Shown: positions 1 to 64,000 of the stretch, piece by piece | How the letters are laid out: every line of letters begins with the position of its first letter | How positions within the stretch are numbered: the first letter of the stretch is position 1 | Sequence record: PQ850622.1 | Reading direction: 5' to 3' (one strand) | From: Escherichia phage OliverMaurmann_Bas86 | Length of the DNA stretch: 64,000 nt | Notes under the pieces: generated by a model | What the model was told of the DNA's origin: nothing | Database searches by the model: none | Seen by the model: the letters and a program-made list of their open reading frames with translations, nothing else | Made by a program: the position numbers and the translations under genes

Positions 1-1619
1 TTGGTGTAACTCGTACTGGTATCAACTCTGATATCAAACAGTTTACGCAGAAGGTAACTTTCCAGCAACCTGTTACTGTTCCTGATGCTGTAGGTGATTA
101 TGATGCAGTTACACTGAGACAGCTTCGTAACAGTAGTGGAGGTTCTGGTGGTCCTACCATGAGCGGTATCTCCAACTTTGGTATTGGCGATTTCCATCTT
201 CGTGATAGTCGTGCTTTTATCCCAGCTTTTGAAGTTTTGTCTGACGGGCAGCTTCTGAATCGTGCTGACTACCCAGATCTGTGGGCTTATGCACAATTAT
301 TGTCACCTATAGAGGATTCAGAGTGGGTAGATGACATTTACCAACGAGGTAAATACTCTAAAGGAGATGGCTCCACTACTTTCCGTGTTCCAGACCGAAA
401 TGGTATTCAGCTTAACTCCCTTCCGGCGCTTTATGGACGAGGTGATGGTGGAGCTTCGGCTGCTAATGGTCTAATATTTGATGCTGCTGCTCCTAATATT
501 TATGGGGATATTGGTGGTGTTGTTGCTTATGGTCAGACTGGAGCTATCGCCAGAGGGCAGGAAGAAACGGCTCTCGCCCCTCAACCTAGCACTGGTAATG
601 GTGTCTTGAGGGTTAGTTTAAATGCCTCACTAGTCAGTCCTGTTTATGGTCGTTCCACTGATGAAATCCTAACCCGTAACTTTGTAGGCGTTTGGACTAT
701 TCGTGCGCATGGTGGTTTTACTGCTGCTAATACTTCTTGGTCAGTTATTAATAGTGATGCAAACCGTCCTGCTGGTGGAACTCGAGCAACTAGTGGTTCT
801 ATTATTGCTGAATATAAAATTGGTTCAGAAGTAGAGGCTTCTACTACGCTCCAAACTGATGCTTATATCGACGGAGCTTACTATGGGGTTATCAATGTTT
901 ATAATAAAACCAAAGGAGTTACCAAGCAACTATCTTTTGACGATTCTGGAACCCTGAACTCTGATAGATATGCTGCTCGGTTTGGGACATTGATGACTTG
1001 GAGCGAAACAGGAAGTCGCAGAGGTACTTTTTCTATAGACAACCAAGGGATAGGGACTAACTTCTCCTTCAACTCCATACTAAGTGCCTCTCAAGCAACT
1101 AGTGGGGGGTACAAAACTACCACCCATGTTGGCATGATTCACAACGATACTGGATCTTTTGCTGATTCCTGCTGGCATGTTGCAGGGGATGAAGACAACA
1201 AATACGGTTGTCGTTTAACCCTTAGACCAAGCAGGAATGAGATTTATTACTACACTTGGCAGCCCGGCTCCACTGGAACTTACACTCTTGCTATGAATCC
1301 TGTGTCAGATGAAAGGTTGAAACACAACATTCAAGACCTCTCGCCTGATGAAGCAATTCGTGCGATTAAAGGTTTGGACTTCAAATCGTTTGTGTACAAC
1401 AATGATAATCAAGGAAGAACTCGTCGTGGTATCATTGCACAGCAGGCAGAGAAAGTTGAACCTCTTTATGTTAAAACTCGTAAATTCCATGACAACGATG
1501 GGGTAGAGCAGGAACAGAAAGAGTTGGATGCAACTCCAATGCTTTTAGATACCATGCAGGTTGTTCAAGATCTGCTGAAGCGTATTGAAGTTCTAGAAGC
1601 GAAGTTAGCAGAGAAGTGA
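1..1619 (+). CDS. tail fibre / tailspike protein, C-terminal portion (5' end cut by window edge) with C-terminal intramolecular chaperone domain
   Basis: Frame of the 159..1619 ORF stays open back to position 1; C-terminus ERLKHNIQDLSPDEAIRAIKGLDFKSFVY...GIIAQQAEKVEPLYV matches the autocleaving chaperone (peptidase S74-like) module of phage tail fibres. Confidence 0.55.
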   Translation, partial: GVTRTGINSDIKQFTQKVTFQQPVTVPDAVGDYDAVTLRQLRNSSGGSGGPTMSGISNFGIGDFHLRDSRAFIPAFEVLSDGQLLNRADYPDLWAYAQLLSPIEDSEWVDDIYQRGKYSKGDGSTTFRVPDRNGIQLNSLPALYGRGDGGASAANGLIFDAAAPNIYGDIGGVVAYGQTGAIARGQEETALAPQPSTGNGVLRVSLNASLVSPVYGRSTDEILTRNFVGVWTIRAHGGFTAANTSWSVINSDANRPAGGTRATSGSIIAEYKIGSEVEASTTLQTDAYIDGAYYGVINVYNKTKGVTKQLSFDDSGTLNSDRYAARFGTLMTWSETGSRRGTFSIDNQGIGTNFSFNSILSASQATSGGYKTTTHVGMIHNDTGSFADSCWHVAGDEDNKYGCRLTLRPSRNEIYYYTWQPGSTGTYTLAMNPVSDERLKHNIQDLSPDEAIRAIKGLDFKSFVYNNDNQGRTRRGIIAQQAEKVEPLYVKTRKFHDNDGVEQEQKELDATPMLLDTMQVVQDLLKRIEVLEAKLAEK

Positions 1620-1622
1620 GAT

Positions 1623-1642
1623 AAGCCCCTTCGGGGGCTTTT
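1623..1642 (+). terminator. rho-independent terminator after tail fibre gene
   Basis: Hairpin AAGCCCC-TTCG-GGGGCTT followed by TT, immediately after stop at 1619. Confidence 0.5.
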
Positions 1643-1708
1643 AGGAGTGAAACTGGTGAATAAGTAATGAAACTACTATATCCAAAAGGAAAATGAAAGG
1701 AGAAGAAA

Positions 1709-1927
1709 ATGAAAATGATGAAACAGGTAACTTATGGTCTAGCTTGCTTAGGGACAGGTTTTGTGATTTCCACAGCAGTACCTGTAAATGCAGTAGGCTC
1801 TCATTCTATTATAGAAGCTCCTGTAGAGAAGCTTAGTTCTCAATGTAAACAAAGGACCATTCAAAATAATTTGGTTGTTATTTGCCCAGACGCTCAATCT
1901 TCAGCTCTGAGAAAAATTCTTCCTTAA
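1709..1927 (+). CDS. small membrane/secreted protein next to lysozyme (holin or spanin candidate)
   Basis: 72 aa, N-terminal hydrophobic segment VTYGLACLGTGFVISTAVPV, RBS AAAGGAGAAG upstream. Confidence 0.35.
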   Translation: MKMMKQVTYGLACLGTGFVISTAVPVNAVGSHSIIEAPVEKLSSQCKQRTIQNNLVVICPDAQSSALRKILP

Positions 1928-1960
1928 TTGACCTAAAATAACAACAAAAGGAGGTCAAAG

Positions 1961-2452
1961 ATGGACGCTATCGCATTGCCGCCTGTACAGATGAGCCTAA
2001 GTCCGGCTGGTATGGAGTTTATCATGAAGCATGAAGGCATGAGAACTAAAGCCTATAAAGACTCCGCTGGAATCTGGACTATATGTGTAGGGGCTACGCG
2101 CGATATGAATGGGTATCCAGTAAGACAAGGATTAACGTATTCTATAGAGGATTGTCTAGCTCTGCTAGATAGAGACACACAAGACTCTGTTCGTGCTACT
2201 CAGAAAAACATAAGAGTTCCTATGCTAGCTCATGAATTTGATGCTGTCACTTCTTTCAACTTTAATGTTGGTGGTGGTGCTTTGTCAGCTTCAAAACTTA
2301 GGAAAGTGATCAACGGAGATGTGAAGGGTGATGTTTACTCAGAGTTCTTACGTTGGGATAAGATAACTGTTAAAGGTGTAAAGCAGCGGAGTCCGGGACT
2401 TCACAATCGCAGGGTTGCAGAAGCAAATCTATACACTACAGGAAAATATTAA
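1961..2452 (+). CDS. lysozyme, glycoside hydrolase family 24 (T4-lysozyme-like)
   Basis: MKHEGMRTKAYKDSAGIWTICVGA gives the Glu..Asp..Thr catalytic spacing of T4 lysozyme; RBS AAAGGAGG. Confidence 0.8.
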   Translation: MDAIALPPVQMSLSPAGMEFIMKHEGMRTKAYKDSAGIWTICVGATRDMNGYPVRQGLTYSIEDCLALLDRDTQDSVRATQKNIRVPMLAHEFDAVTSFNFNVGGGALSASKLRKVINGDVKGDVYSEFLRWDKITVKGVKQRSPGLHNRRVAEANLYTTGKY

Positions 2453-2464
2453 TGGAGGTGCCTT

Positions 2465-3268
2465 TTGGCTATCGAAACAACTGCGGTAGTTACTACCGAT
2501 TTAAACCCCCTATACCCACGGGACAGGGACTACCTTTATGAAGGGGCTGCCCAGATACGACTGGTCAAACAAGTCTTAATTAACACTTTCCCTAACATCA
2601 CAGAGCCGGTTCAACTTGACTCAGATTCTTTCAACATCCTAGCAAACAAGGTCTCTTTTACTGGAGACTCTATGGACGTTGGTGGTTTGATGATTAAGAA
2701 CCTAACTCCGGGAACTGGTGATAAAGATGCTGTAACCAAAGGTCAGATGGAAGCTTTCATGTTGAATTGGATGCAAAATAAACTATACCGTATTGGTTCT
2801 TATTACATCACTGAGGAAGATATTAATCCGGGAGACTCCAGCTCTCTTGGCTTCGGTTCTTGGGCTAAAGTAACTGGTGTTGTTATGGGTACTGGTGTTG
2901 TTAACCCTGACGGTTCTGTTCCTAACGCCCAGCGTGTGGAATTCCAAGCAGGTGGTACAGGAGGTCGTGTATTCAACACAATCCGTGCTGATAATATGCC
3001 TCTTACTACAATCAATGGTTCTAGTTTCCAAGTCAGTTCTTATTCCCACTCGCACAACATCACGATGGGTCGAGGTGATGCTAGTGGTCACAATAGCAGC
3101 CCTAATTGGTATAGTCCGGGTGGTGGTTACACTCAGGTAACTGACACCAACACTCACTCCCACTCAATCACAGGTTCTGTTAGTTTTGGGCGTGATGATG
3201 TATCAAGACAACCTATCAACACTTTGCCGCCTTTCAGAGCAGCGCATATTTGGAGACGTATTAGCTAA
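2465..3268 (+). CDS. tail fibre-like protein with His-rich C-terminal repeats (TTG start)
   Basis: SD GGAGGTG 5 nt upstream of TTG; HSHSHNITMG...HSHSITG motifs resemble metal-binding HxH repeats of tail fibre tips. Confidence 0.4.
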   Translation: MAIETTAVVTTDLNPLYPRDRDYLYEGAAQIRLVKQVLINTFPNITEPVQLDSDSFNILANKVSFTGDSMDVGGLMIKNLTPGTGDKDAVTKGQMEAFMLNWMQNKLYRIGSYYITEEDINPGDSSSLGFGSWAKVTGVVMGTGVVNPDGSVPNAQRVEFQAGGTGGRVFNTIRADNMPLTTINGSSFQVSSYSHSHNITMGRGDASGHNSSPNWYSPGGGYTQVTDTNTHSHSITGSVSFGRDDVSRQPINTLPPFRAAHIWRRIS

Positions 3269-3277
3269 GGAGGAATC

Positions 3278-6200
3278 ATGGCGCTTTATCCAATAAAATC
3301 TTTAGGGGCTGTAGGGGTTATTGCTGACCAAGCTCCAACTGATTTAGCACCTAATGCTTTCACTAATGCTATCAATGCCCGCTTTGTAGAGCAAAGAGTT
3401 TTTAAGACGGGGGGCAATGCCCCTCTTTCTTATGTAGAAGAAGATAAAGAGATTACACCACTCTCTTTTATCTCAATGCCTTTTGACTACTACAGTGCAG
3501 GTAATAGCTTTCTGGTTGTTGGTACAGACAAAAAGCTATATAAGTTGACAGATGAAAGCTTGACAGATATCAGCCGTAAGGTTGCCACTGTCACAAAAAG
3601 AGCTTCTGCTTCTATTAAGATTTATCCGGTTGTTTCTCAGATTGTTCCTAAAGAGACTTCCATTTCAATGAATTTCAACCAAACTAAAACTTTGGAAGTT
3701 TCTGTTCTTCCGGAAGATGCTAATAATACATCTCTGGTTTGGGAAGTCAGTAATTCCTCTTATGGTAAGGTAGAGGTTGATCCTAGTAATCCTAAAATTG
3801 CAACTCTAACTTCTTATGAAAGAGAGGGGAATTTAGTAGTCACTGTATCAACAGCCGATGAATCTATCAGCGCTCAGATTGCAGTAAACATTATAGATGG
3901 TGATTCTGGTATCTTCTTAAGCCAAGACACAATAACCGTTCGTAAAGGTGGTAACACTACAATAACTGCTGTTACTGGAAAAACCCCTGTAACTTGGACT
4001 TCTAGTAACAATTCAATCCTCTCCATCACACCGAACACTAACACACTAACGGCATCCTTATTTGCAAATGGAGAAGGCAGTGTTACTGTAACAGCGGATA
4101 ATGGCGTGAAGAGTGCTTCGTGCCAAGTTAATGTTATACCACAGATTGACAGCATCACTCTAAGTCAGACTGATGTCCAAATGAGCAGAGGTACTCAGTA
4201 CGTCCTGACTGCTACAGTTAATCCTTCAGATGCTCCTAATAAGACGATAACTTGGACTTCCTCTAACCCTAATATTGCTACAGTTTCCGGAAACAGTACA
4301 GAAGCAGTAATCACTGGACTACTTGCTGGGTTTACTGAAATCACAGCTGTTACCCAAGAAGGAAATAGAGCAGCAACTTGTACGGTAAGGGTAGACCTAG
4401 GTGGAAGAATGATGCGAACTTCTGCAATGTCTTTTTCGGAACCTATGGTTAAGGAGGTACAGTCAGAGGTTGACAATACCTATGCCCCTGCTGAAACAGA
4501 AGAGGTTTTGTATTTTGTAAGTGAGCCTTCTGGTATAGACACTTCAGGTATGTACGAAGGGAACAACTTCTACGACTACTCAAACGTCAATGACATGGAA
4601 GGTTTTGCACGGGCTGCACTTTTGGCTAACGATGCTCCTTTACAGTCGCTCTCTTTAGATATTATTAATGCATCCCTTGATGTTGGAGAAGACATTGTAA
4701 TCACAGCTAATGCTTTACCTGAGGGAGAGTATTTCTACCAGTGGACAGTAGACAAAGCAGGTTATGTTTCAACTACATCTACTACTGGAAAATCTCTAAA
4801 ACTGACAGCTATTCGTAAAGGTGAGATCAAAGTTACTTGTACTGCTAGTCAAATGACTCAGAAAGATTATGATGCTTTTGACGACTATCCTTGGTATCAC
4901 ACCATAATCTCTAACTGTGCAGTGGCTACCACTCATTATGAAACACCACAGGTCAAAGAGTTTGAATCTGAGTATTTCGTAGATCTTCCGGGATGGGGTG
5001 AGCAAACAGTCGTTGATAATGATGGCAATCCTTCTGTTAAGAAATTTAACTGGAAGTGTGAGCGTATTCGTGCATTCAACAACAGACTTTTTGCTCTGAA
5101 TATGAGGGAATCTAATGCATCTGGTGTAACTACTCACTACCCTCTAAGACTTCGGTGGTCGAATTTCGCTAACGAAAACAAAGCTCCATCTCTTTGGGAT
5201 GATTATGCTTATGATCGTTTAACAACTTCAGACCTATCAGCAAACATTGTTGGTCAAACTGAGGCTTTGGAAAATGGGTACGCTGGGTATATAGATTTAG
5301 CAGATTCTAACGGAAGTTTGATTGATGTACTTCCTCTGAAAGATTACCTTTTTGTTTACACGGAGTTCGAAACCTACATTGGTTCTCCAACCAATAACAC
5401 ATATCAGCCCCTTATGTTTAAGAAGCTGTTTAATGACTCTGGCATACTTGCTCCTGAGTGTGCAGTTGAAGTCGAAGGTGGACACTTCGTAGTAACTCAA
5501 AATGATGTGATCTTACATAATGGTGCATCTAAAAAATCTATAGCATCTAACCGAGTCAAGAATCTTCTCATTAATGAGATCTGTCTAGTAAACCCTCTAG
5601 CTACTAGAGTTCACCTACACCAAGACAAGAAAGAGGTTTGGGTTTTATATGTAGGTCCGGGAGAGCCTAAAGAGAGTTTTGCTTGTAATAAAGCCGCTGT
5701 TTGGAATTATGAGTTTGACACTTGGTCTTTCCGTACAATACCATATGCTCAGTGTATTGGGTTAGTCGATCCACCAGTTCTTGAGAGAGGTCCAATCTGG
5801 GCAGATTTTCAAGAGATCACTTGGGATGATCCCTCTATTAACCAATTAGTCTGGAGAAAGGATGCTAATAACTTCCGTCAAAGGATTACAATAGTTGGCT
5901 CTTTCCTGAAGGGATTCTATCAAGTGGATGTTGGTGCTCTGGACTACATCTATGATAGAACCAATGATAGGATTATAGAAAAACCTTTAGAAATGAGGCT
6001 AGAAAGAACTGGTATTGATTTTGATAATGTCACTAATGAGTGGAATCAAAAACATATTAATAGATTTAGACCTCAAGTTACTGGTACAGGTACTTATACT
6101 TTTGAAGTCGGTGGAAGTCAATTCTCAAACGAGTATGGACACAATCACTCAACTAAAGAGTTTAGGGTAGGCTCAGATCGTCATGTATCCGTGAGACTGA

Positions 6201-6301
6201 ACCATCCATACCTATTCTATAATGTTATAGATAATGATGTTAACAGTAATGCTTCTATGAATGGTTTAACCATAGAGTTTAGTGTTGGCGGTCGAAGATA
6301 A
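3278..6301 (+). CDS. large virion structural protein with bacterial Ig-like (Big_2-type) domains
   Basis: 1007 aa; repeats such as LTATVNPSDAPNKTITWTSSNPNIATVSGNSTEAVITGLLAGFTEITAVTQEGNRAATCTVRV match the Big_2 signature; SD AAGGAGG. Confidence 0.55.
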   Translation: MALYPIKSLGAVGVIADQAPTDLAPNAFTNAINARFVEQRVFKTGGNAPLSYVEEDKEITPLSFISMPFDYYSAGNSFLVVGTDKKLYKLTDESLTDISRKVATVTKRASASIKIYPVVSQIVPKETSISMNFNQTKTLEVSVLPEDANNTSLVWEVSNSSYGKVEVDPSNPKIATLTSYEREGNLVVTVSTADESISAQIAVNIIDGDSGIFLSQDTITVRKGGNTTITAVTGKTPVTWTSSNNSILSITPNTNTLTASLFANGEGSVTVTADNGVKSASCQVNVIPQIDSITLSQTDVQMSRGTQYVLTATVNPSDAPNKTITWTSSNPNIATVSGNSTEAVITGLLAGFTEITAVTQEGNRAATCTVRVDLGGRMMRTSAMSFSEPMVKEVQSEVDNTYAPAETEEVLYFVSEPSGIDTSGMYEGNNFYDYSNVNDMEGFARAALLANDAPLQSLSLDIINASLDVGEDIVITANALPEGEYFYQWTVDKAGYVSTTSTTGKSLKLTAIRKGEIKVTCTASQMTQKDYDAFDDYPWYHTIISNCAVATTHYETPQVKEFESEYFVDLPGWGEQTVVDNDGNPSVKKFNWKCERIRAFNNRLFALNMRESNASGVTTHYPLRLRWSNFANENKAPSLWDDYAYDRLTTSDLSANIVGQTEALENGYAGYIDLADSNGSLIDVLPLKDYLFVYTEFETYIGSPTNNTYQPLMFKKLFNDSGILAPECAVEVEGGHFVVTQNDVILHNGASKKSIASNRVKNLLINEICLVNPLATRVHLHQDKKEVWVLYVGPGEPKESFACNKAAVWNYEFDTWSFRTIPYAQCIGLVDPPVLERGPIWADFQEITWDDPSINQLVWRKDANNFRQRITIVGSFLKGFYQVDVGALDYIYDRTNDRIIEKPLEMRLERTGIDFDNVTNEWNQKHINRFRPQVTGTGTYTFEVGGSQFSNEYGHNHSTKEFRVGSDRHVSVRLNHPYLFYNVIDNDVNSNASMNGLTIEFSVGGRR

Positions 6302-6307
6302 CAAATA

Positions 6308-6334
6308 GGGGCTTCGGCCCCTTTTATTGTTTTT
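6308..6334 (+). terminator. rho-independent terminator
   Basis: GGGGC-TTCG-GCCCC followed by TTTTATTGTTTTT. Confidence 0.7.
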
Positions 6335-6348
6335 AATTGGAGGTACTT

Positions 6349-7317
6349 ATGGGTGCTGGAGGTTTTCGAAAGAATACTGGTAGAAACAACACCACACTTC
6401 CGTACAATGTTGGTTTTCTAAACAATGTGCAGGATACAGAAACTTACAACGTTGCCGTCTATGATGAACTACAAAAAGTTAGTACAGCAACTAATCAGAT
6501 GTTTCAAGCCATTGATGAAATACATGAAGAAATTGATGTTAGGATTAAAGCTCTTAATGCAATGAATCTTCAATTTGATGAACTTGAAAACAGAATTACT
6601 ACAGAGATCGAAACAGCTATTGCTGACATTCAAACACAGATGGGCAATCTGTCCACTGAAGATATTTGGGATAATTCAGTACAACCGCCAGTTAAGCTAG
6701 AAAGTTCTATGGCAGGGTTTAAAACTTCTATAGAAGGTAATGAGGTTAAGATACAGTCTGTTGAGGGAATCGTAAACCAGCAGGGAGAGGAAATTGGCTT
6801 AGTTCAAACAGAGATCTCCAACATTAACAGCAGTCTATCTTCTTATATGAAGCTATCTGACTACGAAGCTACGTGGGGAATTAACTCAAACGTCAACGGC
6901 AGGTATGCTGGTGTCAAACTAACTAACAACGGCACGAATAGTCAGTTCCAAGTTACAGCTGATAAGTTTGTTGTAGGTGATGGTAACTCGGGTAATACAC
7001 CTTTTGTGTTTGAAGGAGGTCGAGCTAAGATAGAGTTTGCTGATATTAAGAACGTCAATATCACAACTGCTCAAATTGCTAATGCTCGTATTCAGTTTGC
7101 TCAAATAGATAACGTGTGGATTACTGATGGTCAGATTGCCAATCTTACAGCTAACAAGATCACTGCTGGCTCTATGAGTGGTTCAAACTGGAGACTTACT
7201 GTTGGTGGGGATTTTGTGATGGGTGGCACAGGTGGGGCACAGCTCTGGATGAATGGTAATAGAATTGATTTCTATGATGGGAGCGGTGCACTGAGAATCA
7301 GAATAGGGAGTTGGTAA
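6349..7317 (+). CDS. tail fibre-like structural protein with coiled-coil region
   Basis: ATG at 6349 preceded by GGAGGT (ORF track begins at TTG 6337); coiled-coil N-terminus then Gly/Asn-rich beta-like region. Confidence 0.45.
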   Translation: MGAGGFRKNTGRNNTTLPYNVGFLNNVQDTETYNVAVYDELQKVSTATNQMFQAIDEIHEEIDVRIKALNAMNLQFDELENRITTEIETAIADIQTQMGNLSTEDIWDNSVQPPVKLESSMAGFKTSIEGNEVKIQSVEGIVNQQGEEIGLVQTEISNINSSLSSYMKLSDYEATWGINSNVNGRYAGVKLTNNGTNSQFQVTADKFVVGDGNSGNTPFVFEGGRAKIEFADIKNVNITTAQIANARIQFAQIDNVWITDGQIANLTANKITAGSMSGSNWRLTVGGDFVMGGTGGAQLWMNGNRIDFYDGSGALRIRIGSW

Positions 7318-7318
7318 T

Positions 7319-8350
7319 ATGGCTTATGGAATATGGTGTCAACCTGTAGGACCGGGACCAGCTTCCCCAGCTCCTCTCTTTATTGATAGCGGAAGCACTT
7401 TTCCTCAAATAAAAAATTCAATAAGTGGGAGTTTCAACTTTAACGGGGCTGGTAGATCTTTTCCTATTAGTGGGTGGGATGGGAGTGGTCAAATAGTGAT
7501 TGTACCAACAGGCTCTCTTTGTTGGCAATGGGAGGTTCCTCCTAATTTAGTTCCTGATGTATATTGTGTCAACAATATCTATGTAGAGAATAACACATCA
7601 TTCAGGGTTACATTAAACCAAAACCCGGGAAGCAACCCTTTGTTTGACTGTGGTTTCAATGTATATCAAATCTACCCAAGAGCTGATAGGAACTATGGAA
7701 TAACCTTCTCTAATACAGCTGATTATTTCTCTATCTCAGATGCTGGGATTGTGGGTCAATGCATCTGGGCTTGGCAAGGAACTATAAACAACGCTCTACA
7801 GATACCTGATATTGGTGGTTTCTATATGCCTAATGCTGTAGTTTTTGCTAACTGGTCTGATGGTGGTGTTGGTTTATCTTATACATCAGGAGATAGGGTG
7901 ATTCGAGTTTATCAAAACAGGTCTTATAACAATGGCAACACTAATGAAGGTGGTTCTGTGTTTGCTAGGGTTGCTGTATTTTGTAATGGTGCTGGGGTTC
8001 CTGAACACAACGGCGGTTTAAATATATACTCTCCCGGAACTACTCAGTGCGTATTCTCTACTTATAGGTCTCCTTTTACAGTAGACACTTTCGTAGGCTC
8101 AGCAGGTGGAAATACTGGCTTAGCTTATCCTATGATTCCTCTGTCTTCTGGAGTTGGAGCTATCAGAGGAAGTGGGAGTGGTTGGTATTATCAACAAATG
8201 CGTTCTCATACCATGTCAGGGTCTTCAATAGGAACTGGATATGGTAGATATATGTTCCAATGGTCTAATAGTTATGACTTAGGTTCTAATGCTGCTGTTA
8301 ATATCTCCATCCCTGTAATCAACGCTGCTAAGATTTTTGCAGGTTTATGA
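7319..8350 (+). CDS. virion structural protein (unknown function)
   Basis: 343 aa ORF tightly packed in the structural operon; Gly/Ser/Asn-rich. Confidence 0.4.
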   Translation: MAYGIWCQPVGPGPASPAPLFIDSGSTFPQIKNSISGSFNFNGAGRSFPISGWDGSGQIVIVPTGSLCWQWEVPPNLVPDVYCVNNIYVENNTSFRVTLNQNPGSNPLFDCGFNVYQIYPRADRNYGITFSNTADYFSISDAGIVGQCIWAWQGTINNALQIPDIGGFYMPNAVVFANWSDGGVGLSYTSGDRVIRVYQNRSYNNGNTNEGGSVFARVAVFCNGAGVPEHNGGLNIYSPGTTQCVFSTYRSPFTVDTFVGSAGGNTGLAYPMIPLSSGVGAIRGSGSGWYYQQMRSHTMSGSSIGTGYGRYMFQWSNSYDLGSNAAVNISIPVINAAKIFAGL

Positions 8351-8362
8351 TAAGGAGTTTTT

Positions 8363-9160
8363 ATGACAAAAATAATGGGAGTGTCAGAGCTTGACCCTTT
8401 GGTCCAACAAGCTTCTAAGAAATATGGCATTCCTGCTGCTCTTATACATGCAGTGATTCAGAGAGAGTCTAATGGAAGACCTTCTGTTGAATCTGGTACA
8501 GGACCAGTAGGTTTAATGCAAATCAGTAAGGGGTTGGCTAAAGATTATGGATATAAACTTGAAGATAGGTTAGACCCTGCAAAGAATATTGACATGGGTG
8601 CTAGATATTTAAGAGATAACCTGAAAGCTTTTGATGGTGATGTGAGGAAGGCTTTGGTGGGGTATTCAGAAGGAACTGGTGGTGCTAAGCAAATGTTTGC
8701 TGGTAAGAGAGGGTTTACACCTCAAGCTTTAGATTCAATGAATAATAAGCTGTTCCTACCATTCTTTGATAAGAACACAGCAGCGGCACAAGTGGCTAAT
8801 CCTGTAGGTGCTTTGAAAGCAGTTCAGCCTGTGGACCAGTTTGATTCTAATACGCTGACTAGAGAAGGTGCTGCAAACGCTCCTACTCAAGCAGAGATAG
8901 CTGCAAGCAAGGCTGGAGCTTTAGGTGGTCGTCCTGTAGAGTTTTACTCTGATGAACAATCTACTGGGGAAAATCAAAAACCTCAACAGAACTTTGGAAA
9001 TGCTGTATTGGCAGCTGCTTCTATGCTTGCAGGAAAACAGCCTAACTCTCAAACCGTACAGAGAGCACATGCCCCTACTCAAGCAGGTTCTCGATACAGT
9101 CCACAAACACAAGCCGTGCTGAGACGTTTGTCTAGCATAGGTACTGATATTTACAGATAA
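8363..9160 (+). CDS. lytic transglycosylase (SLT domain), probably virion-associated
   Basis: ALIHAVIQRESNGRPSVESGTGPVGLMQI contains the SLT catalytic Glu-Ser and GLMQ motifs; RBS AAGGAG. Confidence 0.7.
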   Translation: MTKIMGVSELDPLVQQASKKYGIPAALIHAVIQRESNGRPSVESGTGPVGLMQISKGLAKDYGYKLEDRLDPAKNIDMGARYLRDNLKAFDGDVRKALVGYSEGTGGAKQMFAGKRGFTPQALDSMNNKLFLPFFDKNTAAAQVANPVGALKAVQPVDQFDSNTLTREGAANAPTQAEIAASKAGALGGRPVEFYSDEQSTGENQKPQQNFGNAVLAAASMLAGKQPNSQTVQRAHAPTQAGSRYSPQTQAVLRRLSSIGTDIYR

Positions 9161-9169
9161 GGAGGACGT

Positions 9170-10222
9170 ATGTCTCTTTTCGGTTCTGCTCCTAAATCTA
9201 AGACTACGGTAGCTCCGTCTTCTCAGGTTGATGCTCTTCTGAAACAGATTGTAGCAAATGCTCAGGCTATGAATCAAAACGATCAAGGTTTTATTGGTCG
9301 TAACGTAGCGGGTTTTAATGAAAACCAAACAGCAGCTCTTTCTAATTTAGCAAATTCTAACACACTCAACCAACTCAGTCAGATGTACACCCCTAGAACT
9401 CAACAAGGGTTGGACCAGATGAATGAGTTGGCTCAGAAATATCAAAACCTAGTTAATAAAGGTGGTATCACTGCTCAGGATGTTAATAATTTTAGCTCTG
9501 GATTGAATAGCTCTGCTTTAGCTAAGTCTACAGGTAAAGCTGCTGCTAATGTATCTCTTGGTAATGGTTCTGATTCAGGTTCTCTTAGACGTGCTGCTGC
9601 TCAAGGTGCTGCTCTTTCTTCAGCGAACACTAATCTCTCTCGCTCTATTCAGGGTAAAAATATGGGTGTTAACACTCTTCTGAATAACAACTCTTATCAG
9701 CAAGGTTTGCTAAACGCTCAATCTGGTTTAGCAGGTCAGAACTTGAATCTAGGTGCTGCTGGAGTACAAGCTGGTCAACAGGCAATACAGAATCAGCTTA
9801 CTGCTGGTAATCTTCAACAACAGCAAGATCAACTCCAAGCTAACAACAATTGGGAGAATGCTATTGGCAATCAACAGTACGGTTGGAATCAGCTTAACAA
9901 TCAGCTTAATGTATTAAACTCAGTAAGCCCTATGGCTGGATACACTATTACTAATAAAGGTGCTGCCCCTAGTGCTTCGCAACAAATCCTTGGTGCTGGC
10001 GTTACAGGTCTTGGTATTGCTGGTCGTTTAGGTGCTTTTACCCCTAACCAGCAAACTACTAATGCTTGGAACTCATACAATGCTTCTGGAGGTCAAGCCG
10101 GATTGGCTGGTCCTATGATTGGTGGCTCAAACCTGTCTCAACAGAATGGTCAGAGCAACTGGTTATCTACCGCAGGAAGTAATATCTTAGGTGGTGTTCT
10201 AGGAGCCTTTGGAGCAAATTAA
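9170..10222 (+). CDS. Q/N-rich low-complexity virion protein (paralog A)
   Basis: 350 aa; N-terminus MSLFGSAPKSKTT...GFIGRNVAGFNENQTAALSNL parallels the next gene; Gly-rich C-terminus. Confidence 0.45.
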   Translation: MSLFGSAPKSKTTVAPSSQVDALLKQIVANAQAMNQNDQGFIGRNVAGFNENQTAALSNLANSNTLNQLSQMYTPRTQQGLDQMNELAQKYQNLVNKGGITAQDVNNFSSGLNSSALAKSTGKAAANVSLGNGSDSGSLRRAAAQGAALSSANTNLSRSIQGKNMGVNTLLNNNSYQQGLLNAQSGLAGQNLNLGAAGVQAGQQAIQNQLTAGNLQQQQDQLQANNNWENAIGNQQYGWNQLNNQLNVLNSVSPMAGYTITNKGAAPSASQQILGAGVTGLGIAGRLGAFTPNQQTTNAWNSYNASGGQAGLAGPMIGGSNLSQQNGQSNWLSTAGSNILGGVLGAFGAN

Positions 10223-10231
10223 GGAGGAGCT

Positions 10232-11200
10232 ATGGCTTTATTCGGTGGTGGGAGTAGCAAGACTACTTCTAAAATGACAAGACCTGACTACATTCAGTCC
10301 TATATTGATCAGTTGGTCAATCAGGTTAATAACACTAGTTCAGGCGATTATGTGTATCGAGAAAATGTTGGACTTAATCAAAACCAGCAAGAAGCTCTGA
10401 ACAATCTATCACAATCTGGTGCATTAGGTGCACTTTCTTCTCAGTATATGGATGCTGCTCAATCTGGCTTAGGTTATCTAGATAATGCATACTCTGGATA
10501 TAACAACCTGTCTAACTCTGGTCAAATCACTGGGGAACAGATTGGTGCTCTTGCAGGCCAGCTCTATGACGATGAGGCTGTGCAAGCAGCTATTGCAGCG
10601 AATAATGAACAAACCCAACAGAGTTTGGCTAGGAATGCACTTCCTCAAATCTCTCAGCAGTTTGCTGGTCAGCAAGGTTCTGGTGCACGTATGGCTAAAT
10701 CTTTTGCTCAAGGTGATGCTCTGAACCAGATGCAGAACACAGCAACCAATATTACTAATAGTGCTTATGACTCCGCTCTAACTCAAGCACAGAACATTCT
10801 TTCTGGTAATAGACAAACACAAGCATCTGCTTTGGGTGGTTTATCTAACATTGGCTCCAATCTTGCTAATCTAGGAAACCAAGCTGGTCAGTTATCACAA
10901 CAGCAAATGATGAATCAGTGGAATGCAGGACTGCAACAGCAGCAACAACAGCAGTCTGATTTGAACAATGCTTATGAGAATGCTCAGAATGCCGCTAATT
11001 GGGGTTGGCAGGATATTAACAATCAACTAGGTGCTGCTGGGGTTCTTAATGGAGCTTTAGGGACAACCACAACTACTAAAACATCTGGTGGTAGTGGAGG
11101 CTTCCTAGGTGGTGCTGCTAGCGGTGCTGCTGCTGGCTCAGCTTTTGGCCCTTGGGGTGCTTTAGCTGGCGGTGTTATCGGTGGCTTAGCTAGCTCTTAA
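10232..11200 (+). CDS. Q/N-rich low-complexity virion protein (paralog B)
   Basis: 322 aa; N-terminus MALFGGGSSKTT...YRENVGLNQNQQEALNNL and Gly-rich C-terminus parallel 9170..10222. Confidence 0.45.
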   Translation: MALFGGGSSKTTSKMTRPDYIQSYIDQLVNQVNNTSSGDYVYRENVGLNQNQQEALNNLSQSGALGALSSQYMDAAQSGLGYLDNAYSGYNNLSNSGQITGEQIGALAGQLYDDEAVQAAIAANNEQTQQSLARNALPQISQQFAGQQGSGARMAKSFAQGDALNQMQNTATNITNSAYDSALTQAQNILSGNRQTQASALGGLSNIGSNLANLGNQAGQLSQQQMMNQWNAGLQQQQQQQSDLNNAYENAQNAANWGWQDINNQLGAAGVLNGALGTTTTTKTSGGSGGFLGGAASGAAAGSAFGPWGALAGGVIGGLASS

Positions 11201-11214
11201 TTAGGAGAATAATT

Positions 11215-12882
11215 ATGCAACAAACTTCTTATGCGTATCTTCGCAGTCAAGACCCAAGAAATCAGATTTATGGTGTTAAACAAGGGGCCGCTTCGGCCTC
11301 TCCATACATGGCAAGACCTGCTTACCCAGCTGCTGATGTTTCAATGTATAGTCAGAGACCTCCTGCCTCTCCTGTAGGTTTATCCTCTCTTGTTGCTACT
11401 GCTCAAGAAGACCAAGAAGCTATGTTAAATCCGGGATTTAGGCAGCGCCTTATGGAAGCAGAGAATCAAGGGACTCCTACAAGCCTTCAGGGTATTGATA
11501 TTGGCGAACCAGCTCCTGCTATGAATAACCCAGATCTATCCTCTGATGAGGGTCTACAAGCTGCTGGGTTGATGCCTAGTGACCCACTTCCTGTTACTCC
11601 TCCTCGTAAACCTCTGGAAGAAACAGATAAAGAGTTCTCTCCAGTTCAGGTGGAACAGGCTCAGAATGTTATTAACACTTTAGCTAATAGTAATCCAGCT
11701 CCTGAAGGTATGGCTGGTGCAACTCGTGCTAAAGACCAAGAACGTATTAATAATGATATTATGGAAGTAGCTAAAGCTAAAGATCCAGCACAAGCTTGGA
11801 ATGAGCTTCAGAAGCAACCGTTCTACCAGAAGTCTAGTTTCTATACTGGCTTAATGGGTGTTGGTCTTTCTATCATGTCAGGTAAATCCCCTATTGAAGC
11901 TTTCCAGATTGGTTCTGGCTTAGCTGCTCAGGATGAAACTAAACAACAACTAGAAGCCAACCGTGATGCTCTGTTAGAACAAGGCTATTCTCAAGATTCA
12001 GTTGCTGCTGCAATTGCTTCGGGAGATCCCTCCCTTCTCAAAATGCGTCAGATTAGTCCTCAGGAGAAGATGGCTCTTGCTGCTCAGGATGAAGAACGTG
12101 CTAATCGTGAGTGGGATAGACGTCAACAGATTCAAGAGAATTCGATGCGGGAACGTGCTGCTGAAACTCGTCGTGCTGCTGAAGAACGTGCTAATGCTCA
12201 GTTCGAGAAACAGAAAGAACTTATTGGATATCGTGATCAAGTTAAAGCAGAGCGTGCAGAGAAGGCTGCTCAGAGCTTTACTTTCAACCCTAAAGAAGTT
12301 CGTCTGGCTCAGAACACAGCAGAAGGTACAGTTGCTAAGCAGTGGGCAGAGAAAGCAGGTCTGTTCAACCAGTCTCATAAGGACTTGGATTTAGCAGACA
12401 AAGCTGTTAAGGATAAGGATTACCAAACTGCTCGTTCTGCTTACATGCAGGCTATTATGAACTCCGCAAGGGCAGAAATTGGTGCTAACCGTTCTCTCCA
12501 AGCTGATGACTTGGCTCACTTTGCAGAAGACCCGTCAATCTTCGTTAAGGTTGGTAATACTTGGTCCCTTAAAGCAGGCTATCGTCCTTCTGATGCTGCT
12601 CTGTCATATGCTCGTAAGCAGGCAACTGTTGGTGCTACTTCCGCTGAGAAAGGTGTGAAGGATGCTAAGAAAGCAACAATTGAGGCATATATCGGTTCTG
12701 GTATGGATAAGAAAAGAGCTACAGCTCTTGTCAACCGTGCTATCCCATCTGCTGGTTTCTATGACCCATTCGGTACGTTTGAGAGTGAAGCTGAAGCAGC
12801 TGTTGGTGGAGATACTACAAATCCTCGCTTAACAGGTGCTCTTTCTTCTTCAGCGGCAGATACGAGTTGGATGTTCCAGTAA
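11215..12882 (+). CDS. virion internal/structural protein
   Basis: 555 aa ORF with RBS, between structural genes; coiled-coil-rich. Confidence 0.4.
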   Translation: MQQTSYAYLRSQDPRNQIYGVKQGAASASPYMARPAYPAADVSMYSQRPPASPVGLSSLVATAQEDQEAMLNPGFRQRLMEAENQGTPTSLQGIDIGEPAPAMNNPDLSSDEGLQAAGLMPSDPLPVTPPRKPLEETDKEFSPVQVEQAQNVINTLANSNPAPEGMAGATRAKDQERINNDIMEVAKAKDPAQAWNELQKQPFYQKSSFYTGLMGVGLSIMSGKSPIEAFQIGSGLAAQDETKQQLEANRDALLEQGYSQDSVAAAIASGDPSLLKMRQISPQEKMALAAQDEERANREWDRRQQIQENSMRERAAETRRAAEERANAQFEKQKELIGYRDQVKAERAEKAAQSFTFNPKEVRLAQNTAEGTVAKQWAEKAGLFNQSHKDLDLADKAVKDKDYQTARSAYMQAIMNSARAEIGANRSLQADDLAHFAEDPSIFVKVGNTWSLKAGYRPSDAALSYARKQATVGATSAEKGVKDAKKATIEAYIGSGMDKKRATALVNRAIPSAGFYDPFGTFESEAEAAVGGDTTNPRLTGALSSSAADTSWMFQ

Positions 12883-12907
12883 TCTAAGACCTAAGTCCTA
12901 TCTCTTA

Positions 12908-12916
12908 TAATGTATA
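12908..12916 (+). promoter_or_regulatory. candidate phage-specific promoter element TAATGTATA (overlaps a TATAAT hexamer)
   Basis: Intergenic TATAATGTATATAGG about 40 nt upstream of the 12953 ATG; the same 9-mer recurs at 22828 and 22899. Confidence 0.45.
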
Positions 12917-12952
12917 TAGGAGGTAGGACATTTTTATTTATAAGGAGACGTT

Positions 12953-15900
12953 ATGGCTAATTTAAAATCGTGGGAAGAAGCTTCCAAAGCTCCTGCGTAT
13001 CTGAATGCCTCTCCAGAGCAACAGGCTCAAATGAGAGAACAATACAAGGCAGCAGGGGGCACTATTCCTGAGACTCAACCACAAGAGCAACCACAACAAG
13101 AAGAACGAGGTGTTATTGGGGAGTTTGCTCAAGGTGTGTCTAACGCTCTTCAATCAGGTGGTGCTAACATTGCAGCTAGTGCTGCTAAAGGTTTAGGTGG
13201 GCTGGTAGAGATTGGTGAAAACCTAACTGGTTCGGAAACAAGCTATGGTAAGCGCATTCAAGAGAACTCTAAGCAATTGCTGGAAGAACGCTTATCCAAG
13301 ATAGAAGATGGTTTTGGTAAAACAGCTGGTCAGTATGCTGGTGTTGCTGCTGATATTGGTTTGACAGTTGCAAACCCTGCTGTTGCTGCTGCTGTTATCG
13401 CAGCTCGTGAAACAGGTCGTGCTTATGCTGATCAAACTCCTAAAGAAGATGAAGATAAGTCAATCTTAGATGCTGCTCTTGTTGGTGGTGCTAACTACGC
13501 TGCTCAGAAGATACTTCCGGGCATGACTGGTACAGCTTCTACTACTCTAGGTCGTGTAGGACAAAGCGTAGCCTCTAACGCGGTTGCTGGTGCTAAGGGT
13601 GGTGCTATTGTTGGTGCTGCTGAAGCTCAGAACAAATATGGAGATGATACTACTCTAGCTAATGTCTTAGAAGGGGCTATTGAAGAAGGTGCACTCGGTG
13701 CCGCTTATGGTGGGGCGATTGGTGGGGTTCATGGGTTAATAAGTCGTCCTAGTCCTCAAGTGTTTGATCGTACTCCTGAGCATGTTAAGACTGACATTGC
13801 TGCTGAAGATGAGGCTATTCGTAAAGCTGCTAACGCTGATGAACTTCGTGAAGCCTATGCTAAAGCTGAGAATGCTAATGCTGCCTCTGCTTTAAACCTT
13901 CTGGATGAAAATGGTTTCCGAATCACAGATGCAGTTGCTATGGACTCTCCTGCTGTTCAACGTATATTAAATACAGATCAAAATCGTGCAGAGAAGGCTG
14001 CTACGGTTCAGAAAGATAGTTCTAACGTTCCCGGTCTTAATCCTTTAGCTTCTCCTAAGAAGACTCAAGGTAAAGCTTTTGCTGACAATGAGTACAACCA
14101 GAAACAAGCTGTGGCAATGAAAGATGCAATGGCTGACTACACTAAAGATAACACCAAAGCCCTTACTGATGTTCTAGACAATCTAGACCGAGAGTTAGTA
14201 GCTCTGAGAGCAAGTGGTGATTTTACTGGTAGTGCTATTGACATTAAAAACCGTACTCAAGCTGATCGTGATTTTATTGATGCTTATAAAACTTTTTACA
14301 GTGAAGCTAATCGTTTCAAAGCTCGTGATGGTGAAGACCTAAACAACTTCATTGATAAAGCTACTCAGTTGCAGAAGCTCTCTGAAAATGTTTCTCCAGA
14401 AATGAAGAAGGCCATTGGTGGATTAAAGAAACTAAAAGGTATGCCTGAAGGTTTTAACCCTATCCAAGATGCTTTCACTCTGAATAATACAGCTAAGTTC
14501 ATGAGTAACCAAGACCGTGGTTGGACCTCTCTGACTGATGACGGTTTTCGTGAAGCTCCGGCTCCTGTGTTAGTTAAGAATCCTCTCGGTGCAGCCAAGT
14601 ATGTACTTAACCGCTTTACTTCCGATCGTGCTCGTGCTCAACGTGAGAAGCAACAGTCAGCTAATAGCGAAGCTATCCGCTCTTTGGCTAGGGCTGATTT
14701 AGAAGTACAACGAGCTAGGACTCAGGCTGAAGAAGCAAGAGCAAAAATGGAAGAAGAACCAACCACAGAAGACATCAAATTCCGTACTCAAAATGATGCA
14801 CCTTCCGAACCGGTTCGTGAGGAGCCTTCTGCTACTACTGTGACAGAAGAAATTCCTTCCTCTCCAGCTCCAACTGAAACACCTCTTACTGCGAGGGATC
14901 TAGTTGCTCAAAGACGTGCTCTCCAACAAGCAGAGCTTAGACGTCAAGAAACTGAAGCTGCTCAGGCTCAAGAAAGTGCTACACCAGAACCTGAACCACA
15001 GCAAGAAGCTCTTACAGCTAGAGAATTAGTAGCTCAGCGTAGGGCTGTAGCAGAGGCTAAGAAACGTCAAGAGGCAGAGGAAGCAGAACGTGCTAAAGAA
15101 GCTCCTGAGGAGGCCGTAGAAGAGCCTAAAGAGAAACCTGAGCCATTACCTGCTCGTGCTCCTAAAGCTCCTGAGAAGGCTCCTGAGCCTGTTAAACCAT
15201 CACTCGGTGTAGAGCGTCTGGCTTCTATGTCAACTGCTGCCCGTCAGGCAACAAAAGATCGTGCTGACCGATTTGCTCGTTCTTTGTATTCGGCTGCTGC
15301 TAAAGCTAAAGCTACTGCGGAAAACTTCCTTTCTTATAAAGGAGACCCTAAAGAGCTTATGCGTCGTATCCGTCAGGAAGACCAAGCAAACAACACACAG
15401 CGTCATGAAGAGATGGCTAGAAATCAACTGGCTTCCCAGCAAGGCATTGCTTCTGCTAAATCTCAACATGTTCGTGCCTCTTTTGCTGATTGGGTAAAAG
15501 AACGTGGGTTGCCTTCTGATATCGCTACTAAAGCCTTACGGGCTGAAGAGAAAGGTTTAGGTGGGAACGTCACAAGCCTAGATTCACTGAAACGAAGAGC
15601 TGAACGTTTATATCAGAAACAGAGAGATGATGAATTTGACCGTCTCTATCGAGAGGCTCTGGAAGAGAATAAAGCGTTTGACAAGAAAGATGCTCCTAAA
15701 CTGGTAGATCAGAAGAAAGAACTTCAGGATGAAATTGGTACACTGCTTGATGCAGAACCTTTACGTCCTGCTCAGAAAGATGCTATGCGTAAGATCATGG
15801 AAGACTTTGTGGAGAGTAAGTTTAAATCTTCAGAGAAAGCTGGAAGGGTTGAGGCTTTGGAAGTTGGTCAAATGAAGGATGTGTGGGATGGGTTTATTAA

Positions 15901-17398
15901 TACCTATAACCGAGAAGTTAACATGTTCAACAAGGCTAACAAGAACTCTCAATACGAAGCAGCGGCTAAACACTTGCAAGCACGTCAAGAACGTCTTGAG
16001 ACGCTCCGTAACAGAGCTAAGGCTCGTAATGATGCCAAGGCAGCTATGGAAGCTGAAAAGCAGTCATTGGAAGCTATAGCGGCTCAGAAATCCGAGATGG
16101 AGAAGATGTTCAAAGAGTTGCCTGAAAGTGTCAGAGAAGCTCAGGAAGGTCGTACTTTGAAACAGCTTGCTGCTCACCACGATAAAAACTCTCCAGTACC
16201 ACCAGAGCGTTTCCGTAGTATTATTGAACGTATTCACAACGCTGAGAGTGATTACCTCGATCGCAAACGTCGTTTGACCGAAGCAGAGGAAGATGCTCGT
16301 GAGGCTAAGTGGAATAGGATGTATGAACAGGCTGAGGAAATGAACCGTAGGTTTGATATTGATTCTAGAGTGAAGAGAGACAAGGCTCTGAAAGAAGCTC
16401 AGGAACGAGAGAATGACCTAATGGCAGTTCAACGTCAACGTGATGACATTCATAAACGTTTAGTCAACACTCTGGAAGAGAAGGGGGTTTCTAGAGAGGA
16501 TGCTGAAGCGTATGCTGGTTCTTATATGGACAATCGGTATGCTTTGTTAGAGAAACCTATGACTCCAGTGGAACATCAGAATGCTCGTGCTCGTATCGAA
16601 TCTGACGTAGAGAAGTTTGTTAAGAAGTATGAAACAGCTACTCCAATCGAAAGAGAGATTGCTAAGGCAACTGGTGATGCAGATGGGAAAGCTTCTGACC
16701 TTGATGCAGAAACAGCAAAAGCTATCGAAGATGCTCGTAAAGTTGATTCTGATTTTAAGAAACTTTTAGATGAAGAGAAAGAAATGGAGAAGATTCGTTC
16801 GGCTCTACCTGAGGATGAAAGATCTCAGGCTAACTCTGATATTCTTGAAAGTATTAAGAAGCAGGAAGATGACTTTGCTAACAAAGCAGAGAAAGCTTTT
16901 ATTGAAGGGAAAGACTTGCAGGAGTTGGCGAGTGTTGCAGAGGTTCTAGATAGGGTTCATGGTGCAGATAAGGCTGGTAACAACCGTCGATTTGTACGTG
17001 CTCTACAGACTGCTGCTGAGAACAAGAAACGTTATGGAGATAATCCAGTGGCTTGGTTTAGTGCTGATGATTATTCTGCTATTGCGAAACTTGGTGCTGC
17101 TTCGGCAGGTGGTAACAAATCTCGAGCACTTGAGAAAATCTTTGGTTCTACAGCAGAACAAGCTAAAGGGAAACTTTTAGGGAGGGATGATGTAGCTAAG
17201 ATTAGACGTGTGATTGAAGCGAATCCTAATGCTAAGATTCCTTCTTACAAGACAACTACTCGACAAGAGTATTTACAGTTCTTGGAGAAGTATAATGATG
17301 AGGGAGAGTTGAAAGTCAAACGTGGTTCTCTGTCTGACAAGTTAGAAAGGGGTAAGCGTCAAGCTAAACTTCGTGTTAGAGTTCGAGCTAAGGAGTAA
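12953..17398 (+). CDS. large internal virion / DNA-ejection protein
   Basis: 1481 aa, Ala/Gly-rich N-terminus then long E/K/R/A-rich coiled-coil; last gene of the structural operon; RBS AAGGAG. Confidence 0.5.
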   Translation: MANLKSWEEASKAPAYLNASPEQQAQMREQYKAAGGTIPETQPQEQPQQEERGVIGEFAQGVSNALQSGGANIAASAAKGLGGLVEIGENLTGSETSYGKRIQENSKQLLEERLSKIEDGFGKTAGQYAGVAADIGLTVANPAVAAAVIAARETGRAYADQTPKEDEDKSILDAALVGGANYAAQKILPGMTGTASTTLGRVGQSVASNAVAGAKGGAIVGAAEAQNKYGDDTTLANVLEGAIEEGALGAAYGGAIGGVHGLISRPSPQVFDRTPEHVKTDIAAEDEAIRKAANADELREAYAKAENANAASALNLLDENGFRITDAVAMDSPAVQRILNTDQNRAEKAATVQKDSSNVPGLNPLASPKKTQGKAFADNEYNQKQAVAMKDAMADYTKDNTKALTDVLDNLDRELVALRASGDFTGSAIDIKNRTQADRDFIDAYKTFYSEANRFKARDGEDLNNFIDKATQLQKLSENVSPEMKKAIGGLKKLKGMPEGFNPIQDAFTLNNTAKFMSNQDRGWTSLTDDGFREAPAPVLVKNPLGAAKYVLNRFTSDRARAQREKQQSANSEAIRSLARADLEVQRARTQAEEARAKMEEEPTTEDIKFRTQNDAPSEPVREEPSATTVTEEIPSSPAPTETPLTARDLVAQRRALQQAELRRQETEAAQAQESATPEPEPQQEALTARELVAQRRAVAEAKKRQEAEEAERAKEAPEEAVEEPKEKPEPLPARAPKAPEKAPEPVKPSLGVERLASMSTAARQATKDRADRFARSLYSAAAKAKATAENFLSYKGDPKELMRRIRQEDQANNTQRHEEMARNQLASQQGIASAKSQHVRASFADWVKERGLPSDIATKALRAEEKGLGGNVTSLDSLKRRAERLYQKQRDDEFDRLYREALEENKAFDKKDAPKLVDQKKELQDEIGTLLDAEPLRPAQKDAMRKIMEDFVESKFKSSEKAGRVEALEVGQMKDVWDGFINTYNREVNMFNKANKNSQYEAAAKHLQARQERLETLRNRAKARNDAKAAMEAEKQSLEAIAAQKSEMEKMFKELPESVREAQEGRTLKQLAAHHDKNSPVPPERFRSIIERIHNAESDYLDRKRRLTEAEEDAREAKWNRMYEQAEEMNRRFDIDSRVKRDKALKEAQERENDLMAVQRQRDDIHKRLVNTLEEKGVSREDAEAYAGSYMDNRYALLEKPMTPVEHQNARARIESDVEKFVKKYETATPIEREIAKATGDADGKASDLDAETAKAIEDARKVDSDFKKLLDEEKEMEKIRSALPEDERSQANSDILESIKKQEDDFANKAEKAFIEGKDLQELASVAEVLDRVHGADKAGNNRRFVRALQTAAENKKRYGDNPVAWFSADDYSAIAKLGAASAGGNKSRALEKIFGSTAEQAKGKLLGRDDVAKIRRVIEANPNAKIPSYKTTTRQEYLQFLEKYNDEGELKVKRGSLSDKLERGKRQAKLRVRVRAKE

Positions 17399-17407
17399 AC
17401 AAGAAAA

Positions 17408-17444
17408 GCCCCCAACCTGAAAAGGAAGGGGGCTTCTTTATTTC
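17408..17444. terminator. bidirectional terminator between convergent operons
   Basis: GCCCCC-(14 nt loop)-GGGGGC flanked by A-run upstream and TTCTTTATTTC downstream; sits between the + gene ending 17398 and the - gene ending 17496. Confidence 0.55.
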
Positions 17445-17495
17445 TAGATGTTAGAATCCATCGAATTCATCATACATCCCAATTTTCTTCTTCAA

Positions 17496-17762
17496 TCACA
17501 AGACCTCCCAATCATCTGCAAACAAATCACCCTGAGATGGAACCCATCCGGGTTGCATAATACCCTGAGCATTCTTTAAGTCTAAATGAGGGGCGATGAC
17601 GAATCGACCAGTGATGCCAGCTTTTTCATAATCAGAACCCGGTCGAGCTTCTTCTACTTCATATCCACCTTCTTTGATGATGAACTGATTTGCACCATTC
17701 CAACCAGAGCGAGCAATCCTCTTCCCTTCTTTTACTTTAATAAGCGCTGAACTGAAATCCAT
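17496..17762 (-). CDS. DUF2829-like protein (family that includes the Thoeris anti-defence protein Tad2)
   Basis: MDFSSALIKVKEGKRIARSGWNG ... HLDLKNAQGIMQPGWVPSQGDLFADDWEVL matches the DUF2829 pattern. Confidence 0.5.
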   Translation of the reverse strand: MDFSSALIKVKEGKRIARSGWNGANQFIIKEGGYEVEEARPGSDYEKAGITGRFVIAPHLDLKNAQGIMQPGWVPSQGDLFADDWEVL

Positions 17763-17770
17763 TTGTTCTC

Positions 17771-18073
17771 CTAGATTAAATCGTAATACTTAATAATATC
17801 AGAGAGCTTAAACTCTCGAATGTCATTCTTATCATTGTCCCAAGCGGTCATTATCCAACAAGGTTTGCCCCCATTATGATAACGGGAAGAAGCAACTGAG
17901 GTTCGTAAAGGAATAACGGAGCGGTCTGCAATCTCGCCTCTCCAATTACGATAGCTAAAGCGAAGAACTTGTTTCGTAGATACTTGATCATGTGTGTTTT
18001 CCTTGTTCATAGATTCAAAGATTTCCCTTTCTTCAGGAGTCTCTAGATTTTTTAAATTCGCGTCTTGCATCAT
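17771..18073 (-). CDS. hypothetical protein
   Basis: 100 aa ORF; start may be internal given overlap with the next gene. Confidence 0.3.
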   Translation of the reverse strand: MMQDANLKNLETPEEREIFESMNKENTHDQVSTKQVLRFSYRNWRGEIADRSVIPLRTSVASSRYHNGGKPCWIMTAWDNDKNDIREFKLSDIIKYYDLI

Positions 18074-18437
18074 TCTCTTCCTTAGTTTTTATCTTATGGC
18101 AAGGCTCTTTGCATAAGACTTGAAAACCATCTTTCTCAACTAAAGCCCTCTCGATGATTTCATCCCAAGTAGCTTCATGGTCCACTGGGACAATAGGCTC
18201 TATATGGTCTACTGCTACGTCTTTAAGAGGAGAATCATTACCACACATAGCACACTTATAGTGCATTGCCAGTTTGCCAGTTTTAGGGTTGATTTTACGT
18301 TCTGTCTGAGCCTCTTTGAGAGAATCAAACATAGGTTTCCATTTCCTAGTCAGAGAACGAATCCCTGACTTAATGAAGGAGTTATAACGTGCTTCAGTCC
18401 ACTGACCAGAGCATCTTGTCTTCTCAGCTTTCGCCAT
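18033..18437 (-). CDS. HNH endonuclease
   Basis: CAMCG...VDHIEPI...LCKEPCH zinc-binding HNH motif. Confidence 0.55.
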   Translation of the reverse strand: MAKAEKTRCSGQWTEARYNSFIKSGIRSLTRKWKPMFDSLKEAQTERKINPKTGKLAMHYKCAMCGNDSPLKDVAVDHIEPIVPVDHEATWDEIIERALVEKDGFQVLCKEPCHKIKTKEENDARREFKKSRDS

Positions 18438-18615
18438 AACCTACATCCATATCAGCGTCTTCCCAAATGCGTTTATTGACTCGGTGTGATTCTTTATCAG
18501 CACGAGGGATACGACCTGTGCGACGATCAAATGCTTGGTGCTTAATCTTTTGATCTTTACGAGATTCACGAGTAGAGGAGTTTTCATCATACGAACGATA
18601 GTCAAATTTACCCAT
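18424..18615 (-). CDS. hypothetical basic protein
   Basis: 63 aa ORF. Confidence 0.25.
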   Translation of the reverse strand: MGKFDYRSYDENSSTRESRKDQKIKHQAFDRRTGRIPRADKESHRVNKRIWEDADMDVGYGES

Positions 18616-18628
18616 TATAATATCCTTA

Positions 18629-19471
18629 TTACCAAGTTTTATCTAACCATGACCAATCAAAGAGGTCACCTTCAGCTTGTCCAACGAAGAGCAATCGAGC
18701 ATTTTCTAACATCTTAGCTTCTGCTTCTTCCTCGAACCTTTTATAGTATTCCATTCGTATAATATGATAAAGAGTCCACTTATCGAATACCTTCTCAATA
18801 AGTTTGATTGCAGCCTTACTACCAATGCCTTTACGACGCATTACTAGATTGCCACCCCACATCATTTCAACCTTCTCACCGCATCCGGGAATGTTATCTG
18901 TGCTATCCCCGATCAGCATCTGGTAGAAGAAGTTCTGCCATGCTACTTCTTCTGATACATAGTGAGGAGGTACTTCTTTCTGTCTCTCCCCGCAAGCCCA
19001 ACGGTAATGCCATCCGGGAGTGATTAACAAGTCTTTATCACGGGTGCAAATGATAGTGTTCTTATCACGTCTCTGTCTTTCAGCTAGGGCATCATCCGCC
19101 TCTCTCCCAAAAACTTCTACGTATTCGTAATTCTCTTTAATGTAATCACTGACATTTTGCCAGTGGTGAGGTCTTTCTCCCGGTGGTCGATTAGCTTTAT
19201 AACCTTGCTGCTTAGCAATATCAAACCGAAAATTACCACCTTCGCTGAAGTAAAAGATTGTTTTCTCACAACCAGACCTTGCAATGATTACATCTATTTT
19301 ATGTTGAAGTCGTTCAATCAAGAATCCATAATCAACTGGAACACGACCTGTGTCTAGAAAAGGATGCTCTTGTGTAAGAGCACCGACTTCATATCGCAGA
19401 ACATCTGCATCCACAATTGCTACTTCAGGATAGATTACATCAGACATAGAGATCTCTCCGTGTCTCTTCAA
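18629..19471 (-). CDS. 5'-3' exonuclease / flap endonuclease (FEN, RNase H-like)
   Basis: GDSTDNIPGCGEKV...GIGSKAAIKLI matches the helix-3-turn-helix region of Pol I-type 5' nucleases; true start may be ATG at 19447. Confidence 0.65.
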   Translation of the reverse strand: MKRHGEISMSDVIYPEVAIVDADVLRYEVGALTQEHPFLDTGRVPVDYGFLIERLQHKIDVIIARSGCEKTIFYFSEGGNFRFDIAKQQGYKANRPPGERPHHWQNVSDYIKENYEYVEVFGREADDALAERQRRDKNTIICTRDKDLLITPGWHYRWACGERQKEVPPHYVSEEVAWQNFFYQMLIGDSTDNIPGCGEKVEMMWGGNLVMRRKGIGSKAAIKLIEKVFDKWTLYHIIRMEYYKRFEEEAEAKMLENARLLFVGQAEGDLFDWSWLDKTW

Positions 19472-20036
19472 TAATCCACTCTAAATCATCAACTGCCTCT
19501 TCTACAGAACGGTCATTAAAGAGGAGGTAGGTTGGTAGGTTTGTTCCTTCAATATAAGAACGGGAGTCCCCTTCAAAGGAGCAGCCATCTCGGAGAATCT
19601 GAACTACTCGAACATAGAAGTGTTTCTCTAGTTCTTCAACTTCAGCTTTGAACCCACCATCAGAGAAGACGATAACATCATTCTGTGATGGGATACGTTG
19701 TTGAATACTGCTAACAGCAAGTTTACCCATGCAGGTCTCACCAAACATAGGTTTCAGATAATCCTCACTAGTTGCAATCATCAAGTCTCGAACTGACTTA
19801 CCGCCCCATTCAGGACGGATATGTTCTTTCCACTCACGGTCGTTGTACAGCTCCATGAACTTATAAAGAGGGAGACCTAATGCAGCAGCAGCCACCCGAT
19901 ACATAGGCTCCTTAAAAGCCTTTACATGCGGTCTAAACTCAGTGTTACCAGCGGTCTTCTCTAACCAAGCATTAGCGATTGTATCTTTACCACAACCCGG
20001 AGGTCCATTTAGAATTACTACTAATGGTTTACTCAT
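19440..20036 (-). CDS. P-loop nucleotide kinase (dNMP kinase-like)
   Basis: Walker A VVILNGPPGCGKDT; overall layout resembles T4 gene-1-type dNMP kinases. Confidence 0.5.
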   Translation of the reverse strand: MSKPLVVILNGPPGCGKDTIANAWLEKTAGNTEFRPHVKAFKEPMYRVAAAALGLPLYKFMELYNDREWKEHIRPEWGGKSVRDLMIATSEDYLKPMFGETCMGKLAVSSIQQRIPSQNDVIVFSDGGFKAEVEELEKHFYVRVVQILRDGCSFEGDSRSYIEGTNLPTYLLFNDRSVEEAVDDLEWIIEETRRDLYV

Positions 20037-20686
20037 TATTGAATCATCCCTTGAAGATCTTCTTTATCAAAGTGCTTCTCTACTACCGCTTCATACAGAT
20101 CACGATTCTCCGAATAACGGCGATAGAAGGTTCCGTGTGAAATTCCCAGCTCTTGTTGGATGTGATCATGAGGAATACCGAGGAAGAGCATTGAGAACAT
20201 ACTTGCCATCTTGCGGTTTTCCATAATATCACTTAGGTCTTGGAAGAAGAAAAAGATTCTAGATTCCAAGAATGGGTCTCCAGTAGAATCATGCTTATCC
20301 ATAGCAATCTCTAAAGGACTTTCCCATGAATTCATCTCGGGAGGTCTAAACATATCAGCCTCTGGAATAGAATAGATACGTCTGTCTCCAACTGTCTGAC
20401 GATTAGAACGAATCGACCAGATGATATTCTTCACACGATAAGTCATGTGTTCAATATCTTTTTCATCGGTAAGCAGTAGTTCTTCTTGCTTTGCAAATAC
20501 AAAACGCCAAGAGTTCAGTAACACTTCCTGAGCAACATCCTCTGCTTCGTGATAATCTTTAATGTCGTACATAAAATACTTATGCACAACTTTCCAATTC
20601 TCTCGATAGAATTCATCGAAGGTTGGGTAGTACTTAATAGGTATGCCATGAATACGATAGCGTGTGGGTGTTGTCTTTTTCTTCAT
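20036..20686 (-). CDS. phage-encoded sigma factor (ECF-like sigma-70 family)
   Basis: Region-2-like [13 protein letters not shown] and C-terminal region-4-like [18 protein letters not shown]. Confidence 0.6.
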
Positions 20687-20710
20687 AAGTCATCCTTAAC
20701 TTACTTTACA

Positions 20711-20935
20711 TTAAACTACACAGAATAAATACATTGCTGTTTCAGGGGAAGGTATGTGGTCACTAGGATATCTAACCCTAATCCACTCATCATCTTCTGC
20801 TACATAATAAGCCCAATAAGACCCATTTTCATTAATAAAGAACTTGAAGGTACAACCAAAGATTTGGTTATTGTGTTCCCATACTGCATGAAACTGAGTA
20901 ACACCTTCTGGTATTGTAAGTTCCGCTCTGATCAT
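20711..20935 (-). CDS. hypothetical protein
   Basis: 74 aa ORF. Confidence 0.3.
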   Translation of the reverse strand: MIRAELTIPEGVTQFHAVWEHNNQIFGCTFKFFINENGSYWAYYVAEDDEWIRVRYPSDHIPSPETAMYLFCVV

Positions 20936-21198
20936 TGTATTCCTCTCTCCTTTAGAGCTTTAAGCAAACCGTTGTGGTTAGCGGCACAGGTTGTATAATT
21001 GTCCTGATACCACTCGAGTGTTGTTGCAAGTGCTACTCCCTGTCCACTCTGAAGTAAAGGGAGGTCTACATCACATTCAGCTTTTAGGTTTGTTGGTAAG
21101 GGCATTAGCTGCCTGCTGTTGTCGCTCGTTGAACAAGCCATCAAACTAGAAGCGAGCAAAATCACCAAACAACTCTTTTGCTTTTTCTTTGTAAGCAT
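20932..21198 (-). CDS. lipoprotein (o-spanin-like candidate)
   Basis: From internal Met: MLTKKKQKSCLVILLASSLMAC with lipobox-like SLMAC, then Pro/Cys-containing mature part. Confidence 0.4.
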   Translation of the reverse strand: MLTKKKQKSCLVILLASSLMACSTSDNSRQLMPLPTNLKAECDVDLPLLQSGQGVALATTLEWYQDNYTTCAANHNGLLKALKERGIQ

Positions 21199-21496
21199 TT
21201 TCTGCACCTTCTTGAGTGCTATGATAACCAAGCCAAATTACTTTGTTTTGATATCCGATACGAGCACTCCATTTATTAATATCTGACCTGTATCCTACAC
21301 CTTTTATTCCAGTTAAAGAGTTCTTTTGAACTATTTTATTGGCATTGTTGAGGACAGGTGTTGCTTTTCTTAGATTGCTCCAAGAGTTATTAGACTTATC
21401 TAAATCTTTATGGTCTATTTGGAAATCGGGAATTTCTCCAGTTTTTATATACCAAGCAACTCGGTGAGCTTTGTATGTCTTTCTCTGAAAATTCAA
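21146..21496 (-). CDS. HNH homing endonuclease with AP2-type DNA-binding domain
   Basis: HRVAWYIKTGEIPDFQIDHKDLDKSNNSWSNLR (HNH) and GYRSDINKWSARIGYQNKVIWLGYHSTQEGAENAY (AP2-like). Confidence 0.6.
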   Translation of the reverse strand: MNFQRKTYKAHRVAWYIKTGEIPDFQIDHKDLDKSNNSWSNLRKATPVLNNANKIVQKNSLTGIKGVGYRSDINKWSARIGYQNKVIWLGYHSTQEGAENAYKEKAKELFGDFARF

Positions 21497-21627
21497 TGTT
21501 ACATAACCAGCTTTTGTTTTACACCCTGCAACCTTTCCTGCGAGTCTTGAGTTCCACTGAGCGCTCTTATCTTTAGAATGTTTCCAGTACAGAAGACCGG
21601 AAGCCTCGTCATAAGACAGATATTTAA

Positions 21628-21969
21628 TTAATTCTTTAATTTCAGTGCCTCCGCTGCTTGTTGTTGTCGTTCATTGAAAAGTCCTACATACTCATCACTA
21701 GCACACACATTGTAAAAAACTGGCTTAGTCTTTTCATAATGCATCTCTTTGTAAATAGTTTCCGTGTTCTTCTTCCAGTTAGATAAACCAGTCAGAACTT
21801 TCTGAGCCACTTCATCAGCAGCCTTAGCTCTCTCAACCTCAATCTCTTGCTGTTTCTTCTCTTGGTCAAGAGCATTACTATCACTTCTGTATTGCTCAAA
21901 CTTGACACCACCAAAGAAAACCAGAGCTGTGAAGATTAAAAAACCTATATTGTTTTGAAGCTTTTCCAT
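21628..21969 (-). CDS. membrane-anchored coiled-coil protein (i-spanin-like candidate)
   Basis: Start taken at ATG 21969 (MEKLQNN); TM IGFLIFTALVFFGGV then Glu/Lys/Gln-rich helix. Confidence 0.4.
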   Translation of the reverse strand: MEKLQNNIGFLIFTALVFFGGVKFEQYRSDSNALDQEKKQQEIEVERAKAADEVAQKVLTGLSNWKKNTETIYKEMHYEKTKPVFYNVCASDEYVGLFNERQQQAAEALKLKN

Positions 21970-21980
21970 TTTAACTCCAA

Positions 21981-22004
21981 CGAAAAAAGCCACCCGAAGG
22001 TGGC
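21981..22004 (-). terminator. rho-independent terminator (reverse strand)
   Basis: On - strand AGCCACC-TTCG-GGTGGCT followed by TTTTTT. Confidence 0.6.
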
Positions 22005-22027
22005 TAAGCTATTACAAGGAGAGATTC

Positions 22028-22768
22028 TTAGAATGGGCTATCATCTTCTTCAAAGGTTGATTGCGGCTCTTCGTTAATGGTAGGAATACTTGGAGTAGCA
22101 TCTTTCTGTTCAGTGTCAGAAGCTTTAGTAACTTCACGACCAGCCAGAGGGATATTCTTAGCATCGTTAGCTTGAGTCAAGAGGTTACGTTGGAATGGGA
22201 AGATTGCTTGATAAGCAGCTAAGTTAGCGTCAGTCTCAGCATACGGTTCGAAGAAGATCAACTCACTACGAGGAGCACCTACCGCGTCACGATATTTAGT
22301 CGGGATTGGAGTGATGCTTTTAATGGAGTTTTTCTTCTCACCAGCTTTATTGGTGTAAGAGTTAACCAGAATGTTAACAGGCTGACCTAACAGCATATCT
22401 TTAAACCAACCCAAATCACCTTTCAGTGCTTGAACACTTGGGTCGATCATTTTAATCAGATTTAGAATACCAGAGTTCTTAGCTCGTGGGTTTACATCAA
22501 AAGATTTAAACTGGCAAGCAGGACGAGGGTCCAGAGGTTTGCCTTCATTATCAGTCCCTGTTGCATCTACGCCAATCAGCTCAAAAGCTAAGTCCATACG
22601 GAAAGCTGGGTTCTTAGGAGTAACTGCTTTGGTTTTAGGGTCAATCCAAGGGTCACGATTGTGAACACCCAAACCTACAACACGAACAATACGTGCTTCG
22701 TACTCACCATCAGGGATTACATCGTAGTTGGATTTACGGGATACAGACAGTTCAGGGATCATAGACAT
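22028..22768 (-). CDS. single-stranded DNA-binding protein-like (acidic C-terminal tail)
   Basis: 246 aa ending ...STFEEDDSPF, resembling the acidic tail ending in Phe of SSBs; has its own promoter-like element. Confidence 0.45.
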   Translation of the reverse strand: MSMIPELSVSRKSNYDVIPDGEYEARIVRVVGLGVHNRDPWIDPKTKAVTPKNPAFRMDLAFELIGVDATGTDNEGKPLDPRPACQFKSFDVNPRAKNSGILNLIKMIDPSVQALKGDLGWFKDMLLGQPVNILVNSYTNKAGEKKNSIKSITPIPTKYRDAVGAPRSELIFFEPYAETDANLAAYQAIFPFQRNLLTQANDAKNIPLAGREVTKASDTEQKDATPSIPTINEEPQSTFEEDDSPF

Positions 22769-22827
22769 ATTAATATTTCCTTATATAGATTTAAGATTGT
22801 TGCTCTCTTTGAGCGGTTTGTATACTA

Positions 22828-22836
22828 TATACATTA
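22828..22836 (-). promoter_or_regulatory. candidate phage-specific promoter element TAATGTATA (reverse strand)
   Basis: - strand reads TAATGTATATAGTATAC about 60 nt upstream of ATG 22768. Confidence 0.45.
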
Positions 22837-22898
22837 CACTTATACAGATAAGGTTCTATTATACTATAACCTTTTTGGTAGTAGATAATGACAAGTAG

Positions 22899-22907
22899 TA
22901 ATGTATA
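22899..22907 (+). promoter_or_regulatory. candidate promoter element TAATGTATATA (forward strand, divergent from 22828)
   Basis: GTAGTAATGTATATATGG on + strand; no + strand ORF downstream. Confidence 0.35.
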
Positions 22908-23103
22908 TATGGTATAGCTAGTAAAGCTATTGCAGGCTTGTATATTGGGCAATCATTGTAACCCTTGCAAGTACCGAAGGGCAGGAGACACCTGCGAGAT
23001 AAAAATAGAGAATTAAGGAATCCTTGATTTAGGTTGTGGGGACTCCTAGGGACTTTGATTCTCTATTAAAATCAAAAGAAAACTTAACTTAAAACAATAA
23101 CTT

Positions 23104-23742
23104 CTACCATTCTAAAAGACCTTTAAAACTAGTTTGTTCTACTGTTCTCTGATAAGGTAAGTTAGATTCTGCTTGTTTGCTTAGCATCTCTTGTACTTTA
23201 TCAGTAATTGGATAATCTTTTTGTAATAAAGAAGCTACCCACTCTTTCCTACTTTCCAGCTCTTTTCTAATTTCTTGCAGAGACACAGCTCTGTAATCAA
23301 TTTGTTCCATAGAGGTACAAAAATATCTCCAATCTTTGATAGTAGAATTATGAGTATGAGCATAGATATTATACTTTCCTCTCATTTCATCAGAGTGAAT
23401 AGGGATATGAGTTACCCAAAATTCTTTGTATTTATAATCACCACTGATGTGTCTAAAGACTTTCATCATATCAGGTAGAAGTTCTAATCTATCATGGTTC
23501 CCTAAGACAAGATGTTTCTCTCCCTTTATTTCAGCGATAATATCAAGTGCATACTTCTCAAACACCCAGTCACCTGTAAAGAAAGTTTTATCACGTTTAG
23601 TAACATGATCAAACGCTGCTAAGATAGCTTTATCATGTTCTTCAATACTACTAAACTTCTTCCTAAAGTTACAGATATTACGATGGCCTAGGTGACCATC
23701 ACCTGCAAAATAAACTTCAGCCACTTTCGTATGTGTCCTCAT
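23104..23742 (-). CDS. metallophosphoesterase (calcineurin-like phosphatase)
   Basis: Motifs AGDGHLGH, FTGDWV, LGNHD, AHTHN. Confidence 0.65.
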   Translation of the reverse strand: MRTHTKVAEVYFAGDGHLGHRNICNFRKKFSSIEEHDKAILAAFDHVTKRDKTFFTGDWVFEKYALDIIAEIKGEKHLVLGNHDRLELLPDMMKVFRHISGDYKYKEFWVTHIPIHSDEMRGKYNIYAHTHNSTIKDWRYFCTSMEQIDYRAVSLQEIRKELESRKEWVASLLQKDYPITDKVQEMLSKQAESNLPYQRTVEQTSFKGLLEW

Positions 23743-23974
23743 AATATGAGTAGTTGAAGGATTCAGCTTTCGTTTCAGCCTCCTCCATATCGTCTGTTTC
23801 CAGAATCACTCTCCAGCCAGAGCCGTTAGGGTATTCAGCTCCCTCATCTAGCCAGACTTTGTATCGTTTAGATTGTGCAACCATCGCAGATGTAATCTCC
23901 ACTGAGAGACTCTTGTAGGAGTCGAGATTGCTCATCGGCATACAGAGCATCAATTTCTTCCTTGAGCTTTGCAA
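23717..23974 (-). CDS. hypothetical protein
   Basis: 85 aa ORF; start uncertain. Confidence 0.25.
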   Translation of the reverse strand: MQSSRKKLMLCMPMSNLDSYKSLSVEITSAMVAQSKRYKVWLDEGAEYPNGSGWRVILETDDMEEAETKAESFNYSYYEDTYESG

Positions 23975-24071
23975 GTTCTACGAAGTTTATCAATTGACCA
24001 TAATCCGTCGCATCAGTGACGAATTGAAACAAACCTTTACCTTCAGCTTTAATAATATACTCTTTAGACAT
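23868..24071 (-). CDS. hypothetical protein
   Basis: 67 aa ORF. Confidence 0.3.
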   Translation of the reverse strand: MSKEYIIKAEGKGLFQFVTDATDYGQLINFVELAKLKEEIDALYADEQSRLLQESLSGDYICDGCTI

Positions 24072-24295
24072 TATAAGATCTCCCTTTGTTTGCTGTTAAT
24101 GACTGTCATCGCTGTGACTGGATTGTTTGTTCCAAGATATTCTAGAACAGGGACACCCTTAGTCGGTTTATCAGCCTCTATGTAATTCTTAACCTTGCCA
24201 CCAAGAACCGCTAGAGAAGCCTGAGCTTCCGCTTCATCATAATGAATTCGGTCAACTGTTTTCTTTCCAATCTTATAAGTGTGAACGTAAATCAT
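24071..24295 (-). CDS. hypothetical protein
   Basis: Start taken at internal ATG 24295 preceded by AAGGA; ORF track gives 24071..24331. Confidence 0.3.
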   Translation of the reverse strand: MIYVHTYKIGKKTVDRIHYDEAEAQASLAVLGGKVKNYIEADKPTKGVPVLEYLGTNNPVTAMTVINSKQREIL

Positions 24296-24306
24296 TTTAA
24301 TCCTTA

Positions 24307-24486
24307 TTAACGAGTTGTAGTACGACTCCAACCTTCAACATAGCAATGACCGCCTACAAACTTAGTAGGTGCATTAAATTCTTTTGATATTCGTGTCTCA
24401 CAATCTTCTTTGCTGAAGTCTCCAAAAATATCTATTACCCAAAGAAACAAAGCAAAAGCGACAGCCCAGCATATAAACTTCTTCAT
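24307..24486 (-). CDS. small membrane protein (59 aa, below ORF-track cutoff)
   Basis: Hand-translated MKKFICWAVAFALFLWVIDIFGDFSKEDCETR...; ATG overlaps upstream stop as ATGA. Confidence 0.35.
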   Translation of the reverse strand: MKKFICWAVAFALFLWVIDIFGDFSKEDCETRISKEFNAPTKFVGGHCYVEGWSRTTTR

Positions 24487-24875
24487 CGTATCACCAGAGG
24501 CTCTTCAGAGTACACAGGAGAGGCTATTTCTACCGGAGGTGCTGCTCTAAGGTCATTAAGCCTTACGCCCTTCAGCATACCATCTAGGTGGTCCATTTTA
24601 GGGATACCGACAGGGAAGTCATCAATCCAAACATCCACAAAGAAACCCAAGCTCTGAGTGACAGAATCCTTCTGAACACCGTTGCAAAAGATAACAGGAA
24701 TATCTAGACTTGCTGCATCTGCTAGAAGCTCTTCATTTGAATACCCATTGGGCTGAGCAAAACGATAAGTGACAATACGAACATCGTGTCCACGAGATTT
24801 CATAAGACCTACAATGTGGGTCCACATCTCCTTGTCCACTGTAAAAGTGTCATCATAATCTAAACCAATATTCAT
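24483..24875 (-). CDS. HAD-superfamily phosphatase
   Basis: N-terminal MNIGLDYDDTFT (DxDxT motif) and later WIDDF. Confidence 0.45.
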   Translation of the reverse strand: MNIGLDYDDTFTVDKEMWTHIVGLMKSRGHDVRIVTYRFAQPNGYSNEELLADAASLDIPVIFCNGVQKDSVTQSLGFFVDVWIDDFPVGIPKMDHLDGMLKGVRLNDLRAAPPVEIASPVYSEEPLVIR

Positions 24876-24891
24876 ACTAGCCTCTTAGACA

Positions 24892-24914
24892 AGAAAAGCC
24901 ACCCGAAGGTAGCT
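24892..24914 (-). terminator. rho-independent terminator (reverse strand)
   Basis: On - strand AGCUACC-UUCG-GGUGGCU (one G-U pair) followed by U-rich run. Confidence 0.5.
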
Positions 24915-25156
24915 TATTTATTCTGTGTTTCCAGTTCACTGATACGAACTTTCAAACCATTAATTTCAGCCTGAGCGGCTTCTAGCTTAATTAGGGCTTC
25001 TTCAGCGTCAGCTTCTGTTTGAAGAACCACAGTAGTTAGTTCATACAAAGCCTGACGTAGTGAATCTTTGCCCATAGAATGAATCTGTGCAACAAAGAAT
25101 TGCTTACCTTCAGTTGTTTCTAGAGTCTCTTTCAATTCTTTAGATGTTAAAGTCAT
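24914..25156 (-). CDS. hypothetical coiled-coil protein
   Basis: 80 aa, heptad-like. Confidence 0.3.
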   Translation of the reverse strand: MTLTSKELKETLETTEGKQFFVAQIHSMGKDSLRQALYELTTVVLQTEADAEEALIKLEAAQAEINGLKVRISELETQNK

Positions 25157-25514
25157 TATTACTCCCTTTCATAAATTTTGAGAACTGTACCACCATCCGC
25201 TTTAATCTGAGCAGCGACTTCATCGCGTTCTTCATTAGAATAAACCAGTTGGTTGTGAAATTTTCCTGTAGCATCTTGGAAATATACATTCCATTTTGGA
25301 GCAGGTTTACGAATCAAATCCATCATTGATCTTTCTCCTCTCGTTCAACCCATGTATGAAAAAGCTCCCCATACACTTTGGCATCATCAAAACGTCCTTC
25401 TTCCTGTGCGAGTTTTTGTTGCTTCAAGCACCATTCAGAACTTTTTACTTCTTCCACTTCCTTGTCTCCTTAAAAAGAACTAATCAATAAGACTAGTTCA
25501 TTTCGTAATACGAT

Positions 25515-25706
25515 TCAGCTCTTCCACGGGAGGTTGATGGTTAAATTCTTAATAGAGAAATCTTTATCAGGAAACTCTTCCATTAACTCAGCCGCTTCTT
25601 GAATAGCTTTTCTTTCTGTGTTATAGATGCAGAAATGTCCATTACAGCAAACAATTGCATCTTTTGCTCCCGTAATGGCCCATGTTTCATGTACATGTCT
25701 AGTCAT
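25515..25706 (-). CDS. hypothetical protein
   Basis: 63 aa ORF. Confidence 0.3.
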   Translation of the reverse strand: MTRHVHETWAITGAKDAIVCCNGHFCIYNTERKAIQEAAELMEEFPDKDFSIKNLTINLPWKS

Positions 25707-25723
25707 TATTCCTCCACTACAAA

Positions 25724-27571
25724 TTAGTGAGTGTGATTCCAGTTTAACCCAATCTTACAATCAGATGCAAGAGGACATTCCATTTTGAGGTATTCACCTG
25801 CTTTACGAACACACTCTTCAGTGAGGGTACGAAGTTTGTTAACATCGTCACGATGTACAGTGAACTGGCCTTCATCATGCATGTCAATAACCTTCGCACA
25901 ACGAACACCATCACGCTCAATCCATTTATTAAGGAATAGCATTGCATACTTCATAACAATCGCCCCAGCGCTCTGTAAGAGAGTGTTTAAGGCTTTATGA
26001 ACCATAACCTTTCCAGTTGCATCTCTTCTCATTGTAATACGACGTCCATCCACACCGTAGATGTATCCACTTTGTGCTTTCTCTGTCATACGTTCAATAA
26101 GAATTGCAATACAAGGATTCTCTGCTAAGAATCTTGCCCTCATGACAGCCCCTTCATCAGAGCCACCACCTACGATGCTTCCTAACTTAGCGTCACCAGC
26201 TCCGTAGTTGAATGCATAGATAAACGTTTTAGCATTATCACGAGTAGGAAGGCCAGCAAGTTTTTGGTTATGTGAGTGAATATCTCCTTCTAAAAGAATA
26301 TCTCTGTACATAACAGCAGAAGCTAGACCGCGTTCAGCTTCTCGTTTCTTAGCTGGGTTGTTTTCCTGCTCTGCTTCAGCGAGCATCTCACGACATTCTT
26401 TGATAAGGTAATGAGCAAGCATCCTCAGCTCAAGACCAGAGCCATCGTAACCTAAGAAGATTTCACGACCAGCAGGTACATAAAATTTATAAGCACCTAT
26501 TGGTTTGTCTTTCTTGCCCGGTTTTCCCATTTCGTAGATAATGTTAGTACCCTTTCGTACGTAACACCCATCAGGGATATGGTTGGTAATGATGAAAGGA
26601 TGGTTATGACTATCGTCTGAGGAATAGTCAGATTGAAAAAGACTGCGGCACTCGTGACCAAACAAACCGCGAGAAGGAATATTAACAACAATGCGATGTT
26701 TAAAACGAAATGTCGGAGTAGCGCAGCTATTAGCTTCGGCGGACAACTTACCATCTTTACGTTCCTTGTCGATAAGCCCGCTAATCAAACCTAGCCTGTG
26801 AGCCGCTACAACGCGTCTCTTAAGCAAACTTCCTACACCCCCTAGCTCACCCCCAAGCCCCTCTTCAAGAGTCTCCTCAAGGTTTGTAGGGGCTGTAGGC
26901 CACTTGTTTGATGTAGCCAAAGCTTTTTTGATTTCATCAAAGGTTACAGGCTTCTTCCTATTAGGGTTGAGACCTAAACCGCTGACATAGGCTTTCATAT
27001 AATTGACAGTGTGATAACGGAAGTGCTTATCCAAAAACCTTCGGATATCAGCATCTATCATCTCTGCTGTCTGTTTCTCTTTAGCGTTACCTCGAATCCA
27101 AGCAGAATACCATGCAGAGTATGTACCATACTTCTTCATAGCTTTACGAATTTCAAAAGTATTCCAAGGTTTCTTAGAATAATTCCACTCTGGAGGTATA
27201 AAACCTTCATCCATCAAGGCTTCTTTGATACGTGCATCTTTTGATGGGTCAAAGTCTACATACTCAACGCAAGTAAACGCCCCACCGATATCTTCTCTTT
27301 TAAGACCAACCCTATCACAATAGAGTTGAGGCCACTTCTGCAAAGCACCGGACTTCTTAAAAGGTTTAGAATAAGTTGAACCATCCACCCGCATTTTGGG
27401 GAGGAGAGGAATCAGTTCTTTATCAATATTGACAATAATCTCTTTGAGAAGATGAACAAACCACCGAGCGTTTCTTCTGTTGAAGTTGACTCCATGCTTC
27501 GCCTGTTTTGAGATTATATCAGCGACTGTCATCTCCGTTATGAAAGGTAACTTATCAGGGTTATCCATCAC
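25724..27571 (-). CDS. DNA polymerase, family A, polymerase domain only
   Basis: Motif A YDGSGLELRMLAH, motif B RDNAKTFIYAFNYGAG, motif C VIDMHDEGQ; no exonuclease motifs in this ORF. Confidence 0.8.
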   Translation of the reverse strand: MMDNPDKLPFITEMTVADIISKQAKHGVNFNRRNARWFVHLLKEIIVNIDKELIPLLPKMRVDGSTYSKPFKKSGALQKWPQLYCDRVGLKREDIGGAFTCVEYVDFDPSKDARIKEALMDEGFIPPEWNYSKKPWNTFEIRKAMKKYGTYSAWYSAWIRGNAKEKQTAEMIDADIRRFLDKHFRYHTVNYMKAYVSGLGLNPNRKKPVTFDEIKKALATSNKWPTAPTNLEETLEEGLGGELGGVGSLLKRRVVAAHRLGLISGLIDKERKDGKLSAEANSCATPTFRFKHRIVVNIPSRGLFGHECRSLFQSDYSSDDSHNHPFIITNHIPDGCYVRKGTNIIYEMGKPGKKDKPIGAYKFYVPAGREIFLGYDGSGLELRMLAHYLIKECREMLAEAEQENNPAKKREAERGLASAVMYRDILLEGDIHSHNQKLAGLPTRDNAKTFIYAFNYGAGDAKLGSIVGGGSDEGAVMRARFLAENPCIAILIERMTEKAQSGYIYGVDGRRITMRRDATGKVMVHKALNTLLQSAGAIVMKYAMLFLNKWIERDGVRCAKVIDMHDEGQFTVHRDDVNKLRTLTEECVRKAGEYLKMECPLASDCKIGLNWNHTH

Positions 27572-27584
27572 CCACTCCTTATAG

Positions 27585-27938
27585 TTATTGGTATATTAAA
27601 TCTGTGAATGCTTGGTTGTCTTCAACAATATCTAAAGCTTCATATGAATCAGCCAATTCATCCACATAAAAGACTGCTGGAACATCTTCTGCTCGCTGTC
27701 TACGAGCTTCTCTCTGTTCATTACTATCCCTCTGAACCTGTGCTAGTTTCATCCCCCACACCTGCTCATACAGCTCTGGATACTTATCGCTAACCACCAC
27801 AAAGTTTCGAGCTGGTTGGTTTCGGTTAATCTTCGCTGTCAATTCGATAAACTGACGAAACTCTTGAATAGAGAGGTTATCATGGATATTGTCCCACTTG
27901 AGAACGCAGTGTCGTTCTAGGCGTTGAGGTACTGGCAT
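27585..27938 (-). CDS. hypothetical protein
   Basis: 117 aa ORF. Confidence 0.3.
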   Translation of the reverse strand: MPVPQRLERHCVLKWDNIHDNLSIQEFRQFIELTAKINRNQPARNFVVVSDKYPELYEQVWGMKLAQVQRDSNEQREARRQRAEDVPAVFYVDELADSYEALDIVEDNQAFTDLIYQ

Positions 27939-27941
27939 AAC

Positions 27942-28211
27942 TTACTCCACTGTCGGGAAAGGTTTCAAATTATTCATAGCTGTACGAACAATAGCACAGA
28001 TTTCAGGGTCACGATAAGAGAGGAATTTTCCATCCTTGCCACGAATCATTACATTAGTTCGCGCTGTTTTGTTAGGTAATAAAGAGATCCCTCCAAGCAG
28101 GTGGTTGGTAGGATGTTGTCCTTGATTAACTTTGTAATCATGAGTGTGAGCCTCACCATTAAAGAGATGATCACGGATTTGAATTAAACTGATTTTCATA
28201 TTATGCACCAA
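27942..28211 (-). CDS. hypothetical protein (tandem paralog)
   Basis: Shares TARTNV..RG..GKF.S.RD...NLKPFP with 28201..28452. Confidence 0.35.
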   Translation of the reverse strand: MVHNMKISLIQIRDHLFNGEAHTHDYKVNQGQHPTNHLLGGISLLPNKTARTNVMIRGKDGKFLSYRDPEICAIVRTAMNNLKPFPTVE

Positions 28212-28452
28212 AGTTAGGGAAAGGTTTCAGGTTTTCAATGGACTTAGCGATACGCTTAGGGACACTCTTATCGCGGAAGGAGATGAATTTGCCATTAGCA
28301 CCACGAAGGGCTACGTTAGTACGAGCTGTTGTTGGATTAAACTGAATCATCTCAACAGAGCCTGTAATGTTTTCTACAGGGAAAGTGTAGCTCTCAGTTG
28401 CATTCATAGAAGGAAGGAAATCAGTTACAGTGATATAAGTTACTTTAGACAT
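28201..28452 (-). CDS. hypothetical protein (tandem paralog)
   Basis: Shares TARTNV..RG..GKF.S.RD...NLKPFP with 27942..28211. Confidence 0.35.
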   Translation of the reverse strand: MSKVTYITVTDFLPSMNATESYTFPVENITGSVEMIQFNPTTARTNVALRGANGKFISFRDKSVPKRIAKSIENLKPFPNFGA

Positions 28453-28474
28453 ATTTATTACCTTAGATTATATA

Positions 28475-28503
28475 AAAGAAAAGGCCACCCGAAATGGGTA
28501 GCC
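28475..28503 (-). terminator. rho-independent terminator (reverse strand)
   Basis: On - strand GGCUACCC-AUUUC-GGGUGGCC followed by UUUUCUUUU. Confidence 0.55.
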
Positions 28504-28519
28504 TTATATTAACTAGAGC

Positions 28520-28798
28520 TTAAAGCTCCTTTGCGACCGCCTGCTGATTTTCCAGCACGATCTCCACTTTTGCCGCCGTTCGAGCGATTTCGAGAGACTG
28601 ATTCAACACGTAAGTTACTTGACGCATTAGAACCTCCCGACTTGATTGATCGTTTATGTCCAACGTCTTTACCTCGGACAGCAGCTTTTCCATCGCGCTT
28701 TTCAACGATGCGACGTGCACGGTGGCGCTGAGCATCTCCGCTCTTGCTACCAACACCTGTCTCCCCACGTTTGATTGCGGTACGTCTTTCTTGCTCAT
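28520..28798 (-). CDS. hypothetical helical protein (alternative overlapping frame 28509..28823 also open)
   Basis: 92 aa helical-looking product; the other frame gives a basic low-complexity product. Confidence 0.3.
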   Translation of the reverse strand: MSKKDVPQSNVGRQVLVARAEMLSATVHVASLKSAMEKLLSEVKTLDINDQSSREVLMRQVTYVLNQSLEIARTAAKVEIVLENQQAVAKEL

Positions 28799-28812
28799 AA
28801 TCTCTTTTCGCC

Positions 28813-29193
28813 TTATCCGTCATTGTTAGTTATCCTCTGATTGAAAGTGTGAATTGCGTGGCAGTTAGCGCAGAGGATTCTGCACTTCTTCATCTCTGCC
28901 TTCACTTGAGAAATTGATCTCGTGTGACCTTGAGATAGCTCAAAGGATTTTTCAGAGGGGTTAATATGGTCAAACTGGAGAGCAGAAGCGTGTTCTTTAT
29001 AGCCACACAGAGAGCATCCGTAAAAGGTTTTAACTCTTCTGATGAATACTAATTGTCGATTTCTTCTCTCTTCATTGTAAAGCCTACGCTTCTCCCTATT
29101 AGCTGGGTCCGCGTACCTGCACCTGTCTGAACAGTATTTTTGAAATACAAACCTCTTCTCAAATACTTCTTGACAAGTAGGACAAACATCCAT
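28813..29193 (-). CDS. HNH endonuclease
   Basis: Cys-rich N-terminus, FDHINP...CANCH. Confidence 0.5.
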   Translation of the reverse strand: MDVCPTCQEVFEKRFVFQKYCSDRCRYADPANREKRRLYNEERRNRQLVFIRRVKTFYGCSLCGYKEHASALQFDHINPSEKSFELSQGHTRSISQVKAEMKKCRILCANCHAIHTFNQRITNNDG

Positions 29194-29268
29194 GTTACTA
29201 ACTCCTCCTTAAAATCCTTATAGGTAAGTACATTACATAGCATCAAGCACAGCTATCATATGCTACTT

Positions 29269-30006
29269 TCATGATTTTTCAGATTCCATTGCTTTAACAA
29301 TAGCTTTACAGAAACCTGAACGAACAATATCGTCTGATTCACCATCTACTAGAGCGGCAAATTCAAATAAATTGTGACGGTATATGAAATCAGTAGCCCA
29401 ATCTAGACCACTCTCACCACGCATGTCGTGCTGATTAGTGTCCCCCATACAGAACATCTGAGAGGTTTCACCAAGACGTGTCATGATTGAATATGCTTCA
29501 TCAGGAGTAGTATTCTGGAACTCATCAACAATTACAATAGAATCGTTGAATGAGCGACCACGGAGATATTCCAGAGGTACGAACTCAATGTTACCGTTGC
29601 CAATTTGACACTCATAGAAGCCTTTACCATAACGCTGAGTGATAACATCAACAATAGGCATTAAGTATGGTTCAAACTTCTCACGAAGCCCACCGGGAAG
29701 TAATCCAAGACTGTTACCCATACCAACAGCAGGTCGGCTTAGGATAATCTTCTCAATCTTCCCACTTTTCAGAGCATCAATAACAGTTGTTGTGATAACA
29801 TAAGTCTTACCACAGCCAGCAGGAGCATCTGTGAATACAACCTGTTTGGTTTTAATTGCATCAAGCAGCTCACTCTGGAATTGGTTCTGAGGTACTACCG
29901 GCTTAGCAAGAACTACTTCTTCAAATTCCCGCTTTCCTTTCTTGGTGACGAGAGCTTCACGACGTAATTCTCTCCGTGATGCTTTCCGAGATTCTCTACG
30001 ACTCAT
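29269..30006 (-). CDS. phoH: PhoH-like ATPase
   Basis: Walker A DAPAGCGKTY, ILSRPAVGMGNSLGLLPG, IVIVDEFQN. Confidence 0.75.
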   Translation of the reverse strand: MSRRESRKASRRELRREALVTKKGKREFEEVVLAKPVVPQNQFQSELLDAIKTKQVVFTDAPAGCGKTYVITTTVIDALKSGKIEKIILSRPAVGMGNSLGLLPGGLREKFEPYLMPIVDVITQRYGKGFYECQIGNGNIEFVPLEYLRGRSFNDSIVIVDEFQNTTPDEAYSIMTRLGETSQMFCMGDTNQHDMRGESGLDWATDFIYRHNLFEFAALVDGESDDIVRSGFCKAIVKAMESEKS

Positions 30007-30184
30007 TTCCTACCTCCGTGTTCTTCATATAAGAAGCTACAGGATTTACACTCTGAGCAATGGATACCTATAACCTTAATTTCGACAAACTTCTTATTCT
30101 TCCCTTTAGTCGGGGAGCCTTTGGCAAGCTCCCGTATTACTTTCGAGTCCAAATGGAGAAGAGTTGATTCACATTTAAAACATT

Positions 30185-30505
30185 TCAGATTGATTTGTCC
30201 TTATGTAAACGGTATACTTCAGTAGTCATACAAGCTATACGCTCGTCATGTGGGAGATGCATACCAGTAGAGCCGTTCCATCCTTCGAACTCTGAATCAA
30301 AGAATCCAATAGGCTCGGGATACATCTCTTGCAAGGTGGTTAAGTCATCAGCCACTTGTTGCCACTTATCGTCAGACCAGATTGGGTCATCCAACCAATA
30401 ATACAAATAGGAGTGGATAAGCATCTGTGTTCTGTGTCGTTTAATCACTTCAGCAGGACTGATTTCATTTCCGTTACCAGTCCTAAATGTACTATCGTTG
30501 ATCAT
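30185..30505 (-). CDS. hypothetical protein with NAD-ligase domain-Ia-like motif
   Basis: HSYLYYWLDDPIWSDDKWQQVADDLTTLQEMYPE resembles the N-terminal NMN-binding helix region of NAD-dependent ligases; too short to be a ligase. Confidence 0.3.
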   Translation of the reverse strand: MINDSTFRTGNGNEISPAEVIKRHRTQMLIHSYLYYWLDDPIWSDDKWQQVADDLTTLQEMYPEPIGFFDSEFEGWNGSTGMHLPHDERIACMTTEVYRLHKDKSI

Positions 30506-30691
30506 TTAGATAACCTTGTGCTCGTAGATGCTGGGGTTGAAATAATGCAACCAGTTTATATATTGTTTCTGTTCAAGGTAGTGTCTGCAATCATGACAAA
30601 AAGCATGACCCAAACCTGTTTCCTCGTTCAGCTTGAAGTTGATAAGAAGCTTCTGCTTTTGACAGAAGCTACATGTTTTGTATAAGTCCAC
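30506..30691 (-). CDS. small Cys-rich (zinc-ribbon-like) protein
   Basis: CSFC...CHDC pairs. Confidence 0.3.
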   Translation of the reverse strand: MDLYKTCSFCQKQKLLINFKLNEETGLGHAFCHDCRHYLEQKQYINWLHYFNPSIYEHKVI

Positions 30692-30836
30692 AGTTTTACC
30701 TATTCATCTGAATTGTGACTACAACAATACTCACAAACTCCGCAGCAAGGACAAATCTCTACTGTAGGGTCGTAAGCATCATCAACTGTCATACCGCACC
30801 GTGTACAGAAAACATCATCATCGTTTTCTTCCAAAA

Positions 30837-31484
30837 TTAACTCTCCAAAGTTTTCTTCAAAGCTGCCCATGAGATTGGATAGAGTTTAGCCATCTCTTCA
30901 TCTAATGACTGAGCAAATAGTCGAACTTCATATTGAGCATGGGATGATAGTCGTTGACGACACAATTCAAACCAGCCATACAAGCTACCAGTCCAGTACC
31001 AAGTAGTTACCATACCTTGAGGTAAAACAAATCTAGCTTGTTCAGGAGCTACGAACTTAATCAATTCGTCATAACTAGCAAGAGATGCCTCGTACGCAGA
31101 GTTAAACAAAGCTAAAGCTTTTGCCTCTTCCTCCCCTTCAAGAAGTATTCCAGAACCAGAATGTAGATCATCTGGACGGGAGAAGATTTCTTTAGGTATG
31201 AAAATATCCACTGCTCCATCTTTATATCTACGACTCATCTCGTTCCAAGAAAAACCAACTTGATGCTTCTGTAACTGTCGTGCAATTGCTATAGGAGCTT
31301 CGCATCTGAAGCTCGCTTGTGGGTGACGAAAAGGACTTACGTGTCGTTCCCGAGCTAGAAAATTTATTAGACGAGTGTCACTTTCTTTTAATTCTTCCCT
31401 TTCTACCCCCATAGTTACACGAGCAGCATTGACTACTGTAAGATCTGAACCGAAGTTATCAATTAATGAAGCTTTGATTGTCAT
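30837..31484 (-). CDS. thyX: flavin-dependent thymidylate synthase (ThyX-like)
   Basis: RHPQASFRCEAPIAIARQLQKHQVGFSWNEMSRRY matches the ThyX RHR...S...SxRY signature. Confidence 0.7.
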   Translation of the reverse strand: MTIKASLIDNFGSDLTVVNAARVTMGVEREELKESDTRLINFLARERHVSPFRHPQASFRCEAPIAIARQLQKHQVGFSWNEMSRRYKDGAVDIFIPKEIFSRPDDLHSGSGILLEGEEEAKALALFNSAYEASLASYDELIKFVAPEQARFVLPQGMVTTWYWTGSLYGWFELCRQRLSSHAQYEVRLFAQSLDEEMAKLYPISWAALKKTLES

Positions 31485-31950
31485 TTATGTAAGTCTCCTT
31501 GACTTTATTATATTCCCTAGAGGCTTCTTCTATGGTTGAGAAGAGTCCTATGTGCTTAGATTTAAATACCGCCCGGTAAGCAATAGAGCCACTTTTCCTT
31601 CTATGGACAGTCACTCCAATCACTCCGGTTGATAAATTATTACTCTGAGCTACTTTGTTTAGGCCATTTCCTGATCTAGTAGTCCCCCTAAGATTCTCTC
31701 TTTTGTTGTTTATCCTGTTGCGGTCTATGTGATCTACTTCTTCAGGAAGCAATCCAGTGTCCCACCAGTAAGCAAGTCGATGAGCGTAGTATCTAGCACC
31801 TTTATAAACGATTCTCAAATACCCATTGGTATTTACAGAACCAGCTATAGACCCTTTGTGTCCTTTTCCATAAGTTTTAACCCATCGGAAATCTCCAGTC
31901 AAAGGGTCGTAATCAAGAGCTTCTTTTATTGACGGGTCAATATCATTCAT
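31459..31950 (-). CDS. HNH homing endonuclease with AP2-type domain
   Basis: YAHRLAYWWDTGLLPEEVDHIDRNRINNKRENLR plus VIGVTVHRRKSGSIAYRAVFKSKHIGLFSTIEEASREY. Confidence 0.6.
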   Translation of the reverse strand: MNDIDPSIKEALDYDPLTGDFRWVKTYGKGHKGSIAGSVNTNGYLRIVYKGARYYAHRLAYWWDTGLLPEEVDHIDRNRINNKRENLRGTTRSGNGLNKVAQSNNLSTGVIGVTVHRRKSGSIAYRAVFKSKHIGLFSTIEEASREYNKVKETYINDNQSFIN

Positions 31951-31965
31951 CCGTGAATACCCTTA

Positions 31966-32295
31966 TTATTTATTGCCTAGAGCTGTATCCAAAAATGCTT
32001 TCAGGTTTGCTTCAGTCTGCATACCGGAGAGGCTGTAGTGTGCACCACTGTTACGGTCAGGCACAACGAAAGCAGGGATACTTCGTACACCATACTTAAC
32101 AGCTTGTTCACGACCATCACCTTCAAGGATGTTAATCTCTTCCACTTCTACATCAAACTCCTTAACAACCTTCTCAAAGGTAGGAGCCATTGCTTTACAT
32201 GGAGCACATGAATTACTATAAAATTTAATTACTTTACTCATTCTATTCCTTGTTAATAAACAGATTGATATGGCGCTGAGTAGCAGGGACAACAA
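31966..32295 (-). CDS. thioredoxin-like protein
   Basis: KFYSNSCAPCKAMAP CxxC active site; true start probably the internal MSKVIKF. Confidence 0.6.
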   Translation of the reverse strand: MLSLLLSAISICLLTRNRMSKVIKFYSNSCAPCKAMAPTFEKVVKEFDVEVEEINILEGDGREQAVKYGVRSIPAFVVPDRNSGAHYSLSGMQTEANLKAFLDTALGNK

Positions 32296-32431
32296 TAAAA
32301 GATTTATACTGCCCTTTTGCTAAATCATGAGCAATCTTCTTTGTCTGACCAAGACCCATTACACAGCCACTAACAATAATGGCATGTGCTTGTAATTCTT
32401 CAGGGAGGTTTAATTTCACTCTTTGGATTCC

Positions 32432-32617
32432 TTACAGCATAACAAGAACGATAATAAGAGGTAGTGTTATAGCAAAATGTACCAGAACAACACTACCTAG
32501 CTTGATAGCTTTAACATCCTCTTCTGCTGGGTTTTCTTTAATTGCTAAATTTCGAGCTTTATAGATAATAGTACCAACTATTAACGACCACACGGCCCAC
32601 ACAACCAATGAAATCAT
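32432..32617 (-). CDS. small two-TM membrane protein (paralog 1)
   Basis: MISLVVWAVWSLIVGTIIYK...VVLVHFAITLPLIIVLVML. Confidence 0.4.
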   Translation of the reverse strand: MISLVVWAVWSLIVGTIIYKARNLAIKENPAEEDVKAIKLGSVVLVHFAITLPLIIVLVML

Positions 32618-32626
32618 ATCAAACCC

Positions 32627-32806
32627 TTATGCAGTCAGAAGGTGAAGCAGGAATGGGATAACAACAGCTACGACAACCATGATGGTTGATGCTGTTTGAA
32701 TCTCACCTTTCTTGTCAGGGGTTTCTTCAATAAGCTTACCAGAAGCCCAATAGATACCACCGCCAATAAAGATAGCCCAAATACCCCATACGATTGCTGA
32801 TAACAT
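32627..32806 (-). CDS. small two-TM membrane protein (paralog 2, 59 aa, below ORF-track cutoff)
   Basis: Hand-translated MLSAIVWGIWAIFIGGGIYWASGK...MVVVAVVIPFLLHLLTA, clearly related to 32432..32617. Confidence 0.35.
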   Translation of the reverse strand: MLSAIVWGIWAIFIGGGIYWASGKLIEETPDKKGEIQTASTIMVVVAVVIPFLLHLLTA

Positions 32807-32867
32807 ATATCTATATCCTTATAAATGAGTTCGCCCCACCTCGGGTTAGGAGACAGGGCGGAGGTTT

Positions 32868-33443
32868 TTAGTAAGACACATCACCACTTGAGTGGGACAT
32901 GTTGCTCTTGACGAAGTAACAGAACTTGCCAAGACCTTCATTAATTTCTTGAAGCATACTCTGGTCCACTGGATAGGTGCACAAGTCTGAATCAAACTCA
33001 TCCATCTTCTCAATGATACACATAAGAGTCATGCACATGTCGGAAAGCATACCGTCCATGTCGAGATCAGCGTTACCTTCTCGGAACCAAGCATGGCCTA
33101 AATAATTACTAGCAGTAGCATCCACTTTAACACAATGAAAGCGCATACGCTCTGCTATTCGGTCGCCTGCCTCACGAGCATAATCTTCTAGTTCATCGAA
33201 CATACCATGAACACCTTGGAAACCAGCTCCAGAGACGTTCCAGTGGTAGTTCTTTGCTTTGATGTGTAGAAGTTCAAGGTTAGCTTGCACACCACACAAG
33301 ATGTGTTCTAAGCTGTTACCGCTAATCAGTTTATTCATTCCCTCAAGACGAGAGATAGAAGAGTCAGTAGTAGAGAATGGGTTGCTAGAACCCACTCGTG
33401 TTAGTTCTGGTAAGTCGAAGACATTATTATGCATTAGGTGCAT
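32868..33443 (-). CDS. Dps/ferritin-like protein
   Basis: LELLHIKAKNYHWNVSGAGFQGVHGMFDELEDYAREAGDRIAERMR resembles the Dps ferroxidase-site helices. Confidence 0.45.
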   Translation of the reverse strand: MHLMHNNVFDLPELTRVGSSNPFSTTDSSISRLEGMNKLISGNSLEHILCGVQANLELLHIKAKNYHWNVSGAGFQGVHGMFDELEDYAREAGDRIAERMRFHCVKVDATASNYLGHAWFREGNADLDMDGMLSDMCMTLMCIIEKMDEFDSDLCTYPVDQSMLQEINEGLGKFCYFVKSNMSHSSGDVSY

Positions 33444-33774
33444 CCCCTTCTAAGTTAGTTGAATTAGCTACATTACGAGCAATGTTATCCATGACCTGCT
33501 GGGTAATAACAATGCAATTCTGTGGGTCTACAGACTTAGAACGCCCCATTTCAGGGTCATAAACCTTAACACGCTTGGCTGTTGAGCCAGTAACTTGCAA
33601 CACTTTGAGAAGATAACCTTGGTTTCCAATAGACCATGCAACAACATCACGATTCTTGATATAACGACCAAGCATATCACGATGATAGAACTGCTGCATA
33701 ACTTTAGCTTTGCTAATCTCTTCAGATGGCGGGGCCACTTTACTCAAATCTAACATAACTCTCTCCTGTTTCAT
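33427..33774 (-). CDS. hypothetical protein
   Basis: 115 aa ORF. Confidence 0.3.
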   Translation of the reverse strand: MKQERVMLDLSKVAPPSEEISKAKVMQQFYHRDMLGRYIKNRDVVAWSIGNQGYLLKVLQVTGSTAKRVKVYDPEMGRSKSVDPQNCIVITQQVMDNIARNVANSTNLEGDAPNA

Positions 33775-33826
33775 ACAATATTCTTATACTGTATATACAT
33801 TTGAGAGTTATCATATCTACTACCAA

Positions 33827-34033
33827 CTAGTAGTGGACCTTGCTAGTCAAGGACCCAGCACTGTTATTATCATTTTGAAACCAGCGATGAATCTCCACTT
33901 TTTCAGCGAGTCCTAAAGCTTTTGTAGCTTTCTTAGCAAGACGAGCTTCTTGTCGTGTGTCGAATAATTTAAGACAGTCACCACCGAGATCTTTGTTAGC
34001 CCATTTAACACGAACTGCCCATAATTTAACCAT
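33827..34033 (-). CDS. hypothetical protein (tandem paralog)
   Basis: Shares W.VRV.W....TRQEAR and C-terminal KVHY with 34033..34248. Confidence 0.35.
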   Translation of the reverse strand: MVKLWAVRVKWANKDLGGDCLKLFDTRQEARLAKKATKALGLAEKVEIHRWFQNDNNSAGSLTSKVHY

Positions 34034-34248
34034 TAGTAATGTACCTTTCCGCTGATATAGAAACGACCTGATTTAAAGTCCTGAGCTTTGTGGATAGTGA
34101 TCTTGTCAATAGTACTTTCGCAGCTTAATAAGAACTTCTTATGAGCGCGAGCTTCTTGACGAGTGTTTCTGATACCCATTGACTCTGTACCACTGCTCCA
34201 GTGAACGCGGACTACCCAACGTCTTTTCATTGTTCCAAACTCCATCAA
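34033..34248 (-). CDS. hypothetical protein (tandem paralog)
   Basis: Shares W.VRV.W....TRQEAR and C-terminal KVHY with 33827..34033. Confidence 0.35.
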   Translation of the reverse strand: MMEFGTMKRRWVVRVHWSSGTESMGIRNTRQEARAHKKFLLSCESTIDKITIHKAQDFKSGRFYISGKVHY

Positions 34249-34782
34249 TTATACGCCTTTAGAAGCAACAACCCCATCAGAGTTATTGTAACGACCCTTC
34301 ACTGCATAGGAATCATCACCAGCGTGAGAGTGTTCAAACATAACCATTTGACCAACACGCATCCCAGCACGAACTCGTAAGCTGTGATTGTGGGTAACGT
34401 TATGGAACTCAAAGGTTAGCTTACTGCTGTTAAACCCTGCATCAGCCCACCCAGCATGTAAGTGGTTCAAACCACAACGAGCCATTGAGGAGCGAAGTAC
34501 AAACAGACTTGAGATGTTATCTGGAAGGTTAAACTCTTCCATTGAGTGCGCTAAGAAGAATTGTCCCGGAGTGATGACAATACCATCTTCAGGGATTTTC
34601 ACCTCTTTCCACTTGAGGTTTTCTTTAGCATCAATGTCAACAATGCCGTCAGCCTGTTCTTCAACAAGGATAGTATCACCAATACGGATATCCACACTAG
34701 CAGCGTTAACATATTTATGCTCCGCATCTAAAAAGCCATTATCAATAACACTGTGTAATTCTTGAGAACCTAAAAGACTCAT
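34249..34782 (-). CDS. dCTP deaminase / dUTPase-family enzyme
   Basis: ASVDIRIGDTI, LRSSMARCGL, AGWADAGFN, GMRVGQMVMF. Confidence 0.6.
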   Translation of the reverse strand: MSLLGSQELHSVIDNGFLDAEHKYVNAASVDIRIGDTILVEEQADGIVDIDAKENLKWKEVKIPEDGIVITPGQFFLAHSMEEFNLPDNISSLFVLRSSMARCGLNHLHAGWADAGFNSSKLTFEFHNVTHNHSLRVRAGMRVGQMVMFEHSHAGDDSYAVKGRYNNSDGVVASKGV

Positions 34783-36227
34783 GAGTTTCTGTTTCCTTGT
34801 ACAGATGATGCCAAATTGTTAATCATGTTACGAGCTGTTTCACGAGTCAGCGTAACACCTGCTAAGTTACTATCAAGTTCACCAACTAATTCACGAGCTG
34901 TTGCTCGGAGTTCTGCACCAAGTGTAGTGTTAGAATGAGCCAGACCATTACGACGACCGACAGGTCGAGGAGTATTGTTAGCATCATTAGCTAAAGATGC
35001 AAAACCAATACGAGCAGCTTCACGAGCGGCTATAGCTGCTACCCGATCTTCCGTAGGGGTTGGCAAATCACCAACTTCTACACGTTCTATATCACTAGAA
35101 CGTAGACCCTGAACAACAGAGCTAACTGTTTCCCATGAACGACGGGAGCGCTGCAAATCACCCATAGATGGAGAAGAAGCAGGTCGAACAGTTACTCCAC
35201 CTGTATCATGAGTGACGTGCCATGTACGAGTACCCATTCCAGAAGAACGGGCACTACCAAAACTACCAGTGAAAGTATCACGAGGTGCCTCTGTAGCAGG
35301 TGCTGCGAATCTTGTCTGTTGCCAAGAGTCACGTCTGTCAGTTCCCGGAGTCCAAGGCTGCGTAATTGCTTCAGCACCTATAGTGGTTAATCCGCTAGAC
35401 CATTCTGTCTGTAGATTAACTTCCTCGTCCAGATAACTACGACCCCTTTCCTGAGGAATGTTTAATATAGTTTCCATCATCTTCAGGGTATAATGATGAC
35501 GCTGATTCTGATATAAATTTACACCAGCCATAGGTCCAACTAAATCACTAATCAGGTGAACTTCTGGCTCACCGAAAGCTCCCATTGCAAGGTGCATGTA
35601 TTCAGTAGAACTGCTATAAACTGCAACAGTTGCTTCAGGCCACTTCTTGTGAACATACTTCATTTCACGACTAGATACCACAGGAATGTCACGAGTGTAT
35701 GACATTGCAAACAAACCTTCGTTTGACACATACAGATTACCAAGAGTCATAAACCCTTGACAGATCATAGGAAAGCGACGGCTTAAAGTATCCATATCCA
35801 AAGGTAGATTAATCATCATCTGGATTTTAACTTGATCAATCTCAATTTCCAGAATCTCTTGGAAAGTGAAAAGCGCTTCAGCATAGGTTGTCCCGTTAAC
35901 AGGCTGAATTAGTCGAGATGTAACCTGAAGCCCCTTACTTTCTGTCCAAGATAAGAAGTTGTCAAGGAATAGTGCAGCATTACCTACGTTAGCAGGGCTG
36001 TTTTCTTGACGAGTGTTCCAACGAAGCCCTCCTTGAACTAGGAAGATATCAACATCATTCGGAGTTCTATTTTGAAAGAACGTATCACGGATAGCACCAC
36101 CTGCAATAACAGGATAGATGCCATCAGGGACTACGTTATCTCTGATCAAATTACGAATCAGGTCAAGCCCTACACTGAGGGCTTCTCCTTCTTGAAGGTT
36201 CAATTCAGATAGTGGAATCTTAATCAT
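34779..36227 (-). CDS. Pol-beta-superfamily nucleotidyltransferase (CCA-adding-enzyme-like head domain) with low-complexity C-terminal half
   Basis: PVIAGGAIRDTFF...NDVDIFL resembles the GGxVRD...DxD head motif; C-terminal ~200 aa Ser/Thr/Arg/Gly-rich. Confidence 0.4.
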   Translation of the reverse strand: MIKIPLSELNLQEGEALSVGLDLIRNLIRDNVVPDGIYPVIAGGAIRDTFFQNRTPNDVDIFLVQGGLRWNTRQENSPANVGNAALFLDNFLSWTESKGLQVTSRLIQPVNGTTYAEALFTFQEILEIEIDQVKIQMMINLPLDMDTLSRRFPMICQGFMTLGNLYVSNEGLFAMSYTRDIPVVSSREMKYVHKKWPEATVAVYSSSTEYMHLAMGAFGEPEVHLISDLVGPMAGVNLYQNQRHHYTLKMMETILNIPQERGRSYLDEEVNLQTEWSSGLTTIGAEAITQPWTPGTDRRDSWQQTRFAAPATEAPRDTFTGSFGSARSSGMGTRTWHVTHDTGGVTVRPASSPSMGDLQRSRRSWETVSSVVQGLRSSDIERVEVGDLPTPTEDRVAAIAAREAARIGFASLANDANNTPRPVGRRNGLAHSNTTLGAELRATARELVGELDSNLAGVTLTRETARNMINNLASSVQGNRNS

Positions 36228-36229
36228 TT

Positions 36230-36778
36230 CTACATTTTCCAGTTGAGAGATGGGGGATTCTTATAATCAAATCCAGCCATTTGGCAAAGACACATGTAAA
36301 CCTTAACTGTCAAGTTAACGTCTTGTTCACAATACGTGAACATGTCTTCAGTGAAAGCATCCCATGCTTCTTCCTGTTCACCATAGTCACCCTTCAGCTC
36401 TCCCAGAAATTCGCCCCATTGCTTGAGGCCATGACCGCGAGGTCCGTGTCTAGGGTCGCCTTTGGGATATTCTGGACTGTCACCAATACGGTCAGGCTTG
36501 AGGTATCGACTCAGGCACAGGGTATCAAAGACATTAAAACGAAAAGGTATCACATGAGAGTAGAATTTAAACAAAGCAGGAAGGTCAAAATCAATAATAT
36601 TGTGACCTATTACTACATCAGCTTCTTTCAGTTTGTGTAGTGCTTCTTCAATTTGGTGAGGGCGATACCCCCACCGTTCTCCAGACAGTACATCAAATAT
36701 CCATATACACCAGACATTCTGAATACCATCATAGAGGTTATCACCTTCAATATCAAACGCATACAGTTTCTTTACCAC
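36230..36778 (-). CDS. 3'-5' exonuclease (DnaQ-like DEDDy), separate from the polymerase gene
   Basis: Exo I FDIEGDNL, Exo [14 protein letters not shown], Exo III YCEQDV. Confidence 0.65.
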
Positions 36779-38562
36779 GGACGTGCCTCCCCTTCTTGTG
36801 AAAGTAAGGAAGCTGCATCTTCTCCGTTGGTGACTGTAAACGGATTATCTTCATCAACTTCATGATCTTCTCGTTCCACAAGACGACCTGTTTCGTTAAT
36901 GTATTTGGTATAGCAAACCCCTGTCTGTCCATAGTTACGCTCTTTGAGCAGACGTATGATTGACAAGTTTTTACCTAACCCATCCGCTTGTTTATTACGT
37001 TCGAAACCGATAATACATTGACACCAGCGCATTAATGAACGTGAGCCAGTAAACTGTACTTCTTTAACCTGACCACCTTCTTCGTGAGGGGCACCGCCCG
37101 CCGGAGCATTCAAGTGAGATAACACAAAAGCAGTGAAGTCTAATTCCTTACACATACCAGCAAGCTCTGAAGCAATCTTACTGATTTCTGTATTCACTTC
37201 GGATGGAGTTAAGTGAGATACCAATGCAGTGATGTTATCAAGAATGATAAATTTACACTGATTCTCAACTACCCAAAAGCGAATACACTGCTTAATGTCT
37301 TCCCATTCGTTCTGCCCAAAGTTGTCATACAAGAAAAACTTATCAGCGTATCGAAGTGCTTCATCTCGTAGCTGGCTTTCTTCGTACTCAACATCTGGTC
37401 GGTGGAAAGGTACAGATGCTGACTTACCTGCAATGTTCTTAACAGACATGCCTACCTTCTCTTCCAAGAAGAAGCCACCACCATTAAAACCATGCTCAAG
37501 GCAAAGCCATGCTACCAGTTCGTGTGCGATTAAGGTTTTACCTGAACCAACACCACCGCCGATTGCAACCATCTCTCCCCAACGAATACCGAAAGTCATG
37601 TCGTTAAGAGTTTTCCACGGATAAGGGATACCCCACTCCGCTTTCTTCAGAGCATCTTCAAGGCAATCAAAAACTGTAACAGCGCCGGCAGGAGATTCCC
37701 GCTTAGCTGAATATTTCAGATTGTTGAAAAGCTCTTGACCTCTCCCTGCAAGTAACATGTCGTTTGCATCTTTGATTTCCTTTTCTTGTCCGTTATAAGT
37801 GAACGTACCTTTTGGAATTCTTGCAAACTTGACATGTGGGTACAGAGAACGACCTTTAGTCAATGCAATCTCTCCTGCATCATCATTGTCCATGCAGAGT
37901 ACAATCTCCTCGAAACCATTAATAAAATCACGATTTCTTGACAACACAGAAGAGATTGAACCTGCACCGAACGGAAGAGAGACACAAGCAGGTTTGATAT
38001 TAGTTGCGTTTGTGAACGCAGTAAGTACGTGGAATCCAGACATACAAGAGAGTGGGTCTTCGAAGATGAAGAGCTTCTTATTGTAAACATCGCCACGTTG
38101 TGCTTGAGCCATACCAAATAAGTCGGCTTCTTTCACATTACCTACATAATAGAACTTCTTGCTGTCTAGAAGTTTTACTTCATATCCAACAATATTCCCA
38201 TCACGTTCACGAGGGAAGAAGTAGCTGTCAGGAGTTTGACCGTCTGTTTGACTTAAACCAATACGGCATCCATAACGTTCAGATACAGCTTTAGGAATTA
38301 AGCGACGAGTCAATTCTCCCTGAGGAAGCTCTAAGCAATCGTCTAAGACTTCTCGGAGTTCTTCAGGGGACAGCTCTTTCTTTTCATTAGGGGTGGGCGT
38401 CGTTCCTTTCTCGAAGATTTCATACGCACCACATCTGTTACATGAACCCCACTCCTCACCGGACTCTTCATTTCGGAAGAGAATCATGTGATTGCGGGTC
38501 TTATCACGACCATGAGAGATACACTCTTTACAGCCCGTGTCTCCCAAAATGATCTTTGACAT
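36772..38562 (-). CDS. DNA primase-helicase (T7 gp4-like)
   Basis: N-terminal zinc ribbon [10 protein letters not shown]...CNRCG; helicase Walker [10 protein letters not shown]. Confidence 0.8.
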
Positions 38563-38597
38563 GCTCTATCCTCCTTGGAATTCCTTGAGCAATCTTC

Positions 38598-38804
38598 TTA
38601 GTAAAACGATCGTATTTCTTCCCACACATCATCTTGCAAGTTTCTAAAACCCTGCAAGGTTTGCTTTGTTCTGTGAATAAATTCTTCAGAGTGCTTATCA
38701 GGTGTGAGCATACTGACAAACTTTTCATAGCGATTAATCTTCCACCGCATCTTCAAGTAGTCAGATTCCAGCTTTCTTAACTTCTGCCTGTCAGTTACTG
38801 TCAT
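38598..38804 (-). CDS. hypothetical protein
   Basis: Internal Met of ORF 38598..38900 chosen to limit overlap with 38791..39222. Confidence 0.25.
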   Translation of the reverse strand: MTVTDRQKLRKLESDYLKMRWKINRYEKFVSMLTPDKHSEEFIHRTKQTLQGFRNLQDDVWEEIRSFY

Positions 38805-39222
38805 CCTTCTCACCTGCCAGATATGCTGTCCAGTCACCAGATTCAACCAGAACATCTTGTTCTTCGTCGATGTGATAAATCCACGCTTCCACAGTTTCAC
38901 CGCTGTCCAATAATACTGGAATCAGCGTACGCTTATAAAAGGTGTATGGGTTATCATTGCCACGGTGACCTTCCAGACCGTCATATGGGCCTTCCAGACC
39001 AGCTTGGGTTGTTTCAAAGACTTCTACACGAACAGGCTTACCATTGCTGTCATGCTCCAAAGATACACTTGGGAAGTATGCTGTGCAATACTGATACAGG
39101 TTACAGTTGTTTACTGTCCACCCTTCACCAATAGACACACCACCTGCACGAGCATTGATAGCATGGTTGTGTTGACCTTTTCTCAAGCTTCCGTAAGTTG
39201 CAACTAGTACTTTATCAGACAT
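38791..39222 (-). CDS. gamma-glutamyl cyclotransferase-like (AIG2/GGCT fold) protein
   Basis: N-terminal VATYGSLRKGQHNH matches the YGSL signature of the GGCT/AIG2 family. Confidence 0.5.
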   Translation of the reverse strand: MSDKVLVATYGSLRKGQHNHAINARAGGVSIGEGWTVNNCNLYQYCTAYFPSVSLEHDSNGKPVRVEVFETTQAGLEGPYDGLEGHRGNDNPYTFYKRTLIPVLLDSGETVEAWIYHIDEEQDVLVESGDWTAYLAGEKDDSN

Positions 39223-39288
39223 TATATTACCTTTTAGTGTTTCAGTTAAATTCGAACTAGCCTCCTCTTTCGAAGAGGCTAAAGCAAA

Positions 39289-39474
39289 TTATTCTACTTC
39301 GAAGTGTTTGATCACACCAGTCAACACATCAGATTGGAATGTACCCACTAGCTCTGTACCTCGGAAGAAGTTAACACTTGTTCCAAGTGATTCAAAGCGA
39401 TCTGCTTGAATGTCCAGAGATTGAATATTTCCTTCTGCTGACATTGTACGAAACATGATTGTGTATTTATTCAC
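39289..39474 (-). CDS. hypothetical protein
   Basis: 61 aa ORF. Confidence 0.3.
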   Translation of the reverse strand: MNKYTIMFRTMSAEGNIQSLDIQADRFESLGTSVNFFRGTELVGTFQSDVLTGVIKHFEVE

Positions 39475-39713
39475 AGACTTGTTACTCCCTTATCTGCTTG
39501 TGCAATTGCGATGATACGCTCAGCACATTCCATTGAATATTTATCACCTCGTTTGAGGAAGGTGATGATTGCAGAGAACTGATTACCAATCATTCTCTTA
39601 TTTGTGATACCGAACTCTTCACAGAGTTGGTTGATAGCTTTACGAGAGCCTACAATCAGAGGCTCTTTTTCTTCGGTCATTCCACGGCTGATCAAATCTT
39701 CGATAGACAACAT
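39471..39713 (-). CDS. hypothetical protein
   Basis: 80 aa ORF. Confidence 0.3.
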   Translation of the reverse strand: MLSIEDLISRGMTEEKEPLIVGSRKAINQLCEEFGITNKRMIGNQFSAIITFLKRGDKYSMECAERIIAIAQADKGVTSL

Positions 39714-39739
39714 TACAAATTCCTTTTTGTTTAATTTAA

Positions 39740-40975
39740 TTACAGAGTTACTGCTACTTCGCTACCTTCAACATTGACAGACTCTAACTTGCGAGGGTTA
39801 TGAATCTGTACCGGATTAACCGGAACGTTCCAACCACTACGGTAGAAGTTACGACCATCACAGAACAAAATGACATTGGCAGACATTGCATTCGGTTGCA
39901 GGTTGTTATGGACATGACGGATATCTGCAATCCAATAACCACGAGACAAAGTGTAACCAGTAGGTGCATTACGAATAGTTTGAGTATTCATCTGACCTTC
40001 CAGTTGCATCTCTTCAGGAACTACATCTACCGAATCAACTGGCTGTGCTACCTGATCTTCCAGTGCAAAGTTTTCATCATTAGCGCTTTCGCTGTCATCT
40101 ACCAACTCACCGTCTCCATCTTCAATCGGAGTCTGGTAAACCACTTTATACTGAGGAGTATAGAGAGGGTTCTGAGCTTTAACAAACTCAAGGATGTTAT
40201 GGCGGTAGGTATCCAGAGTTGTACCAGTCAGGCCCGGTGCTGTATTAACTTCCAGTACCCACGCTTCTTGACCTTTGGTGATAATATCAACTGCACCGAA
40301 ATCCAGACCCATTGATTCAACAGCTTTCACCGCATTGATCAGAGAGGCGTCATTCGGAGCATCTGTGAAGGAGCTTGAGTAAACCCAGCCAGTGTGGTGA
40401 TTACGAATATCTTCACGATAGTTAGGGTCTTCGCGATAACCATTGCGACGAATCTTCTTCTGAACATAGGTGATTACACCTTTGAACACATGAACACGCC
40501 ACTCACGACGTGGGCCTTGAATGCCTTTAGTGTACAGTTCAGCTCGACCAAGACCATCACCCGGTTCTACAACAACAATACCCGAACCAGAGTGACCAGT
40601 CAGCTCATGGCGCTCATACACAATATTACCAGTGTTTGACCACTCCTGAGCAGTCTCTTGAACATCTGTGTATTCCACAGTTTTAACACCTGCTTGGTCC
40701 ATCACACTGAAAGCACGACGTTTGTTCGCTGCCATATATAAGGCTGCGGTACGGTTAAGGACGGTTGCAGAACCAAAGAATGATTCAGGATAGCGACGGT
40801 TCCCGTAGTTAACAACCACATCACCTTCACGAGAACGCCAGCGGCTATTCTCTGAAAGAAGACCCATCACGTTAGCATTGATGCGTTCATCACGGATAGT
40901 ATCACTGATAGCAGATACTAGAGCGTTAACAGAATCAGACGGGCCATACGGAAGAACACGGATACGAGTAGTCAT
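39740..40975 (-). CDS. ATP-grasp family ligase
   Basis: GHSGSGIVVV, EWRVHVF, and C-terminal AWVLEVNTAPGL typical of ATP-grasp folds. Confidence 0.55.
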   Translation of the reverse strand: MTTRIRVLPYGPSDSVNALVSAISDTIRDERINANVMGLLSENSRWRSREGDVVVNYGNRRYPESFFGSATVLNRTAALYMAANKRRAFSVMDQAGVKTVEYTDVQETAQEWSNTGNIVYERHELTGHSGSGIVVVEPGDGLGRAELYTKGIQGPRREWRVHVFKGVITYVQKKIRRNGYREDPNYREDIRNHHTGWVYSSSFTDAPNDASLINAVKAVESMGLDFGAVDIITKGQEAWVLEVNTAPGLTGTTLDTYRHNILEFVKAQNPLYTPQYKVVYQTPIEDGDGELVDDSESANDENFALEDQVAQPVDSVDVVPEEMQLEGQMNTQTIRNAPTGYTLSRGYWIADIRHVHNNLQPNAMSANVILFCDGRNFYRSGWNVPVNPVQIHNPRKLESVNVEGSEVAVTL

Positions 40976-40977
40976 TT

Positions 40978-41208
40978 TTAGATACCTTTTAGTTTAAGAA
41001 TTTCGTTACGACAGGATTGAATTTTAGCTTCGATTGCCCAATACTCAGCGAACATTTCGTCTTCTTGGGCATCGCTTGGAGAGTCAATTAAGTTAAAAGC
41101 AAACGGATACAGCTTTCGCTGCTCCGTTACCAGTTGTTGAAGTCGGAGTTGTTGATACTCCAGCATTGTCAGGTGAGGCTTAGCTCCCTTGCTTGACATG
41201 AGGCTCAA
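40978..41208 (-). CDS. hypothetical protein
   Basis: 76 aa ORF. Confidence 0.3.
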   Translation of the reverse strand: MSLMSSKGAKPHLTMLEYQQLRLQQLVTEQRKLYPFAFNLIDSPSDAQEDEMFAEYWAIEAKIQSCRNEILKLKGI

Positions 41209-41413
41209 CTTTAATCCCCTTCATTTTAACATAGTCAGCCAACACGTTATTGATAACGGTTGGAAAAGGGATTTCTACTGGAGAGTCAACCAGCTTCCCA
41301 ATACCTTCTTGCATCCACTTCTGGATTGCTCGGAGGTTATCACATCCTGTGCTTGTCATCGGAATACGGCGGGTAGTTACCACGTTATCCAACATCAGTT
41401 TACGAACTTCCAT
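41180..41413 (-). CDS. hypothetical protein
   Basis: 77 aa ORF. Confidence 0.3.
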   Translation of the reverse strand: MEVRKLMLDNVVTTRRIPMTSTGCDNLRAIQKWMQEGIGKLVDSPVEIPFPTVINNVLADYVKMKGIKVEPHVKQGS

Positions 41414-41424
41414 AACTATACCTC

Positions 41425-43458
41425 TTAGTGTTTACCTTTACAGTAATCTGAATTACAGATCACCCTGTTTTCTTTGTTCAGTGAGCAAGTTTCTGCATCA
41501 CGCCACGGAATTTGTTTATAACAGACTGCACAAAACCCAATTGAAGTCCAGAGGGCTTTTGTAAACTCAGCTGTTCGTTGTCCATCGTAACTGACAACTG
41601 TTTTTCGGAGAGAGGTTGACTTTTCTGGAAATGTCTCCGCTTTCTCAGCGGGTACCTCCTTTGGGGCATTCTTTGGACCATAAACAGAGATGGCATAAGT
41701 ATCACCACCACGTTTTTCCAAATACGAATTAGGAACATCTGCAAGTGTGATGTCCCCTGAACGTTTTGCTGAGCTGACCATTACAATCATACGGCTAAGC
41801 ATACGTTCATCAACACGAACAGCTACTTCAGGACGACGTGGGTTGGTTGTGTCTACTGCTTTAGTCCAAATATAACCTTCAGATAGAGTAACATTCTTTA
41901 CTTTATCTTTGATTTCTTTGGAGCAGATATAACAAACGTCTTCACCACGAAGTTTACTCATTTCGTTGTCAAACTCGAAATCAGTCTTGACTTCACCACA
42001 GATAGCACATACACCCAAAGGCACATCTTCTTCCTCTTCAGAGGTTTTAGATAACGCTTCGAAGCATTCTGGATGCCAGTATGCCTGATAAGCAAACACA
42101 GCCTTACGAGCATCTTTCCAGTCAATGTGCTTATCACAACCACCACAGTCACCATGAGAGTGAGATTCCCAGAACTTACGAGTGACTTCTACACCATTCT
42201 TAGTGATGAAGGAGTCCTCTGCATCAAAAGGGATATCATCATCAAAATCAGCAGTAGTGCTTTGAGGCTCCTTATCTGTAGCATCAACAAACAGCCCTGA
42301 AGTTAGTACGAGGCGAATCATACTGTCCACTTCGGAGATACAAGCGATTGTCCCGCGATATACTACCTTTGGGTTTTCAAGAGCCTTAAGATATTCATCT
42401 TTGGCTACGTTGTGAACATCCCCTTCGACATACTCTTGGGCTTTATCATCGTAGATGTAACCAACCATCTTACCACGATCTGTGTTGTTATAAGCATGGA
42501 ACTCGTGAGGAGTAATATCCACACGACCATCACGACGATAAGGAAGACCACGATCGGCAGCCAGTTTGTTCTGGTCTTCAATCGCTTTACGACGACGAAT
42601 GTCTCCGCTTGTCACGCCGGGCTTGTCGTCTTTGTTTCCGTAAATGTCGCTTGTGCTGCTGCTTGGTTTGTTTGTCTGTTGGTTCTGATAAAGAGAGGAG
42701 TTCGAGTAATAGCCGCCCCAGCGACTCGTTACCGTAAAAACCGGAAGCTTGTGCTCCACCTCTTGAACCAGAGTCATACGACTGTTAGACACATCAAAGA
42801 TATACTCAGTTCCCACTTTACACTCGAAGTGGTCATTGATACGGTTCTTGTGGGATTTAGAACGCTCTAAAATCCACATAAGCATAGCTTCTTCAGAAGC
42901 CCCAAACCAATCCAAACCACAGCGGGCTAGGTGGAAAGGACGCTCATCATTACGGATAATGTGAAGCGTGTTGTCTTTAGCATCATGCCAAATCAAAGTG
43001 AATGCACCATCCAGTTTTTGGATAGTCTCTGCTGCTCCAATGGTGTTAATTGAGTGGCAGATGTTTTCACTATCAACTTCGAAACGCTTACTGTCAGGAA
43101 GGAGATCTTGATCTAACAGGGTTCCATTATGAACCAGAGTAATATCCCCGTGAGTAAATGGGTGAGCATTTCGAGCATTGACAGCCCCACGAGTGGCATG
43201 TCGGCTGTGACCAACAATCCACGAAGGAGGAACTACGTAGTTCGTAAGCCCTTTGGTAATATTTGTATATTCTGTCTGGAGCATAAAAGCATAAGAAGGA
43301 AGAGCTTCTTTATAAGAGAAGACTTGCTTTTCACCTTTACGCTGACCAAACACACCAGTTGAGTGCTGTCCACGGAAAACACCAGCATACAGAAGTTGGT
43401 TGAAAATGTCCAAATCTGCTGAGGTCATGTTGCCGCCAGCTAATACGATACCACAAAT
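41425..43458 (-). CDS. class-II (Ntn) glutamine amidotransferase with Cys-rich C-terminal domain; probable ATT start
   Basis: In-frame extension upstream of the first ATG reads stop-K-I-CGIVLAGGN-M...FRGQHSTG, i.e. the Cys1 nucleophile and RGxxxxG motif of Ntn amidotransferases; AGGTGG lies 8 nt upstream of the ATT. Confidence 0.55.
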   Translation of the reverse strand: MCGIVLAGGNMTSADLDIFNQLLYAGVFRGQHSTGVFGQRKGEKQVFSYKEALPSYAFMLQTEYTNITKGLTNYVVPPSWIVGHSRHATRGAVNARNAHPFTHGDITLVHNGTLLDQDLLPDSKRFEVDSENICHSINTIGAAETIQKLDGAFTLIWHDAKDNTLHIIRNDERPFHLARCGLDWFGASEEAMLMWILERSKSHKNRINDHFECKVGTEYIFDVSNSRMTLVQEVEHKLPVFTVTSRWGGYYSNSSLYQNQQTNKPSSSTSDIYGNKDDKPGVTSGDIRRRKAIEDQNKLAADRGLPYRRDGRVDITPHEFHAYNNTDRGKMVGYIYDDKAQEYVEGDVHNVAKDEYLKALENPKVVYRGTIACISEVDSMIRLVLTSGLFVDATDKEPQSTTADFDDDIPFDAEDSFITKNGVEVTRKFWESHSHGDCGGCDKHIDWKDARKAVFAYQAYWHPECFEALSKTSEEEEDVPLGVCAICGEVKTDFEFDNEMSKLRGEDVCYICSKEIKDKVKNVTLSEGYIWTKAVDTTNPRRPEVAVRVDERMLSRMIVMVSSAKRSGDITLADVPNSYLEKRGGDTYAISVYGPKNAPKEVPAEKAETFPEKSTSLRKTVVSYDGQRTAEFTKALWTSIGFCAVCYKQIPWRDAETCSLNKENRVICNSDYCKGKH

Positions 43459-43535
43459 TTTCTAATCCACCTGAAGGGTAAACCCTTTCATCTAATTAAC
43501 CTTTAAATGCGCCCTGTATAAGAGCGCCCGTTGTG

Positions 43536-44636
43536 TTACAGCAGTCGTTCTAATTGCATTTCCAGAAGGTCTGGAATATAACCAGTGACGTTATCATCAC
43601 TGCTACCTGATTCACGCATCAATGCAAACATGTGACGAATTTCACGAACCGTTGCGATTCGAGTGCTTTCAATCTGAGGGGTGTAGTAGGTCATGATCTC
43701 TTCGTAGACACTGTTGGCATTACCGCGCACATATCCCAAGAAACCATAGAAGTCATTCATATCACGTAAGTTGATAAGGACTTCACCATCAGGGCCAGTC
43801 TGTTGCACACGAACACGACCAACCAAAGTCACAGATTGCTCACGACAGAAGAGAATATCACGAGCAAGACGATACCCTTCAGTGAGATCACTGTCTCTTG
43901 GAGTATAGTCTAGGGGTAGATGTTGAATCATAGGAGCGAAGCGCAGCTCATTCAACTTCTCAACATAAGCTTCATTGTCTAAATCTGCATATTCAACAGC
44001 CAGTTTCTTGAGAACCAAGAAGCGGTTGACCAGATTCAGAAGTTGGCTCTTTTTCCACTTCGGCTCTGAGATACGGAACTCAACAGAACCAAATTGAGAT
44101 AGAGGCAAAAGATTAAGGGAGGTATATTTATCCCAGCTATTAACAAGAGAGTGGAAGAAAGCTTCCCCGTCTCGGTTGAACGCTGACGAAGCATTCATAA
44201 CTTGTGCTTGAACGACAGCAAAAGCTGGACAGAAGTTGCTACGATAGCGATGGTATCCAGAACATTTGAACATCATCTTTTCATAGAACGTCCATCCAAG
44301 AATAACTTTCTTAAGGATGTTACTATCAGCGTCACGCATATCCATATGAACATGAGTGGAGCAGCGCCAAGTTCCCTCGGCTCCAGAATCCTGTACTGCT
44401 TCACTCAGATTGTTAATAGCACGAAGTAATTCTTCACCGTTGTAAGGTCGTGCACATACTAATTCACAACCATCACGAAGAGAGCCATCTTCAGTACAAA
44501 CCCACATATCAGCGTCAATGTCAGTTGTACCTTCGACTTCTAACTCAATACCAACACCACACTGAAAAGCAATACTTGGATGCGGTTCAGATAAGCGAGG
44601 GTTACGGTATCCAAAAACTTGTGCTACGGTTGTCAT
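43536..44636 (-). CDS. glutamine-synthetase-fold carboxylate-amine ligase (amidoligase)-like protein
   Basis: GVGIELEVEG and STHVHMD resemble the GxExE and HVH motifs of YbdK-type ligases. Confidence 0.45.
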   Translation of the reverse strand: MTTVAQVFGYRNPRLSEPHPSIAFQCGVGIELEVEGTTDIDADMWVCTEDGSLRDGCELVCARPYNGEELLRAINNLSEAVQDSGAEGTWRCSTHVHMDMRDADSNILKKVILGWTFYEKMMFKCSGYHRYRSNFCPAFAVVQAQVMNASSAFNRDGEAFFHSLVNSWDKYTSLNLLPLSQFGSVEFRISEPKWKKSQLLNLVNRFLVLKKLAVEYADLDNEAYVEKLNELRFAPMIQHLPLDYTPRDSDLTEGYRLARDILFCREQSVTLVGRVRVQQTGPDGEVLINLRDMNDFYGFLGYVRGNANSVYEEIMTYYTPQIESTRIATVREIRHMFALMRESGSSDDNVTGYIPDLLEMQLERLL

Positions 44637-45259
44637 AATGATTCCACCAACTCTACATTATATGATGACAGGTCTGAAGAAATATGCTTGAACTTCTCCA
44701 GAAGGTTTAAAGATTGACGACCATTGTCGCCATAACCAGCTTCAAGAAGCACGTTTCCAACGTAAGCCCCTTTGTAATAAACTTTTCCATCGACAGGATT
44801 GATATAGATGAAACGAGTAACCAACCCTTCAAACTCTGGATTAAACAGGTTGTACACCAATTCACCCGGAATCGAACGACCGAGAGAAGGAGGTGCACCG
44901 CGAAGTTTGTTTCCCATCAAACCTTTAGCTCTCTGACGAACAGGGTTGATATGGGTCCAGCTCACCATGTTATTGCCATGCTGAAGGTATCCTACATCTG
45001 GAGATTCCAGAATAAGGCTGTGATCAAACACTGGTATATTGCTAACAATCTGACGTTCAAACTGACCTTCAGAGTTTTTAGTCCAACGTTCTGCCTCAAA
45101 CACTAAAGACATTTCAGCGTCGTGTGAGTAGTCGTCGATATCAAAGTTACCTTGCTGACGAACATCAAGCACATATAGAGGGAGGTTTTTACCATCAGGT
45201 GATCGCTGAGCAATCCATGTTCCACAATAATAGTGTTGAAAATCTCTTAACAAGCTCAC
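44633..45259 (-). CDS. hypothetical protein in amidoligase module
   Basis: 208 aa ORF, overlaps neighbours. Confidence 0.35.
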   Translation of the reverse strand: MSLLRDFQHYYCGTWIAQRSPDGKNLPLYVLDVRQQGNFDIDDYSHDAEMSLVFEAERWTKNSEGQFERQIVSNIPVFDHSLILESPDVGYLQHGNNMVSWTHINPVRQRAKGLMGNKLRGAPPSLGRSIPGELVYNLFNPEFEGLVTRFIYINPVDGKVYYKGAYVGNVLLEAGYGDNGRQSLNLLEKFKHISSDLSSYNVELVESL

Positions 45260-45268
45260 AATATCACC

Positions 45269-46078
45269 TTATACAATCTGGAGTTTAGAGGAGAATTTAT
45301 CCGCTTCTTTAACATCGTTGCTGTTGATGATGTTATGAAGCTTTTCGATTGGAAGACGAGAGTGAAGTGACATCAACACTTCCATATCACAGCCTTGAAC
45401 AACCTTATCCACTTGCTCATAAACAAACTTGCGGGTTGACTTCTCACCAATCCAGAAGTTAGAAAGAGAACGATATTCAATACCGTAGTCCTTGTAACGA
45501 ATAGCAGAAGCCTTTCCGTACAACTCTTTACGACGAGTGTCTTTATCCATGATTACAGCTGGCAAGGACAGGAAGTAATCACACAGCACACCCAACATCA
45601 TTTGAGTTTGTCGATTGATCTCCAAAGTTCCAGAGACACCGAGGTGCACATGGCCCCCAGCAGTACGCAAACCTTTATCGGTTGCGACTGGTGAAGGGTT
45701 CTTTTGTCCAGTGAAGGCGTTGAAATCAGGAGTACAGCCAAATACAAAAGCTGACGGATGGAATGATTCAAGCTCTTCTGAAGTGAACACATGAGAGCTA
45801 ATCCCAAGCGCTGCTTCCAGACCACGATCATTCAGGATTTTGTTAGTCAGATCAATACCGCGCTGAATATTATCATCAAACGCTTCAAACCCTTTCTGTG
45901 GGTTAATATCAAACTCAGCCAGAACGTTGTCTTCTTGAAGACGAACATCAGGAGCCAGATCAATTTTGTTATCTTTAGAACATCCCAGCTTACCAGCCAC
46001 AGAGGTGATAATACCGGAAGCAGTACGAACAAACATTTCCGGATCCGACCCTATTAAGAATTTACGTTTAGTAGTCAT
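45269..46078 (-). CDS. second amidoligase-like protein (weaker match)
   Basis: FLIGSDPEMF and GGHVHLGV echo the same GxExE / HVH pattern. Confidence 0.35.
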   Translation of the reverse strand: MTTKRKFLIGSDPEMFVRTASGIITSVAGKLGCSKDNKIDLAPDVRLQEDNVLAEFDINPQKGFEAFDDNIQRGIDLTNKILNDRGLEAALGISSHVFTSEELESFHPSAFVFGCTPDFNAFTGQKNPSPVATDKGLRTAGGHVHLGVSGTLEINRQTQMMLGVLCDYFLSLPAVIMDKDTRRKELYGKASAIRYKDYGIEYRSLSNFWIGEKSTRKFVYEQVDKVVQGCDMEVLMSLHSRLPIEKLHNIINSNDVKEADKFSSKLQIV

Positions 46079-46545
46079 GCTTTAGTCCAACCTTTATGAG
46101 ATAGATAGTTTTTAAATCTGCCACTGTGCACAGCGCCCATGTGGCCTTGATGTAAGTCGTTGCTTCTACAGAAGTCTCTAAGATTGTATATTGTTACAAC
46201 CTCGCCATCTGGAGATCTAAACTTCCAAAATCTAGCATTCCCTTTCACAGCGTTTTCTTCACTGGTCAGAAGTTGGAAATTACTTGGGTGGTTATTAAGT
46301 TTATCGCCATCGATGTGATCAACAGTCATACCATCCGGAATAGGCCCAATAAACAATTCATACATAAGTCTATGTAATAAAAAGTTCCTTGTTATCTTTT
46401 CAGGAGCCTGAACTGTTGTAAACTTAAGATAACCATCTTTATCAGGAAACAGTTTCCTCTGTTTCCCTGTTCTTGCATGGAATATACTACCGTCTTCGAA
46501 CACCAAGAAGGTAGCAACTCCGACTACTAACTCCCTAAATTCCAT
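46075..46545 (-). CDS. HNH homing endonuclease
   Basis: VDHIDGDKLNNHPSNFQLLTSEEN. Confidence 0.55.
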   Translation of the reverse strand: MEFRELVVGVATFLVFEDGSIFHARTGKQRKLFPDKDGYLKFTTVQAPEKITRNFLLHRLMYELFIGPIPDGMTVDHIDGDKLNNHPSNFQLLTSEENAVKGNARFWKFRSPDGEVVTIYNLRDFCRSNDLHQGHMGAVHSGRFKNYLSHKGWTKA

Positions 46546-46569
46546 AGAGAGCCAATAAGGAAAGCACGC

Positions 46570-47520
46570 TTAGTCATTGTAATACTCCACGAGTTCATCA
46601 AAAAGGGAAACAACACGAGCACCAGCTTCTTCTGGTGTCATTGAGGAAGGTACTGCTTGCATCAGTCGTTCGATAAAACTGCGAACAGTGATTCTGTCCA
46701 TACGCTGATCTAATACTTCTCGCTTGTGACCTGCACAAGTTGACCAGAGACGCAACCACTCACTCATACTTTCATAATGGTCAGGGTCTTGGTCACGACG
46801 GCGTGCCATACGACGGAGAACTCCATCATTATGGTTTCGTACATAACCATCTCGGTTATCATCAACACCGAACACATTCTGAACCCATACGTTTTCAGAA
46901 AATTCATCAGTGGTGCAAATTAGTGGCAGAAATGCAATTGCACTCATGTCACCATCAAAATAAGTCGCTGCTGACTCATCGGTTGAGTCTACGTCATTAC
47001 TATAACACCAGCGACCAAAGAAGTTACGACTTAAACCAGCTAAGCGTAGAGCTAAACCGATTCGTTGTCGCTTAAGCAACTCTTCCTTGTCTTGTACGCC
47101 TTCCTGAAGGAACTCCATTCCATTAAAATCACCATCCAAATAGCTACGGATGGTCATTAGTCCAGTAAACACCTTGTCTGCTGGATGGTTTCGAAGGTTC
47201 ACGGCAATGGAGTTCACCGAAGTGACAGAGAACATATCTTTATAGCAAGACATTGAGTTAAAAATGTCTGTTGCTTCAACTAAAGCTCTTTCGATATCTT
47301 TAGCCGGCACGCCATAAAAATTGTGAGGCCAGAAGTTAATAACTTCAATTTCTGAAGTTCTGTCACGAAGGCTTGTTCGGTTACGACTTTCACCGTTAAT
47401 GTCTGTAACAGAATACATGTGCATACAGTTAAAAGTACCAAAGCAAGCTCTTCCTTTGAACACTGACTCACCGAAATCCTCTGCCGGTGTTACCGGAGCA
47501 ATCGATGCGGAGATTGACAT
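46570..47520 (-). CDS. hypothetical protein in amidoligase module
   Basis: 316 aa ORF. Confidence 0.35.
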   Translation of the reverse strand: MSISASIAPVTPAEDFGESVFKGRACFGTFNCMHMYSVTDINGESRNRTSLRDRTSEIEVINFWPHNFYGVPAKDIERALVEATDIFNSMSCYKDMFSVTSVNSIAVNLRNHPADKVFTGLMTIRSYLDGDFNGMEFLQEGVQDKEELLKRQRIGLALRLAGLSRNFFGRWCYSNDVDSTDESAATYFDGDMSAIAFLPLICTTDEFSENVWVQNVFGVDDNRDGYVRNHNDGVLRRMARRRDQDPDHYESMSEWLRLWSTCAGHKREVLDQRMDRITVRSFIERLMQAVPSSMTPEEAGARVVSLFDELVEYYND

Positions 47521-47528
47521 ATTCGCCT

Positions 47529-48746
47529 CTATTTATTAAAGAATAATTTTTCCATAATGGTTTCCCACTCTTCTGAGGGGAGGGTTGAGAACCCGTTTCC
47601 GTGAAGCCTGTTTGTCATGCAACTAATAATATTGTACATGTTGTAGCTTCGGGTGGATTCTGTTCCATTGTTCCAGTTATAACCGAAAACAATTTTATCG
47701 AAGGAGGTTTTATCCGTAGTTACTTCTCGGATGAACTCAACCAAGAGCGATTTCTCTGTGATGACCGCACGTTCACCATCTGGCAGATTACAATACTGAG
47801 GAAGAAGGATTGGTAAGAACATCGAATTGTTCACTCGACAATCGCGCACACCTTCACTGCGATAGATTAGGCTTGAGAAGTCTTCATCACGCAGGTGTCC
47901 TTCACCTTCAGTGTATTCACACTGTCGCCATTTGGTCTGGCGAGGTTCAACCATTGTACTACCAACGCCTACTGTATACAGAGACGCTTGGAAGATACAT
48001 GAATCGTAATCATTCCCTGTTAAAGCAACTTGCTCATTGCCGAACACATCCACTGAAGAGTTGATCAGTCGGCTGAATGCAAGAGAGGCTAAAGGGGACC
48101 AACCTTTCTTATACATCTTGTTCAACATTTCATACACAGCAGATTTTTCATCATCTGTATAGAATGTACGATTCAGCATCAGATAGAACAGAGCGCGATC
48201 AGCAGGACAACCATCAGTACAAACACCCATGAATCCTACTTCATGCCATACCAGACATGAGTCAGAATCCTTATCCATGAATGCTTCAAAGGCTTCCATT
48301 ACAGCCCTGTCAGTAACATCAGGACGGTTGTTTTCTTCTGCCCATGTTTCTACATGAGAAGGAGGACGAGGGTCTCCATTCTCCACCCCTTCGCGGAAAT
48401 ATTGAGTGGTAATAGGCTTTTTATCACCATAACGTTTTACACCATAAGCGGGAAGGTGTGTACCAGAGTTCCAGATGTACTTAATTTCGGACATAGGCAT
48501 CATGTTTTCAAGAACGTTCTCTTCAGCAGTGCCTTGACGAACCATCATATTTTCACTCCACACCTTAATGCGGATATTCCAGCCGTAGTTGCTGTCATAC
48601 GTGTTATAATAATCAGGATCACCATCTTCATCTTCATCATAATCACCACCCTGATAGTAACCTGCTTTCAGGAAACCATAACAAGGAGGCCAGATGGTTA
48701 CAACATCATCTGATTCTTTCCAGCTTTGAAGTGTTACAGGGAACAT
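47529..48746 (-). CDS. hypothetical protein with acidic N-terminal region
   Basis: 405 aa ORF. Confidence 0.35.
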   Translation of the reverse strand: MFPVTLQSWKESDDVVTIWPPCYGFLKAGYYQGGDYDEDEDGDPDYYNTYDSNYGWNIRIKVWSENMMVRQGTAEENVLENMMPMSEIKYIWNSGTHLPAYGVKRYGDKKPITTQYFREGVENGDPRPPSHVETWAEENNRPDVTDRAVMEAFEAFMDKDSDSCLVWHEVGFMGVCTDGCPADRALFYLMLNRTFYTDDEKSAVYEMLNKMYKKGWSPLASLAFSRLINSSVDVFGNEQVALTGNDYDSCIFQASLYTVGVGSTMVEPRQTKWRQCEYTEGEGHLRDEDFSSLIYRSEGVRDCRVNNSMFLPILLPQYCNLPDGERAVITEKSLLVEFIREVTTDKTSFDKIVFGYNWNNGTESTRSYNMYNIISCMTNRLHGNGFSTLPSEEWETIMEKLFFNK

Positions 48747-48757
48747 CTTTTACCTCT

Positions 48758-56927: not shown

Positions 56928-57839
56928 TTATGCTGCCAGTTGGCGTGCCGCCATAATCTCGGCAGCTTTGCGTAACACTTCCTCTTCTTCCTGCGCAGCT
57001 TTCTCATTAGCTTTGACAGTTGAAGCGTTTGAGATACGACCGCGAAGGTTAGACAATTTTTCAGTCATTTCATTGATCACCTTTTCCATTTCATCGGCGT
57101 ACGAGTCCAGAGATTCAAGCTCTTTAGTTGAGGCATTAATCAGGTAGTCATCGCTGATAGAAACAGTTGAAGCGGTTACTTTCTTAAGGAGTGAATCGAA
57201 AGTTTTCTTAACTTTGCCTACTTCTTCACTCAATGCGATAGTATTGTCAGAAGATGCGCCGTTGCGTTCATCTGCCAGTAGTGCCGCTTCAATACGGATT
57301 GCAGCCAGACGGTCAACCAGTGCATAAATATCCTGATTAAAGTTTTCGTTAACCTTCTGGTTGATCTGGTTTGCTACCGGAACATTGTCGTTGCAACCTT
57401 TGTAGAATGCTGGGTTATCAACCTGCACGTCTTCACCTTTAGCAAAGCGTTCAAAGGAATTAGACCAGCGGGCGCGGTTTTGTTCCATTTTGGCCTTAAC
57501 TTGTTCCGGTTTAGCATCCTCTTTCGCTTTCGCTTCACCTTCCAGATTAATCCATTTCTTTTTACCGTTCGCCCCGTCGCTGTTGTACTTGATCGGGGTT
57601 AAGAAAGAGATGGCAACCGCAATCACGTCTAAGTCACGATAACGCTCAGTTAACAAGAAATCAACCGCCGCCTGCAATACATCCAGTTTCTTACCGTTGG
57701 TGCGGAAGTGCTGCAAATGGCCTAACAGGAAGTTAGAAACATCTTGTTTGATTGCCGCGTTGTTGCTACGAATGTTGTTAGCCAGTGCATTAAAGCCGGA
57801 TTCGTTAACCAGATTAAAAACTTTAGCCATGATATTCAC
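56928..57839 (-). CDS. hypothetical protein (first gene downstream of the non-coding repeat region)
   Basis: 303 aa; sequence looks more GC-rich than the surrounding phage DNA by eye. Confidence 0.4.
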   Translation of the reverse strand: MNIMAKVFNLVNESGFNALANNIRSNNAAIKQDVSNFLLGHLQHFRTNGKKLDVLQAAVDFLLTERYRDLDVIAVAISFLTPIKYNSDGANGKKKWINLEGEAKAKEDAKPEQVKAKMEQNRARWSNSFERFAKGEDVQVDNPAFYKGCNDNVPVANQINQKVNENFNQDIYALVDRLAAIRIEAALLADERNGASSDNTIALSEEVGKVKKTFDSLLKKVTASTVSISDDYLINASTKELESLDSYADEMEKVINEMTEKLSNLRGRISNASTVKANEKAAQEEEEVLRKAAEIMAARQLAA

Positions 57840-57898
57840 CTTTCAATTGTAAGGGCACTATGCCCCCGCTCTCTATGAGCTTTTTAAGTCACTATTGA

Positions 57899-57938
57899 CT
57901 TATCAATAATCACTCAATATCAAGTAATTATTGATAAG
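57899..57938. promoter_or_regulatory. perfect 12-bp inverted repeat CTTATCAATAAT / ATTATTGATAAG separated by 16 nt
   Basis: Read directly; lies in a non-coding region. Confidence 0.4.
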
Positions 57939-58644
57939 CGAGGCGGTCTTATCAGGAGTTAACCTTGCCGCCTCCTTATCCGTGATGTTTCATCTGGTAT
58001 CTTTAATTAGTCGCTATAAATAAAGCCGACCTGATAGCGATGATCAATCATCACAATAAGGCAGTGCGTCCGACTCTATTTAATTACTTTATCGTAACCG
58101 TCGGCAATATCGTCTACTTTGCTTTCGCTCCCGCCTATCCTTTTGTACTAACTCTCAATCGCTAACCATCGCCCACTACGGGAGGTTATTGCGAAAGAGT
58201 CATTAGCCGTCTAATGCATTGACGTTTTATATCTTTCAGCAGGTTTACTACATAAACTGATTATGTACGCCATCAATAGTGGCCTCAAATCATTCACATC
58301 GTAAACGTTCACACTAAACCTTATTGTTAAATAGCAATTTGCCACTTTTTAACCATTCACCGCCGCCCCCAATTGGGCGTTAATTCGTCGGATTTGCCTA
58401 CCCTGATAAACTTCTTTCACTGTAGCACCTTGTTAGCGATGGCCGCCGCTACCCTTTAACCGTGGGCGATTAGTTTAGGCCGTTGCGTGTACTCAATGAA
58501 TCCGTTTTATCAGTGGTGACGTTTCCAGTTAAGGGATTGTAAAAACTGTTTACCCTGATAATTTAGGGAGTCTTACGCCGTTTTATCTGGTATGTTTTCC
58601 GATGGTTATTATCATCCAACATATTCAACCGATATAGGAGAATG

Positions 58645-59440
58645 TTTAAATTGTTAAAGAGCGGTAAATCTATCAGTGTGCTTTCTCACACTATGCAACT
58701 GTTAGCCGTTGTTACGCTTTTCTTAAGCGGTGAATTGCTTAAGTGTGCTCATTATGAATCATGCTGTTTTAGCTGTCAACCGCTTTTTTAATCTTTTTCG
58801 TCGTTCCCTTTATTGGGAGGATATATCAATCAGCTATATTTGATTGAAGATTAAGCGGTAAGGCTTAACTCACGATTCATATTTTTAAAGAGCGGTGTTT
58901 CTTACTGCTTGGTGAACATTCTATCAGAGTGTTCACCTTGTCAACTCTTTTTATCATCTTCTTTTATTCTATTCCCTTATCTCGCTTGAATCTATGCGAA
59001 AGGGCAAGATGATAAATTGTTAAAGAGCGGGGCACTAAGTGCCGGATGTTTCAAGTCATCGCTGACCGTGTGAACATCTTATCATAGTGATTCGATGTGT
59101 CAACAACTATTTTTCGATTAATGCATCTTGATAAACTAGCGACCGTTAAGGCCGCTAACCTTACCTTAGTTCATACGTTTAAAGGTTAAATCTTTATCCG
59201 TACTTACCAGCGATAACACCGCAATAGCTTTGCCTTTATCGGCATCGGCTACCATCTCTTTTGCCTGCTGTAATGTACTACCGACTATTCTCATAATCAT
59301 GTTAGTAACGTTAATGCTAGTGCAAGTGATTTGCGTGTCTTTGCTTGAGAAGGTGTAGATGTTCATTGATAAATCCTCGTTATGGCATGGTTGAGAGTTT
59401 ATCAAGATACACTAATCGAATTATTAAAGAGCAAGGCTAA
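58645..59440 (-). repeat. dispersed direct repeats carrying TTAAAGAGCGG (+ strand) with adjacent sigma70-like -35/-10 hexamers on the - strand
   Basis: TTAAAGAGCGG at 58654, 58885, 59020 and a degenerate copy at 59424; - strand TTGACA-15nt-TAGAAT (58918-58944) and TTGACA-16nt-TAAGAT (59076-59103). Confidence 0.5.
59166..59405 (-). CDS. hypothetical protein
   Basis: 79 aa ORF inside the repeat region; may not be real. Confidence 0.2.
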   Translation of the reverse strand: MINSQPCHNEDLSMNIYTFSSKDTQITCTSINVTNMIMRIVGSTLQQAKEMVADADKGKAIAVLSLVSTDKDLTFKRMN

Positions 59441-59681
59441 ACATCTAGCCTATCAGGAGGTAACTTACTGCATCGCGTCCTGACAAGATTCAATATACAC
59501 TATCCTAAAACCGTTGCAAGCCTTTTTCTAAAATAATTTCACTTTCTTTTAGGTATAGAGGAACACGCGCACGAATAACATCAAGGGAGGAAGAAAACAA
59601 GCATTATAATCAAAAGCTAGGCATGTAGGAGGCGTTCTAACGAGATAAACAGGGGCAAGATGTGCAATCACCTTAGAAATG

Positions 59682-59705
59682 AAAAAAGCGCCTCAAAAGG
59701 GCGCT
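59682..59705 (-). terminator. rho-independent terminator (reverse strand)
   Basis: On - strand AGCGCC-CUUUUGA-GGCGCU followed by UUUUUU. Confidence 0.55.
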
Positions 59706-59725
59706 TAGAGAGTCTTACGGGTTGG

Positions 59726-60052
59726 TTACGGATTGGTGCAAGTGCCGTTACCTGATGCTATTTCGTTCATCGACTCATCGAACAACGTCATGCTAGACCG
59801 CATCATGTGATCAATGGTGATTTGCTTGCCTGTTGTCTGATTGACCAGCATTGCAGACTTACTATCAACTATCTTGCTGTCGTAGTCGTTCAGGTCAATC
59901 AATATTGCCTTGCTGGACTTCTTGCCAGTGTCGTAGTTTTCCATTAGATAGGTGCATTGCAGACCATCTAAACTGGCCTCGTTGAATACGGCAGCATGTG
60001 ACACGGAAGAAACAGCGAACAAGGCAGCACATACAGCTAATTTAATTTTCAT
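59726..60052 (-). CDS. secreted/periplasmic protein with signal peptide
   Basis: MKIKLAVCAALFAVSSVSHA then A; SD GAGGT. Confidence 0.4.
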   Translation of the reverse strand: MKIKLAVCAALFAVSSVSHAAVFNEASLDGLQCTYLMENYDTGKKSSKAILIDLNDYDSKIVDSKSAMLVNQTTGKQITIDHMMRSSMTLFDESMNEIASGNGTCTNP

Positions 60053-60145
60053 GATTCAACCTCAAGAAGAACGTGCAACAAAGAAAAACAAGTCATAGAT
60101 AAATGCTATGATACAGAGAACTAACAGACAATGCAAAAAAAATAC

Positions 60146-60421
60146 TTATGTAACATTACTCACCACTTTATCTAGATGATCATCGAACGTTTCACAAATG
60201 GATTGCACTTCGTCAATATCTAGTAACAGACCGTGACGGGCAAAGAATTGAGCTAACTCAAGATAATCCGCACCAATAAGCATGACACCATTGAAAGGGG
60301 CGATCTTAACATCTTGAGATGTTACCAATAATAAATTACCAATATCAGCAATAGCATCATAATTCAGTGTAACGCCTACGCCGTAATTATGTGTTTCAAT
60401 AATGGCGATAGTTTCCATCAT
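60146..60421 (-). CDS. hypothetical protein (possible tandem paralog)
   Basis: N-terminus METIAIIETHNYGVGV parallels the next gene. Confidence 0.3.
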   Translation of the reverse strand: MMETIAIIETHNYGVGVTLNYDAIADIGNLLLVTSQDVKIAPFNGVMLIGADYLELAQFFARHGLLLDIDEVQSICETFDDHLDKVVSNVT

Positions 60422-60669
60422 TAGTTATCCTCGATAGTCAATAACTCTTCCAGCGATAAGCCAGATTTAACCAGCAAATCACGATACTCGTTAGCATCCA
60501 TCGGATCGAGGCCGGACAATTGAGCGATGGTCATGCGTGCACGTAATGAAGGTAAGGAAACTAAAGCACGGATAGGGATCAATACAAGCCCATATTTACC
60601 ACTGATAACTAAATCACCGTGCTGGATGCACATATGAGCATTTACTACGATTGCAAATGATTCATTCAC
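60421..60669 (-). CDS. hypothetical protein (possible tandem paralog)
   Basis: N-terminus MNESFAIVVNAHMCIQHG; ATGA overlap with neighbour. Confidence 0.3.
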   Translation of the reverse strand: MNESFAIVVNAHMCIQHGDLVISGKYGLVLIPIRALVSLPSLRARMTIAQLSGLDPMDANEYRDLLVKSGLSLEELLTIEDN

Positions 60670-61166
60670 TGGATAGCCTCACAATTAGCAAAGTTAATAA
60701 AGGTTGTATAAACTGCTACACCGTCATTGTAAGCAGTGGTAGCGAGTACAGTTTCACTCACATCCCCATAACTAACGAGATTCGTTACGAACTGTAATTT
60801 CTCTTTCTCGACCTTCTGATATAGAGAGTAAGTCACCATATCTTGATCACTATCAGCACGTTTCAATTTAATGACTGACTGAGTGCCAGATTTCTCGCCC
60901 AATGGGGTAAGAGTGACACGCACATTAGCGGTAGTGACTTCATTGAAGTGTACACGCCAGAAGGCATCATTACCATCACTACCAACGTCACGGCAGACCA
61001 TATCAGGAGCATTCTTAAACGTGCTAACAAAGGATTGCAGACCTGTAGGAGCGGATAACGCTTTATCATCTTTAGCCTGAACATTGGTAGCGATAGCACT
61101 AACACCGATAGCTGCAACCAGTGCATAGGACGCTAGATTGATAGCCTGCATTGCTTTGATAGCCAT
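60666..61166 (-). CDS. secreted protein with signal peptide
   Basis: Start at internal ATG 61166 preceded by AGGAGT: MAIKAMQAINLASYALVAAIGVSAIATNVQA (ORF track extends to 61226). Confidence 0.35.
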   Translation of the reverse strand: MAIKAMQAINLASYALVAAIGVSAIATNVQAKDDKALSAPTGLQSFVSTFKNAPDMVCRDVGSDGNDAFWRVHFNEVTTANVRVTLTPLGEKSGTQSVIKLKRADSDQDMVTYSLYQKVEKEKLQFVTNLVSYGDVSETVLATTAYNDGVAVYTTFINFANCEAIQ

Positions 61167-61439
61167 TATTACTACTCCTGATAAATGAAAGATTGTTTGT
61201 CGTGTGTAGTTACTTAGGCTGATCAACCTTCACTACTCACTATCACCGCTAACTACTTTACATCACTGCTTCATTAACGATAATTCAAACTACGATTGCA
61301 ACTATATATTAAAGGAAAAACATGTCAACCACTTATTTTCAAACTATTTCATAAGTCACTGAATATAAAAGGAATTTAATTTACTAAACTTTCTTGTTCA
61401 GAGATACAGCTTACCAAATAGATGTTATTTTATAACACT

Positions 61440-62480
61440 TACAGAACGGGTAGCAGACCAACGGGATAGATAGATGGGTAAGACGTGCCGCATAGGTTAG
61501 CCAATGGGTAAGAAGCCTAACGAGGAAGGGGAAACGGGTAGGATATAATGTAAGTTAGTTACAGGTAACAGGTCAGACCATGCGGTGATAAATTACCAGT
61601 CAAATTCCCTACTCATCAAAAGAAAAAAGAAACGCTGAAAAAGAAAAGAATAAAAGAAAGAATAAAAATAATAACTAAAGTAAACAACTACCAGTCTAAA
61701 CATACATACATCAATAATCCACTCATGAATAATCACATAAGTTATTACATTCAAACTATGGGGGATGGTCATCAATGGTATAGTTTACATAGGTTATCAT
61801 TAATGTTCTTACTATTAATACCGGTTAGTTATAGTCTTCTATTAGTATGCCTGTACAGTGCTAGCCTTTCATCCCTTCTCAATATGAGTAAGAGAAATAC
61901 GGGTGGGAGAATACTGGTTAGATATACATGGGTATTAAATAGATGGCTTATATCAATGGGTAGGGTATTTATGGGTAGGCATACCTCTGATAGCAGGTAG
62001 GGCAAGGATTAGAGCTTAAAGGCTGATTGATTTCCTAAAGGCGATTGCATTCCCTATAACCCTTTTTTAAATGAGGACTCCCCCTTTTACCAAAACACGC
62101 TCGGAGGGGCTAGGTCCACTCGGTCAAATCAGAATTTTAAACTCTTATATATAACTATATGCCCCAACGTTAGTTGTGGATTTAAGAATAAGGAACTATT
62201 TTATGTGGAAGATTAAGTTACTACTTAAGCAATTCAAATGTAATCACGAGTACTATCCAATCCGGATATCAAGAGGTGATGAACGATTACACACTTATTA
62301 CAAGAGTACATGGAGATGTGCAGACTGTGGTAAGGTGAGGAATAGTAAATGGGTGGATAGGCCTTAATGTGAGGTGGACTTTATGGGTATGCCTTTATGA
62401 GATCCCCTTTACATCAGCGTACATGGGTTTATACATGGGTGGGCCTTTAGATGAGTACGCCTTTATGGGTTGATCACTCT
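61440..62480 (+). repeat. iteron-like array of ATGGGT(A/G) / GGGTA(A/G)G repeats flanking an A-rich tract
   Basis: At least ten same-orientation copies read by eye (e.g. near 61476, 61504, 61537, 61926, 61958, 61971, 62383, 62422, 62434, 62466); 61590-61720 is strongly A-rich. Confidence 0.5.
62203..62367 (+). CDS. small zinc-ribbon protein of the same family as the 52480-53018 cluster
   Basis: ATG at 62203 with AAGGAA upstream: MWKIKLLLKQFKCNHEYYP...YYKSTWRCADCGK. Confidence 0.35.
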   Translation: MWKIKLLLKQFKCNHEYYPIRISRGDERLHTYYKSTWRCADCGKVRNSKWVDRP

Positions 62481-62502
62481 CGTTTATCAGAGGAGAACAA
62501 AT

Positions 62503-62751
62503 ATGTTTCTAGACTTTTTATCAGAGGTACTTCCCTACTTCCGCACTGAGAAATGTGCATTTGTATTTGATGAAGGGGAGGAGTCAATGACTTGTTTGGG
62601 TAGATTAGTAGACCTAGACGATGATGAAGATTTTGATGCTACGATGGACATTAGTTCATTGGGCTGGTTGTACATGAGATGCTTTGTAAGTTACAAGGCT
62701 GAAACGTTTAAAGATTATCGCTATAGCGCTGAAGGAGAGAATGATGAATAA
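62503..62751 (+). CDS. hypothetical acidic protein
   Basis: ATG at 62503 preceded by AGGAGAA. Confidence 0.35.
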   Translation: MFLDFLSEVLPYFRTEKCAFVFDEGEESMTCLGRLVDLDDDEDFDATMDISSLGWLYMRCFVSYKAETFKDYRYSAEGENDE

Positions 62752-63400
62752 CAATATGACAGGAACTAATACACTGAATGCAATCTACGAGAACATGGGA
62801 TGTAAAGGCGAGGTTGTTTACAATGGTAATCTCCGTCCTTTATCAGAGGACACTTTCTATCTGAATCGTGTTCATGAAACTACTGGAGGTCAGTCCCGAG
62901 TTGAGATGGCAAAACAATTGGCTCATGGTTCTGTGTATGGTTATGCTCCTTCAACCCGTGAAATATGGGAAGGTTTGATTCCTTGTACAGAAGCTAAAGA
63001 TGTGAAAGATTATTTCACTGTAGCGAAAGAAGTTAAACGTAAGTGTCCGTCCAATTTAGAAGTTGTTCCGTATGTAGCTGACAAACATGCACACCTACCG
63101 GACTATGCCCGTGAGATGATTGAGATGATAGAAGAGGCTGAGTATGAAGCTCTGAATAATTATTTAAATTCAAAAGAGCAATGGTCTCGTAATGTAGTAA
63201 TTGACGAAGAAGGTAATGAAGTTGTAACGTGGGTGCATGTTAGTGAACAAGCTCTGGACCCCGAGCTTGAAGAATACAAAAAATTTTTGGCGTCCTCTTC
63301 TTTTGAGGTAGAGAATGACAAATCTATTCCAGTTAGCTGGGAAGGTGAAACTGTAGCTCTCCAGACTTTGTTCAACCTACACGTAGGTGATGTAGACTAA
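62741..63400 (+). CDS. hypothetical protein
   Basis: 219 aa ORF. Confidence 0.4.
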   Translation: MMNNNMTGTNTLNAIYENMGCKGEVVYNGNLRPLSEDTFYLNRVHETTGGQSRVEMAKQLAHGSVYGYAPSTREIWEGLIPCTEAKDVKDYFTVAKEVKRKCPSNLEVVPYVADKHAHLPDYAREMIEMIEEAEYEALNNYLNSKEQWSRNVVIDEEGNEVVTWVHVSEQALDPELEEYKKFLASSSFEVENDKSIPVSWEGETVALQTLFNLHVGDVD

Positions 63401-63411
63401 TAAAAGGTGTT

Positions 63412-63438
63412 GCCTCCTCTCGTGGGAGGCTTTTTGTT
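63412..63438 (+). terminator. rho-independent terminator
   Basis: GCCTCC-TCTCGTG-GGAGGC followed by TTTTTGTTG. Confidence 0.6.
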
Positions 63439-63465
63439 GTAACGATAATGTAGAAGGAGTATAAG

Positions 63466-63933
63466 ATGTTTGGAGAAAAAGGAGAACTCACGCCTGCACA
63501 GGTAGCTGAGATTACAGGAAGACTGCCCGGAGTAACGGAAGAACTTGAATCCAAGGGCATGGAACCAAGCACAGGGAAGTTCACTAAAGGTAATAAATTT
63601 GGACGTCCCAAAGGTAGTAGAGGTAAATTGACACAGCTCATGCTCGATCGTGTTGCTGCTAGTCACCTGTCTCCCGATGAAGTGTTGATTCAGATTTATG
63701 AAGATCCAAATATTCCACCTGATCTTAGATTCAAGGCTGCAAGTAAAGTCGCTGATCTGGTATATCCTAAGGCAGCTTCTGTTGAGGTTAAGATTGAGGA
63801 AGAGAATGTAATCAATGAAGAGTCACTGAACGCACAGATTCGAGACTTCTTGACTGGTGCACTGAAAGTGGATGTGCTACCTCCAGAGGACTCTGAGGAC
63901 GCTGAAAAGGAGGAGGAAGCGGACGAGAGTTAA
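63466..63933 (+). CDS. putative DNA-binding protein, possibly small terminase subunit
   Basis: 155 aa with KGNKFGRPKGSRGK basic motif and acidic C-terminus; starts a new operon after a terminator. Confidence 0.3.
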   Translation: MFGEKGELTPAQVAEITGRLPGVTEELESKGMEPSTGKFTKGNKFGRPKGSRGKLTQLMLDRVAASHLSPDEVLIQIYEDPNIPPDLRFKAASKVADLVYPKAASVEVKIEEENVINEESLNAQIRDFLTGALKVDVLPPEDSEDAEKEEEADES

Positions 63934-64000
63934 TAGGAATAAAGGGGAGGGTTCTTTTCGCGAGGGATCTCTCCCTTTTTTTATTTTATTGGAGGAATAT

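Follow-up and report, generated by a model that had tools for sequence, protein, structure and literature searches.

The window, by which we mean the whole 64,000-nucleotide stretch of Escherichia phage OliverMaurmann_Bas86 (PQ850622.1) that was analysed, is ~99% identical to vB_EcoP_SU7, an Escherichia phage of the phiEco32/SU10-like Gordonclarkvirinae. An initial annotation, made from the sequence alone, had drawn attention to two adjacent open reading frames at 9170-10222 and 10232-11200, which it described as tandemly duplicated, Q/N-rich virion proteins with a common N-terminal block and Gly-rich C-termini. Both reading frames are present as described, and we refer to them and to their products as A and B. 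They belong to a cassette of five genes encoding, in order, an SLT transglycosylase, A, B, a 555-aa protein and a 1481-aa protein, with the following features:

8363..9160, plus strand: SLT lytic transglycosylase, first gene of the cassette (Pfam SLT PF01464, E=1.5e-24; phrog_12507; SU7 gp019 "transglycosylase"; orthologue of SU10 gp20).
9170..10222, plus strand: paralogue A, 350 aa, assigned as an ejection protein; orthologue of SU10 gp21 and phiEco32 gp23; probable derived copy.
9170..9364, plus strand: N-terminal block of A common to B, residues 1-65, MSLFG..KTT..NVAGFNENQTAALSNLANS, aligned by hhalign with high confidence to B residues 1-64.
9977..10219, plus strand: Gly-rich C-terminal region of A, residues 270-350, with a zipper broken by polar Q/N/S inserts and then an extra Gly-rich tail.
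10232..11200, plus strand: paralogue B, 322 aa, assigned as an ejection protein; orthologue of SU10 gp22 and phiEco32 gp24 "DNA injection protein"; probable ancestral-like copy.
11093..11197, plus strand: uninterrupted C-terminal glycine zipper of B, SGGFLGGAASGAAAGSAFGPWGALAGGVIGGLASS, with a "PWGA" core.
11215..12882, plus strand: 555-aa ejection protein (phrog_12130; orthologue of SU10 gp23 by synteny).
12953..17398, plus strand: 1481-aa ejection protein, last gene of the cassette (phrog_14629; orthologue of SU10 gp24 by synteny).

Both A and B are Q/N-rich, as had been noted (27% and 25% Q+N respectively), and charged residues are sparse in both (7-8%). The phrog_4287 "DNA ejection protein" profile HMM matched A with E=5.3e-103 (residues 1-350) and B with E=4.3e-99 (residues 1-310). 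A Pfam scan returned no family for A or B at E<=1, nor for any member of the small gene pairs described below, and a PDB sequence search with the A and B family profiles gave nothing meaningful (one lysozyme at E=0.15). AF2 models built from the family alignments were of low confidence (mean pLDDT 41-42 for both proteins); in these models long helices are predicted, and the helix patterns of A and B match.

When aligned with each other, A and B share ~29% identity and are colinear across nearly their full length (residue 1 to ~320). The alignment displays both the N-terminal block (MSLFGSAPKSKTT...NVAGFNENQTAALSNLANS in A, MALFGGGSSKTT...NVGLNQNQQEALNNLSQS in B) and the Gly-rich C-termini that the initial annotation had listed as common to the pair. 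The Smith-Waterman score of 295 compares with 97±12 for global shuffles (z=15.9) and 119±15 for shuffles within 20-residue windows (z=12, Gumbel p ~5e-7). Using blastp with Smith-Waterman traceback, we obtained E=4.7e-13 with 29.5% identity over 271 aa; the orthologue alignment of A, compared with that of B by hhalign, gave a probability of 99.9% (E=6.5e-32, 274 columns), and reciprocal, bias-corrected HMMER matches between the two families ranged from 1e-21 to 1e-34. Default BLASTP with compositional matrix adjustment missed the homology (E=1.7), a false negative that is an artefact of the heuristic and of the composition adjustment. That value, and the strongly biased composition of both proteins, might suggest the convergence of two low-complexity Q/N/A/G-rich proteins whose alignment is a by-product of composition, but this reading is effectively refuted and has next to no chance of being correct, since the signal persists under local-composition shuffles (z=12), the colinear alignment contains specific motifs (MxLFG, NxNQxxAL, GWxxxNNQL), the cross-family HMM matches hold after bias correction, and the N-terminal 105 residues alone still align at E=3e-4 after SEG masking. 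The pairwise alignment that had been proposed as a check thus yields significant similarity, the tandem duplication is confirmed (both shuffles, hhalign and the assignment of both proteins to phrog_4287), and these alignments indicate that A and B are true paralogues.

A and B derive from one ancient duplication: no DNA-level repeat was found between the two genes, so the event is old. Between the paralogues dN was 0.88 and dS 1.26; dS is saturated, which makes the dN/dS of the pair uninformative, and comparisons with orthologues were used in its place. The dN/dS check proposed for the pair therefore gave no usable value between A and B, whereas between orthologues both genes were constrained (0.00-0.11): against E20-1, Bas88 and phiEco32, dN/dS was 0.08-0.11 for A and 0-0.10 for B. 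Both are held by purifying selection (dN/dS of ~0.1 or below). A related-locus search with the B-family alignment returned 13 loci. The A-then-B order was found in phiEco32, in SU10, in metagenomic relatives of 82-90 kb and in elements from E. coli and Enterobacter assemblies, and was kept in every sampled SU10-like relative having both genes; more distant relatives (L014, L019, L026 and L028) have a single copy. In a midpoint-rooted neighbour-joining tree, which carries no bootstrap support, the A clade and the B clade are sisters.

Orthology to a phage with experimental data bears on what the two proteins do. The window open reading frames from 8363 to 17398 correspond in order and size to SU10 gp20-24 and phiEco32 gp22-26, with tail-fibre genes upstream, and gap-free alignments show A to be 77% identical to SU10 gp21 over 350 aa and B 82% identical to SU10 gp22 over 322 aa. 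SU10 gp20-24 are reported to be present in virions and missing from genome-release intermediates; gp20, the orthologue of the SLT gene product, is described as an ejection protein and gp23 as a virion protein lost at genome release, and the cryo-EM maps are reported to lack density for gp21 and gp22 (PMC9509320). Virion mass spectrometry covered 53% of gp21 and 49% of gp22 and also detected gp24, of 163 kDa (PMC4281155). As SU10 gp21 and gp22 are found in virions yet are gone after genome release, they behave as head-packaged ejection proteins and not as fixed structural parts, and by orthology to these SU10 experiments A and B are assigned as ejection proteins. The description of A and B as virion proteins thus agrees with mass spectrometry of their SU10 orthologues, and the virion proteomics that the initial annotation had wished for already exists for this close relative. 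The likeness to SU10 gp21/gp22 (phiEco32 gp23/gp24) extends to lengths (350 and 322 aa), the order of the five-gene cassette, the RefSeq name "DNA ejection protein" carried by both, and the membership of both in phrog_4287; SU10 differs in belonging to the genus Kuravirus, the window phage being a Suseptimavirus. Neither PMC9965538 nor PMC4281155, in a word search of the available text, was found to describe gp21 and gp22 as paralogues: the former had no "paralog" or "duplicat" wording in that text, and the latter a single, unrelated occurrence of "duplicat".

The orthologues also bear on whether one of the two genes lacks a role of its own and persists as a redundant or decaying duplicate. 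A would be the candidate, as it diverges faster (77% identity to phiEco32, compared with 82% for B), its glycine zipper is interrupted, and the B HMM scores the single-copy relatives more highly than the A HMM does. A is nevertheless under the constraint given above (0.08-0.11), is full length, is kept in every lineage carrying B and, over 26 orthologous sequences whose identity falls as low as 39%, retains 28 invariant columns; its SU10 orthologue is in virions (gp21, 53% coverage; PMC4281155). Constraint, conservation and virion presence together disfavour decay or redundancy, which we consider very improbable.

The C-termini distinguish the two paralogues. B has 10 GxxxG motifs within its last 60 residues, and its zipper motif is widespread among representatives of the family. 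Pfam glycine-zipper families (e.g. PF13441, Gly-zipper_YMGG) did not match A or B at E<=1; in the relative P0117 a Gly-zipper match stayed below threshold (18 bits, cut-off 28.9). Kyte-Doolittle maxima at the A and B C-termini are 1.07-1.29, i.e. weakly hydrophobic, with the A peak of 1.29 at residues 273-291. Several other relatives (P0119, P0127, P0140, P0141, P0160, P0189 and P0205) end in a Peptidase_S74 intramolecular-chaperone domain, and two of these (P0189 and P0205) are fused to a cell-wall hydrolase; S74 is absent from A, B and all of their orthologues, which have glycine zippers at their ends. Our literature searches on glycine zippers in ejection proteins found nothing.

Outside the phiEco32/SU10-like phages, the B family matched LUZ24 gp53 in hhalign with a probability of 95.4% (E=1.7e-8, 205 columns) and LUZ24 gp53 matched phrog_4287 with E=2e-10, which indicates that B is homologous to LUZ24 gp53; a direct comparison of B with phrog_7477 reached only E=0.015, and we regard PHROG 4287 and PHROG 7477 as related families, not as one. 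LUZ24 gp53 is, like B, a virion protein with a Gly-rich C-terminus (313 aa), and its gene, the small one that opens a cassette of three ejection genes, is followed by those of larger ejection proteins of 505 and 1055 aa. The 313/505/1055-aa series matches the sizes of Pa223 gp56/gp54/gp53, and on genus, size and synteny LUZ24 gp53 is a putative orthologue of Pa223 gp56. For Pa223 gp56, a preprint (bioRxiv 10.1101/2025.06.11.659172) proposes the part of a gp14-like channel in the outer membrane, with transmembrane helices at the C-terminus and a channel modelled by AF3 as a nonamer; this role is a prediction (MemBrain and AF3). In contrast to the window phage, the Bruynoghevirus gene is present in a single copy, with ~17-35% identity to the B family over the aligned part only, and the LUZ24 cassette is without a separate SLT gene.

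A more restricted match was obtained with P22 gp7 (PF25688, phrog_598). The C-terminus of the B family aligned by hhalign with that of the gp7 family (probability 76%, E=2.3e-5), and a broader B-like profile matched the gp7 profile with a probability of 95.4% (E=2e-8) over 37 columns at the extreme C-termini of both. Beyond the last ~37 residues hhalign found no similarity between gp7 and the B family (34-37 low-complexity columns aligned), the gp7 family PF25688 was not matched by A or B at E<=1, and hhalign of A against gp7 gave nothing. The match thus appears to be a common module and not family membership, and it could be convergence. Further points of likeness are the position of the PWGA zipper at an equal distance from the C-terminus in gp7 and B, a Q/N/A/G-rich, charge-poor composition, and the place of gp7 as the first of the ejection-protein genes; gp7, a small ejection protein of the "gp14-like outer-membrane" class, differs in length (229 aa versus 322-350 aa) and is single-copy in P22. 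The merged A/B family gave no hhalign match to P22 gp20 or gp16. T7 gp14 (internal virion protein B, the outer-membrane pore of the T7 ejectosome) showed no similarity (hhalign probability 0.1%, E=0.62) and offers a functional analogy only, as a small helical ejected protein whose gene precedes those for the larger components of the tunnel and the inner membrane. It is 196 aa long and has no C-terminal glycine zipper visible in its translated sequence, and the SLT domain lies inside T7 gp16 but in a separate gene in the window phage.

Taken as a whole, we find it probable that A and B are old tandem paralogues of a ~320-aa, all-helical, Q/N/A/G-rich and charge-poor ejection family (PHROG 4287) that is OM-channel-like, and that the two have sub-functionalised. 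The family would correspond, in enlarged form, to the small ejection protein regarded as the "outer-membrane channel" (a role ascribed to T7 gp14, P22 gp7 and Pa223 gp56). In favour of such a role are the homology of B to LUZ24 gp53, the match in size between the LUZ24 and Pa223 cassettes, the C-terminal zipper and composition that recall P22 gp7, and the relatives fused to a cell-wall hydrolase. After departure of the tail needle, A and B would travel through the nozzle and refold into a helical oligomeric tube that lengthens it; their C-terminal glycine-zipper segments may become embedded in the host envelope, while peptidoglycan would be cut by the SLT enzyme and the conduit completed by the 555-aa and 1481-aa proteins. 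B would retain the ancestral, unbroken C-terminal "FGPWGA..GG.IGG" zipper and A a version split by polar inserts and followed by an extra tail; from this difference between the two sequences we infer that A and B are most likely sub-functionalised, either joining in a hetero-oligomer or stacking as two rings, and not redundant.

A different role for ejected homologues would be that of a trimeric coiled coil or fibre-like element (plug, needle extension or periplasmic rod), or of proteins acting at the inner membrane, and not of an outer-membrane channel. We hold this to be rather unlikely. In its favour, many relatives end in Peptidase_S74, which is typical of trimeric fibres and not of 9-12-mer channels, the low-confidence AF2 models predict long helices, the A and B C-termini are weakly hydrophobic and similarity to T7 gp14 is absent. 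It accounts less well for the glycine-zipper ends of A, B and all orthologues, none of which has S74, for the homology of B to the small first gene product of the LUZ24 ejection cassette, and for the C-terminal motif common to B and P22 gp7. A bolder version of the channel reading, which we think unlikely, would make A and B an obligate hetero-oligomeric outer-membrane/nozzle-extension channel specific to nozzle-forming SU10-like podoviruses, with the "PWGA" zipper as an ancient membrane-insertion module of common descent with P22 gp7 and LUZ24 gp53. If so, P22-like and LUZ24/phiEco32-like podoviruses would have small ejection proteins that belong to one deep family, and other relatives would carry an S74 chaperone in place of the PWGA module, or the module joined to a cell-wall hydrolase.

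Rapid divergence, and refolding once they have left the particle, make the ejection proteins of podoviruses some of the most poorly understood parts of the virion. A Kuravirus-type cassette that encodes two paralogues of one protein, together with the homology to the proposed Bruynoghevirus channel protein and the C-terminal zipper common to P22 gp7, would allow parts within the five-protein Kuravirus ejectosome to be assigned in a concrete way that can be tested. The duplication is real but already covered by phage family catalogues and by the virion proteomics of a close relative, and the two genes are already in published genomes under one PHROG and one product name; the result is an annotation refinement and not a discovery, and the biology is ordinary. 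It carries a practical warning that default, composition-adjusted BLASTP overlooks real homology in Q/N-rich proteins such as these.

The remaining candidate tandem pairs of the window comprise small genes on the minus strand:

27942..28211, minus strand: small paralogue 1a (phrog_6814, E=3.8e-30), true start probably the ATG at 28199.
28201..28452, minus strand: small paralogue 1b (phrog_6814); pair kept in phiEco32 as phi32_56/57.
33827..34033, minus strand: small paralogue 2a (phrog_4939).
34033..34248, minus strand: small paralogue 2b (phrog_4939); three copies in phiEco32, phi32_69/70/71.
52698..52862, minus strand: small paralogue 3a (phrog_8294), with a zinc-ribbon-like H/C..H.W ... CxxC pattern.
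52872..53042, minus strand: small paralogue 3b (phrog_8294); one copy in phiEco32, phi32_107.
60146..60421 and 60421..60669, minus strand: adjoining small open reading frames, not paralogues.

Two of the pairs named in the initial annotation were upheld, that at 27942-28452 (35% identity, BLASTP E=1e-15, z=21.8, both phrog_6814) and that at 33827-34248 (33% identity, BLASTP E=3e-9, z=16, both phrog_4939). The pair it had listed as possible at 60146-60669 is ruled out: BLASTP produced no alignment, shuffling gave z=-0.8, and the two reading frames have no PHROG in common (phrog_16976 and no family). Its view that repeated local duplication is a strong feature of the genome holds insofar as four tandem pairs are real, but it is overstated, with 4 pairs among ~109 ORFs, all of them old (29-39% identity). 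The duplications are ancient and mostly common to phiEco32, and do not point to local duplication that is still under way; the three small pairs (phrog_6814, phrog_4939 and phrog_8294) stem from old duplications in which genes of the early or middle region were copied. The 3a/3b pair is a real one that the initial annotation had missed (39% identity, BLASTP E=1e-10, z=20.3).

Across positions 8000-13000, the window shares 99.1% identity with Escherichia phage vB_EcoP_SU7 (Gordonclarkvirinae, Suseptimavirus) and 75-98% with some 100 phiEco32/SU10-like coliphages. According to the SU7 and Bas87 annotations, the tandem genes A and B lie after the tail-fibre genes, within an ejection cassette:

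8363-9160, +, transglycosylase (SLT), first in the cassette (SU7/Bas87 annotation)
9170-10222, +, A (350 aa), "hypothetical" in SU7 and "DNA ejection protein" in Bas87
10232-11200, +, B (322 aa), "DNA injection/ejection protein"
directly after B in gene order, a 555-aa protein, then a 1481-aa protein (SU7/Bas87 annotation)

Both ORFs are exactly as delimited in the initial annotation. Beyond the 1481-aa gene, near 17.4 kb, there is a bidirectional terminator and the coding strand switches. Just upstream of the cassette, ORF 7319-8350 (+, 343 aa; DUF6453, phrog_1265) is annotated as "membrane protein / moron", and its SU10 orthologue gp19 (343 aa) is listed as undetected in virions.

The initial annotation had proposed that A and B arose by tandem duplication and called for their alignment. 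Both proteins have a biased composition (27% Q+N and 7% charged residues in A, 25% and 8% in B), and default pairwise BLASTP with compositional matrix adjustment returned E=1.7. This is a false negative: two-sequence BLASTP gave E=1.7 with composition-based statistics 2 or 3, against values from 1e-13 (Smith-Waterman traceback) to 1e-32 (profiles), and Q/N-rich phage proteins are prone to such misses. With Smith-Waterman traceback, BLASTP aligned 271 aa at 29.5% identity (E=4.7e-13). The raw Smith-Waterman score was 295, compared with 97 ± 12 over 1000 global shuffles (z=15.9) and 119 ± 15 when shuffling within 20-residue windows, which keeps local composition (z=12, Gumbel p ~5e-7). We then built family alignments from the collected orthologues of A (A1, n=26 sequences) and of B (A2, n=31) and compared them using hhalign, resulting in 274 colinear columns with a probability of 99.9% (E=6.5e-32). 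In related loci the HMMs of the two families cross-match at 1e-21 to 1e-34, and each protein is matched by phrog_4287 from end to end (~1e-100 each). Together with the shared N-terminal block and Gly-rich C-termini visible in the alignments, these shuffle tests and profile matches confirm the duplication, and a compositional artefact is effectively excluded.

No DNA-level repeat was found between the two genes beyond short in-register remnants at conserved motifs. The dN/dS analysis suggested for the pair was run but cannot be interpreted between paralogues, since dS is saturated (dN 0.88). Between orthologues (window versus E20-1, Bas88 and phiEco32), dN/dS was 0.08-0.11 for A and 0-0.10 for B, with similar values for the neighbouring ejection genes. 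Both copies are functional, and a decaying duplicate is effectively excluded. All Gordonclarkvirinae sampled have A followed by B. So do metagenomic relatives of 82-90 kb, at only ~55% identity, and elements from E. coli and Enterobacter assemblies that carry the SU10-type capsid and portal together with the same SLT-A-B-~500aa-~1100aa cassette.

Two such loci are L020 (E. coli assembly GCA_023211535.1, DAHCAP010000002.1, 204-225 kb of a 389.6 kb contig) and L030 (Logan SRR24679947, 59.9 kb contig), whose protein P0086 is named at NCBI from Enterobacter cloacae. Each carries an SU10-type module in the order capsid protein, terminase, portal, SLT, A-like (333-334 aa), B-like (322 aa), ~495 aa and ~1110 aa. 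The named Gordonclarkvirinae records encountered are free phage genomes. L020 and L030 may represent relatives, prophage-like or co-assembled, whose structural module is rearranged, with the ejection genes directly following the portal.

An exhaustive profile search of the A/B family yielded 1055 representative clusters at E<=1e-3. Among 142 representative matches scored by both HMMs, A1 scored higher in 41 and A2 in 95. More distant SU10-adaptor-containing phages and other contigs carry a single copy, which scores higher against B in L014, L019 (both with genome context read) and L026, and against A in L028. In a neighbour-joining tree without support values, A and B form two monophyletic sister clades, and the other relatives sampled, including single-copy ones, fall outside A+B. 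These patterns are most simply read as a single ancient duplication basal to the SU10-like clade, with B near the ancestral form and A diverged. L026 comes from a more distantly related SU10-adaptor phage, whose only family member (9001-10272, 423 aa) lies upstream rather than downstream of the SLT gene and is followed by proteins of 181, 192, 610 and 1525 aa, so that gene order inside the ejection cassette is not fixed.

SU10 gp21 and gp22 align without gaps to A (77% identity) and B (82%), respectively, and the synteny is the same. Mass spectrometry of SU10 phage preparations detected gp21 (35.9 kDa) at 53% coverage and gp22 (33.3 kDa) at 49% (PMC4281155). In a cryo-EM study, gp20-24, termed the five ejection proteins, were present in virions and absent from genome-release intermediates, without resolved density (PMC9509320). 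The proteomics proposed in the initial annotation thus already exists for a close relative and upholds its description of A and B as virion proteins; it indicates that they are packaged in the head and ejected, rather than being fixed structural parts. A and B are conserved, paralogous, ejected head proteins of a five-gene cassette. In the papers searched, gp21 is called hypothetical and gp22 a DNA injection protein; a word search of PMC4281155 and PMC9965538 found no mention of their paralogy, which is recorded implicitly by a common PHROG and a common RefSeq product name.

The C-terminus of B is an uninterrupted glycine zipper, SGGFLGGAASGAAAGSAFGPWGALAGGVIGGLASS; its FGPWGA core is also present at the C-terminal end of many distant members of the family. 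The A zipper is the same but split by polar inserts, and is extended by an additional 31-residue Gly-rich tail. The zipper in the A2 profile matches the extreme C-terminus of the P22 gp7 family (probability 76%, E=2.3e-5), as does a broader B-like profile (95.4%, E=2e-8, 37 columns). P22 gp7, classed as a gp14-like outer-membrane ejection protein (PMC8954989), resembles A and B in composition; no similarity to the B family was found beyond the C-terminal segment, and neither A nor B matched Pfam PF25688 (P22 gp7). The match is a shared module or convergence, not family membership. Using hhalign, no similarity to the A/B family was detected for T7 gp14, P22 gp20 or P22 gp16.

In some relatives a Peptidase_S74 intramolecular-chaperone domain immediately follows the helical domain and takes the place of the zipper (P0189, P0205 at L028:7120-10551, P0119, P0127, P0140, P0141 and P0160). 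In P0189 and P0205 (~1150 aa) it is followed by a Hydrolase_2 cell-wall hydrolase, an unusual combination for an ejection protein; the hydrolase fusions are consistent with an envelope-penetrating role. Gly-zipper segments like the PWGA end of B also occur near the N-terminus of otherwise unrelated 264-697 aa proteins in other viral contigs (L015, L016, L017 and L018), including two of ~695 aa (L015:7860-9944, L018:7788-9881). Such recurrence could reflect a mobile module for membrane insertion, or simply a low-complexity solution that arises repeatedly.

LUZ24 gp53 (313 aa, phrog_7477, "phage particle protein") matches phrog_4287 (2e-10) and the B family (hhalign probability 95.4%, E=1.7e-8, 205 columns). 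The LUZ24 cassette comprises gp53, gp52, gp51 (505 aa) and gp50 (1055 aa), of which gp53, gp51 and gp50 equal Pa223 gp56, gp54 and gp53 in size. LUZ24 and Pa223 are Bruynogheviruses; a preprint on Pa223 proposes gp56 as its gp14-like outer-membrane channel, with transmembrane helices predicted at the C-terminus and a nonameric channel modelled by AF3 (bioRxiv 10.1101/2025.06.11.659172). AF2 monomer models (pLDDT ~42) predict A and B to be all-helical with the same helix succession, and a PDB sequence search retrieved no relatives of either family.

We lean slightly towards A and B corresponding to the small outer-membrane component of podovirus ejectosomes, duplicated and enlarged. Once the needle is released, they would exit via the nozzle and refold into a helical oligomeric tube, with the glycine-zipper C-termini as anchors. 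Cutting of the cell wall would fall to the SLT protein, and the rest of the conduit would be formed by the 555-aa and 1481-aa proteins. The main alternative, that A and B make up a trimeric rod or some other element of the conduit, seems rather unlikely; S74 domains hint at trimeric assembly in the relatives that bear them. The differing C-termini argue for sub-functionalisation of A and B, as a hetero-oligomer or two stacked rings.

A/B-type genes, their virion location, ejection and grouping in a single PHROG were already on record, making this a known finding with a modest annotation gain. We add an explicit, statistically controlled demonstration of ancient paralogy between the gp21-type and gp22-type proteins, a link to the Bruynoghevirus outer-membrane-channel candidate, and a C-terminal motif in common with P22 gp7.

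To survey tandem pairs, we ran an all-versus-all BLASTP of 109 non-overlapping ORFs and a Smith-Waterman shuffle scan of 309 neighbouring ORF pairs. Exactly four stood out: A/B (z=14.7); 27942-28211/28201-28452 (35% identity, E=1e-15, z=21.8, both phrog_6814) and 33827-34033/34033-34248 (33%, E=3e-9, z=16, both phrog_4939), both anticipated in the initial annotation; and 52698-52862/52872-53042 (39%, z=20.3, both phrog_8294), absent from its list. A further pair proposed there, 60146-60421/60421-60669, was rejected (no alignment, z=-0.8, no common PHROG). The three small pairs belong to PHROGs of unknown function, and no Pfam family was found in their members. In phiEco32, the 27942/28201 pair is kept (phi32_56/57), 33827/34033 is a triplet (phi32_69/70/71) and 52698/52872 a single copy (phi32_107). 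The four pairs are old duplications (29-39% identity), mostly predating the Suseptimavirus/Kuravirus split, and calling repeated local duplication a strong feature of the genome was an overstatement.

The runner-up in the scan was 52480-52731 versus 52698-52862 (z=4.9). ORF 52480-52731 (-), just downstream of the 52698/52872 pair, contains C.HEW ... CxxC and may represent a third copy, diverged further, of the small zinc-ribbon-like CxHxW...CxxC protein (phrog_8294). ORFs 21146-21496, 31459-31950 and 46075-46545 (all -) are dispersed paralogues (30-38% identity) which, placed by region rather than gene by gene, sit among SU7-annotated HNH homing endonuclease genes; in SU7, an HNH gene is annotated between two pieces labelled DNA polymerase (gp049, gp050, gp051).

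What the first reader, a model, noticed from the sequence alone, without database searches (positions are those of the whole stretch)
17496..17762. DUF2829/Tad2-like small protein: candidate anti-Thoeris sponge
The 88-aa product (MDFSSALIKVKEGKRIARSGWNG...HLDLKNAQGIMQPGWVPSQGDLFADDWEVL) matches the DUF2829 pattern as I remember it. That family includes Tad2, reported to sequester the Thoeris signalling nucleotide. It is the last gene of the leftward operon and is followed by a bidirectional terminator.
Basis: partly seen in the sequence, partly recalled or inferred. Interest (0 to 1): 0.65.

Follow-up and report, generated by a model that had tools for sequence, protein, structure and literature searches.

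The report
Tad2-family immune-signal sponge in coliphage
This small gene of a phiEco32-like E. coli phage is a clear member of the well-known Tad2 (DUF2829) family of phage proteins that soak up bacterial immune alarm molecules, so it is a correct but fairly ordinary find, and which alarm molecule it binds is still untested.

Summary
The 88-aa ORF at 17496-17762 (- strand) is real. It has an AGGAG ribosome-binding site, it is the last gene of the leftward operon, and a bidirectional hairpin terminator follows it. It matches Pfam PF11195 'Tad2-like' over the full length (81.7 bits against a cut-off of 25). A high-confidence AlphaFold model (pLDDT 94.9) hits only solved Tad2 structures (TM 0.65-0.82), and the next hits fall to E about 1. 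Orthologs are under purifying selection (dN/dS 0.07-0.16).

The family-wide pocket core is intact: W21, N22, W73, S76 and D79. The adenine-side and water-coordinating positions differ from SPO1 Tad2 (N64, Q66, P71, G78). These differences define a large subfamily and do not indicate a damaged pocket. The HgmTad2-type cyclic-dinucleotide pocket is not conserved.

The window is a Gordonclarkvirinae (phiEco32-like) coliphage. Only about 7 of about 98 related genomes carry the gene, as a cassette between conserved junctions. E. coli does encode types I, II and IV Thoeris.

The most likely function is sequestering an ADP-ribose-derived TIR signal. Ligand identity and tetramer formation are untested. 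This is a new member of a known kind, of modest interest.

The parts
17496..17762 (-). Tad2-like (DUF2829) coding sequence, 88 aa plus stop. It is one domain covering the whole protein. The predicted topology is helix 3-11, strands 16-18, 27-31, 34-36, short helix 44-47, strands 54-56, 59-63, 69-71, helix 77-81, strand 85-87.
   Evidence: ORF. Pfam PF11195 at 81.7 bits, E 5.6e-23. PHROG 1048 and 872. PDB Tad2 hits. AF2 model pLDDT 94.9. Foldseek top 24 hits are all Tad2. dN/dS 0.07-0.16.
17768..17772 (-). Shine-Dalgarno AGGAG, 5 nt upstream of the ATG. It overlaps the TAG stop (17771-17773) of the upstream WYL-domain gene, so the two genes are tightly packed and probably co-transcribed.
   Evidence: Read directly from the sequence.
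17397..17443 (.). Bidirectional intrinsic terminator hairpin (GCCCCC...GGGGGC stem with an A-run on one side and a U-run on the other). It lies between the convergent late (rightward) and middle (leftward) transcription units.
   Evidence: strand folding -26.4 kcal/mol, z -3.8. The homologous element is annotated as a terminator on both strands in SU7 and 4E8. It was missed by the simple terminator scan because the loop has an inner helix.
17452..17495 (-). Conserved downstream junction of the cassette. It is a remnant of the 3' end of a phi32_27-type ORF (...EENWDV*), retained in phages with and without the Tad2-like gene.
   Evidence: Alignments with Bas87 and SU7 and with phiEco32. phi32_27 translates to ...SEENWDV*. 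In ShigP1 the Tad2-like ORF reads through into this tail.
17771..18073 (-). Upstream neighbour, a small WYL-domain protein (100 aa) conserved across the subfamily. Its 3' end forms the conserved upstream junction of the cassette. It is context only and was not shown to act with the Tad2-like protein.
   Evidence: Pfam PF13280 WYL at 26.7 bits against a cut-off of 21.8. Homologs are present in SU7, PAS59, ShigP1 and phiEco32, whether or not the Tad2-like gene is present.
20705..20713 (-). Candidate phage-sigma (gp36-type) promoter element TAATGTAAA (8 of 9 matches to tAATGTAtA), about 19 nt upstream of the sigma-factor gene that heads the gene string ending in the Tad2-like gene. This is a candidate only.
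   Evidence: Motif taken from PMC8948821. Pattern search: one-mismatch matches are not enriched overall (27 found, 19.4 expected), so the site rests on its position alone.

Best explanation
The gene encodes a Tad2-family 'sponge'. This is a small protein that, like its solved relatives, should assemble into a homotetramer with two symmetric pockets formed between protomers. The sponge binds and sequesters, without degrading, a nucleotide-derived immune signal made by the host on infection, so the host effector is never switched on. The most likely ligand class is an ADP-ribose-derived TIR/Thoeris signal. 3'cADPR of type I Thoeris is the single likeliest, and His-ADPR (type II) or N7-cADPR (type IV) are possible. 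The gene is transcribed leftward with the phage's middle-class replication and sigma-factor genes and is the last gene before a bidirectional terminator. It is an accessory cassette that only a minority of related phages carry, which fits a host-range or counter-defence gene and not a core function. Shown here: the gene is real and under selection, family membership, predicted fold, conservation of the core pocket residues, cassette structure, and operon position. Inferred: tetramer formation, ligand binding, ligand identity, timing of expression, and the anti-defence phenotype.
For: The Pfam Tad2-like match covers the full length and is far above threshold. A profile of the clade hits all solved Tad2 proteins at 3e-18 to 1e-14. 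The AF2 model (pLDDT 94.9) matches ModTad2, SptTad2, HgmTad2 and SPO1 Tad2 at TM 0.65-0.82, and the next hits fall to E about 1. The residues that make the main van der Waals and polar contacts to ribose and phosphate in SPO1 Tad2 are W25, N26, W73, S76 and D79 (10.1101/2023.05.01.538930). They are identical here (W21, N22, W73, S76, D79) and invariant or nearly so in 150 diverse family representatives. dN/dS is 0.07-0.16, and substitutions concentrate in the variable beta2-beta3 insertion, not the pocket. Base rates support activity: 4 of 5 diverse Tad2 homologs inhibited type I Thoeris, and 65 of 84 sponge homologs were active against at least one of 7 signalling systems. The host species carries type I and II Thoeris plus other TIR systems (PMC11350192) and type IV Thoeris. 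The gene is present in about 7 of about 98 related genomes, between conserved junctions. The homologous leftward cluster is middle class in phiEco32 (PMC8948821).
Against: There is no experimental datum for this protein or for any member of its subfamily (motif N64-Q66-P71-G78) that I could find. Four SPO1 Tad2 pocket positions differ: T65 to N, D67 to Q, H71 to P and T78 to G. T78 gives the one hydrogen bond to adenine in SPO1 Tad2. Specificity within the family cannot be predicted from phylogenetic proximity, since ModTad2 does not block type I Thoeris. 19 of 84 tested sponges blocked none of seven systems. Oligomeric state could not be modelled with the tools available. Middle-class expression is extrapolated from phiEco32. 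A sponge might be expected to be made early, and no promoter was mapped here.
Confidence: 0.7

Rival explanations
1. It is a Tad2-fold sponge, but its cognate ligand is a not yet identified TIR-derived signal. One source would be the E. coli TIR systems whose messengers are unknown. The clade-specific adenine-side pocket (N64, Q66, P71, G78) would be tuned to that molecule.
For: The four differing pocket positions are invariant or nearly so within the clade, and the combination N-Q-P-G recurs in 50 of 150 representatives, so it is a selected pocket variant. E. coli has 12 active TIR systems, most with an unknown signal. About a quarter of tested sponges hit none of seven known systems, and the authors suggest undiscovered ligands for some of them.
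Against: The ribose and phosphate contact core is unchanged. Position 78 varies freely (G, A, S, T) in a family where most tested members bind 3'cADPR. Nothing positive points to a new ligand.
Confidence: 0.15
2. Its main target is a cyclic-nucleotide signal of CBASS (cGG or 3'3'-cGAMP) or Pycsar (cCMP or cUMP). The ligand would bind in the second pocket at the A-C protomer interface, as in HgmTad2, SptTad2 and MoTad2.
For: Family members do this. The best sequence hit in the PDB is SptTad2, solved with cGG. The model has flanking strands 34-36 and 54-56, reminiscent of the extended insertion described for ModTad2. CBASS and Pycsar occur in E. coli; the tested Pycsar came from E. coli E831.
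Against: The validated HgmTad2 CDN determinants S47, F70 and R31/N85 align to A39, I56 and E31/P71 here (compared). The beta2-beta3 insertion is about 28 residues, against the 35-41 residues reported as needed for CDN binding. This region is the least conserved part among orthologs and is largely deleted in the ShigP1 copy.
Confidence: 0.08
3. It is an AcrIIA7-like anti-CRISPR that acts against type II CRISPR-Cas9.
For: AcrIIA7 carries the same domain and appears among the PDB hits (8kbi, 9kzr).
Against: Li et al. found no Cas9 inhibition by HgmTad2/AcrIIA7 or other Tad2 homologs, in vitro or in vivo. From general knowledge, E. coli carries type I-E and I-F CRISPR systems, not type II.
Confidence: 0.02
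4. It is a DUF2829-fold protein with a role unrelated to defence, or a passenger cassette of no consequence to this phage.
For: GenBank annotates it as a hypothetical protein in every relative. The same slot elsewhere holds selfish HNH homing endonucleases or unrelated tiny ORFs, so the locus tolerates arbitrary cargo. Many family members are fused to diverse N-terminal domains.
Against: Strong purifying selection and strict conservation of the ligand-contact core argue for a maintained binding function. Every characterised member of the fold is a signal sponge.
Confidence: 0.05

Closest known systems
SPO1 Tad2 (gp34.65; PDB 8SME, 8SMF, 8SMG), the founding anti-Thoeris sponge that binds 1''-3' gcADPR (3'cADPR)
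   Same: Same Pfam domain, same size (88 against 89 aa), same predicted fold (TM about 0.7). The W-N motif in the beta1-beta2 loop and the W..S..D motif before the C-terminal helix are identical. Both are stand-alone small phage genes.
   Different: Only about 30% identity. The adenine-side and water-coordinating positions differ (T65 to N, D67 to Q, H71 to P, T78 to G). The host is a Gram-negative enterobacterium and the phage a podovirus. This protein is not experimentally characterised.
ModTad2 / MoTad2 (PDB 9EIB, 8V3E), which binds His-ADPR (type II Thoeris) in the canonical pocket and cUMP/cCMP (Pycsar) in a second pocket
   Same: Best structural match (Foldseek E 6.7e-08, TM 0.78). Nearly the same length, aligning with only two short gaps. 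The W-N and W.PS..D core is the same.
   Different: The residue before the invariant D is S in ModTad2 and G here. The segment preceding the second W differs (DNDIA-TW against QGIMQPGW). The residues of the cUMP pocket are not given in the text I could read, so that pocket could not be compared.
HgmTad2 (= AcrIIA7; PDB 8KBI to 8KBM) and SptTad2 (8WJD), dual sponges for gcADPR plus cGG/3'3'-cGAMP
   Same: Same domain and the same canonical pocket core (W21/N22 carry the same numbers). SptTad2 is the best sequence hit in the PDB.
   Different: They carry a 35-41-residue insertion that builds the CDN pocket, and here the insertion is about 28 residues. The validated CDN contacts S47, F70, R31 and N85 are not conserved (A39, I56, E31, P71).
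Tad1 and Acb2, unrelated phage sponge families
   Same: The same proposed mechanism: a small homo-oligomer that sequesters an immune signal without degrading it.
   Different: Different folds and no sequence relationship. No hits to them were obtained.

Membership tests
Tad2 / DUF2829 (Pfam PF11195) | Significant full-length match to the family profile, above the curated gathering score | tested here: met
   81.7 bits against a cut-off of 25, E 5.6e-23, profile positions 1-73 of 73. All 75 close homologs carry PF11195.
Tad2 / DUF2829 (Pfam PF11195) | Tad2 fold: an N-terminal helix, an antiparallel beta-sheet, a variable insertion with a short helix after beta2, and a short helix between the last two strands | tested here: met
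   On a predicted, not solved, structure. AF2 pLDDT 94.9 with that order of elements. The 24 best PDB matches are all Tad2 chains, TM 0.65-0.82, and then E about 1.
Tad2 / DUF2829 (Pfam PF11195) | Canonical pocket core residues (SPO1 W25, N26, W73, S76, D79; HgmTad2 W21/N22 and S90/D93) | tested here: met
   W21, N22, W73, S76 and D79 are present. In 150 diverse representatives: W21, W73 and D79 in 150, N22 in 147, S76 in 141.
Tad2 / DUF2829 (Pfam PF11195) | Adenine-side and water-coordinating residues of SPO1 Tad2 (I63, T65, D67, H71, T78) | tested here: not met
   Here they are L62, N64, Q66, P71 and G78. These positions vary across the family (position 78: G 84, A 19, S 19, T 16). They therefore mark subfamilies and do not define the family. 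Their absence bears on ligand specificity, not on membership.
Tad2 / DUF2829 (Pfam PF11195) | Homotetramer (dimer of V- or X-shaped dimers) with two inter-protomer pockets | not testable with these tools
   The structure tool models single chains only. Helix alpha1, which mediates tetramerisation in the solved structures, is predicted with high confidence.
Tad2 / DUF2829 (Pfam PF11195) | Binds and sequesters a TIR-derived signal (3'cADPR, His-ADPR or N7-cADPR) without degrading it | not testable with these tools
   Requires purified protein and ligand. No published data were found for this clade.
Tad2 / DUF2829 (Pfam PF11195) | Rescues phage from Thoeris in vivo | not testable with these tools
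   The BASEL paper that characterises Bas87 never mentions Thoeris (0 occurrences of the word).
HgmTad2/SptTad2-type dual sponge (extra CDN pocket) | Long beta2-beta5 insertion (35-41 residues) with CDN contacts R31, S47, F70 and N85 | tested here: not met
   The insertion is about 28 residues. The aligned residues are E31, A39, I56 and P71 (one search compared). Alignment within the insertion is less certain than elsewhere.
AcrIIA7 anti-CRISPR | Inhibition of type II-A Cas9 | not tested
   It shares the domain. The activity itself is disputed, and this host species is not known to carry type II CRISPR (general knowledge).

The most novel reading that the evidence does not exclude
The N64-Q66-P71-G78 pocket variant, invariant in this enterobacterial clade and common across the family, may be tuned to a TIR-derived signalling molecule that has not yet been identified, for example from one of the E. 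coli TIR systems whose messenger is unknown. The protein could then serve as bait to capture and identify that molecule, as Tad1 and ModTad2 did for 3'cADPR and His-ADPR.
Probability: 0.15. Interest if true: 0.6.

Novelty: new member of a known kind. Interest (0 to 1): 0.3.

Why it matters
If active, this gene would be the first counter-defence gene noted in the poorly studied Gordonclarkvirinae (phiEco32-like) coliphages, which are often isolated for phage therapy. It would help explain host-range differences among near-identical phages. There is a ready-made test set. The BASEL collection phages Bas87 and Bas88 carry the gene, and Bas90 and Bas91 do not. All of them grow on E. coli K-12 with restored O-antigen, and E. 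coli types I, II and IV Thoeris have already been cloned. The clade also represents a large, uncharacterised pocket variant of the Tad2 family, so determining its ligand would fill a gap in the map of sponge specificity. It does not change what is known about how sponges work.

Tried and rejected
1. I suspected that phiEco32's two tiny ORFs in the same slot (35 + 53 = 88 aa) were a broken Tad2 copy. Translation and alignment show they are unrelated.

2. I suspected that the '...EENWDV*' reading frame just after the stop codon was a fossil of a second DUF2829 C-terminus. It is in fact the conserved 3' end of a phi32_27-type ORF and marks the cassette junction.

3. I asked whether the other occupants of the slot are anti-defence genes, which would make it an anti-defence island. 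They are HNH homing endonucleases or unrelated small ORFs. So the locus is an insertion hotspot, not demonstrably an anti-defence island.

4. I tested whether the macro-domain gene phi32_37 and the Tad2-like gene are mutually exclusive. Six of seven Tad2-like carriers lack the macro gene, but ShigP1 has both and SU7 has neither. The pattern follows lineage.

5. I looked for the sequences and results of the 18 Tad2 homologs screened in PMC12393519, to place this clade among them. No supplementary files are held.

6. A literature search joining Tad2 with Kuravirus, Gordonclarkvirinae, phiEco32 or Bas87 found no paper containing both.

7. A DNA search of 5,426 complete E. coli genomes found no prophage copy.

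8. The simple sigma-70 and terminator scan gave nothing useful near the gene. The terminator had to be shown by folding.

9. The phage-sigma promoter motif with one mismatch is not enriched in the window (27 found, 19.4 expected), so promoter assignments remain tentative.

Full report
**Observation.** An AGGAG sits 5 nt upstream of the ATG and overlaps the TAG stop of the preceding gene. The ORF is the last in a leftward string: sigma factor (20036-20686), dNMP kinase, 5'-3' exonuclease, a 63-aa ORF, an HNH endonuclease, a small WYL-domain protein, then this gene. Downstream it meets the end of a 1481-aa rightward gene. Between the two lies a GC-rich hairpin (17397-17443) flanked by an A-run and a U-run. 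It folds at -26.4 kcal/mol with z = -3.8, and none of 200 shuffles fold as well. The homologous element is annotated as a terminator on both strands in phages SU7 and 4E8.

**The gene is real.** The five full-length orthologs I recovered from related phages give dN/dS of 0.07-0.16 in all ten pairs. Amino-acid changes concentrate between residues 28 and 60, and the N- and C-terminal motifs do not change.

**Family.**
- Pfam PF11195, now named 'Thoeris anti-defense 2-like domain', matches positions 1-73 of 73 at 81.7 bits against a gathering score of 25, E = 5.6e-23.
- PHROGs 1048 and 872, both of unknown function, match at 1e-23 and 1e-21.
- A single-sequence search of PDB sequences finds SptTad2 (4.6e-10), HgmTad2/AcrIIA7, SPO1 Tad2 and ModTad2 (about 1e-8), and the next hits are noise.
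- A profile of 33 clade members raises these to between 3e-18 and 1e-14.
- An AlphaFold2 model built on that alignment has mean pLDDT 94.9. It shows the published Tad2 order of elements: an N-terminal helix, a beta-sheet, a short helix in the insertion, and a short helix between the last strands.
- Foldseek against the PDB returns 24 hits at E below 1e-5. All are Tad2 chains (ModTad2 9EIB, SptTad2 8WJD, HgmTad2 8KBI/J/K, SPO1 Tad2 8SME/F/G and 8WJE) with TM 0.65-0.82. The next hit has E = 0.98.

Membership in the family is as secure as computation can make it.

**Pocket.** Yirmiya et al. list the SPO1 Tad2 contacts to 1''-3' gcADPR. W25 and W73 give van der Waals contacts. N26 and D79 contact phosphates and hydroxyls. 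T78 gives a hydrogen bond to adenine, I63 and T65 give non-polar contacts to adenine, and D67, H71 and S76 coordinate waters. Li et al. abolish gcADPR binding in HgmTad2 with W21A/N22A and with S90A/T92A/D93A.

By the HMMER alignments, this protein has W21, N22, W73, S76 and D79, identical to SPO1. It has L62 for I63, which is conservative. It differs at N64 (T65), Q66 (D67), P71 (H71) and G78 (T78). Within the 33-member clade, N64 and P71 are invariant, and Q66 and G78 are conserved in at least 90% of sequences.

To see whether this means a damaged pocket, I ran the clade profile against 1.84 billion cluster representatives. It found 6,445 proteins at E of 0.001 or better. In the best 150, W21, W73, D79 and W85 are present in all 150, N22 in 147, and S76 in 141 (plus 8 T). 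Position 78 is G in 84, A in 19, S in 19 and T in 16, and the N-Q-P-G combination occurs in 50. That sample is biased towards my profile. Even so, it shows that the core is universal and that the adenine-side positions are naturally variable. This protein therefore belongs to a large pocket subfamily and is not a degenerate copy.

**Second pocket.** HgmTad2 and SptTad2 bind cGG/cGAMP through a 35-41-residue insertion, with validated contacts R31, S47, F70 and N85. Here the insertion is about 28 residues, and the aligned residues are E31, A39, I56 and P71. That pocket type is therefore not conserved. The caveat is that alignment inside the insertion is less reliable. MoTad2 binds cUMP at the same interface, but the residues involved are not given in the text I could read, so a Pycsar-type pocket cannot be excluded.

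**Genome context.** The 3-kb region is 96-97% identical to Escherichia phages EK010, E20-1 and AnnaHegner_Bas87, and it matches 98 records, almost all Gordonclarkvirinae (Kuravirus, Suseptimavirus and relatives). In all of them the gene, when present, is annotated 'hypothetical protein'.

Only EK010 (two records), E20-1, Bas87, Bas88, NC-B, TH43 and, more distantly, ShigP1 carry it. No complete E. coli genome carries a DNA-level copy. The next closest homologs, at 68-80% identity, are in unrelated phages and in prophages of Yersinia, Klebsiella, Pectobacterium, Xenorhabdus, Cronobacter and Moellerella, which indicates horizontal spread.

Alignments show a cassette bounded by two conserved junctions:
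- The upstream junction is the end of the WYL gene.
- The downstream junction is a remnant of the 3' end of a phi32_27-type ORF (...EENWDV*).

Between these junctions, different phages hold different cargo:
- SU7 has non-coding filler.
- phiEco32 has two unrelated small ORFs.
- PAS59 has an HNH_3 homing endonuclease.
- ShigP1 has a Tad2-like gene with most of the insertion deleted, plus an HNH gene.

The slot is therefore an insertion hotspot. I could not show that it is specifically an anti-defence island.

**Expression.** In phiEco32 the leftward cluster with the polymerase, nucleotide-metabolism and sigma genes is middle class. Promoters for the phage sigma factor share the element tAATGTAtA and were mapped upstream of genes 26 and 40, among others (PMC8948821). 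A perfect TAATGTATA lies at 12908-12916 (+), just upstream of the 1481-aa homolog of phi32_26. A perfect copy lies at 22828-22836 (-), and an 8-of-9 copy at 20705-20713 (-) sits just upstream of the sigma gene. The motif is not statistically enriched at one mismatch. I therefore infer middle-class, operon-embedded expression only by homology.

**Host side.** A survey of 2,289 E. coli genomes found 781 TIR proteins in 64 clusters. Type II Thoeris is cluster 1 and type I Thoeris is cluster 9, and ten further TIR systems were active, most with unknown signals (PMC11350192). Type IV Thoeris was cloned from E. coli 328. A Thoeris-type target is thus plausible in this phage's host.

**Mechanism and confidence.** Every characterised member of this fold is a signal sponge:
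- SPO1 Tad2 binds 3'cADPR and 2'cADPR.
- ModTad2 binds His-ADPR and cUMP/cCMP.
- HgmTad2 and SptTad2 bind gcADPR plus cGG/cGAMP.
- Tad2_71 binds N7-cADPR and 3'cADPR.

Four of five diverse homologs blocked type I Thoeris, and 65 of 84 sponge homologs blocked at least one of seven systems. With the core pocket intact, I put about 0.97 on family membership and about 0.7 on the statement that this protein sequesters an ADP-ribose-derived TIR signal. I put about 0.4-0.5 on 3'cADPR specifically. The rivals are an unidentified TIR signal (0.15), a cyclic-nucleotide target (0.08), a non-defence or passenger role (0.05) and an anti-CRISPR role (0.02). The anti-CRISPR activity itself was not reproduced by Li et al..

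**Novelty and interest.** However, the family is very large, its Pfam entry already bears the Tad2 name, and UniRef already labels a 78%-identical homolog 'Thoeris anti-defense 2-like'. What is new is modest:
- The gene has not been noted in Gordonclarkvirinae.
- It is a rare cassette there.
- Its pocket subfamily has no characterised member that I could find.
- BASEL phages with the gene (Bas87, Bas88) and without it (Bas90, Bas91) provide an immediate test panel.

I rate it a new member of a known kind, with interest 0.3.

Noticed in passing
window 17771-18073 (-): A small stand-alone WYL-domain protein (100 aa; Pfam WYL 26.7 bits against a cut-off of 21.8) lies immediately upstream, and its stop codon overlaps the Tad2-like gene's ribosome-binding site. 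Unlike the Tad2-like gene, it is conserved across the subfamily (SU7, PAS59, ShigP1, phiEco32 gp29). WYL domains are ligand or nucleic-acid sensors usually found in regulators of bacterial defence systems. A minimal phage-encoded one is unexplained.
   Followed up: partly
L008 (phiEco32) 7834-8274 (-); window 20711-20935 (-): phiEco32 and about 41 relatives carry a macro-domain ('Appr-1-p processing') gene next to the sigma-factor gene. This window has an unrelated 74-aa ORF there instead. Six of the seven Tad2-like carriers lack the macro gene, but ShigP1 has both and SU7 has neither, so the pattern follows lineage and is not strictly complementary. Both genes would act on ADP-ribose-derived molecules.
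   Followed up: partly
L007 (Shigella phage ShigP1) 2463-2723 (-): The ShigP1 copy of the Tad2-like gene has lost most of the beta2-beta3 insertion, and it reads through into the phi32_27-type tail (...DDWEVYMIDFEEENWDV*). It still scores 86.5 bits on PF11195. This is a natural minimal variant that keeps both pocket motifs.
   Followed up: partly
L003 (Salmonella phage vB_SalP_TR2, Schitoviridae) 2020-2403 and 2995-3267 (+): An unrelated N4-like phage carries two DUF2829 genes about 600 bp apart in its early region. One is 68% identical to the protein studied here. Two paralogs in one phage may mean two ligand specificities.
   Followed up: no
window 18033-18437 (-), overlapping 17771-18073: An HNH endonuclease gene (PHROG 3106, E 2e-37) overlaps the start of the WYL ORF by 41 nt. 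Several related records annotate it as 'terminase small subunit', which looks like a propagated misannotation. Related phages have extra HNH_3 and AP2 homing-endonuclease genes inserted at several points in this operon (PAS59).
   Followed up: partly
window 12908-12916 (+) and 22828-22836 (-), 22899-22907 (+): There are three perfect copies of the phiEco32 sigma-gp36 promoter element TAATGTATA. One lies just upstream of the 1481-aa late gene (homolog of phi32_26), where a promoter was mapped experimentally in phiEco32. The pair near 22.8-22.9 kb lies on opposite strands about 70 bp apart.
   Followed up: no
P0076-P0224: Most of the 150 best family representatives are 130-290 aa long and carry varied N-terminal extensions in front of the DUF2829 domain. 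A few have two or three tandem DUF2829 domains (for example P0135). The role of the extensions is unknown.
   Followed up: no

Follow-up and report, generated by a model that had tools for sequence, protein, structure and literature searches.

A core HNH gene and four sporadic, probably selfish HNH cassettes, three with recoded replacement gene ends, in Escherichia phage OliverMaurmann_Bas86

The DNA analysed here (the window, 64,000 nt) comes from Escherichia phage OliverMaurmann_Bas86 (PQ850622.1), a phiEco32-like (Gordonclarkvirinae, Suseptimavirus-type) coliphage to which 98 related records were matched, the top one at 96% identity. Five HNH open reading frames are present on the minus strand where a preliminary description had placed them, numbered here #1 (18033-18437), #2 (21146-21496), #3 (28813-29193), #4 (31459-31950) and #5 (46075-46545). 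Occupancy of these sites was counted among ~100 sequenced relatives, and 10 genomes were compared in detail. A tblastn search of the window with 13 further HNH proteins of relatives detected no additional HNH copies or remnants. The features discussed below are as follows.

18033..18437, minus strand: HNH #1, PF01844-like, core HNH-family gene of the Cys4 zinc type
20932..21198, minus strand: o-spanin, phrog_2425 at 2e-23, with lipobox
21107..21139, minus strand: native downstream copy of the 33-nt target, near-identical to empty alleles
21140-21684, minus strand: inserted cassette of #2, 545 nt
21146..21640, minus strand: HNH #2 (HNH_3 plus AP2-like), extended frame, proposed start ATT 21640
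21628..21969, minus strand: i-spanin (Rz-like), phrog_1152 at 3e-33
21652..21684, minus strand: recoded upstream copy of the 33-nt target, GGACTTTTCAATGAACGACAACAACAAGCAGCG
28813..29193, minus strand: HNH #3 (Cys-rich HNH), phrog_2255 at 1e-28
28824-29268, minus strand: intergenic cassette of #3, with its own Shine-Dalgarno sequence AAGGAGG
30837..31484, minus strand: thyX, with cassette-borne replacement start and N-terminus MTIKASLIDNFGSD...
31459..31950, minus strand: HNH #4 (HNH_3), Pfam HNH_3 at 3e-10, phrog_99 at 4e-44
45269..46078, minus strand: COOH-NH2 ligase of the amidoligase module, recoded surrogate 5' end at 46040-46078, MTTKRKFLIGSDP
46040-46547, minus strand: inserted cassette of #5
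46075..46545, minus strand: HNH #5 (HNH_3), Pfam HNH_3 at 3e-17
46527..46577, minus strand: dead stub ORF holding the native first 10 ligase codons (46548-46577, MTKRAFLIGS)

All five ORFs fall into PHROG HNH families, and in three of them HNH_3 (PF13392) scores above the Pfam gathering threshold (#2, E 3e-14; #4, 3e-10; #5, 3e-17); the translations of these three contain DH...NN...N strings that are read straight from the sequence. For #1 and #3 the Pfam HNH matches are not significant (best E 0.048), and these ORFs match phrog_3106 (2e-37) and phrog_2255 (1e-28), respectively, both annotated as HNH endonuclease. An AP2 domain had also been proposed for #2 and #4. In #2 an AP2 match (E 2e-7) falls just under the Pfam threshold, with 31.5 bits where 33.3 are required, while Pfam finds no match in #4, the isolated C-terminal half included, where such a domain would be implied only by colinearity with #2 on phrog_99 and by 33% identity to #2 through the C-terminus. 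HNH #5 has no AP2. Intact ORFs, conserved catalytic columns and the distribution of the genes suggest that the HNH ORFs encode active nucleases.

HNH #1 occupies the same position in 10/10 compared genomes and in 96 of ~98 database records, and its divergence follows phylogeny (79-100% aa). Because of this constancy of position and this agreement with phylogeny, it is a fixed core gene of the phage subfamily, neither a recent invader nor a variable homing endonuclease gene (HEG). Homologs of 50-55% identity carry PF01844, and in an alignment of 26 sequences C62, C65, D77, H78, C109, C113 and H114 vary little or not at all; in the #1 clade the middle Asn of the HNH motif is replaced by Gly-Phe. 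It is the only one of the five to have been modelled (AF2, pLDDT 94), and when the model was compared with the PDB by Foldseek for a beta-beta-alpha-metal fold, the Gme HNH nicking endonuclease (4h9d) came first and Cap5 HNH next, both weakly (E 0.22-0.5). The gene is found beside an exonuclease gene, where the leftward replication/nucleotide-metabolism operon has its distal end. A packaging-associated HNH protein of the HK97 gp74 type was considered and rejected, as the terminase is not adjacent. According to a kuravirus review, the 'small terminase' label on the #1 ortholog likely derives from its HNH domain, and the small terminase is another gene (PMC9965538). The phiEco32 ortholog of #1 itself houses another HNH cassette, gp31.

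The remaining four genes are sporadic. Among about 100 records, #2 is present in 8, #3 in 9, #4 in 8 and #5 in 5 (plus one variant), so that each is found in no more than 10% of relatives, and precise empty alleles occur in relatives with 90-100% flank identity. Empty sites are shorter by 545 nt (#2), 398 nt (#3, in 6 close relatives), 460 nt (#4; 241 nt in Bas88) and 502 nt (#5, in 7 relatives). The preliminary description had attributed all five genes to repeated invasion by free-standing homing endonucleases and had proposed a comparison with related genomes lacking the insertions. That comparison gave clean empty sites in very close relatives for #2-#5, and the claim holds for these four, which are sporadic, have empty sites and come without intron RNA; it fails for #1, which is fixed.

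HNH #3 simply lies between genes and brings its own ribosome-binding site, and its stop codon and the start of the following gene overlap. Its homologs in SU7, ES17 and 1-6af have only 71-72% aa identity, and homologs in relatives are without an obvious ATG. There is no near-identical copy among database genomes (the best is ~80% at the nt level), and recent transfer is thus not seen for #3. The other three (#2, #4 and #5), all HNH_3-type, interrupt coding sequence only a few codons away from the end of a gene, and each brings a recoded replacement for that end.

The frame of #2 was under-called in the preliminary description, as homology to phrog_99 and T5 hegI starts right after the i-spanin stop (~21640) and not at TTG 21496. 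The extended frame matches phrog_99 at 5.5e-57 (residues 2-159) and T5 hegI at 43% identity (residues 4-161). A GGAGG lies 7 nt upstream of ATT 21640, which we would guess to be the start codon; TTG 21496 is the first canonical start. The proposal that #2 lies between an i-spanin and an o-spanin is borne out by the PHROG matches of both neighbours and by the lipobox, and the two hallmarks of a two-component spanin, the N-terminal anchor of the i-spanin (its hydrophobic N-terminus is seen in the translation) and the lipobox Cys of the o-spanin, are both present at the sequence level.

HNH #2 has inserted at the lipobox codon, separating a spanin pair that once overlapped. The final i-spanin codons (21628-21684) form a cassette-borne surrogate tail, GLFNERQQQAA-EALKLKN*, whereas in empty alleles the i-spanin ends ...SLFNERQQQAASALTNKPKS*. 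Within the spanin locus, conservation is highest in the dual-coded stretch that contains the 33-nt target, where 22-24 of 33 columns are invariant. The upstream copy of the target differs from the downstream one at 8/33 nt with 0/11 aa changed in the i-spanin frame, and a TAG in it closes the o-spanin frame; in the EK010 variant of #2 the recoding reaches 14/30 nt. The downstream copy now codes the mature N-terminus of the o-spanin only. The o-spanin has a new signal peptide, MLTKKKQKSCLVILLASSLMAC (21133-21198), read in an alternate frame of the AP2-like 3' end of #2 (overlap 21146-21198), with the Cys at position 22 as the lipobox rule demands, and the same 267-nt ORF is annotated as O-spanin in SU7. 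An equivalent overprinted signal peptide is found in the EK010 variant, whose #2 is 67% identical. In both #2 variants the new signal peptide passes the lipobox rule, and the old start is either blocked by a stop codon or left without its Cys. The 3' end of #2, where it is dual-coded, shows a modest excess of conservation. Open frames and conservation suggest that both the surrogate i-spanin tail and the new o-spanin signal peptide are functional.

Comparison of the junction with the empty phiEco32 allele identifies ATGAATGA of #4 (31943-31950), together with the upstream ribosome-binding site, as the native thyX initiation region. HNH #4 has taken over the thyX ribosome-binding site and ATG and provides thyX with a new N-terminus from within its own 3' end, which the replacement start overlaps by 26 nt. 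In empty alleles thyX starts with MNEQLQATLIEAMGSD and in alternative-HNH alleles with MSDFLKATLVEHMGSD, and the first aligned codons show differences at 20/60 nt; the open frame and its conservation argue for a functional new N-terminus. The site houses a different HNH gene (39% aa) in Bas87, ECBP2, EK010 and E20-1 and is empty in Bas88, phiEco32 and SU10. An identity island at 30900-32800 (thyX-#4-thioredoxin) is 86-100% identical to the Kuravirus-genus phage O18-011, against 60-77% in the flanks.

The interruption of the amidoligase module by #5, as proposed earlier, agrees with the annotation of relatives. HNH #5 splits the COOH-NH2 ligase after codon 10, leaving a stub and supplying a recoded start that is coupled to its own stop codon, the ligase ATG overlapping the #5 stop (ATGA). 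The stub runs into the cassette, differs from the empty Bas87 allele at 1/30 nt and is also present in SU7, PE006 and Bas89. The surrogate 5' end differs from the empty allele at 11/45 nt with 1/15 aa changed, and the same surrogate accompanies the HEG in PE006 and Bas89; the new ligase N-terminus is probably functional, given its open frame and conservation. Bas87 lacks #5, although its upstream flank is 100% identical over 1 kb. The #5 protein shares 95% aa identity with that of the Kuravirus-genus phage PE006, in an island of 86-100% nt identity against 50-80% in the flanks. No Shine-Dalgarno sequence precedes #5.

Where the HEG has entered another genetic background, the surrogate end has gone with it, and the same design is seen at two more sites in relatives, in the ECBP2 exonuclease and at gp31 inside the phiEco32 ortholog of #1. 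The cross-genus identity islands of #4 (with O18-011) and #5 (with PE006) are a signature of horizontal transfer. Some copies could be poorly expressed or defunct, since #2 has no canonical start before TTG 21496, #5 has no Shine-Dalgarno sequence and homologs of #3 lack an obvious ATG.

Taken together, these observations make it probable that the window contains one fixed core HNH gene (#1) and four sporadic, selfish HEG cassettes (#2-#5), three of them with recoded replacement gene ends. Group I introns with an HNH ORF are known from phage family A DNA polymerase genes, with I-PfoP3I among the examples described (PMC3428280), and occur in the polymerase genes of ECBP2, SU7 and PAS59, in the same phage group, with the same nuclease superfamily and at a highly conserved site (polymerase motif C). 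The existence of such a true intron in relatives, and the BASEL records that join the spanin (Bas87) and the ligase (Bas89) across the HNH gene as two-piece 'join' CDS, would fit spanin and ligase insertions that are intron-like and removed from the mRNA. We find this scarcely credible. No Group I intron was detected in 17-48 kb of the window at the Rfam gathering score or E<=1, while the positive control, the intron around the ECBP2 polymerase HNH, was recovered (RF00028, E 1e-4). The HNH ORFs lie directly against their neighbours and leave no RNA to spare, each is separate with its own stop codon, and the insertions are completely filled by the ORF and surrogate coding sequence, leaving no space for a ribozyme core. 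The target is duplicated on both sides, which splicing does not need and which makes a join across it arbitrary, and complete ORFs run through the recoded ends. Because Group I intron RNA is undetectable, all five HNH genes are free-standing, and unlike that of ECBP2 the polymerase gene of the window is intron-less, its five HNH genes having no intron association.

Taken literally, the preliminary description would make all five genes recently invading, active free-standing homing endonucleases. While every ORF is indeed HNH-family and four show presence/absence polymorphism, this is very unlikely for the set as a whole, given the fixed position and phylogeny-tracking divergence of #1, which in phiEco32 is itself the target of an HNH cassette. 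It is also conceivable, but unlikely, that #2-#5 are former HEGs which no longer home and are kept either by the dependence of host genes on cassette sequence or by usefulness to the phage, for example in excluding competitors. The translation starts are weak or non-canonical, and #3 has only ~80% nt homologs elsewhere. Inside or against an HNH gene lie the starts of thyX, of the ligase and of the o-spanin, the last together with its signal peptide, and outright deletion of #2 or #4 would take away the start of the o-spanin or of thyX. Moreover, intron endonucleases can play a part in interference competition when phages co-infect, at least in the case described in PMC11620839. However, the ORFs are intact with catalytic motifs, several variants staying open across 67-95% aa divergence, the identity islands show that #4 and #5 have recently moved between genera, and the combination of low occupancy and clean empty sites is typical of elements that are still cycling.

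As HEG cassettes, #2-#5 have several known counterparts. In T5-like phages, a GIY-YIG HEG lies between the spanins (Kongari 2018; PMC6139136), which is a direct precedent for #2. In both cases a pair that overlaps in relatives is separated by the HEG, and differences are confined to the extreme C-terminus of the i-spanin and to the lipoylation signal of the o-spanin, which the new o-spanin N-terminus must still encode (PMC6139136). The phage group of #2 is represented in that set only by the HEG-less phiEco32, ECBP2, NJ01 and KBNP1711 (PMC6139136). Unlike the T5-like element, #2 is HNH_3/AP2-like rather than GIY-YIG, belongs to an unrelated podophage group, has the signal peptide overprinted on its own 3' coding end and has a duplicated and recoded target; insertion as the direction of change is resolved by ~90 empty alleles. 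The N-terminal HNH_3 and C-terminal AP2-type layout of #2 is shared by T5 hegI-type or HNH-AP2 homing endonucleases, as far as those described in PMC10448857 are concerned. T5 hegI and other T5/phiEB49 HNH endonucleases are the closest relatives of #2 by sequence outside the kuravirus group (43% aa, full length), and their insertion sites differ from that of #2. To our knowledge, no spanin or gene-end context has been reported for them.

The free-standing HNH and GIY-YIG mob and seg genes of T4 and its relatives (Edgell et al. 2010; PMC2988022) are likewise intron-less, sporadic among related phages and associated with co-conversion of flanking markers, and their starts overlap the upstream ORF or have no recognisable initiation region, which limits expression. 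These elements are intergenic or split genes (Aeh1 mobE in nrdA, T4 mobA in gene 60), whereas the host ORFs of the window stay whole via surrogate ends; duplicated or recoded gene ends are not mentioned in that review. Fungal mitochondrial HEGs, too, can be inserted near a gene end of which a second copy is present, as where atp6 and cob are partly duplicated at their C-termini (e.g. PMC6279837). In those organelle genomes the endonuclease is of the LAGLIDADG or GIY-YIG type and often degenerate, and the duplicates lie in intergenic spacers, while the cassettes in the window are HNH genes of a lytic phage at mostly 5' ends, with a host start codon captured and one end dual-coded.

The phenomenon is therefore an ordinary one with a neat insertion architecture, and a homing cycle can be proposed for it. 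During mixed infection, the nuclease would cut or nick the uninterrupted allele at the conserved sequence spanning the insertion point, and recombinational repair from the HEG-bearing genome would copy the cassette together with flanking DNA. The carrier genome would be immune, since the cassette interrupts its recognition sequence and the recoded copy has diverged from that sequence. Weak or borrowed translation starts may hold nuclease levels low. Ultimately, the surrogate end would keep the host gene working, such that duplication may do for these free-standing genes what splicing does for intron-borne endonucleases.

Five HNH endonuclease genes were recognized in the window by the preliminary description, which attributed them to repeated invasion by free-standing homing endonucleases. 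All five reading frames were borne out:

18033-18437, minus strand: HNH #1
21146-21496, minus strand: HNH #2, between the i-spanin and o-spanin lysis genes
28813-29193, minus strand: HNH #3
31459-31950, minus strand: HNH #4, at thyX
46075-46545, minus strand: HNH #5, at the COOH-NH2 ligase gene

They lie in a replication and nucleotide-metabolism block that is transcribed leftward, and each matches a PHROG family annotated as HNH endonuclease (E 1e-23 to 5e-57). HNH_3 is significant in a Pfam search of #2, #4 and #5; the Pfam HNH match of #1 and #3 is not significant. The AP2 domain previously assigned to #2 and #4 falls just under the Pfam cut-off in #2 and is undetected by Pfam in #4, even when the C-terminal half is searched in isolation. 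Searching with 13 HNH proteins from relatives revealed no HNH copy, intact or decayed, in the window beyond these five.

A megablast search with window positions 17-33 kb returned 98 phage records, nearly all of them phiEco32-group (Gordonclarkvirinae) podophages of Escherichia; the closest are PAS59 (96%), SU7, Bas87 and EK010. With so many close relatives, the comparison with insertion-free genomes proposed in the preliminary description was directly feasible. An IMG/VR scan with the i-spanin yielded only 6 loci, and the GenBank phage collection was therefore used instead. Relatives without the insertion, with precise empty sites, were found for #2 to #5, and the lengths of these sites were taken from the distances between flank probes.

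Sites of HNH #2 to #5 in relatives of the window
#2: empty site 545 nt shorter; ECBP2, Bas88, phiEco32, SU10
#3: empty site 398 nt shorter; six close relatives
#4: empty site 460 nt shorter in phiEco32 and SU10, 241 nt in Bas88
#4 site: occupied by a different HNH (39% amino acid identity); Bas87, ECBP2, EK010, E20-1
#5: empty site 502 nt shorter; seven relatives

Occupied sites are sporadic database-wide, numbering 8, 9, 8 and 5 (plus one variant) for #2, #3, #4 and #5, respectively, among approximately 100 records. PAS59, 96% identical to the window overall, is without #3 and #5 and carries three HNH genes that are absent from the window (locus L002, 32257-32742, 33619-34122 and 24075-24470), differences that at this level of identity indicate fast turnover. 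At least 12 distinct HNH insertion sites were counted across the genomes compared. Islands of identity accompany two of the insertions: over #5 the identity of the window to PE006, of the genus Kuravirus, is 86-100%, with flanks at 50-80%; over the thyX-#4-thioredoxin block (30900-32800) its identity to O18-011 is likewise 86-100%, with flanks at 60-77%. Bas87 lacks #5 though it is 100% identical to the window over 1 kb upstream of it. The thyX/thioredoxin region (30837-32295) is mosaic: the thioredoxin-like gene of the window is 96-100% identical to those of phiEco32 and SU10, which belong to a different genus, and 75-79% identical to those of Bas87 and SU7.

Invasion by homing-endonuclease genes (HEGs) is thus supported for #2 to #5 by their sporadic occurrence and precise empty sites, and it fails for #1, the one gene of the five that had been misread. 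All genomes compared have #1 at one and the same position, its amino acid identity (79-100%) follows genus boundaries, and of about 98 related records 96 cover a query of the gene with both flanks to at least 80%. As judged from these genomes, it is a fixed gene of the phage group. PF01844 is present in its homologs from the databases (50-55% identity), and the Cys, Asp-His and His columns of the family alignment are invariant. In the kuravirus clade the middle Asn of the motif is lost, with Gly-Phe for Asn (DNLQVLC to DGFQVLC), and a 1-residue insertion precedes the last Cys-x-x-Cys-His. A PDB sequence search with #1 gave no match; the AF2 model (pLDDT 94) has HNH nucleases as its top Foldseek PDB matches, at a non-significant level. 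Orthologs of #1 are sometimes mislabelled as the small terminase because of their HNH domain (kuravirus review, PMC9965538), and several relatives' records label the gene "terminase small subunit".

Of the four insertions, #3 simply lies between genes: the cassette has a strong Shine-Dalgarno sequence and stands in place of a 47-nt spacer, and its stop overlaps the ATG of the next gene. Its only database relatives, at approximately 71-72% amino acid identity, are open and unannotated, with an N-terminus lacking an obvious ATG:

SU7, locus L009, 13378-13728: #3 homolog
ES17, locus L020, 1805-2155: #3 homolog
1-6af, locus L021, 1805-2155: #3 homolog

The other three insertions lie at the ends of host genes and carry a recoded replacement, here termed a surrogate, for the end that they displace. 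At the ligase, empty alleles (example target ATGACTAAGCGTGCTTTCCTTATTGGTTCTGACCCTGAAATG) start the gene as ATGACTAAGCGTGCTTTCCTTATTGGTTCTGACCCT (MTKRAFLIGSDP), with an overlap onto the stop of the gene before it. The native first 10 ligase codons are left 5' of the cassette in the window, and this stub enters HNH #5 (46527-46577); after the HNH #5 stop, which it overlaps as ATGA, the ligase begins anew at 46078 as ATGACTACTAAACGTAAATTCTTAATAGGGTCGGATCCG (MTTKRKFLIGSDP). The surrogate differs from the empty allele at 11 of 45 nt and only 1 of 15 amino acids. Stub and surrogate are also found with the HEG in SU7 and PE006, and in variant form in Bas89, which indicates that the surrogate belongs to the mobile unit. 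At thyX, the empty allele of phiEco32 reads ...GGATATTCACGGATGAATGAACAACTACAA (thyX, MNEQLQATLIEAMGSD) and the window junction reads ...GGGTATTCACGGATGAATGATATTGACCCG, suggesting that HNH #4 uses the native thyX ribosome-binding site and ATGAATGA. thyX restarts at 31484 as MTIKASLIDNFGSD, 26 nt within the 3' end of HNH #4, and the alternative HNH at this site goes with a third thyX N-terminus, MSDFLKATLVEHMGSD. The thyX allele of the window is common only to #4 carriers.

The third of these arrangements is found in the spanin pair. In empty alleles (example target GATGAGTATGTCAGCTTGTTCAACGAGCGACAACAGCAGGCA) the spanins are overlapped: the i-spanin ends in ...YVSLFNERQQQAASALTNKPKS and a stop, and the o-spanin (MKRLSQFFTMCVLAMNLSAC, then STSDNS...) begins within it in another frame. 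The 545-nt #2 cassette splits the lipobox Ser codon, between ATGT and CAGCTTGT. Its 5' end re-encodes the i-spanin tail as GLFNERQQQAA-EALKLKN and a stop, differing from the downstream copy at 8 of 33 nt, all synonymous, and the old o-spanin frame in this copy is shut by a TAG. Past the HNH #2 stop the cassette gives way to native sequence for the mature o-spanin, whose new start, at 21198, and signal peptide, MLTKKKQKSCLVILLASSLMAC, are read from an alternate frame within the final 53 nt of HNH #2; a Shine-Dalgarno sequence (AAGGTG) lies 6 nt upstream, and the peptide satisfies the lipobox rule (Cys22). The #2 variant of EK010, E20-1 and KM01 (67% amino acid identity) follows this design in a different sequence: its i-spanin tail, SLFNQRQEEAKRVLKSKE and a stop, is changed at 14 of 30 nt, including Ser, Leu and Arg codon-family switches, and its signal peptide, (M)HIKKKLLSCTGILLAFSLSAC, is preceded by AAGGAG. 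Across eight empty alleles 22-24 of the 33 target columns are invariant, and most of the remaining locus has 6-17, so that in this alignment the target lies in the most conserved stretch of the spanin locus, as dual coding would lead one to expect. In #2 the 3' block that is dual-coded is the best-conserved block between the two variants, which, with two variants compared, is no more than suggestive of extra synonymous constraint. Over a 70-nt stretch of the i-spanin gene (query positions 820-889 of 20850-21940), DNA identity with the spanin genes of FelixO1-like myophages, EC6 and JH2 among them, is approximately 80%, in agreement with the grouping of these i-spanins in one family by Kongari et al. 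(2018).

How #2 is started is a matter of best guess. Its homology to phrog_99 and T5 hegI begins at residues 2-4 of a frame opening at 21640, the N-terminal part of this frame stays open across the 67% variants, and it contains no ATG, GTG or TTG before the TTG at 21496. The best candidate start is the ATT at 21640, which GGAGG precedes by 7 nt; EK010 has ATC at the aligned codon, with AGAGGG upstream. Production of #2 as an i-spanin-HNH frameshift fusion is implausible, as a slippery site is lacking and the C-terminus of the i-spanin lies in the periplasm.

Insertions within genes could alternatively be removed by splicing. Group I introns around the HNH genes are rejected by the Rfam searches: at gathering score the whole window gave a tRNA as its single match, and at E<=1 the 17-48 kb region gave only two chance-level matches (ar15 and NRON), while the same method detects the RF00028 intron of the ECBP2 polymerase (27 bits, E 1e-4). 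The tRNA match is a single tRNA-Arg(TCT) gene (52393-52470, minus strand, 67.5 bits). Thus, #2 to #5 are free-standing genes without an intron. The family A DNA polymerase of the window (25724-27571, minus strand) is likewise the intron-less allele. In ECBP2 (L010 9419-10024), SU7 (L009 9651-12102) and PAS59 a group I intron containing an HNH ORF breaks the polymerase at motif C, between IDMH and DEGQ, and GenBank shows the split gene as two "DNA polymerase" CDSs. Splicing is also implied by two-piece "join" CDSs in BASEL records, namely the Bas87 spanin across #2 (L001 5441-6333) and the Bas89 ligase across the #5 homolog (L017 1020-2331). It is unsupported at either site: the insertions are wholly coding, no intron RNA is found, and the host ORFs are complete without a join. 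Because these ORFs run intact through recoded surrogate ends, the "join" CDSs are probably annotation artefacts.

The same capture-and-surrogate design recurs outside the window. An HNH of ECBP2 (L010 2658-3101) is fused to the first 15 exonuclease codons and followed by a recoded exonuclease start. The #1 ortholog of phiEco32, gp30, is itself invaded by another HNH cassette, in which gp31 (L014 1451-1903) is fused to the first 10 gp30 codons and followed by a recoded gp30 start. This makes five instances: three in the window (spanins, thyX and ligase), the ECBP2 exonuclease and the phiEco32 core HNH gene. Our joint reading, which we advance tentatively and at slightly less than even confidence, is that one HNH_3 lineage has a general, splicing-independent life inside essential ORFs of phiEco32-like phages, inserting a few codons from a gene end, borrowing the host ribosome-binding site and start (or stop) region, taking along, within the mobile unit, a recoded surrogate of the end that it displaces and, at the o-spanin, forming a lock. 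By analogy with free-standing phage HEGs (PMC2988022), the nuclease would cleave or nick the intact target when a HEG-less genome co-infects, and repair with the HEG-bearing genome as template would bring co-conversion. The carrier would be immune through the splitting and recoding of its site, and starts that are borrowed, coupled or non-canonical would keep HEG expression low.

The presence of HEGs is real and mostly ordinary; what is added here is the architecture of their insertion. Homing endonucleases are usually thought to be harmless through an intergenic position or through self-splicing introns and inteins. The present loci point to a third route, taken at several sites, in which insertion inside an ORF is paired with a rewritten copy of the displaced gene end, a copy that would also destroy the element's own recognition site. 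Recoded surrogates of this kind are described neither in the T4 review (PMC2988022) nor in the ICP1 HEG study and may be described elsewhere; partial gene-end duplications beside HEGs in fungal mitochondria are a precedent (PMC6279837). T5-like phages carry a GIY-YIG HEG between their spanins with the same outcome as #2, an altered i-spanin C-terminus and o-spanin signal; the phiEco32-group members of that data set are all HEG-less (Kongari et al., 2018; PMC6139136). With #2, a selfish element has for a second time, and independently, turned overlapped spanins into a separated pair, and here the direction of change is resolved.

This architecture accounts for artefacts in the records, including "join" CDSs, truncated starts, missed o-spanins and "terminase small subunit" labels, and it marks sites that tolerate insertions of 0.4-0.55 kb for phage engineering. 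Closely related coliphages with and without each cassette, from BASEL and elsewhere, form a tractable set for studying homing, co-conversion and the cost of insertion. Ultimately, with the o-spanin signal peptide overprinted on the AP2-like C-terminus of #2, a lysis gene would come to depend on a selfish gene and, if this is true, such dependence would act as an addiction-like lock that could keep #2 in place after homing ends.

Follow-up and report, generated by a model that had tools for sequence, protein, structure and literature searches.

A gp36-type sigma factor and its co-factor

The DNA analysed, a single 64-kb stretch that we call the window, comes from a phiEco32-like coliphage, a podophage. 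Only ~8% of it is non-coding, and a tRNA is the sole Rfam match over the whole window at gathering thresholds. In a comparison across the region of the sigma gene, 98 phiEco32-like records matched; Bas87 is 96% identical to the window there, and SU7 94%. The sigma gene, its putative partner gene and a hairpin on the same strand are located as follows.

20036..20686, minus strand: 216-aa ORF, phage sigma factor, ortholog of phiEco32 gp36
21988..22005, minus strand: intrinsic-terminator-like hairpin AGCCACCTTCGGGTGGCT followed by TTTTTCG, immediately after the SSB-like gene (consensus scan only)
39471..39713, minus strand: 80-aa ORF, ortholog of phiEco32 gp79 (tblastn with phi32_79)

The 216-aa ORF is present as the initial annotation had described it, and its reading as a sigma factor is borne out by the best PDB match, chain F of 9M7Y ('RNA polymerase ECF sigma factor'; phmmer, E = 2.8e-117). 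Residues 1-215 align to residues 1-213 of that chain, which is the full-length homology expected of gp36-type phage sigma factors. Global identity with gp36 is 80%, and the protein also matches PHROG 1740 'RNA polymerase sigma factor' (E = 9e-43). Judged by these comparisons, the ORF is an ortholog of phiEco32 gp36. It is composed of a sigma2-like N-terminal domain, a long linker and a sigma4-like C-terminal domain. A dNMP kinase gene lies directly downstream, and homologs of gp35 and gp37 are absent from the neighbourhood.

The structure of gp36 has been solved by cryo-EM in an open complex on the P68 promoter (PDB 9M7Y; PMC12276001), and we took the list of its contact residues from that work. 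The residues that read the -10 element (E79, H80, Y83, R84, W90, S91, S94 and N95) are identical in the window sigma, the acidic patch facing the clamp helices (D44, E47, E49, D50 and E54) is kept, and the -35-contacting Y186 and R187 are conserved as Y188 and R189. All 15 residues checked in these three sets are thus identical to those of gp36. Four of the five residues of the groove for the flap tip helix are identical as well, the replacement of M138 by L140 being the sole swap among the contact residues checked. The peptides that had been singled out as 'region 2' and 'region 4' signatures belong to the helices through which gp36, in its cryo-EM structure, touches -35 DNA and the clamp helices of RNAP.

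Pfam profiles recognize the protein poorly. Sigma70_r2 scores 15.9 bits, under its 24-bit cut-off, and Sigma70_r4 gives no match, with only weak helix-turn-helix matches to DUF1492 and TetR_N in the window sigma. Canonical sigma70/ECF membership in the Pfam sense, with both domains above curated thresholds, was therefore not found. Since Sigma70_r2 stays below threshold, it is the solved structure of gp36 (PMC12276001), and not a profile match, that places the protein in the canonical sigma70 family, at the level of the fold.

In phiEco32, gp79 inhibits the sigma70 holoenzyme and co-activates the gp36 holoenzyme (PMC12276001). The window has this second component of a gp36-type system: the gp79 ortholog is 76% identical over 80 aa (tblastn, phi32_79 query, E = 2.5e-40).

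The promoter motif and its statistics

The gp36-dependent promoters of phiEco32, six in number (PMC8948821), share the consensus tAATGTAtA, with transcription starting 6-8 nt downstream (PMC8948821, PMC4281155). The very similar consensus named in the initial annotation agrees with the published one. Published comparative work reports these promoters, where expected, for all phages of the subgroup.

In the window, the exact 9-mer TAATGTATA has only three occurrences, at 12908-12916(+), 22828-22836(-) and 22899-22907(+). All three of these previously noted sites are real, and each extends to the 11-mer TAATGTATATA. A count against expectation, proposed earlier as a check, gives an answer that depends on the form of the motif. 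By count alone the 9-mer is only marginally enriched (3 copies for an expectation of 0.68, a count attained in 3 of 100 shuffles), the 11-mer is strongly so (3 against 0.02; 0 of 100 shuffles reach 3), and the one-mismatch class is not enriched (27 against 19.4; 6 of 100 shuffles reach 27). Because that class is at background, single one-mismatch sites need other support. The one-mismatch variants reported earlier do exist, at slightly different coordinates: 20705-20713, 44652-44660 and 33794-33802, all on the minus strand.

Equivalents of the published promoters

Sites at the syntenic positions of four phiEco32 promoters (P6, P26, P40 and P68) were found, as a gp36-type system should have; P13 is outside the window, and P58 may have left a remnant.

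12885..12918, plus strand: late promoter, equivalent of P26, upstream of the 1481-aa virion gene (exact motif, synteny)
22826..22836, minus strand: middle promoter, equivalent of P40 (exact motif, synteny with phiEco32 36632(-))
33792..33825, minus strand: middle promoter, equivalent of P68 (one-mismatch motif AAATGTATA at 33794-33802, synteny)
63446..63454, plus strand: late promoter TAATGTAGA, equivalent of P6 (one-mismatch motif, synteny)
29227..29235, minus strand: possible degenerate P58 remnant TAATGTACT, core AATGTA intact (motif position; unconfirmed)

Three of these sites, those at 12908, 22828 and 33794, had already been listed as promoter-like and turn out to correspond to the published P26, P40 and P68, while the P6 equivalent had been missed. 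P26, 'aAATGTATA P68' and 'TAATGTAgA P6' all appear in Table S3 of PMC8948821. All the confirmed motif sites are intergenic and in the correct orientation.

The P26 equivalent combines a -10 element TAATGTATATA at 12908-12918 with TAAGACCTA at 12885-12893, which occupies -38 to -30, and its predicted start is near 12923. It is syntenic with the phiEco32 site 26014(+) upstream of phi32_26, and both the motif and the upstream TAAGACCTAAGTCC are kept in relatives. The P40 equivalent precedes the SSB-like gene (22028-22768, minus strand) by 60 nt and has a predicted start near 22821; across 25 distinct relatives, conservation is 100% for its 9-mer and only 55-64% for the 30 nt upstream. Transcripts from it probably end in part at the hairpin at 21988..22005, ahead of the sigma gene. 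The P68 equivalent has a -35 element TGGTAGTAGATA at 33814-33825, a -10 element AAATGTATATA at 33792-33802 and a predicted start near 33787; tblastn points to 33756 as the probable beginning of the gene 68 homolog. The whole 45-nt promoter is kept in five other phiEco32-like contigs. The P6 equivalent comes directly after a terminator-like hairpin and 12 nt ahead of the gene 6 homolog (63466-63933), transcription being predicted to start near 63461. It carries T at -38 and A at -34. Four other relatives also have TAATGTAGA at this promoter, and KBNP1711 has a one-base insertion.

At the P58 locus, an HNH-like ORF (28813-29193, minus strand) is inserted between the remnant and the gene 58 homolog (28509-28823, minus strand), and the P58 equivalent is possibly degenerate or lost. 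Immediately upstream of the motif, homology to relatives is lost, and ES17 has related HNH ORFs at this locus and no motif. No phage record covers more than 60% of a 541-nt query across the P58/HNH insertion.

A seventh promoter-like element in the opposite orientation

22876..22909, plus strand: gp36-type promoter-like element, which we call PX (exact 11-mer, -35 element, conservation)

The third exact copy of the motif, at 22899(+), had been given without further remark. PX faces away from genes and precedes none. It consists of a -35 element TGGTAGTAGATA (22876-22887), an 11-nt spacer and a -10 element TAATGTATATA (22899-22909), with a predicted start near 22914. The 12-mer TGGTAGTAGATA is found in the window only here and at the P68 equivalent, in the same register, -38 to -27. 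PX therefore has the consensus -10 element, -38T, -34A and the P68 register that characterize a gp36 promoter sequence.

The spacer is fixed at 11 nt in all 25 distinct relatives, which also keep the -35 and -10 elements. Mean pairwise identity among them is 92% for the -35 element and 98.5% for the -10 element, compared with 43% for the spacer and 50% upstream. In the aligned sequences, this is the conservation pattern of a two-part promoter. phiEco32 itself carries a counterpart at 36704(+). PX is not among the six phiEco32 promoters listed in PMC8948821 and PMC4331800; the primary paper (Pavlova 2012) may have tested it. The gp36 regulon probably includes 22899(+) as a previously unlisted promoter.

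With PX included, the -35 regions can be compared. All seven phiEco32 sites share T at -38 and A at -34, and of the six window sites all have -34A and five have -38T. In the cryo-EM structure, gp36 contacts the promoter at -37G and -34A (PMC12276001), and the invariant -34A agrees with the contact at -34. Two distinct -35-region sequences occur: P68 and PX have TGGTAGTAGATA, whereas P13 and P26 have TAAGACCTA.

Motif matches rejected as gp36 promoters

Two one-mismatch matches had been named as promoter-like elements upstream of the sigma gene itself and of the amidoligase gene, the latter at 44642-44652, its actual position being 44652-44660(-). Both have the same sense as the gene and shortly precede a start codon, as would suit autoregulation of the sigma gene from 20705-20713(-) and expression of the amidoligase gene from 44652(-). 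We nevertheless consider such roles very unlikely. In the match at 20705, TAATGTAAA, the TAA is the stop codon of an upstream 74-aa ORF, the Bas87 counterpart TAATATAAA breaks the AATG core, KBNP1711 has no motif, and the bases at -38 and -34 are C and G instead of T and A. The match at 44652, TAATGTAGA, falls within coding sequence of the early gene block, has C at -34, and is conserved only in the close relative ECBP2, phiEco32 having no counterpart. Neither site is in the published promoter tables (PMC8948821). Without conservation and without the -38T/-34A signature, both are probably chance matches, and neither motif, conservation nor signature gave evidence of a gp36 promoter belonging to the sigma gene. 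The match AAATGTAGA at 36229(-) was also rejected, as it is coding and phiEco32 does not maintain the motif.

Two other one-mismatch matches, at 59494 and 61303, are non-coding and lie 3' of the -35-like hexamers TTGCAA/TTGACA; by eye, they resemble sigma70 early promoters.

Such resemblances raise the question of whether the motif copies in general are chance AT-rich matches or look-alikes of the sigma70 -10 element, and the ORF a diverged regulator that is no longer a sigma factor. The weak 9-mer count, the background level of the one-mismatch class and the sub-threshold Pfam sigma domains also point that way. However, the 11-mer is present three times for an expectation of 0.02, the motifs are invariant at syntenic positions in diverged relatives while their flanks drift, and the protein shares 80% identity and every DNA-contact residue with a sigma factor whose structure in an open complex is known. 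The motif, synteny and protein evidence already effectively refutes this explanation, which we hold to be extremely improbable.

A conserved non-coding block downstream of PX

22914..23072, plus strand: predicted PX transcript and conserved non-coding block (alignments, folding)

PX lies in an intergenic region of 335 bp, to which all 98 of the phiEco32-like records hit have a match and in which they show no conserved CDS annotation; indels of one and two bases also speak against a coding function of the block. The block opens with a 5' hairpin (22914-22930), followed by a variable middle module and then by a near-invariant segment of ~100 nt (~22972-23068) that holds a long hairpin built on AATAGAGAAT/ATTCTCTATT. 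The 5' hairpin starts at the predicted +1 of PX. It is 98.6% paired, two of its pairs show compensatory changes, and G-U pairs are present on the plus strand in 6 of 12 distinct rows. No credible Rfam family was found for the block (22700-23200, E up to 5) and no counterpart in E. coli genomes. A search of the rest of the window for trans targets of the PX RNA gave two 12-mer complementarities only, at chance level, and the terminator scan revealed nothing convincing downstream of PX.

Our tentative reading, to which we give slightly less than an even chance, is that PX is an undescribed seventh gp36-dependent promoter of phiEco32-like phages, similar to P68 and firing into the conserved block in the middle/late phase. 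The promoter would give rise either to a structured non-coding RNA of ~150-200 nt or to an antisense RNA of greater length. This RNA or its transcription may have a conserved role, by insulating or processing the convergent middle-gene transcript, by priming DNA replication or by acting in trans.

Alternatively, 22899(+) might belong to a DNA-level element, for instance a transcription-primed replication origin, and not be the promoter of a functional RNA. The T7 primary origin and T4 oriF/oriG offer a likeness. PX and P40 stand back-to-back and divergent, their elements separated by 62 bp, in a non-coding region kept in 98 relatives and adjoining the SSB-like gene. Moreover, the invariant block is conserved beyond the needs of secondary structure, contains direct repeats GGGACTCCTAGGGACT phased at 10 bp, and is followed at 23060-23100 by a stretch of ~40 bp with 17.5% GC. 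The sequence 3' of the block varies by lineage, which makes a conserved antisense target unlikely, and the missing terminator and trans target would also suit an origin. Conversely, the compensatory changes and strand-specific G-U pairs of the 5' hairpin indicate selection on the RNA itself, which a primer does not need. GC skew follows gene orientation, with no polarity switch at 22.9 kb, and a literature search found no mapped origin for the phiEco32-like group. We regard an origin as unlikely.

The block might also act on the minus strand, within the long middle-gene transcript, as a terminator, an insulator or an RNase III-type processing hairpin, the 22899(+) motif then being incidental or an auxiliary RNAP-binding site. 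It is situated exactly between two minus-strand transcription units, and on that strand a long hairpin AAUAGAGAAU...AUUCUCUAUU precedes an invariant UUUUUAU; its AU-rich stem beside the U-run, however, is not called by the terminator scan. Single-sequence folding gives a z-score of -3.15 for the minus strand against -2.62 for the plus strand, values that do not discriminate between the strands. In contrast, the consensus fold is better by ~10 kcal/mol on the plus strand for both sequence types (type A: -41 versus -30 kcal/mol; type B: -49 versus -40 kcal/mol). On the minus strand, the G-U pairs of the 5' hairpin and an A-to-G change of XT32 in the AAGG/CCUU hairpin become A-C mismatches. A minus-strand role would also leave the invariant -35/spacer/-10 promoter in the plus direction unexplained, and we find it quite unlikely.

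A model of the regulon

We conclude, with a probability of about 0.9, that the ORF at 20036-20686 is the phage's own two-domain sigma factor, a gp36 ortholog with a phiEco32-type promoter regulon. The model outlined here builds on the orthology, contact-residue conservation, motif statistics, synteny and conservation pattern observed in this analysis; RNAP binding, start sites, timing, sigma dependence and gp79 action are carried over from the phiEco32 experiments, the two sigmas being 80% identical. The host sigma70 holoenzyme would transcribe the early genes and the first sigma mRNA. The gp79 ortholog (39471-39713, minus strand) would then displace region 4 of sigma70, turning off host and early transcription, and would also dock on the C-terminal domain of the phage sigma. 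The N-terminal domain of the latter would read AATG at -14 to -11 within (T/A)AATGTA(T/G)A, its C-terminal domain would touch the -37/-34 region, and transcription would start ~7 nt downstream of the 9-mer. The predicted regulon comprises the late promoters 63446(+) and 12908(+), the middle promoters 33794(-) and 22828(-), and probably 22899(+), which would yield a structured non-coding or antisense RNA.

The finding of a sigma factor with its promoters is thus confirmed, and its biology is already known, being of the characterized phiEco32 type: the gp36/gp79 switch has been dissected genetically, biochemically and structurally. The window supplies one more example, together with a practical map of the starting points of its middle and late transcription units. 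PX is the one modest new lead. Should it be active, the phiEco32 model system would have more promoters than the six of the textbook list, and a conserved sigma-dependent non-coding transcript would arise in a region kept by all 98 relatives. The -38T/-34A signature and the two -35 sequences provide testable detail on the role of the sigma C-terminal domain in promoter class, and the two sequences bear on the recent cryo-EM claim of essential -35 contacts.

Comparison with known systems

The closest system is phiEco32 gp36/gp79 (PMC8948821, PMC12276001). The window likewise has the sigma factor (80%) and gp79 (76%), with every clamp-helix and DNA-contact residue kept, the same motif, the same P68 -35 sequence TGGTAGTAGATA and syntenic P6, P26, P40 and P68. 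It differs from phiEco32 at the P58 locus, disrupted by an HNH ORF specific to the phage of the window, with only TAATGTACT left, and in the sigma neighbourhood, where the dNMP kinase gene follows directly and gp35/gp37 homologs are missing.

Salmonella phage 7-11 belongs to the same wider phage group and shares the gene order, SSB-like gene then sigma gene, as well as a phage-sigma promoter upstream of the SSB-like gene. However, its sigma factor SaPh711_gp47 is only ~15% identical to gp36 and has another promoter consensus, its late promoters being bipartite, GTAAtg-N16-aCTA (PMC8948821). Phage 7-11 also differs in having neither gp79 nor a middle gene class. Ahead of its SSB-like gene, the intergenic region measures only ~100 bp, contains one promoter and lacks a conserved structured block; in 7-11-like phages, the long intergenic region that could house a divergent co-evolved promoter is missing altogether.

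T4 similarly redirects host RNAP in time. Its gp55 is a minimal sigma2-only protein dependent on the sliding clamp. T4 AsiA/MotA and gp55, compared with gp36/gp79 in PMC12276001, resemble the latter in that region 4 of sigma70 is disabled and that the new promoter specificity is dominated by a -10-like element. In T4 middle transcription, however, sigma70 is remodelled and not replaced, and there is no sequence relationship.

Finally, bacterial group IV (ECF) sigma factors have the same general design as the gp36 type, with sigma2-like and sigma4-like domains joined by a linker through the active-site cleft, the N-terminal domain on the clamp helices and the C-terminal domain on the flap tip helix. 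The window sequence nevertheless falls below the Pfam thresholds. In gp36, helix alpha1 is rotated by ~70 degrees relative to sigma1.2, the recognition helix is shorter and the flap tip helix is repositioned (PMC12276001). Unlike ECF sigma factors, the gp36 type has no anti-sigma partner and needs a phage co-factor for full activity.

Sigma factor and genomic context

The 4.4 kb around the sigma-factor ORF share 96% identity with Escherichia phage Bas87 and 94% with SU7, and the 98 phage records matching this region are all phiEco32-like podophages of E. coli or Shigella. The gene order of phiEco32 is kept throughout the window, only ~8% of which is non-coding in a mechanical ORF map that includes a spurious 53-aa ORF (22791-22952; without counterpart in most annotated relatives examined).

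Gene blocks, assigned by gene order relative to phiEco32, and the ortholog of gp79, the co-factor of the phiEco32 sigma factor gp36
1 to ~17,400, + strand: late structural genes
~17,700 to ~61,300, - strand: middle and early genes
Right end of the window, + strand: first genes of the phiEco32 map
39471-39713, - strand: gp79 ortholog, 76% identity

A tRNA-Arg gene (anticodon TCT; 52393-52470, - strand) in the early region is the counterpart of the single annotated tRNA of phiEco32.

The product of the ORF at 20036-20686(-) is a 216-aa protein whose Bas87 homologue is annotated 'RNA polymerase sigma factor'. Among all PDB sequences, it has a single match, full length, to chain F of 9M7Y ('RNA polymerase ECF sigma factor', E = 2.8e-117). 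In this entry, gp36, gp79 and the phiEco32 promoter P68 are bound to E. coli RNAP in an open complex solved by cryo-EM (PMC12276001); gp79 is an inhibitor of the sigma70 holoenzyme and an activator of the one formed with gp36 (PMC12276001). Global alignment gave 80% identity to gp36. With the residue list of PMC12276001, the clamp-helix residues D44, E47, E49, D50 and E54, the -10 readers E79, H80, Y83, R84, W90, S91, S94 and N95, and the -35 contacts Y186 and R187 are identical in both proteins, as are four of the five residues of the flap-tip-helix groove (M138 is replaced by L140). The peptides that the initial annotation had taken for region 2 and region 4 signatures correspond, respectively, to the acidic clamp-contact helix of gp36 and to a segment, GTFYRRY, that includes both -35 contacts.

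At 15.9 bits, the match to Pfam Sigma70_r2 stays below the 24-bit threshold, and Pfam models of region 4 do not match; PHROG 1740 (sigma factor) does, at 9e-43. By profile alone, the protein is not a canonical sigma70-family member. It is assigned as a sigma factor because it is orthologous to a structurally solved one, not by Pfam profile.

The neighbourhood differs from that of phiEco32. Upstream of the sigma gene, a 74-aa ORF (20687-20935, - strand) replaces the Appr-1-p (macro-domain) gene 37, and the next gene downstream is that for dNMP kinase (19440-20036, - strand), the GTP-binding gene 35 being absent. In the spanin region (20932-21993, - strand), a homing-endonuclease ORF with HNH_3 and AP2 domains (21146-21496, - strand; Pfam 3.4e-14) lies between an i-spanin-like ORF (21628-21993, - strand) and an o-spanin-like lipoprotein ORF (20932-21231, - strand), and overlaps the o-spanin-like one. 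The Bas87 annotation gives the 'Rz-like spanin' as a join of two pieces spanning this ORF, suggestive of an intron or of a mobile element in between; the locus is uninterrupted in phiEco32.

Promoter map

The gp36 holoenzyme recognizes six promoters through a single element, tAATGTAtA, with transcription starting 6-8 nt 3' of it (PMC8948821, PMC4281155), and the initial annotation was correct in pointing to this consensus. Named by their downstream genes, the late promoters precede phiEco32 genes 6, 13 and 26, and the middle ones genes 40, 58 and 68; equivalents are stated for every phage of the phiEco32 subgroup (PMC8948821). Table S3 of that paper lists TAATGTAgA for P6, TAATGTATA for P13, P26, P40 and P58, and aAATGTATA for P68.

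The exact 9-mer occurs three times in the window, where originally reported. By itself, this count is a modest excess (0.68 expected; 3 of 100 shuffles reach that number). Each of the three copies is part of the longer 11-mer TAATGTATATA, for which 0.02 are expected and none of 100 shuffles reaches 3. One-mismatch matches are at background (27 against 19.4 expected), and each such site therefore needs independent support.

gp36 promoter equivalents, mapped against phiEco32
12908, + strand: P26 equivalent, exact 11-mer
22828, - strand: P40 equivalent, exact 11-mer
29227, - strand: doubtful P58 equivalent, locus disrupted
33794, - strand: P68 equivalent, AAATGTATATA
63446, + strand: P6 equivalent, TAATGTAGA
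None in the window: P13 equivalent, locus upstream of the window start

The P26, P40, P68 and P6 equivalents, the last of which had been overlooked in the initial annotation, are all intergenic and correctly oriented; they are invariant in diverged relatives, while flanking sequence drifts. A terminator-like hairpin with a T-run directly precedes the P6 element. A P6 start ~7 nt past the element would leave ~5 nt ahead of the gene 6 homolog's ATG (element to start codon: 63446-63468, + strand); AGGAG is upstream of this +1, and the P6 mRNA would therefore have almost no leader for its first gene.

The P58 locus is interrupted. Between the PhoH-like gene and the homolog of gene 58 (28509-28823, - strand), at the P58/gene 59 position of phiEco32, there is an inserted 126-aa ORF (28813-29193, - strand) that has HNH-like and CxxC motifs. 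It has no Pfam match, and no phage record covers >60% of the surrounding 541-nt stretch; ES17 and 1-6af have 76%-similar ORFs at this locus, and the P58 motif is gone in ES17. Upstream of the ORF only TAATGTACT is left (29227-29235, - strand), with the AATGTA core, -37G and -34A intact. It is a possible P58 remnant.

Two other proposed sites were rejected. At 20705(-), upstream of the sigma gene, the TAA of TAATGTAAA is the stop codon of the 74-aa ORF; Bas87 reads TAATATAAA, KBNP1711 has no such site, and the window site has C at -38 and G at -34. The TAATGTAGA match at 44652(-), upstream of the amidoligase gene, is inside a coding region of the early block and has no phiEco32 counterpart. Published analyses have the sigma gene served by host-type and phage-type promoters. 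With 20705(-) rejected, nothing points to a gp36 promoter of its own ahead of it; the nearest phage promoter upstream is P40, and a terminator-like hairpin (22005-21988, - strand) directly follows the SSB-like gene. Two non-coding one-mismatch matches, TAGTGTATA (59494-59502, - strand) and TAATATATA (61303-61311, - strand), are downstream of TTGCAA and TTGACA hexamers and look like sigma70-type early promoters, not gp36 sites.

We aligned the promoter copies on the numbering of PMC12276001, in which AATG occupies -14 to -11; that paper describes the P68 contacts at -37G and -34A as essential. Both -38T and -34A are present in 7/7 phiEco32 copies; among six window copies, -34A is found in all and -38T in five. 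This pattern fits the reported -34 contact, although the sequences are few and statistically not strong alone. P68 has TGGTAGTAGATA at -38 to -27, spanning -37G and -34A, and TAAGACCTA at -38 to -30 is common to phiEco32 P13 and to P26 of both genomes (window P26: 12885-12893, + strand).

A conserved additional promoter-like element

The third exact 11-mer, 22899-22909(+), is the -10 element of an additional promoter-like element, PX (22876-22909, + strand). The initial annotation had listed this copy; the match is exact and faces away from the - strand genes. PX lies 62 bp from the oppositely oriented P40, in a 335-bp gap between the SSB-like and phosphoesterase genes that is matched in 98/98 relatives with no conserved CDS annotated. 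In phiEco32 the element is at 36704(+), and PX with the conserved non-coding block downstream (to ~23072 in the window) corresponds to NC_010324 36681-36870. PX is missing from the six-promoter lists of PMC8948821 and PMC4331800.

TGGTAGTAGATA precedes the PX -10 element by 11 bases, and the exact 12-mer has only two copies in the window, PX and P68, in identical register. TAAGACCTA in P13/P26 and TGGTAGTAGATA in P68/PX may be -35-region elements, specific to a promoter class, for the sigma C-terminal domain. Across GenBank phages, IMG/VR and metagenomes, 25 of 25 distinct sequences have an 11-nt spacer. Mean pairwise identity is 92% in the -35 element, 43% in the spacer, 98.5% in the -10 11-mer and 50% in the 12 nt upstream, as expected for a two-part promoter.

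A 6-bp hairpin begins exactly at the predicted +1 (22914). It is 98.6% paired on the + strand in 12 distinct sequences, with compensatory changes at two pairs. G-U pairs occur in six rows, where the opposite strand would have A-C mismatches; these rows are mutually related and so represent few independent events. Beyond the hairpin come a variable module, swapped wholesale in one lineage, and then ~100 nt that hardly vary and include a long hairpin. The consensus fold of the block is ~10 kcal/mol better on the + strand for both sequence types; z-scores of single sequences do not tell the strands apart. The invariant part contains a direct repeat, GGGACTCCTAGGGACT, with 10-bp phasing (22990-23050). 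A variant, GGACTCCTAGGACT, with one G fewer in each copy, is common to phages with differing flanking modules, which suggests modular recombination in this region.

Most likely, PX is an active promoter of the P68 (middle) class that depends on gp36 and makes a structured non-coding or antisense RNA. A terminator scan found no clear terminator downstream, and no complementary target was found in the window. The region may alternatively prime replication, as the divergent promoters with the structured block, a 17.5%-GC stretch at 23060-23100 and the adjoining SSB-like gene would suggest. As another alternative, the block may act mainly on the - strand transcript.

Comparison with known systems

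The block has no Rfam match and no homolog found in E. coli, and is restricted to phiEco32-like phages; 7-11-like phages have only ~100 bp at the equivalent gap, where one promoter of their own kind is present. The initial observation of a sigma factor with matching promoters is real and its interpretation correct in core, and it is an ordinary one, since gp36 biology is established for phiEco32 and explicitly extended to its relatives. Only the corrected promoter map and the conserved PX with its downstream block go beyond the literature consulted.
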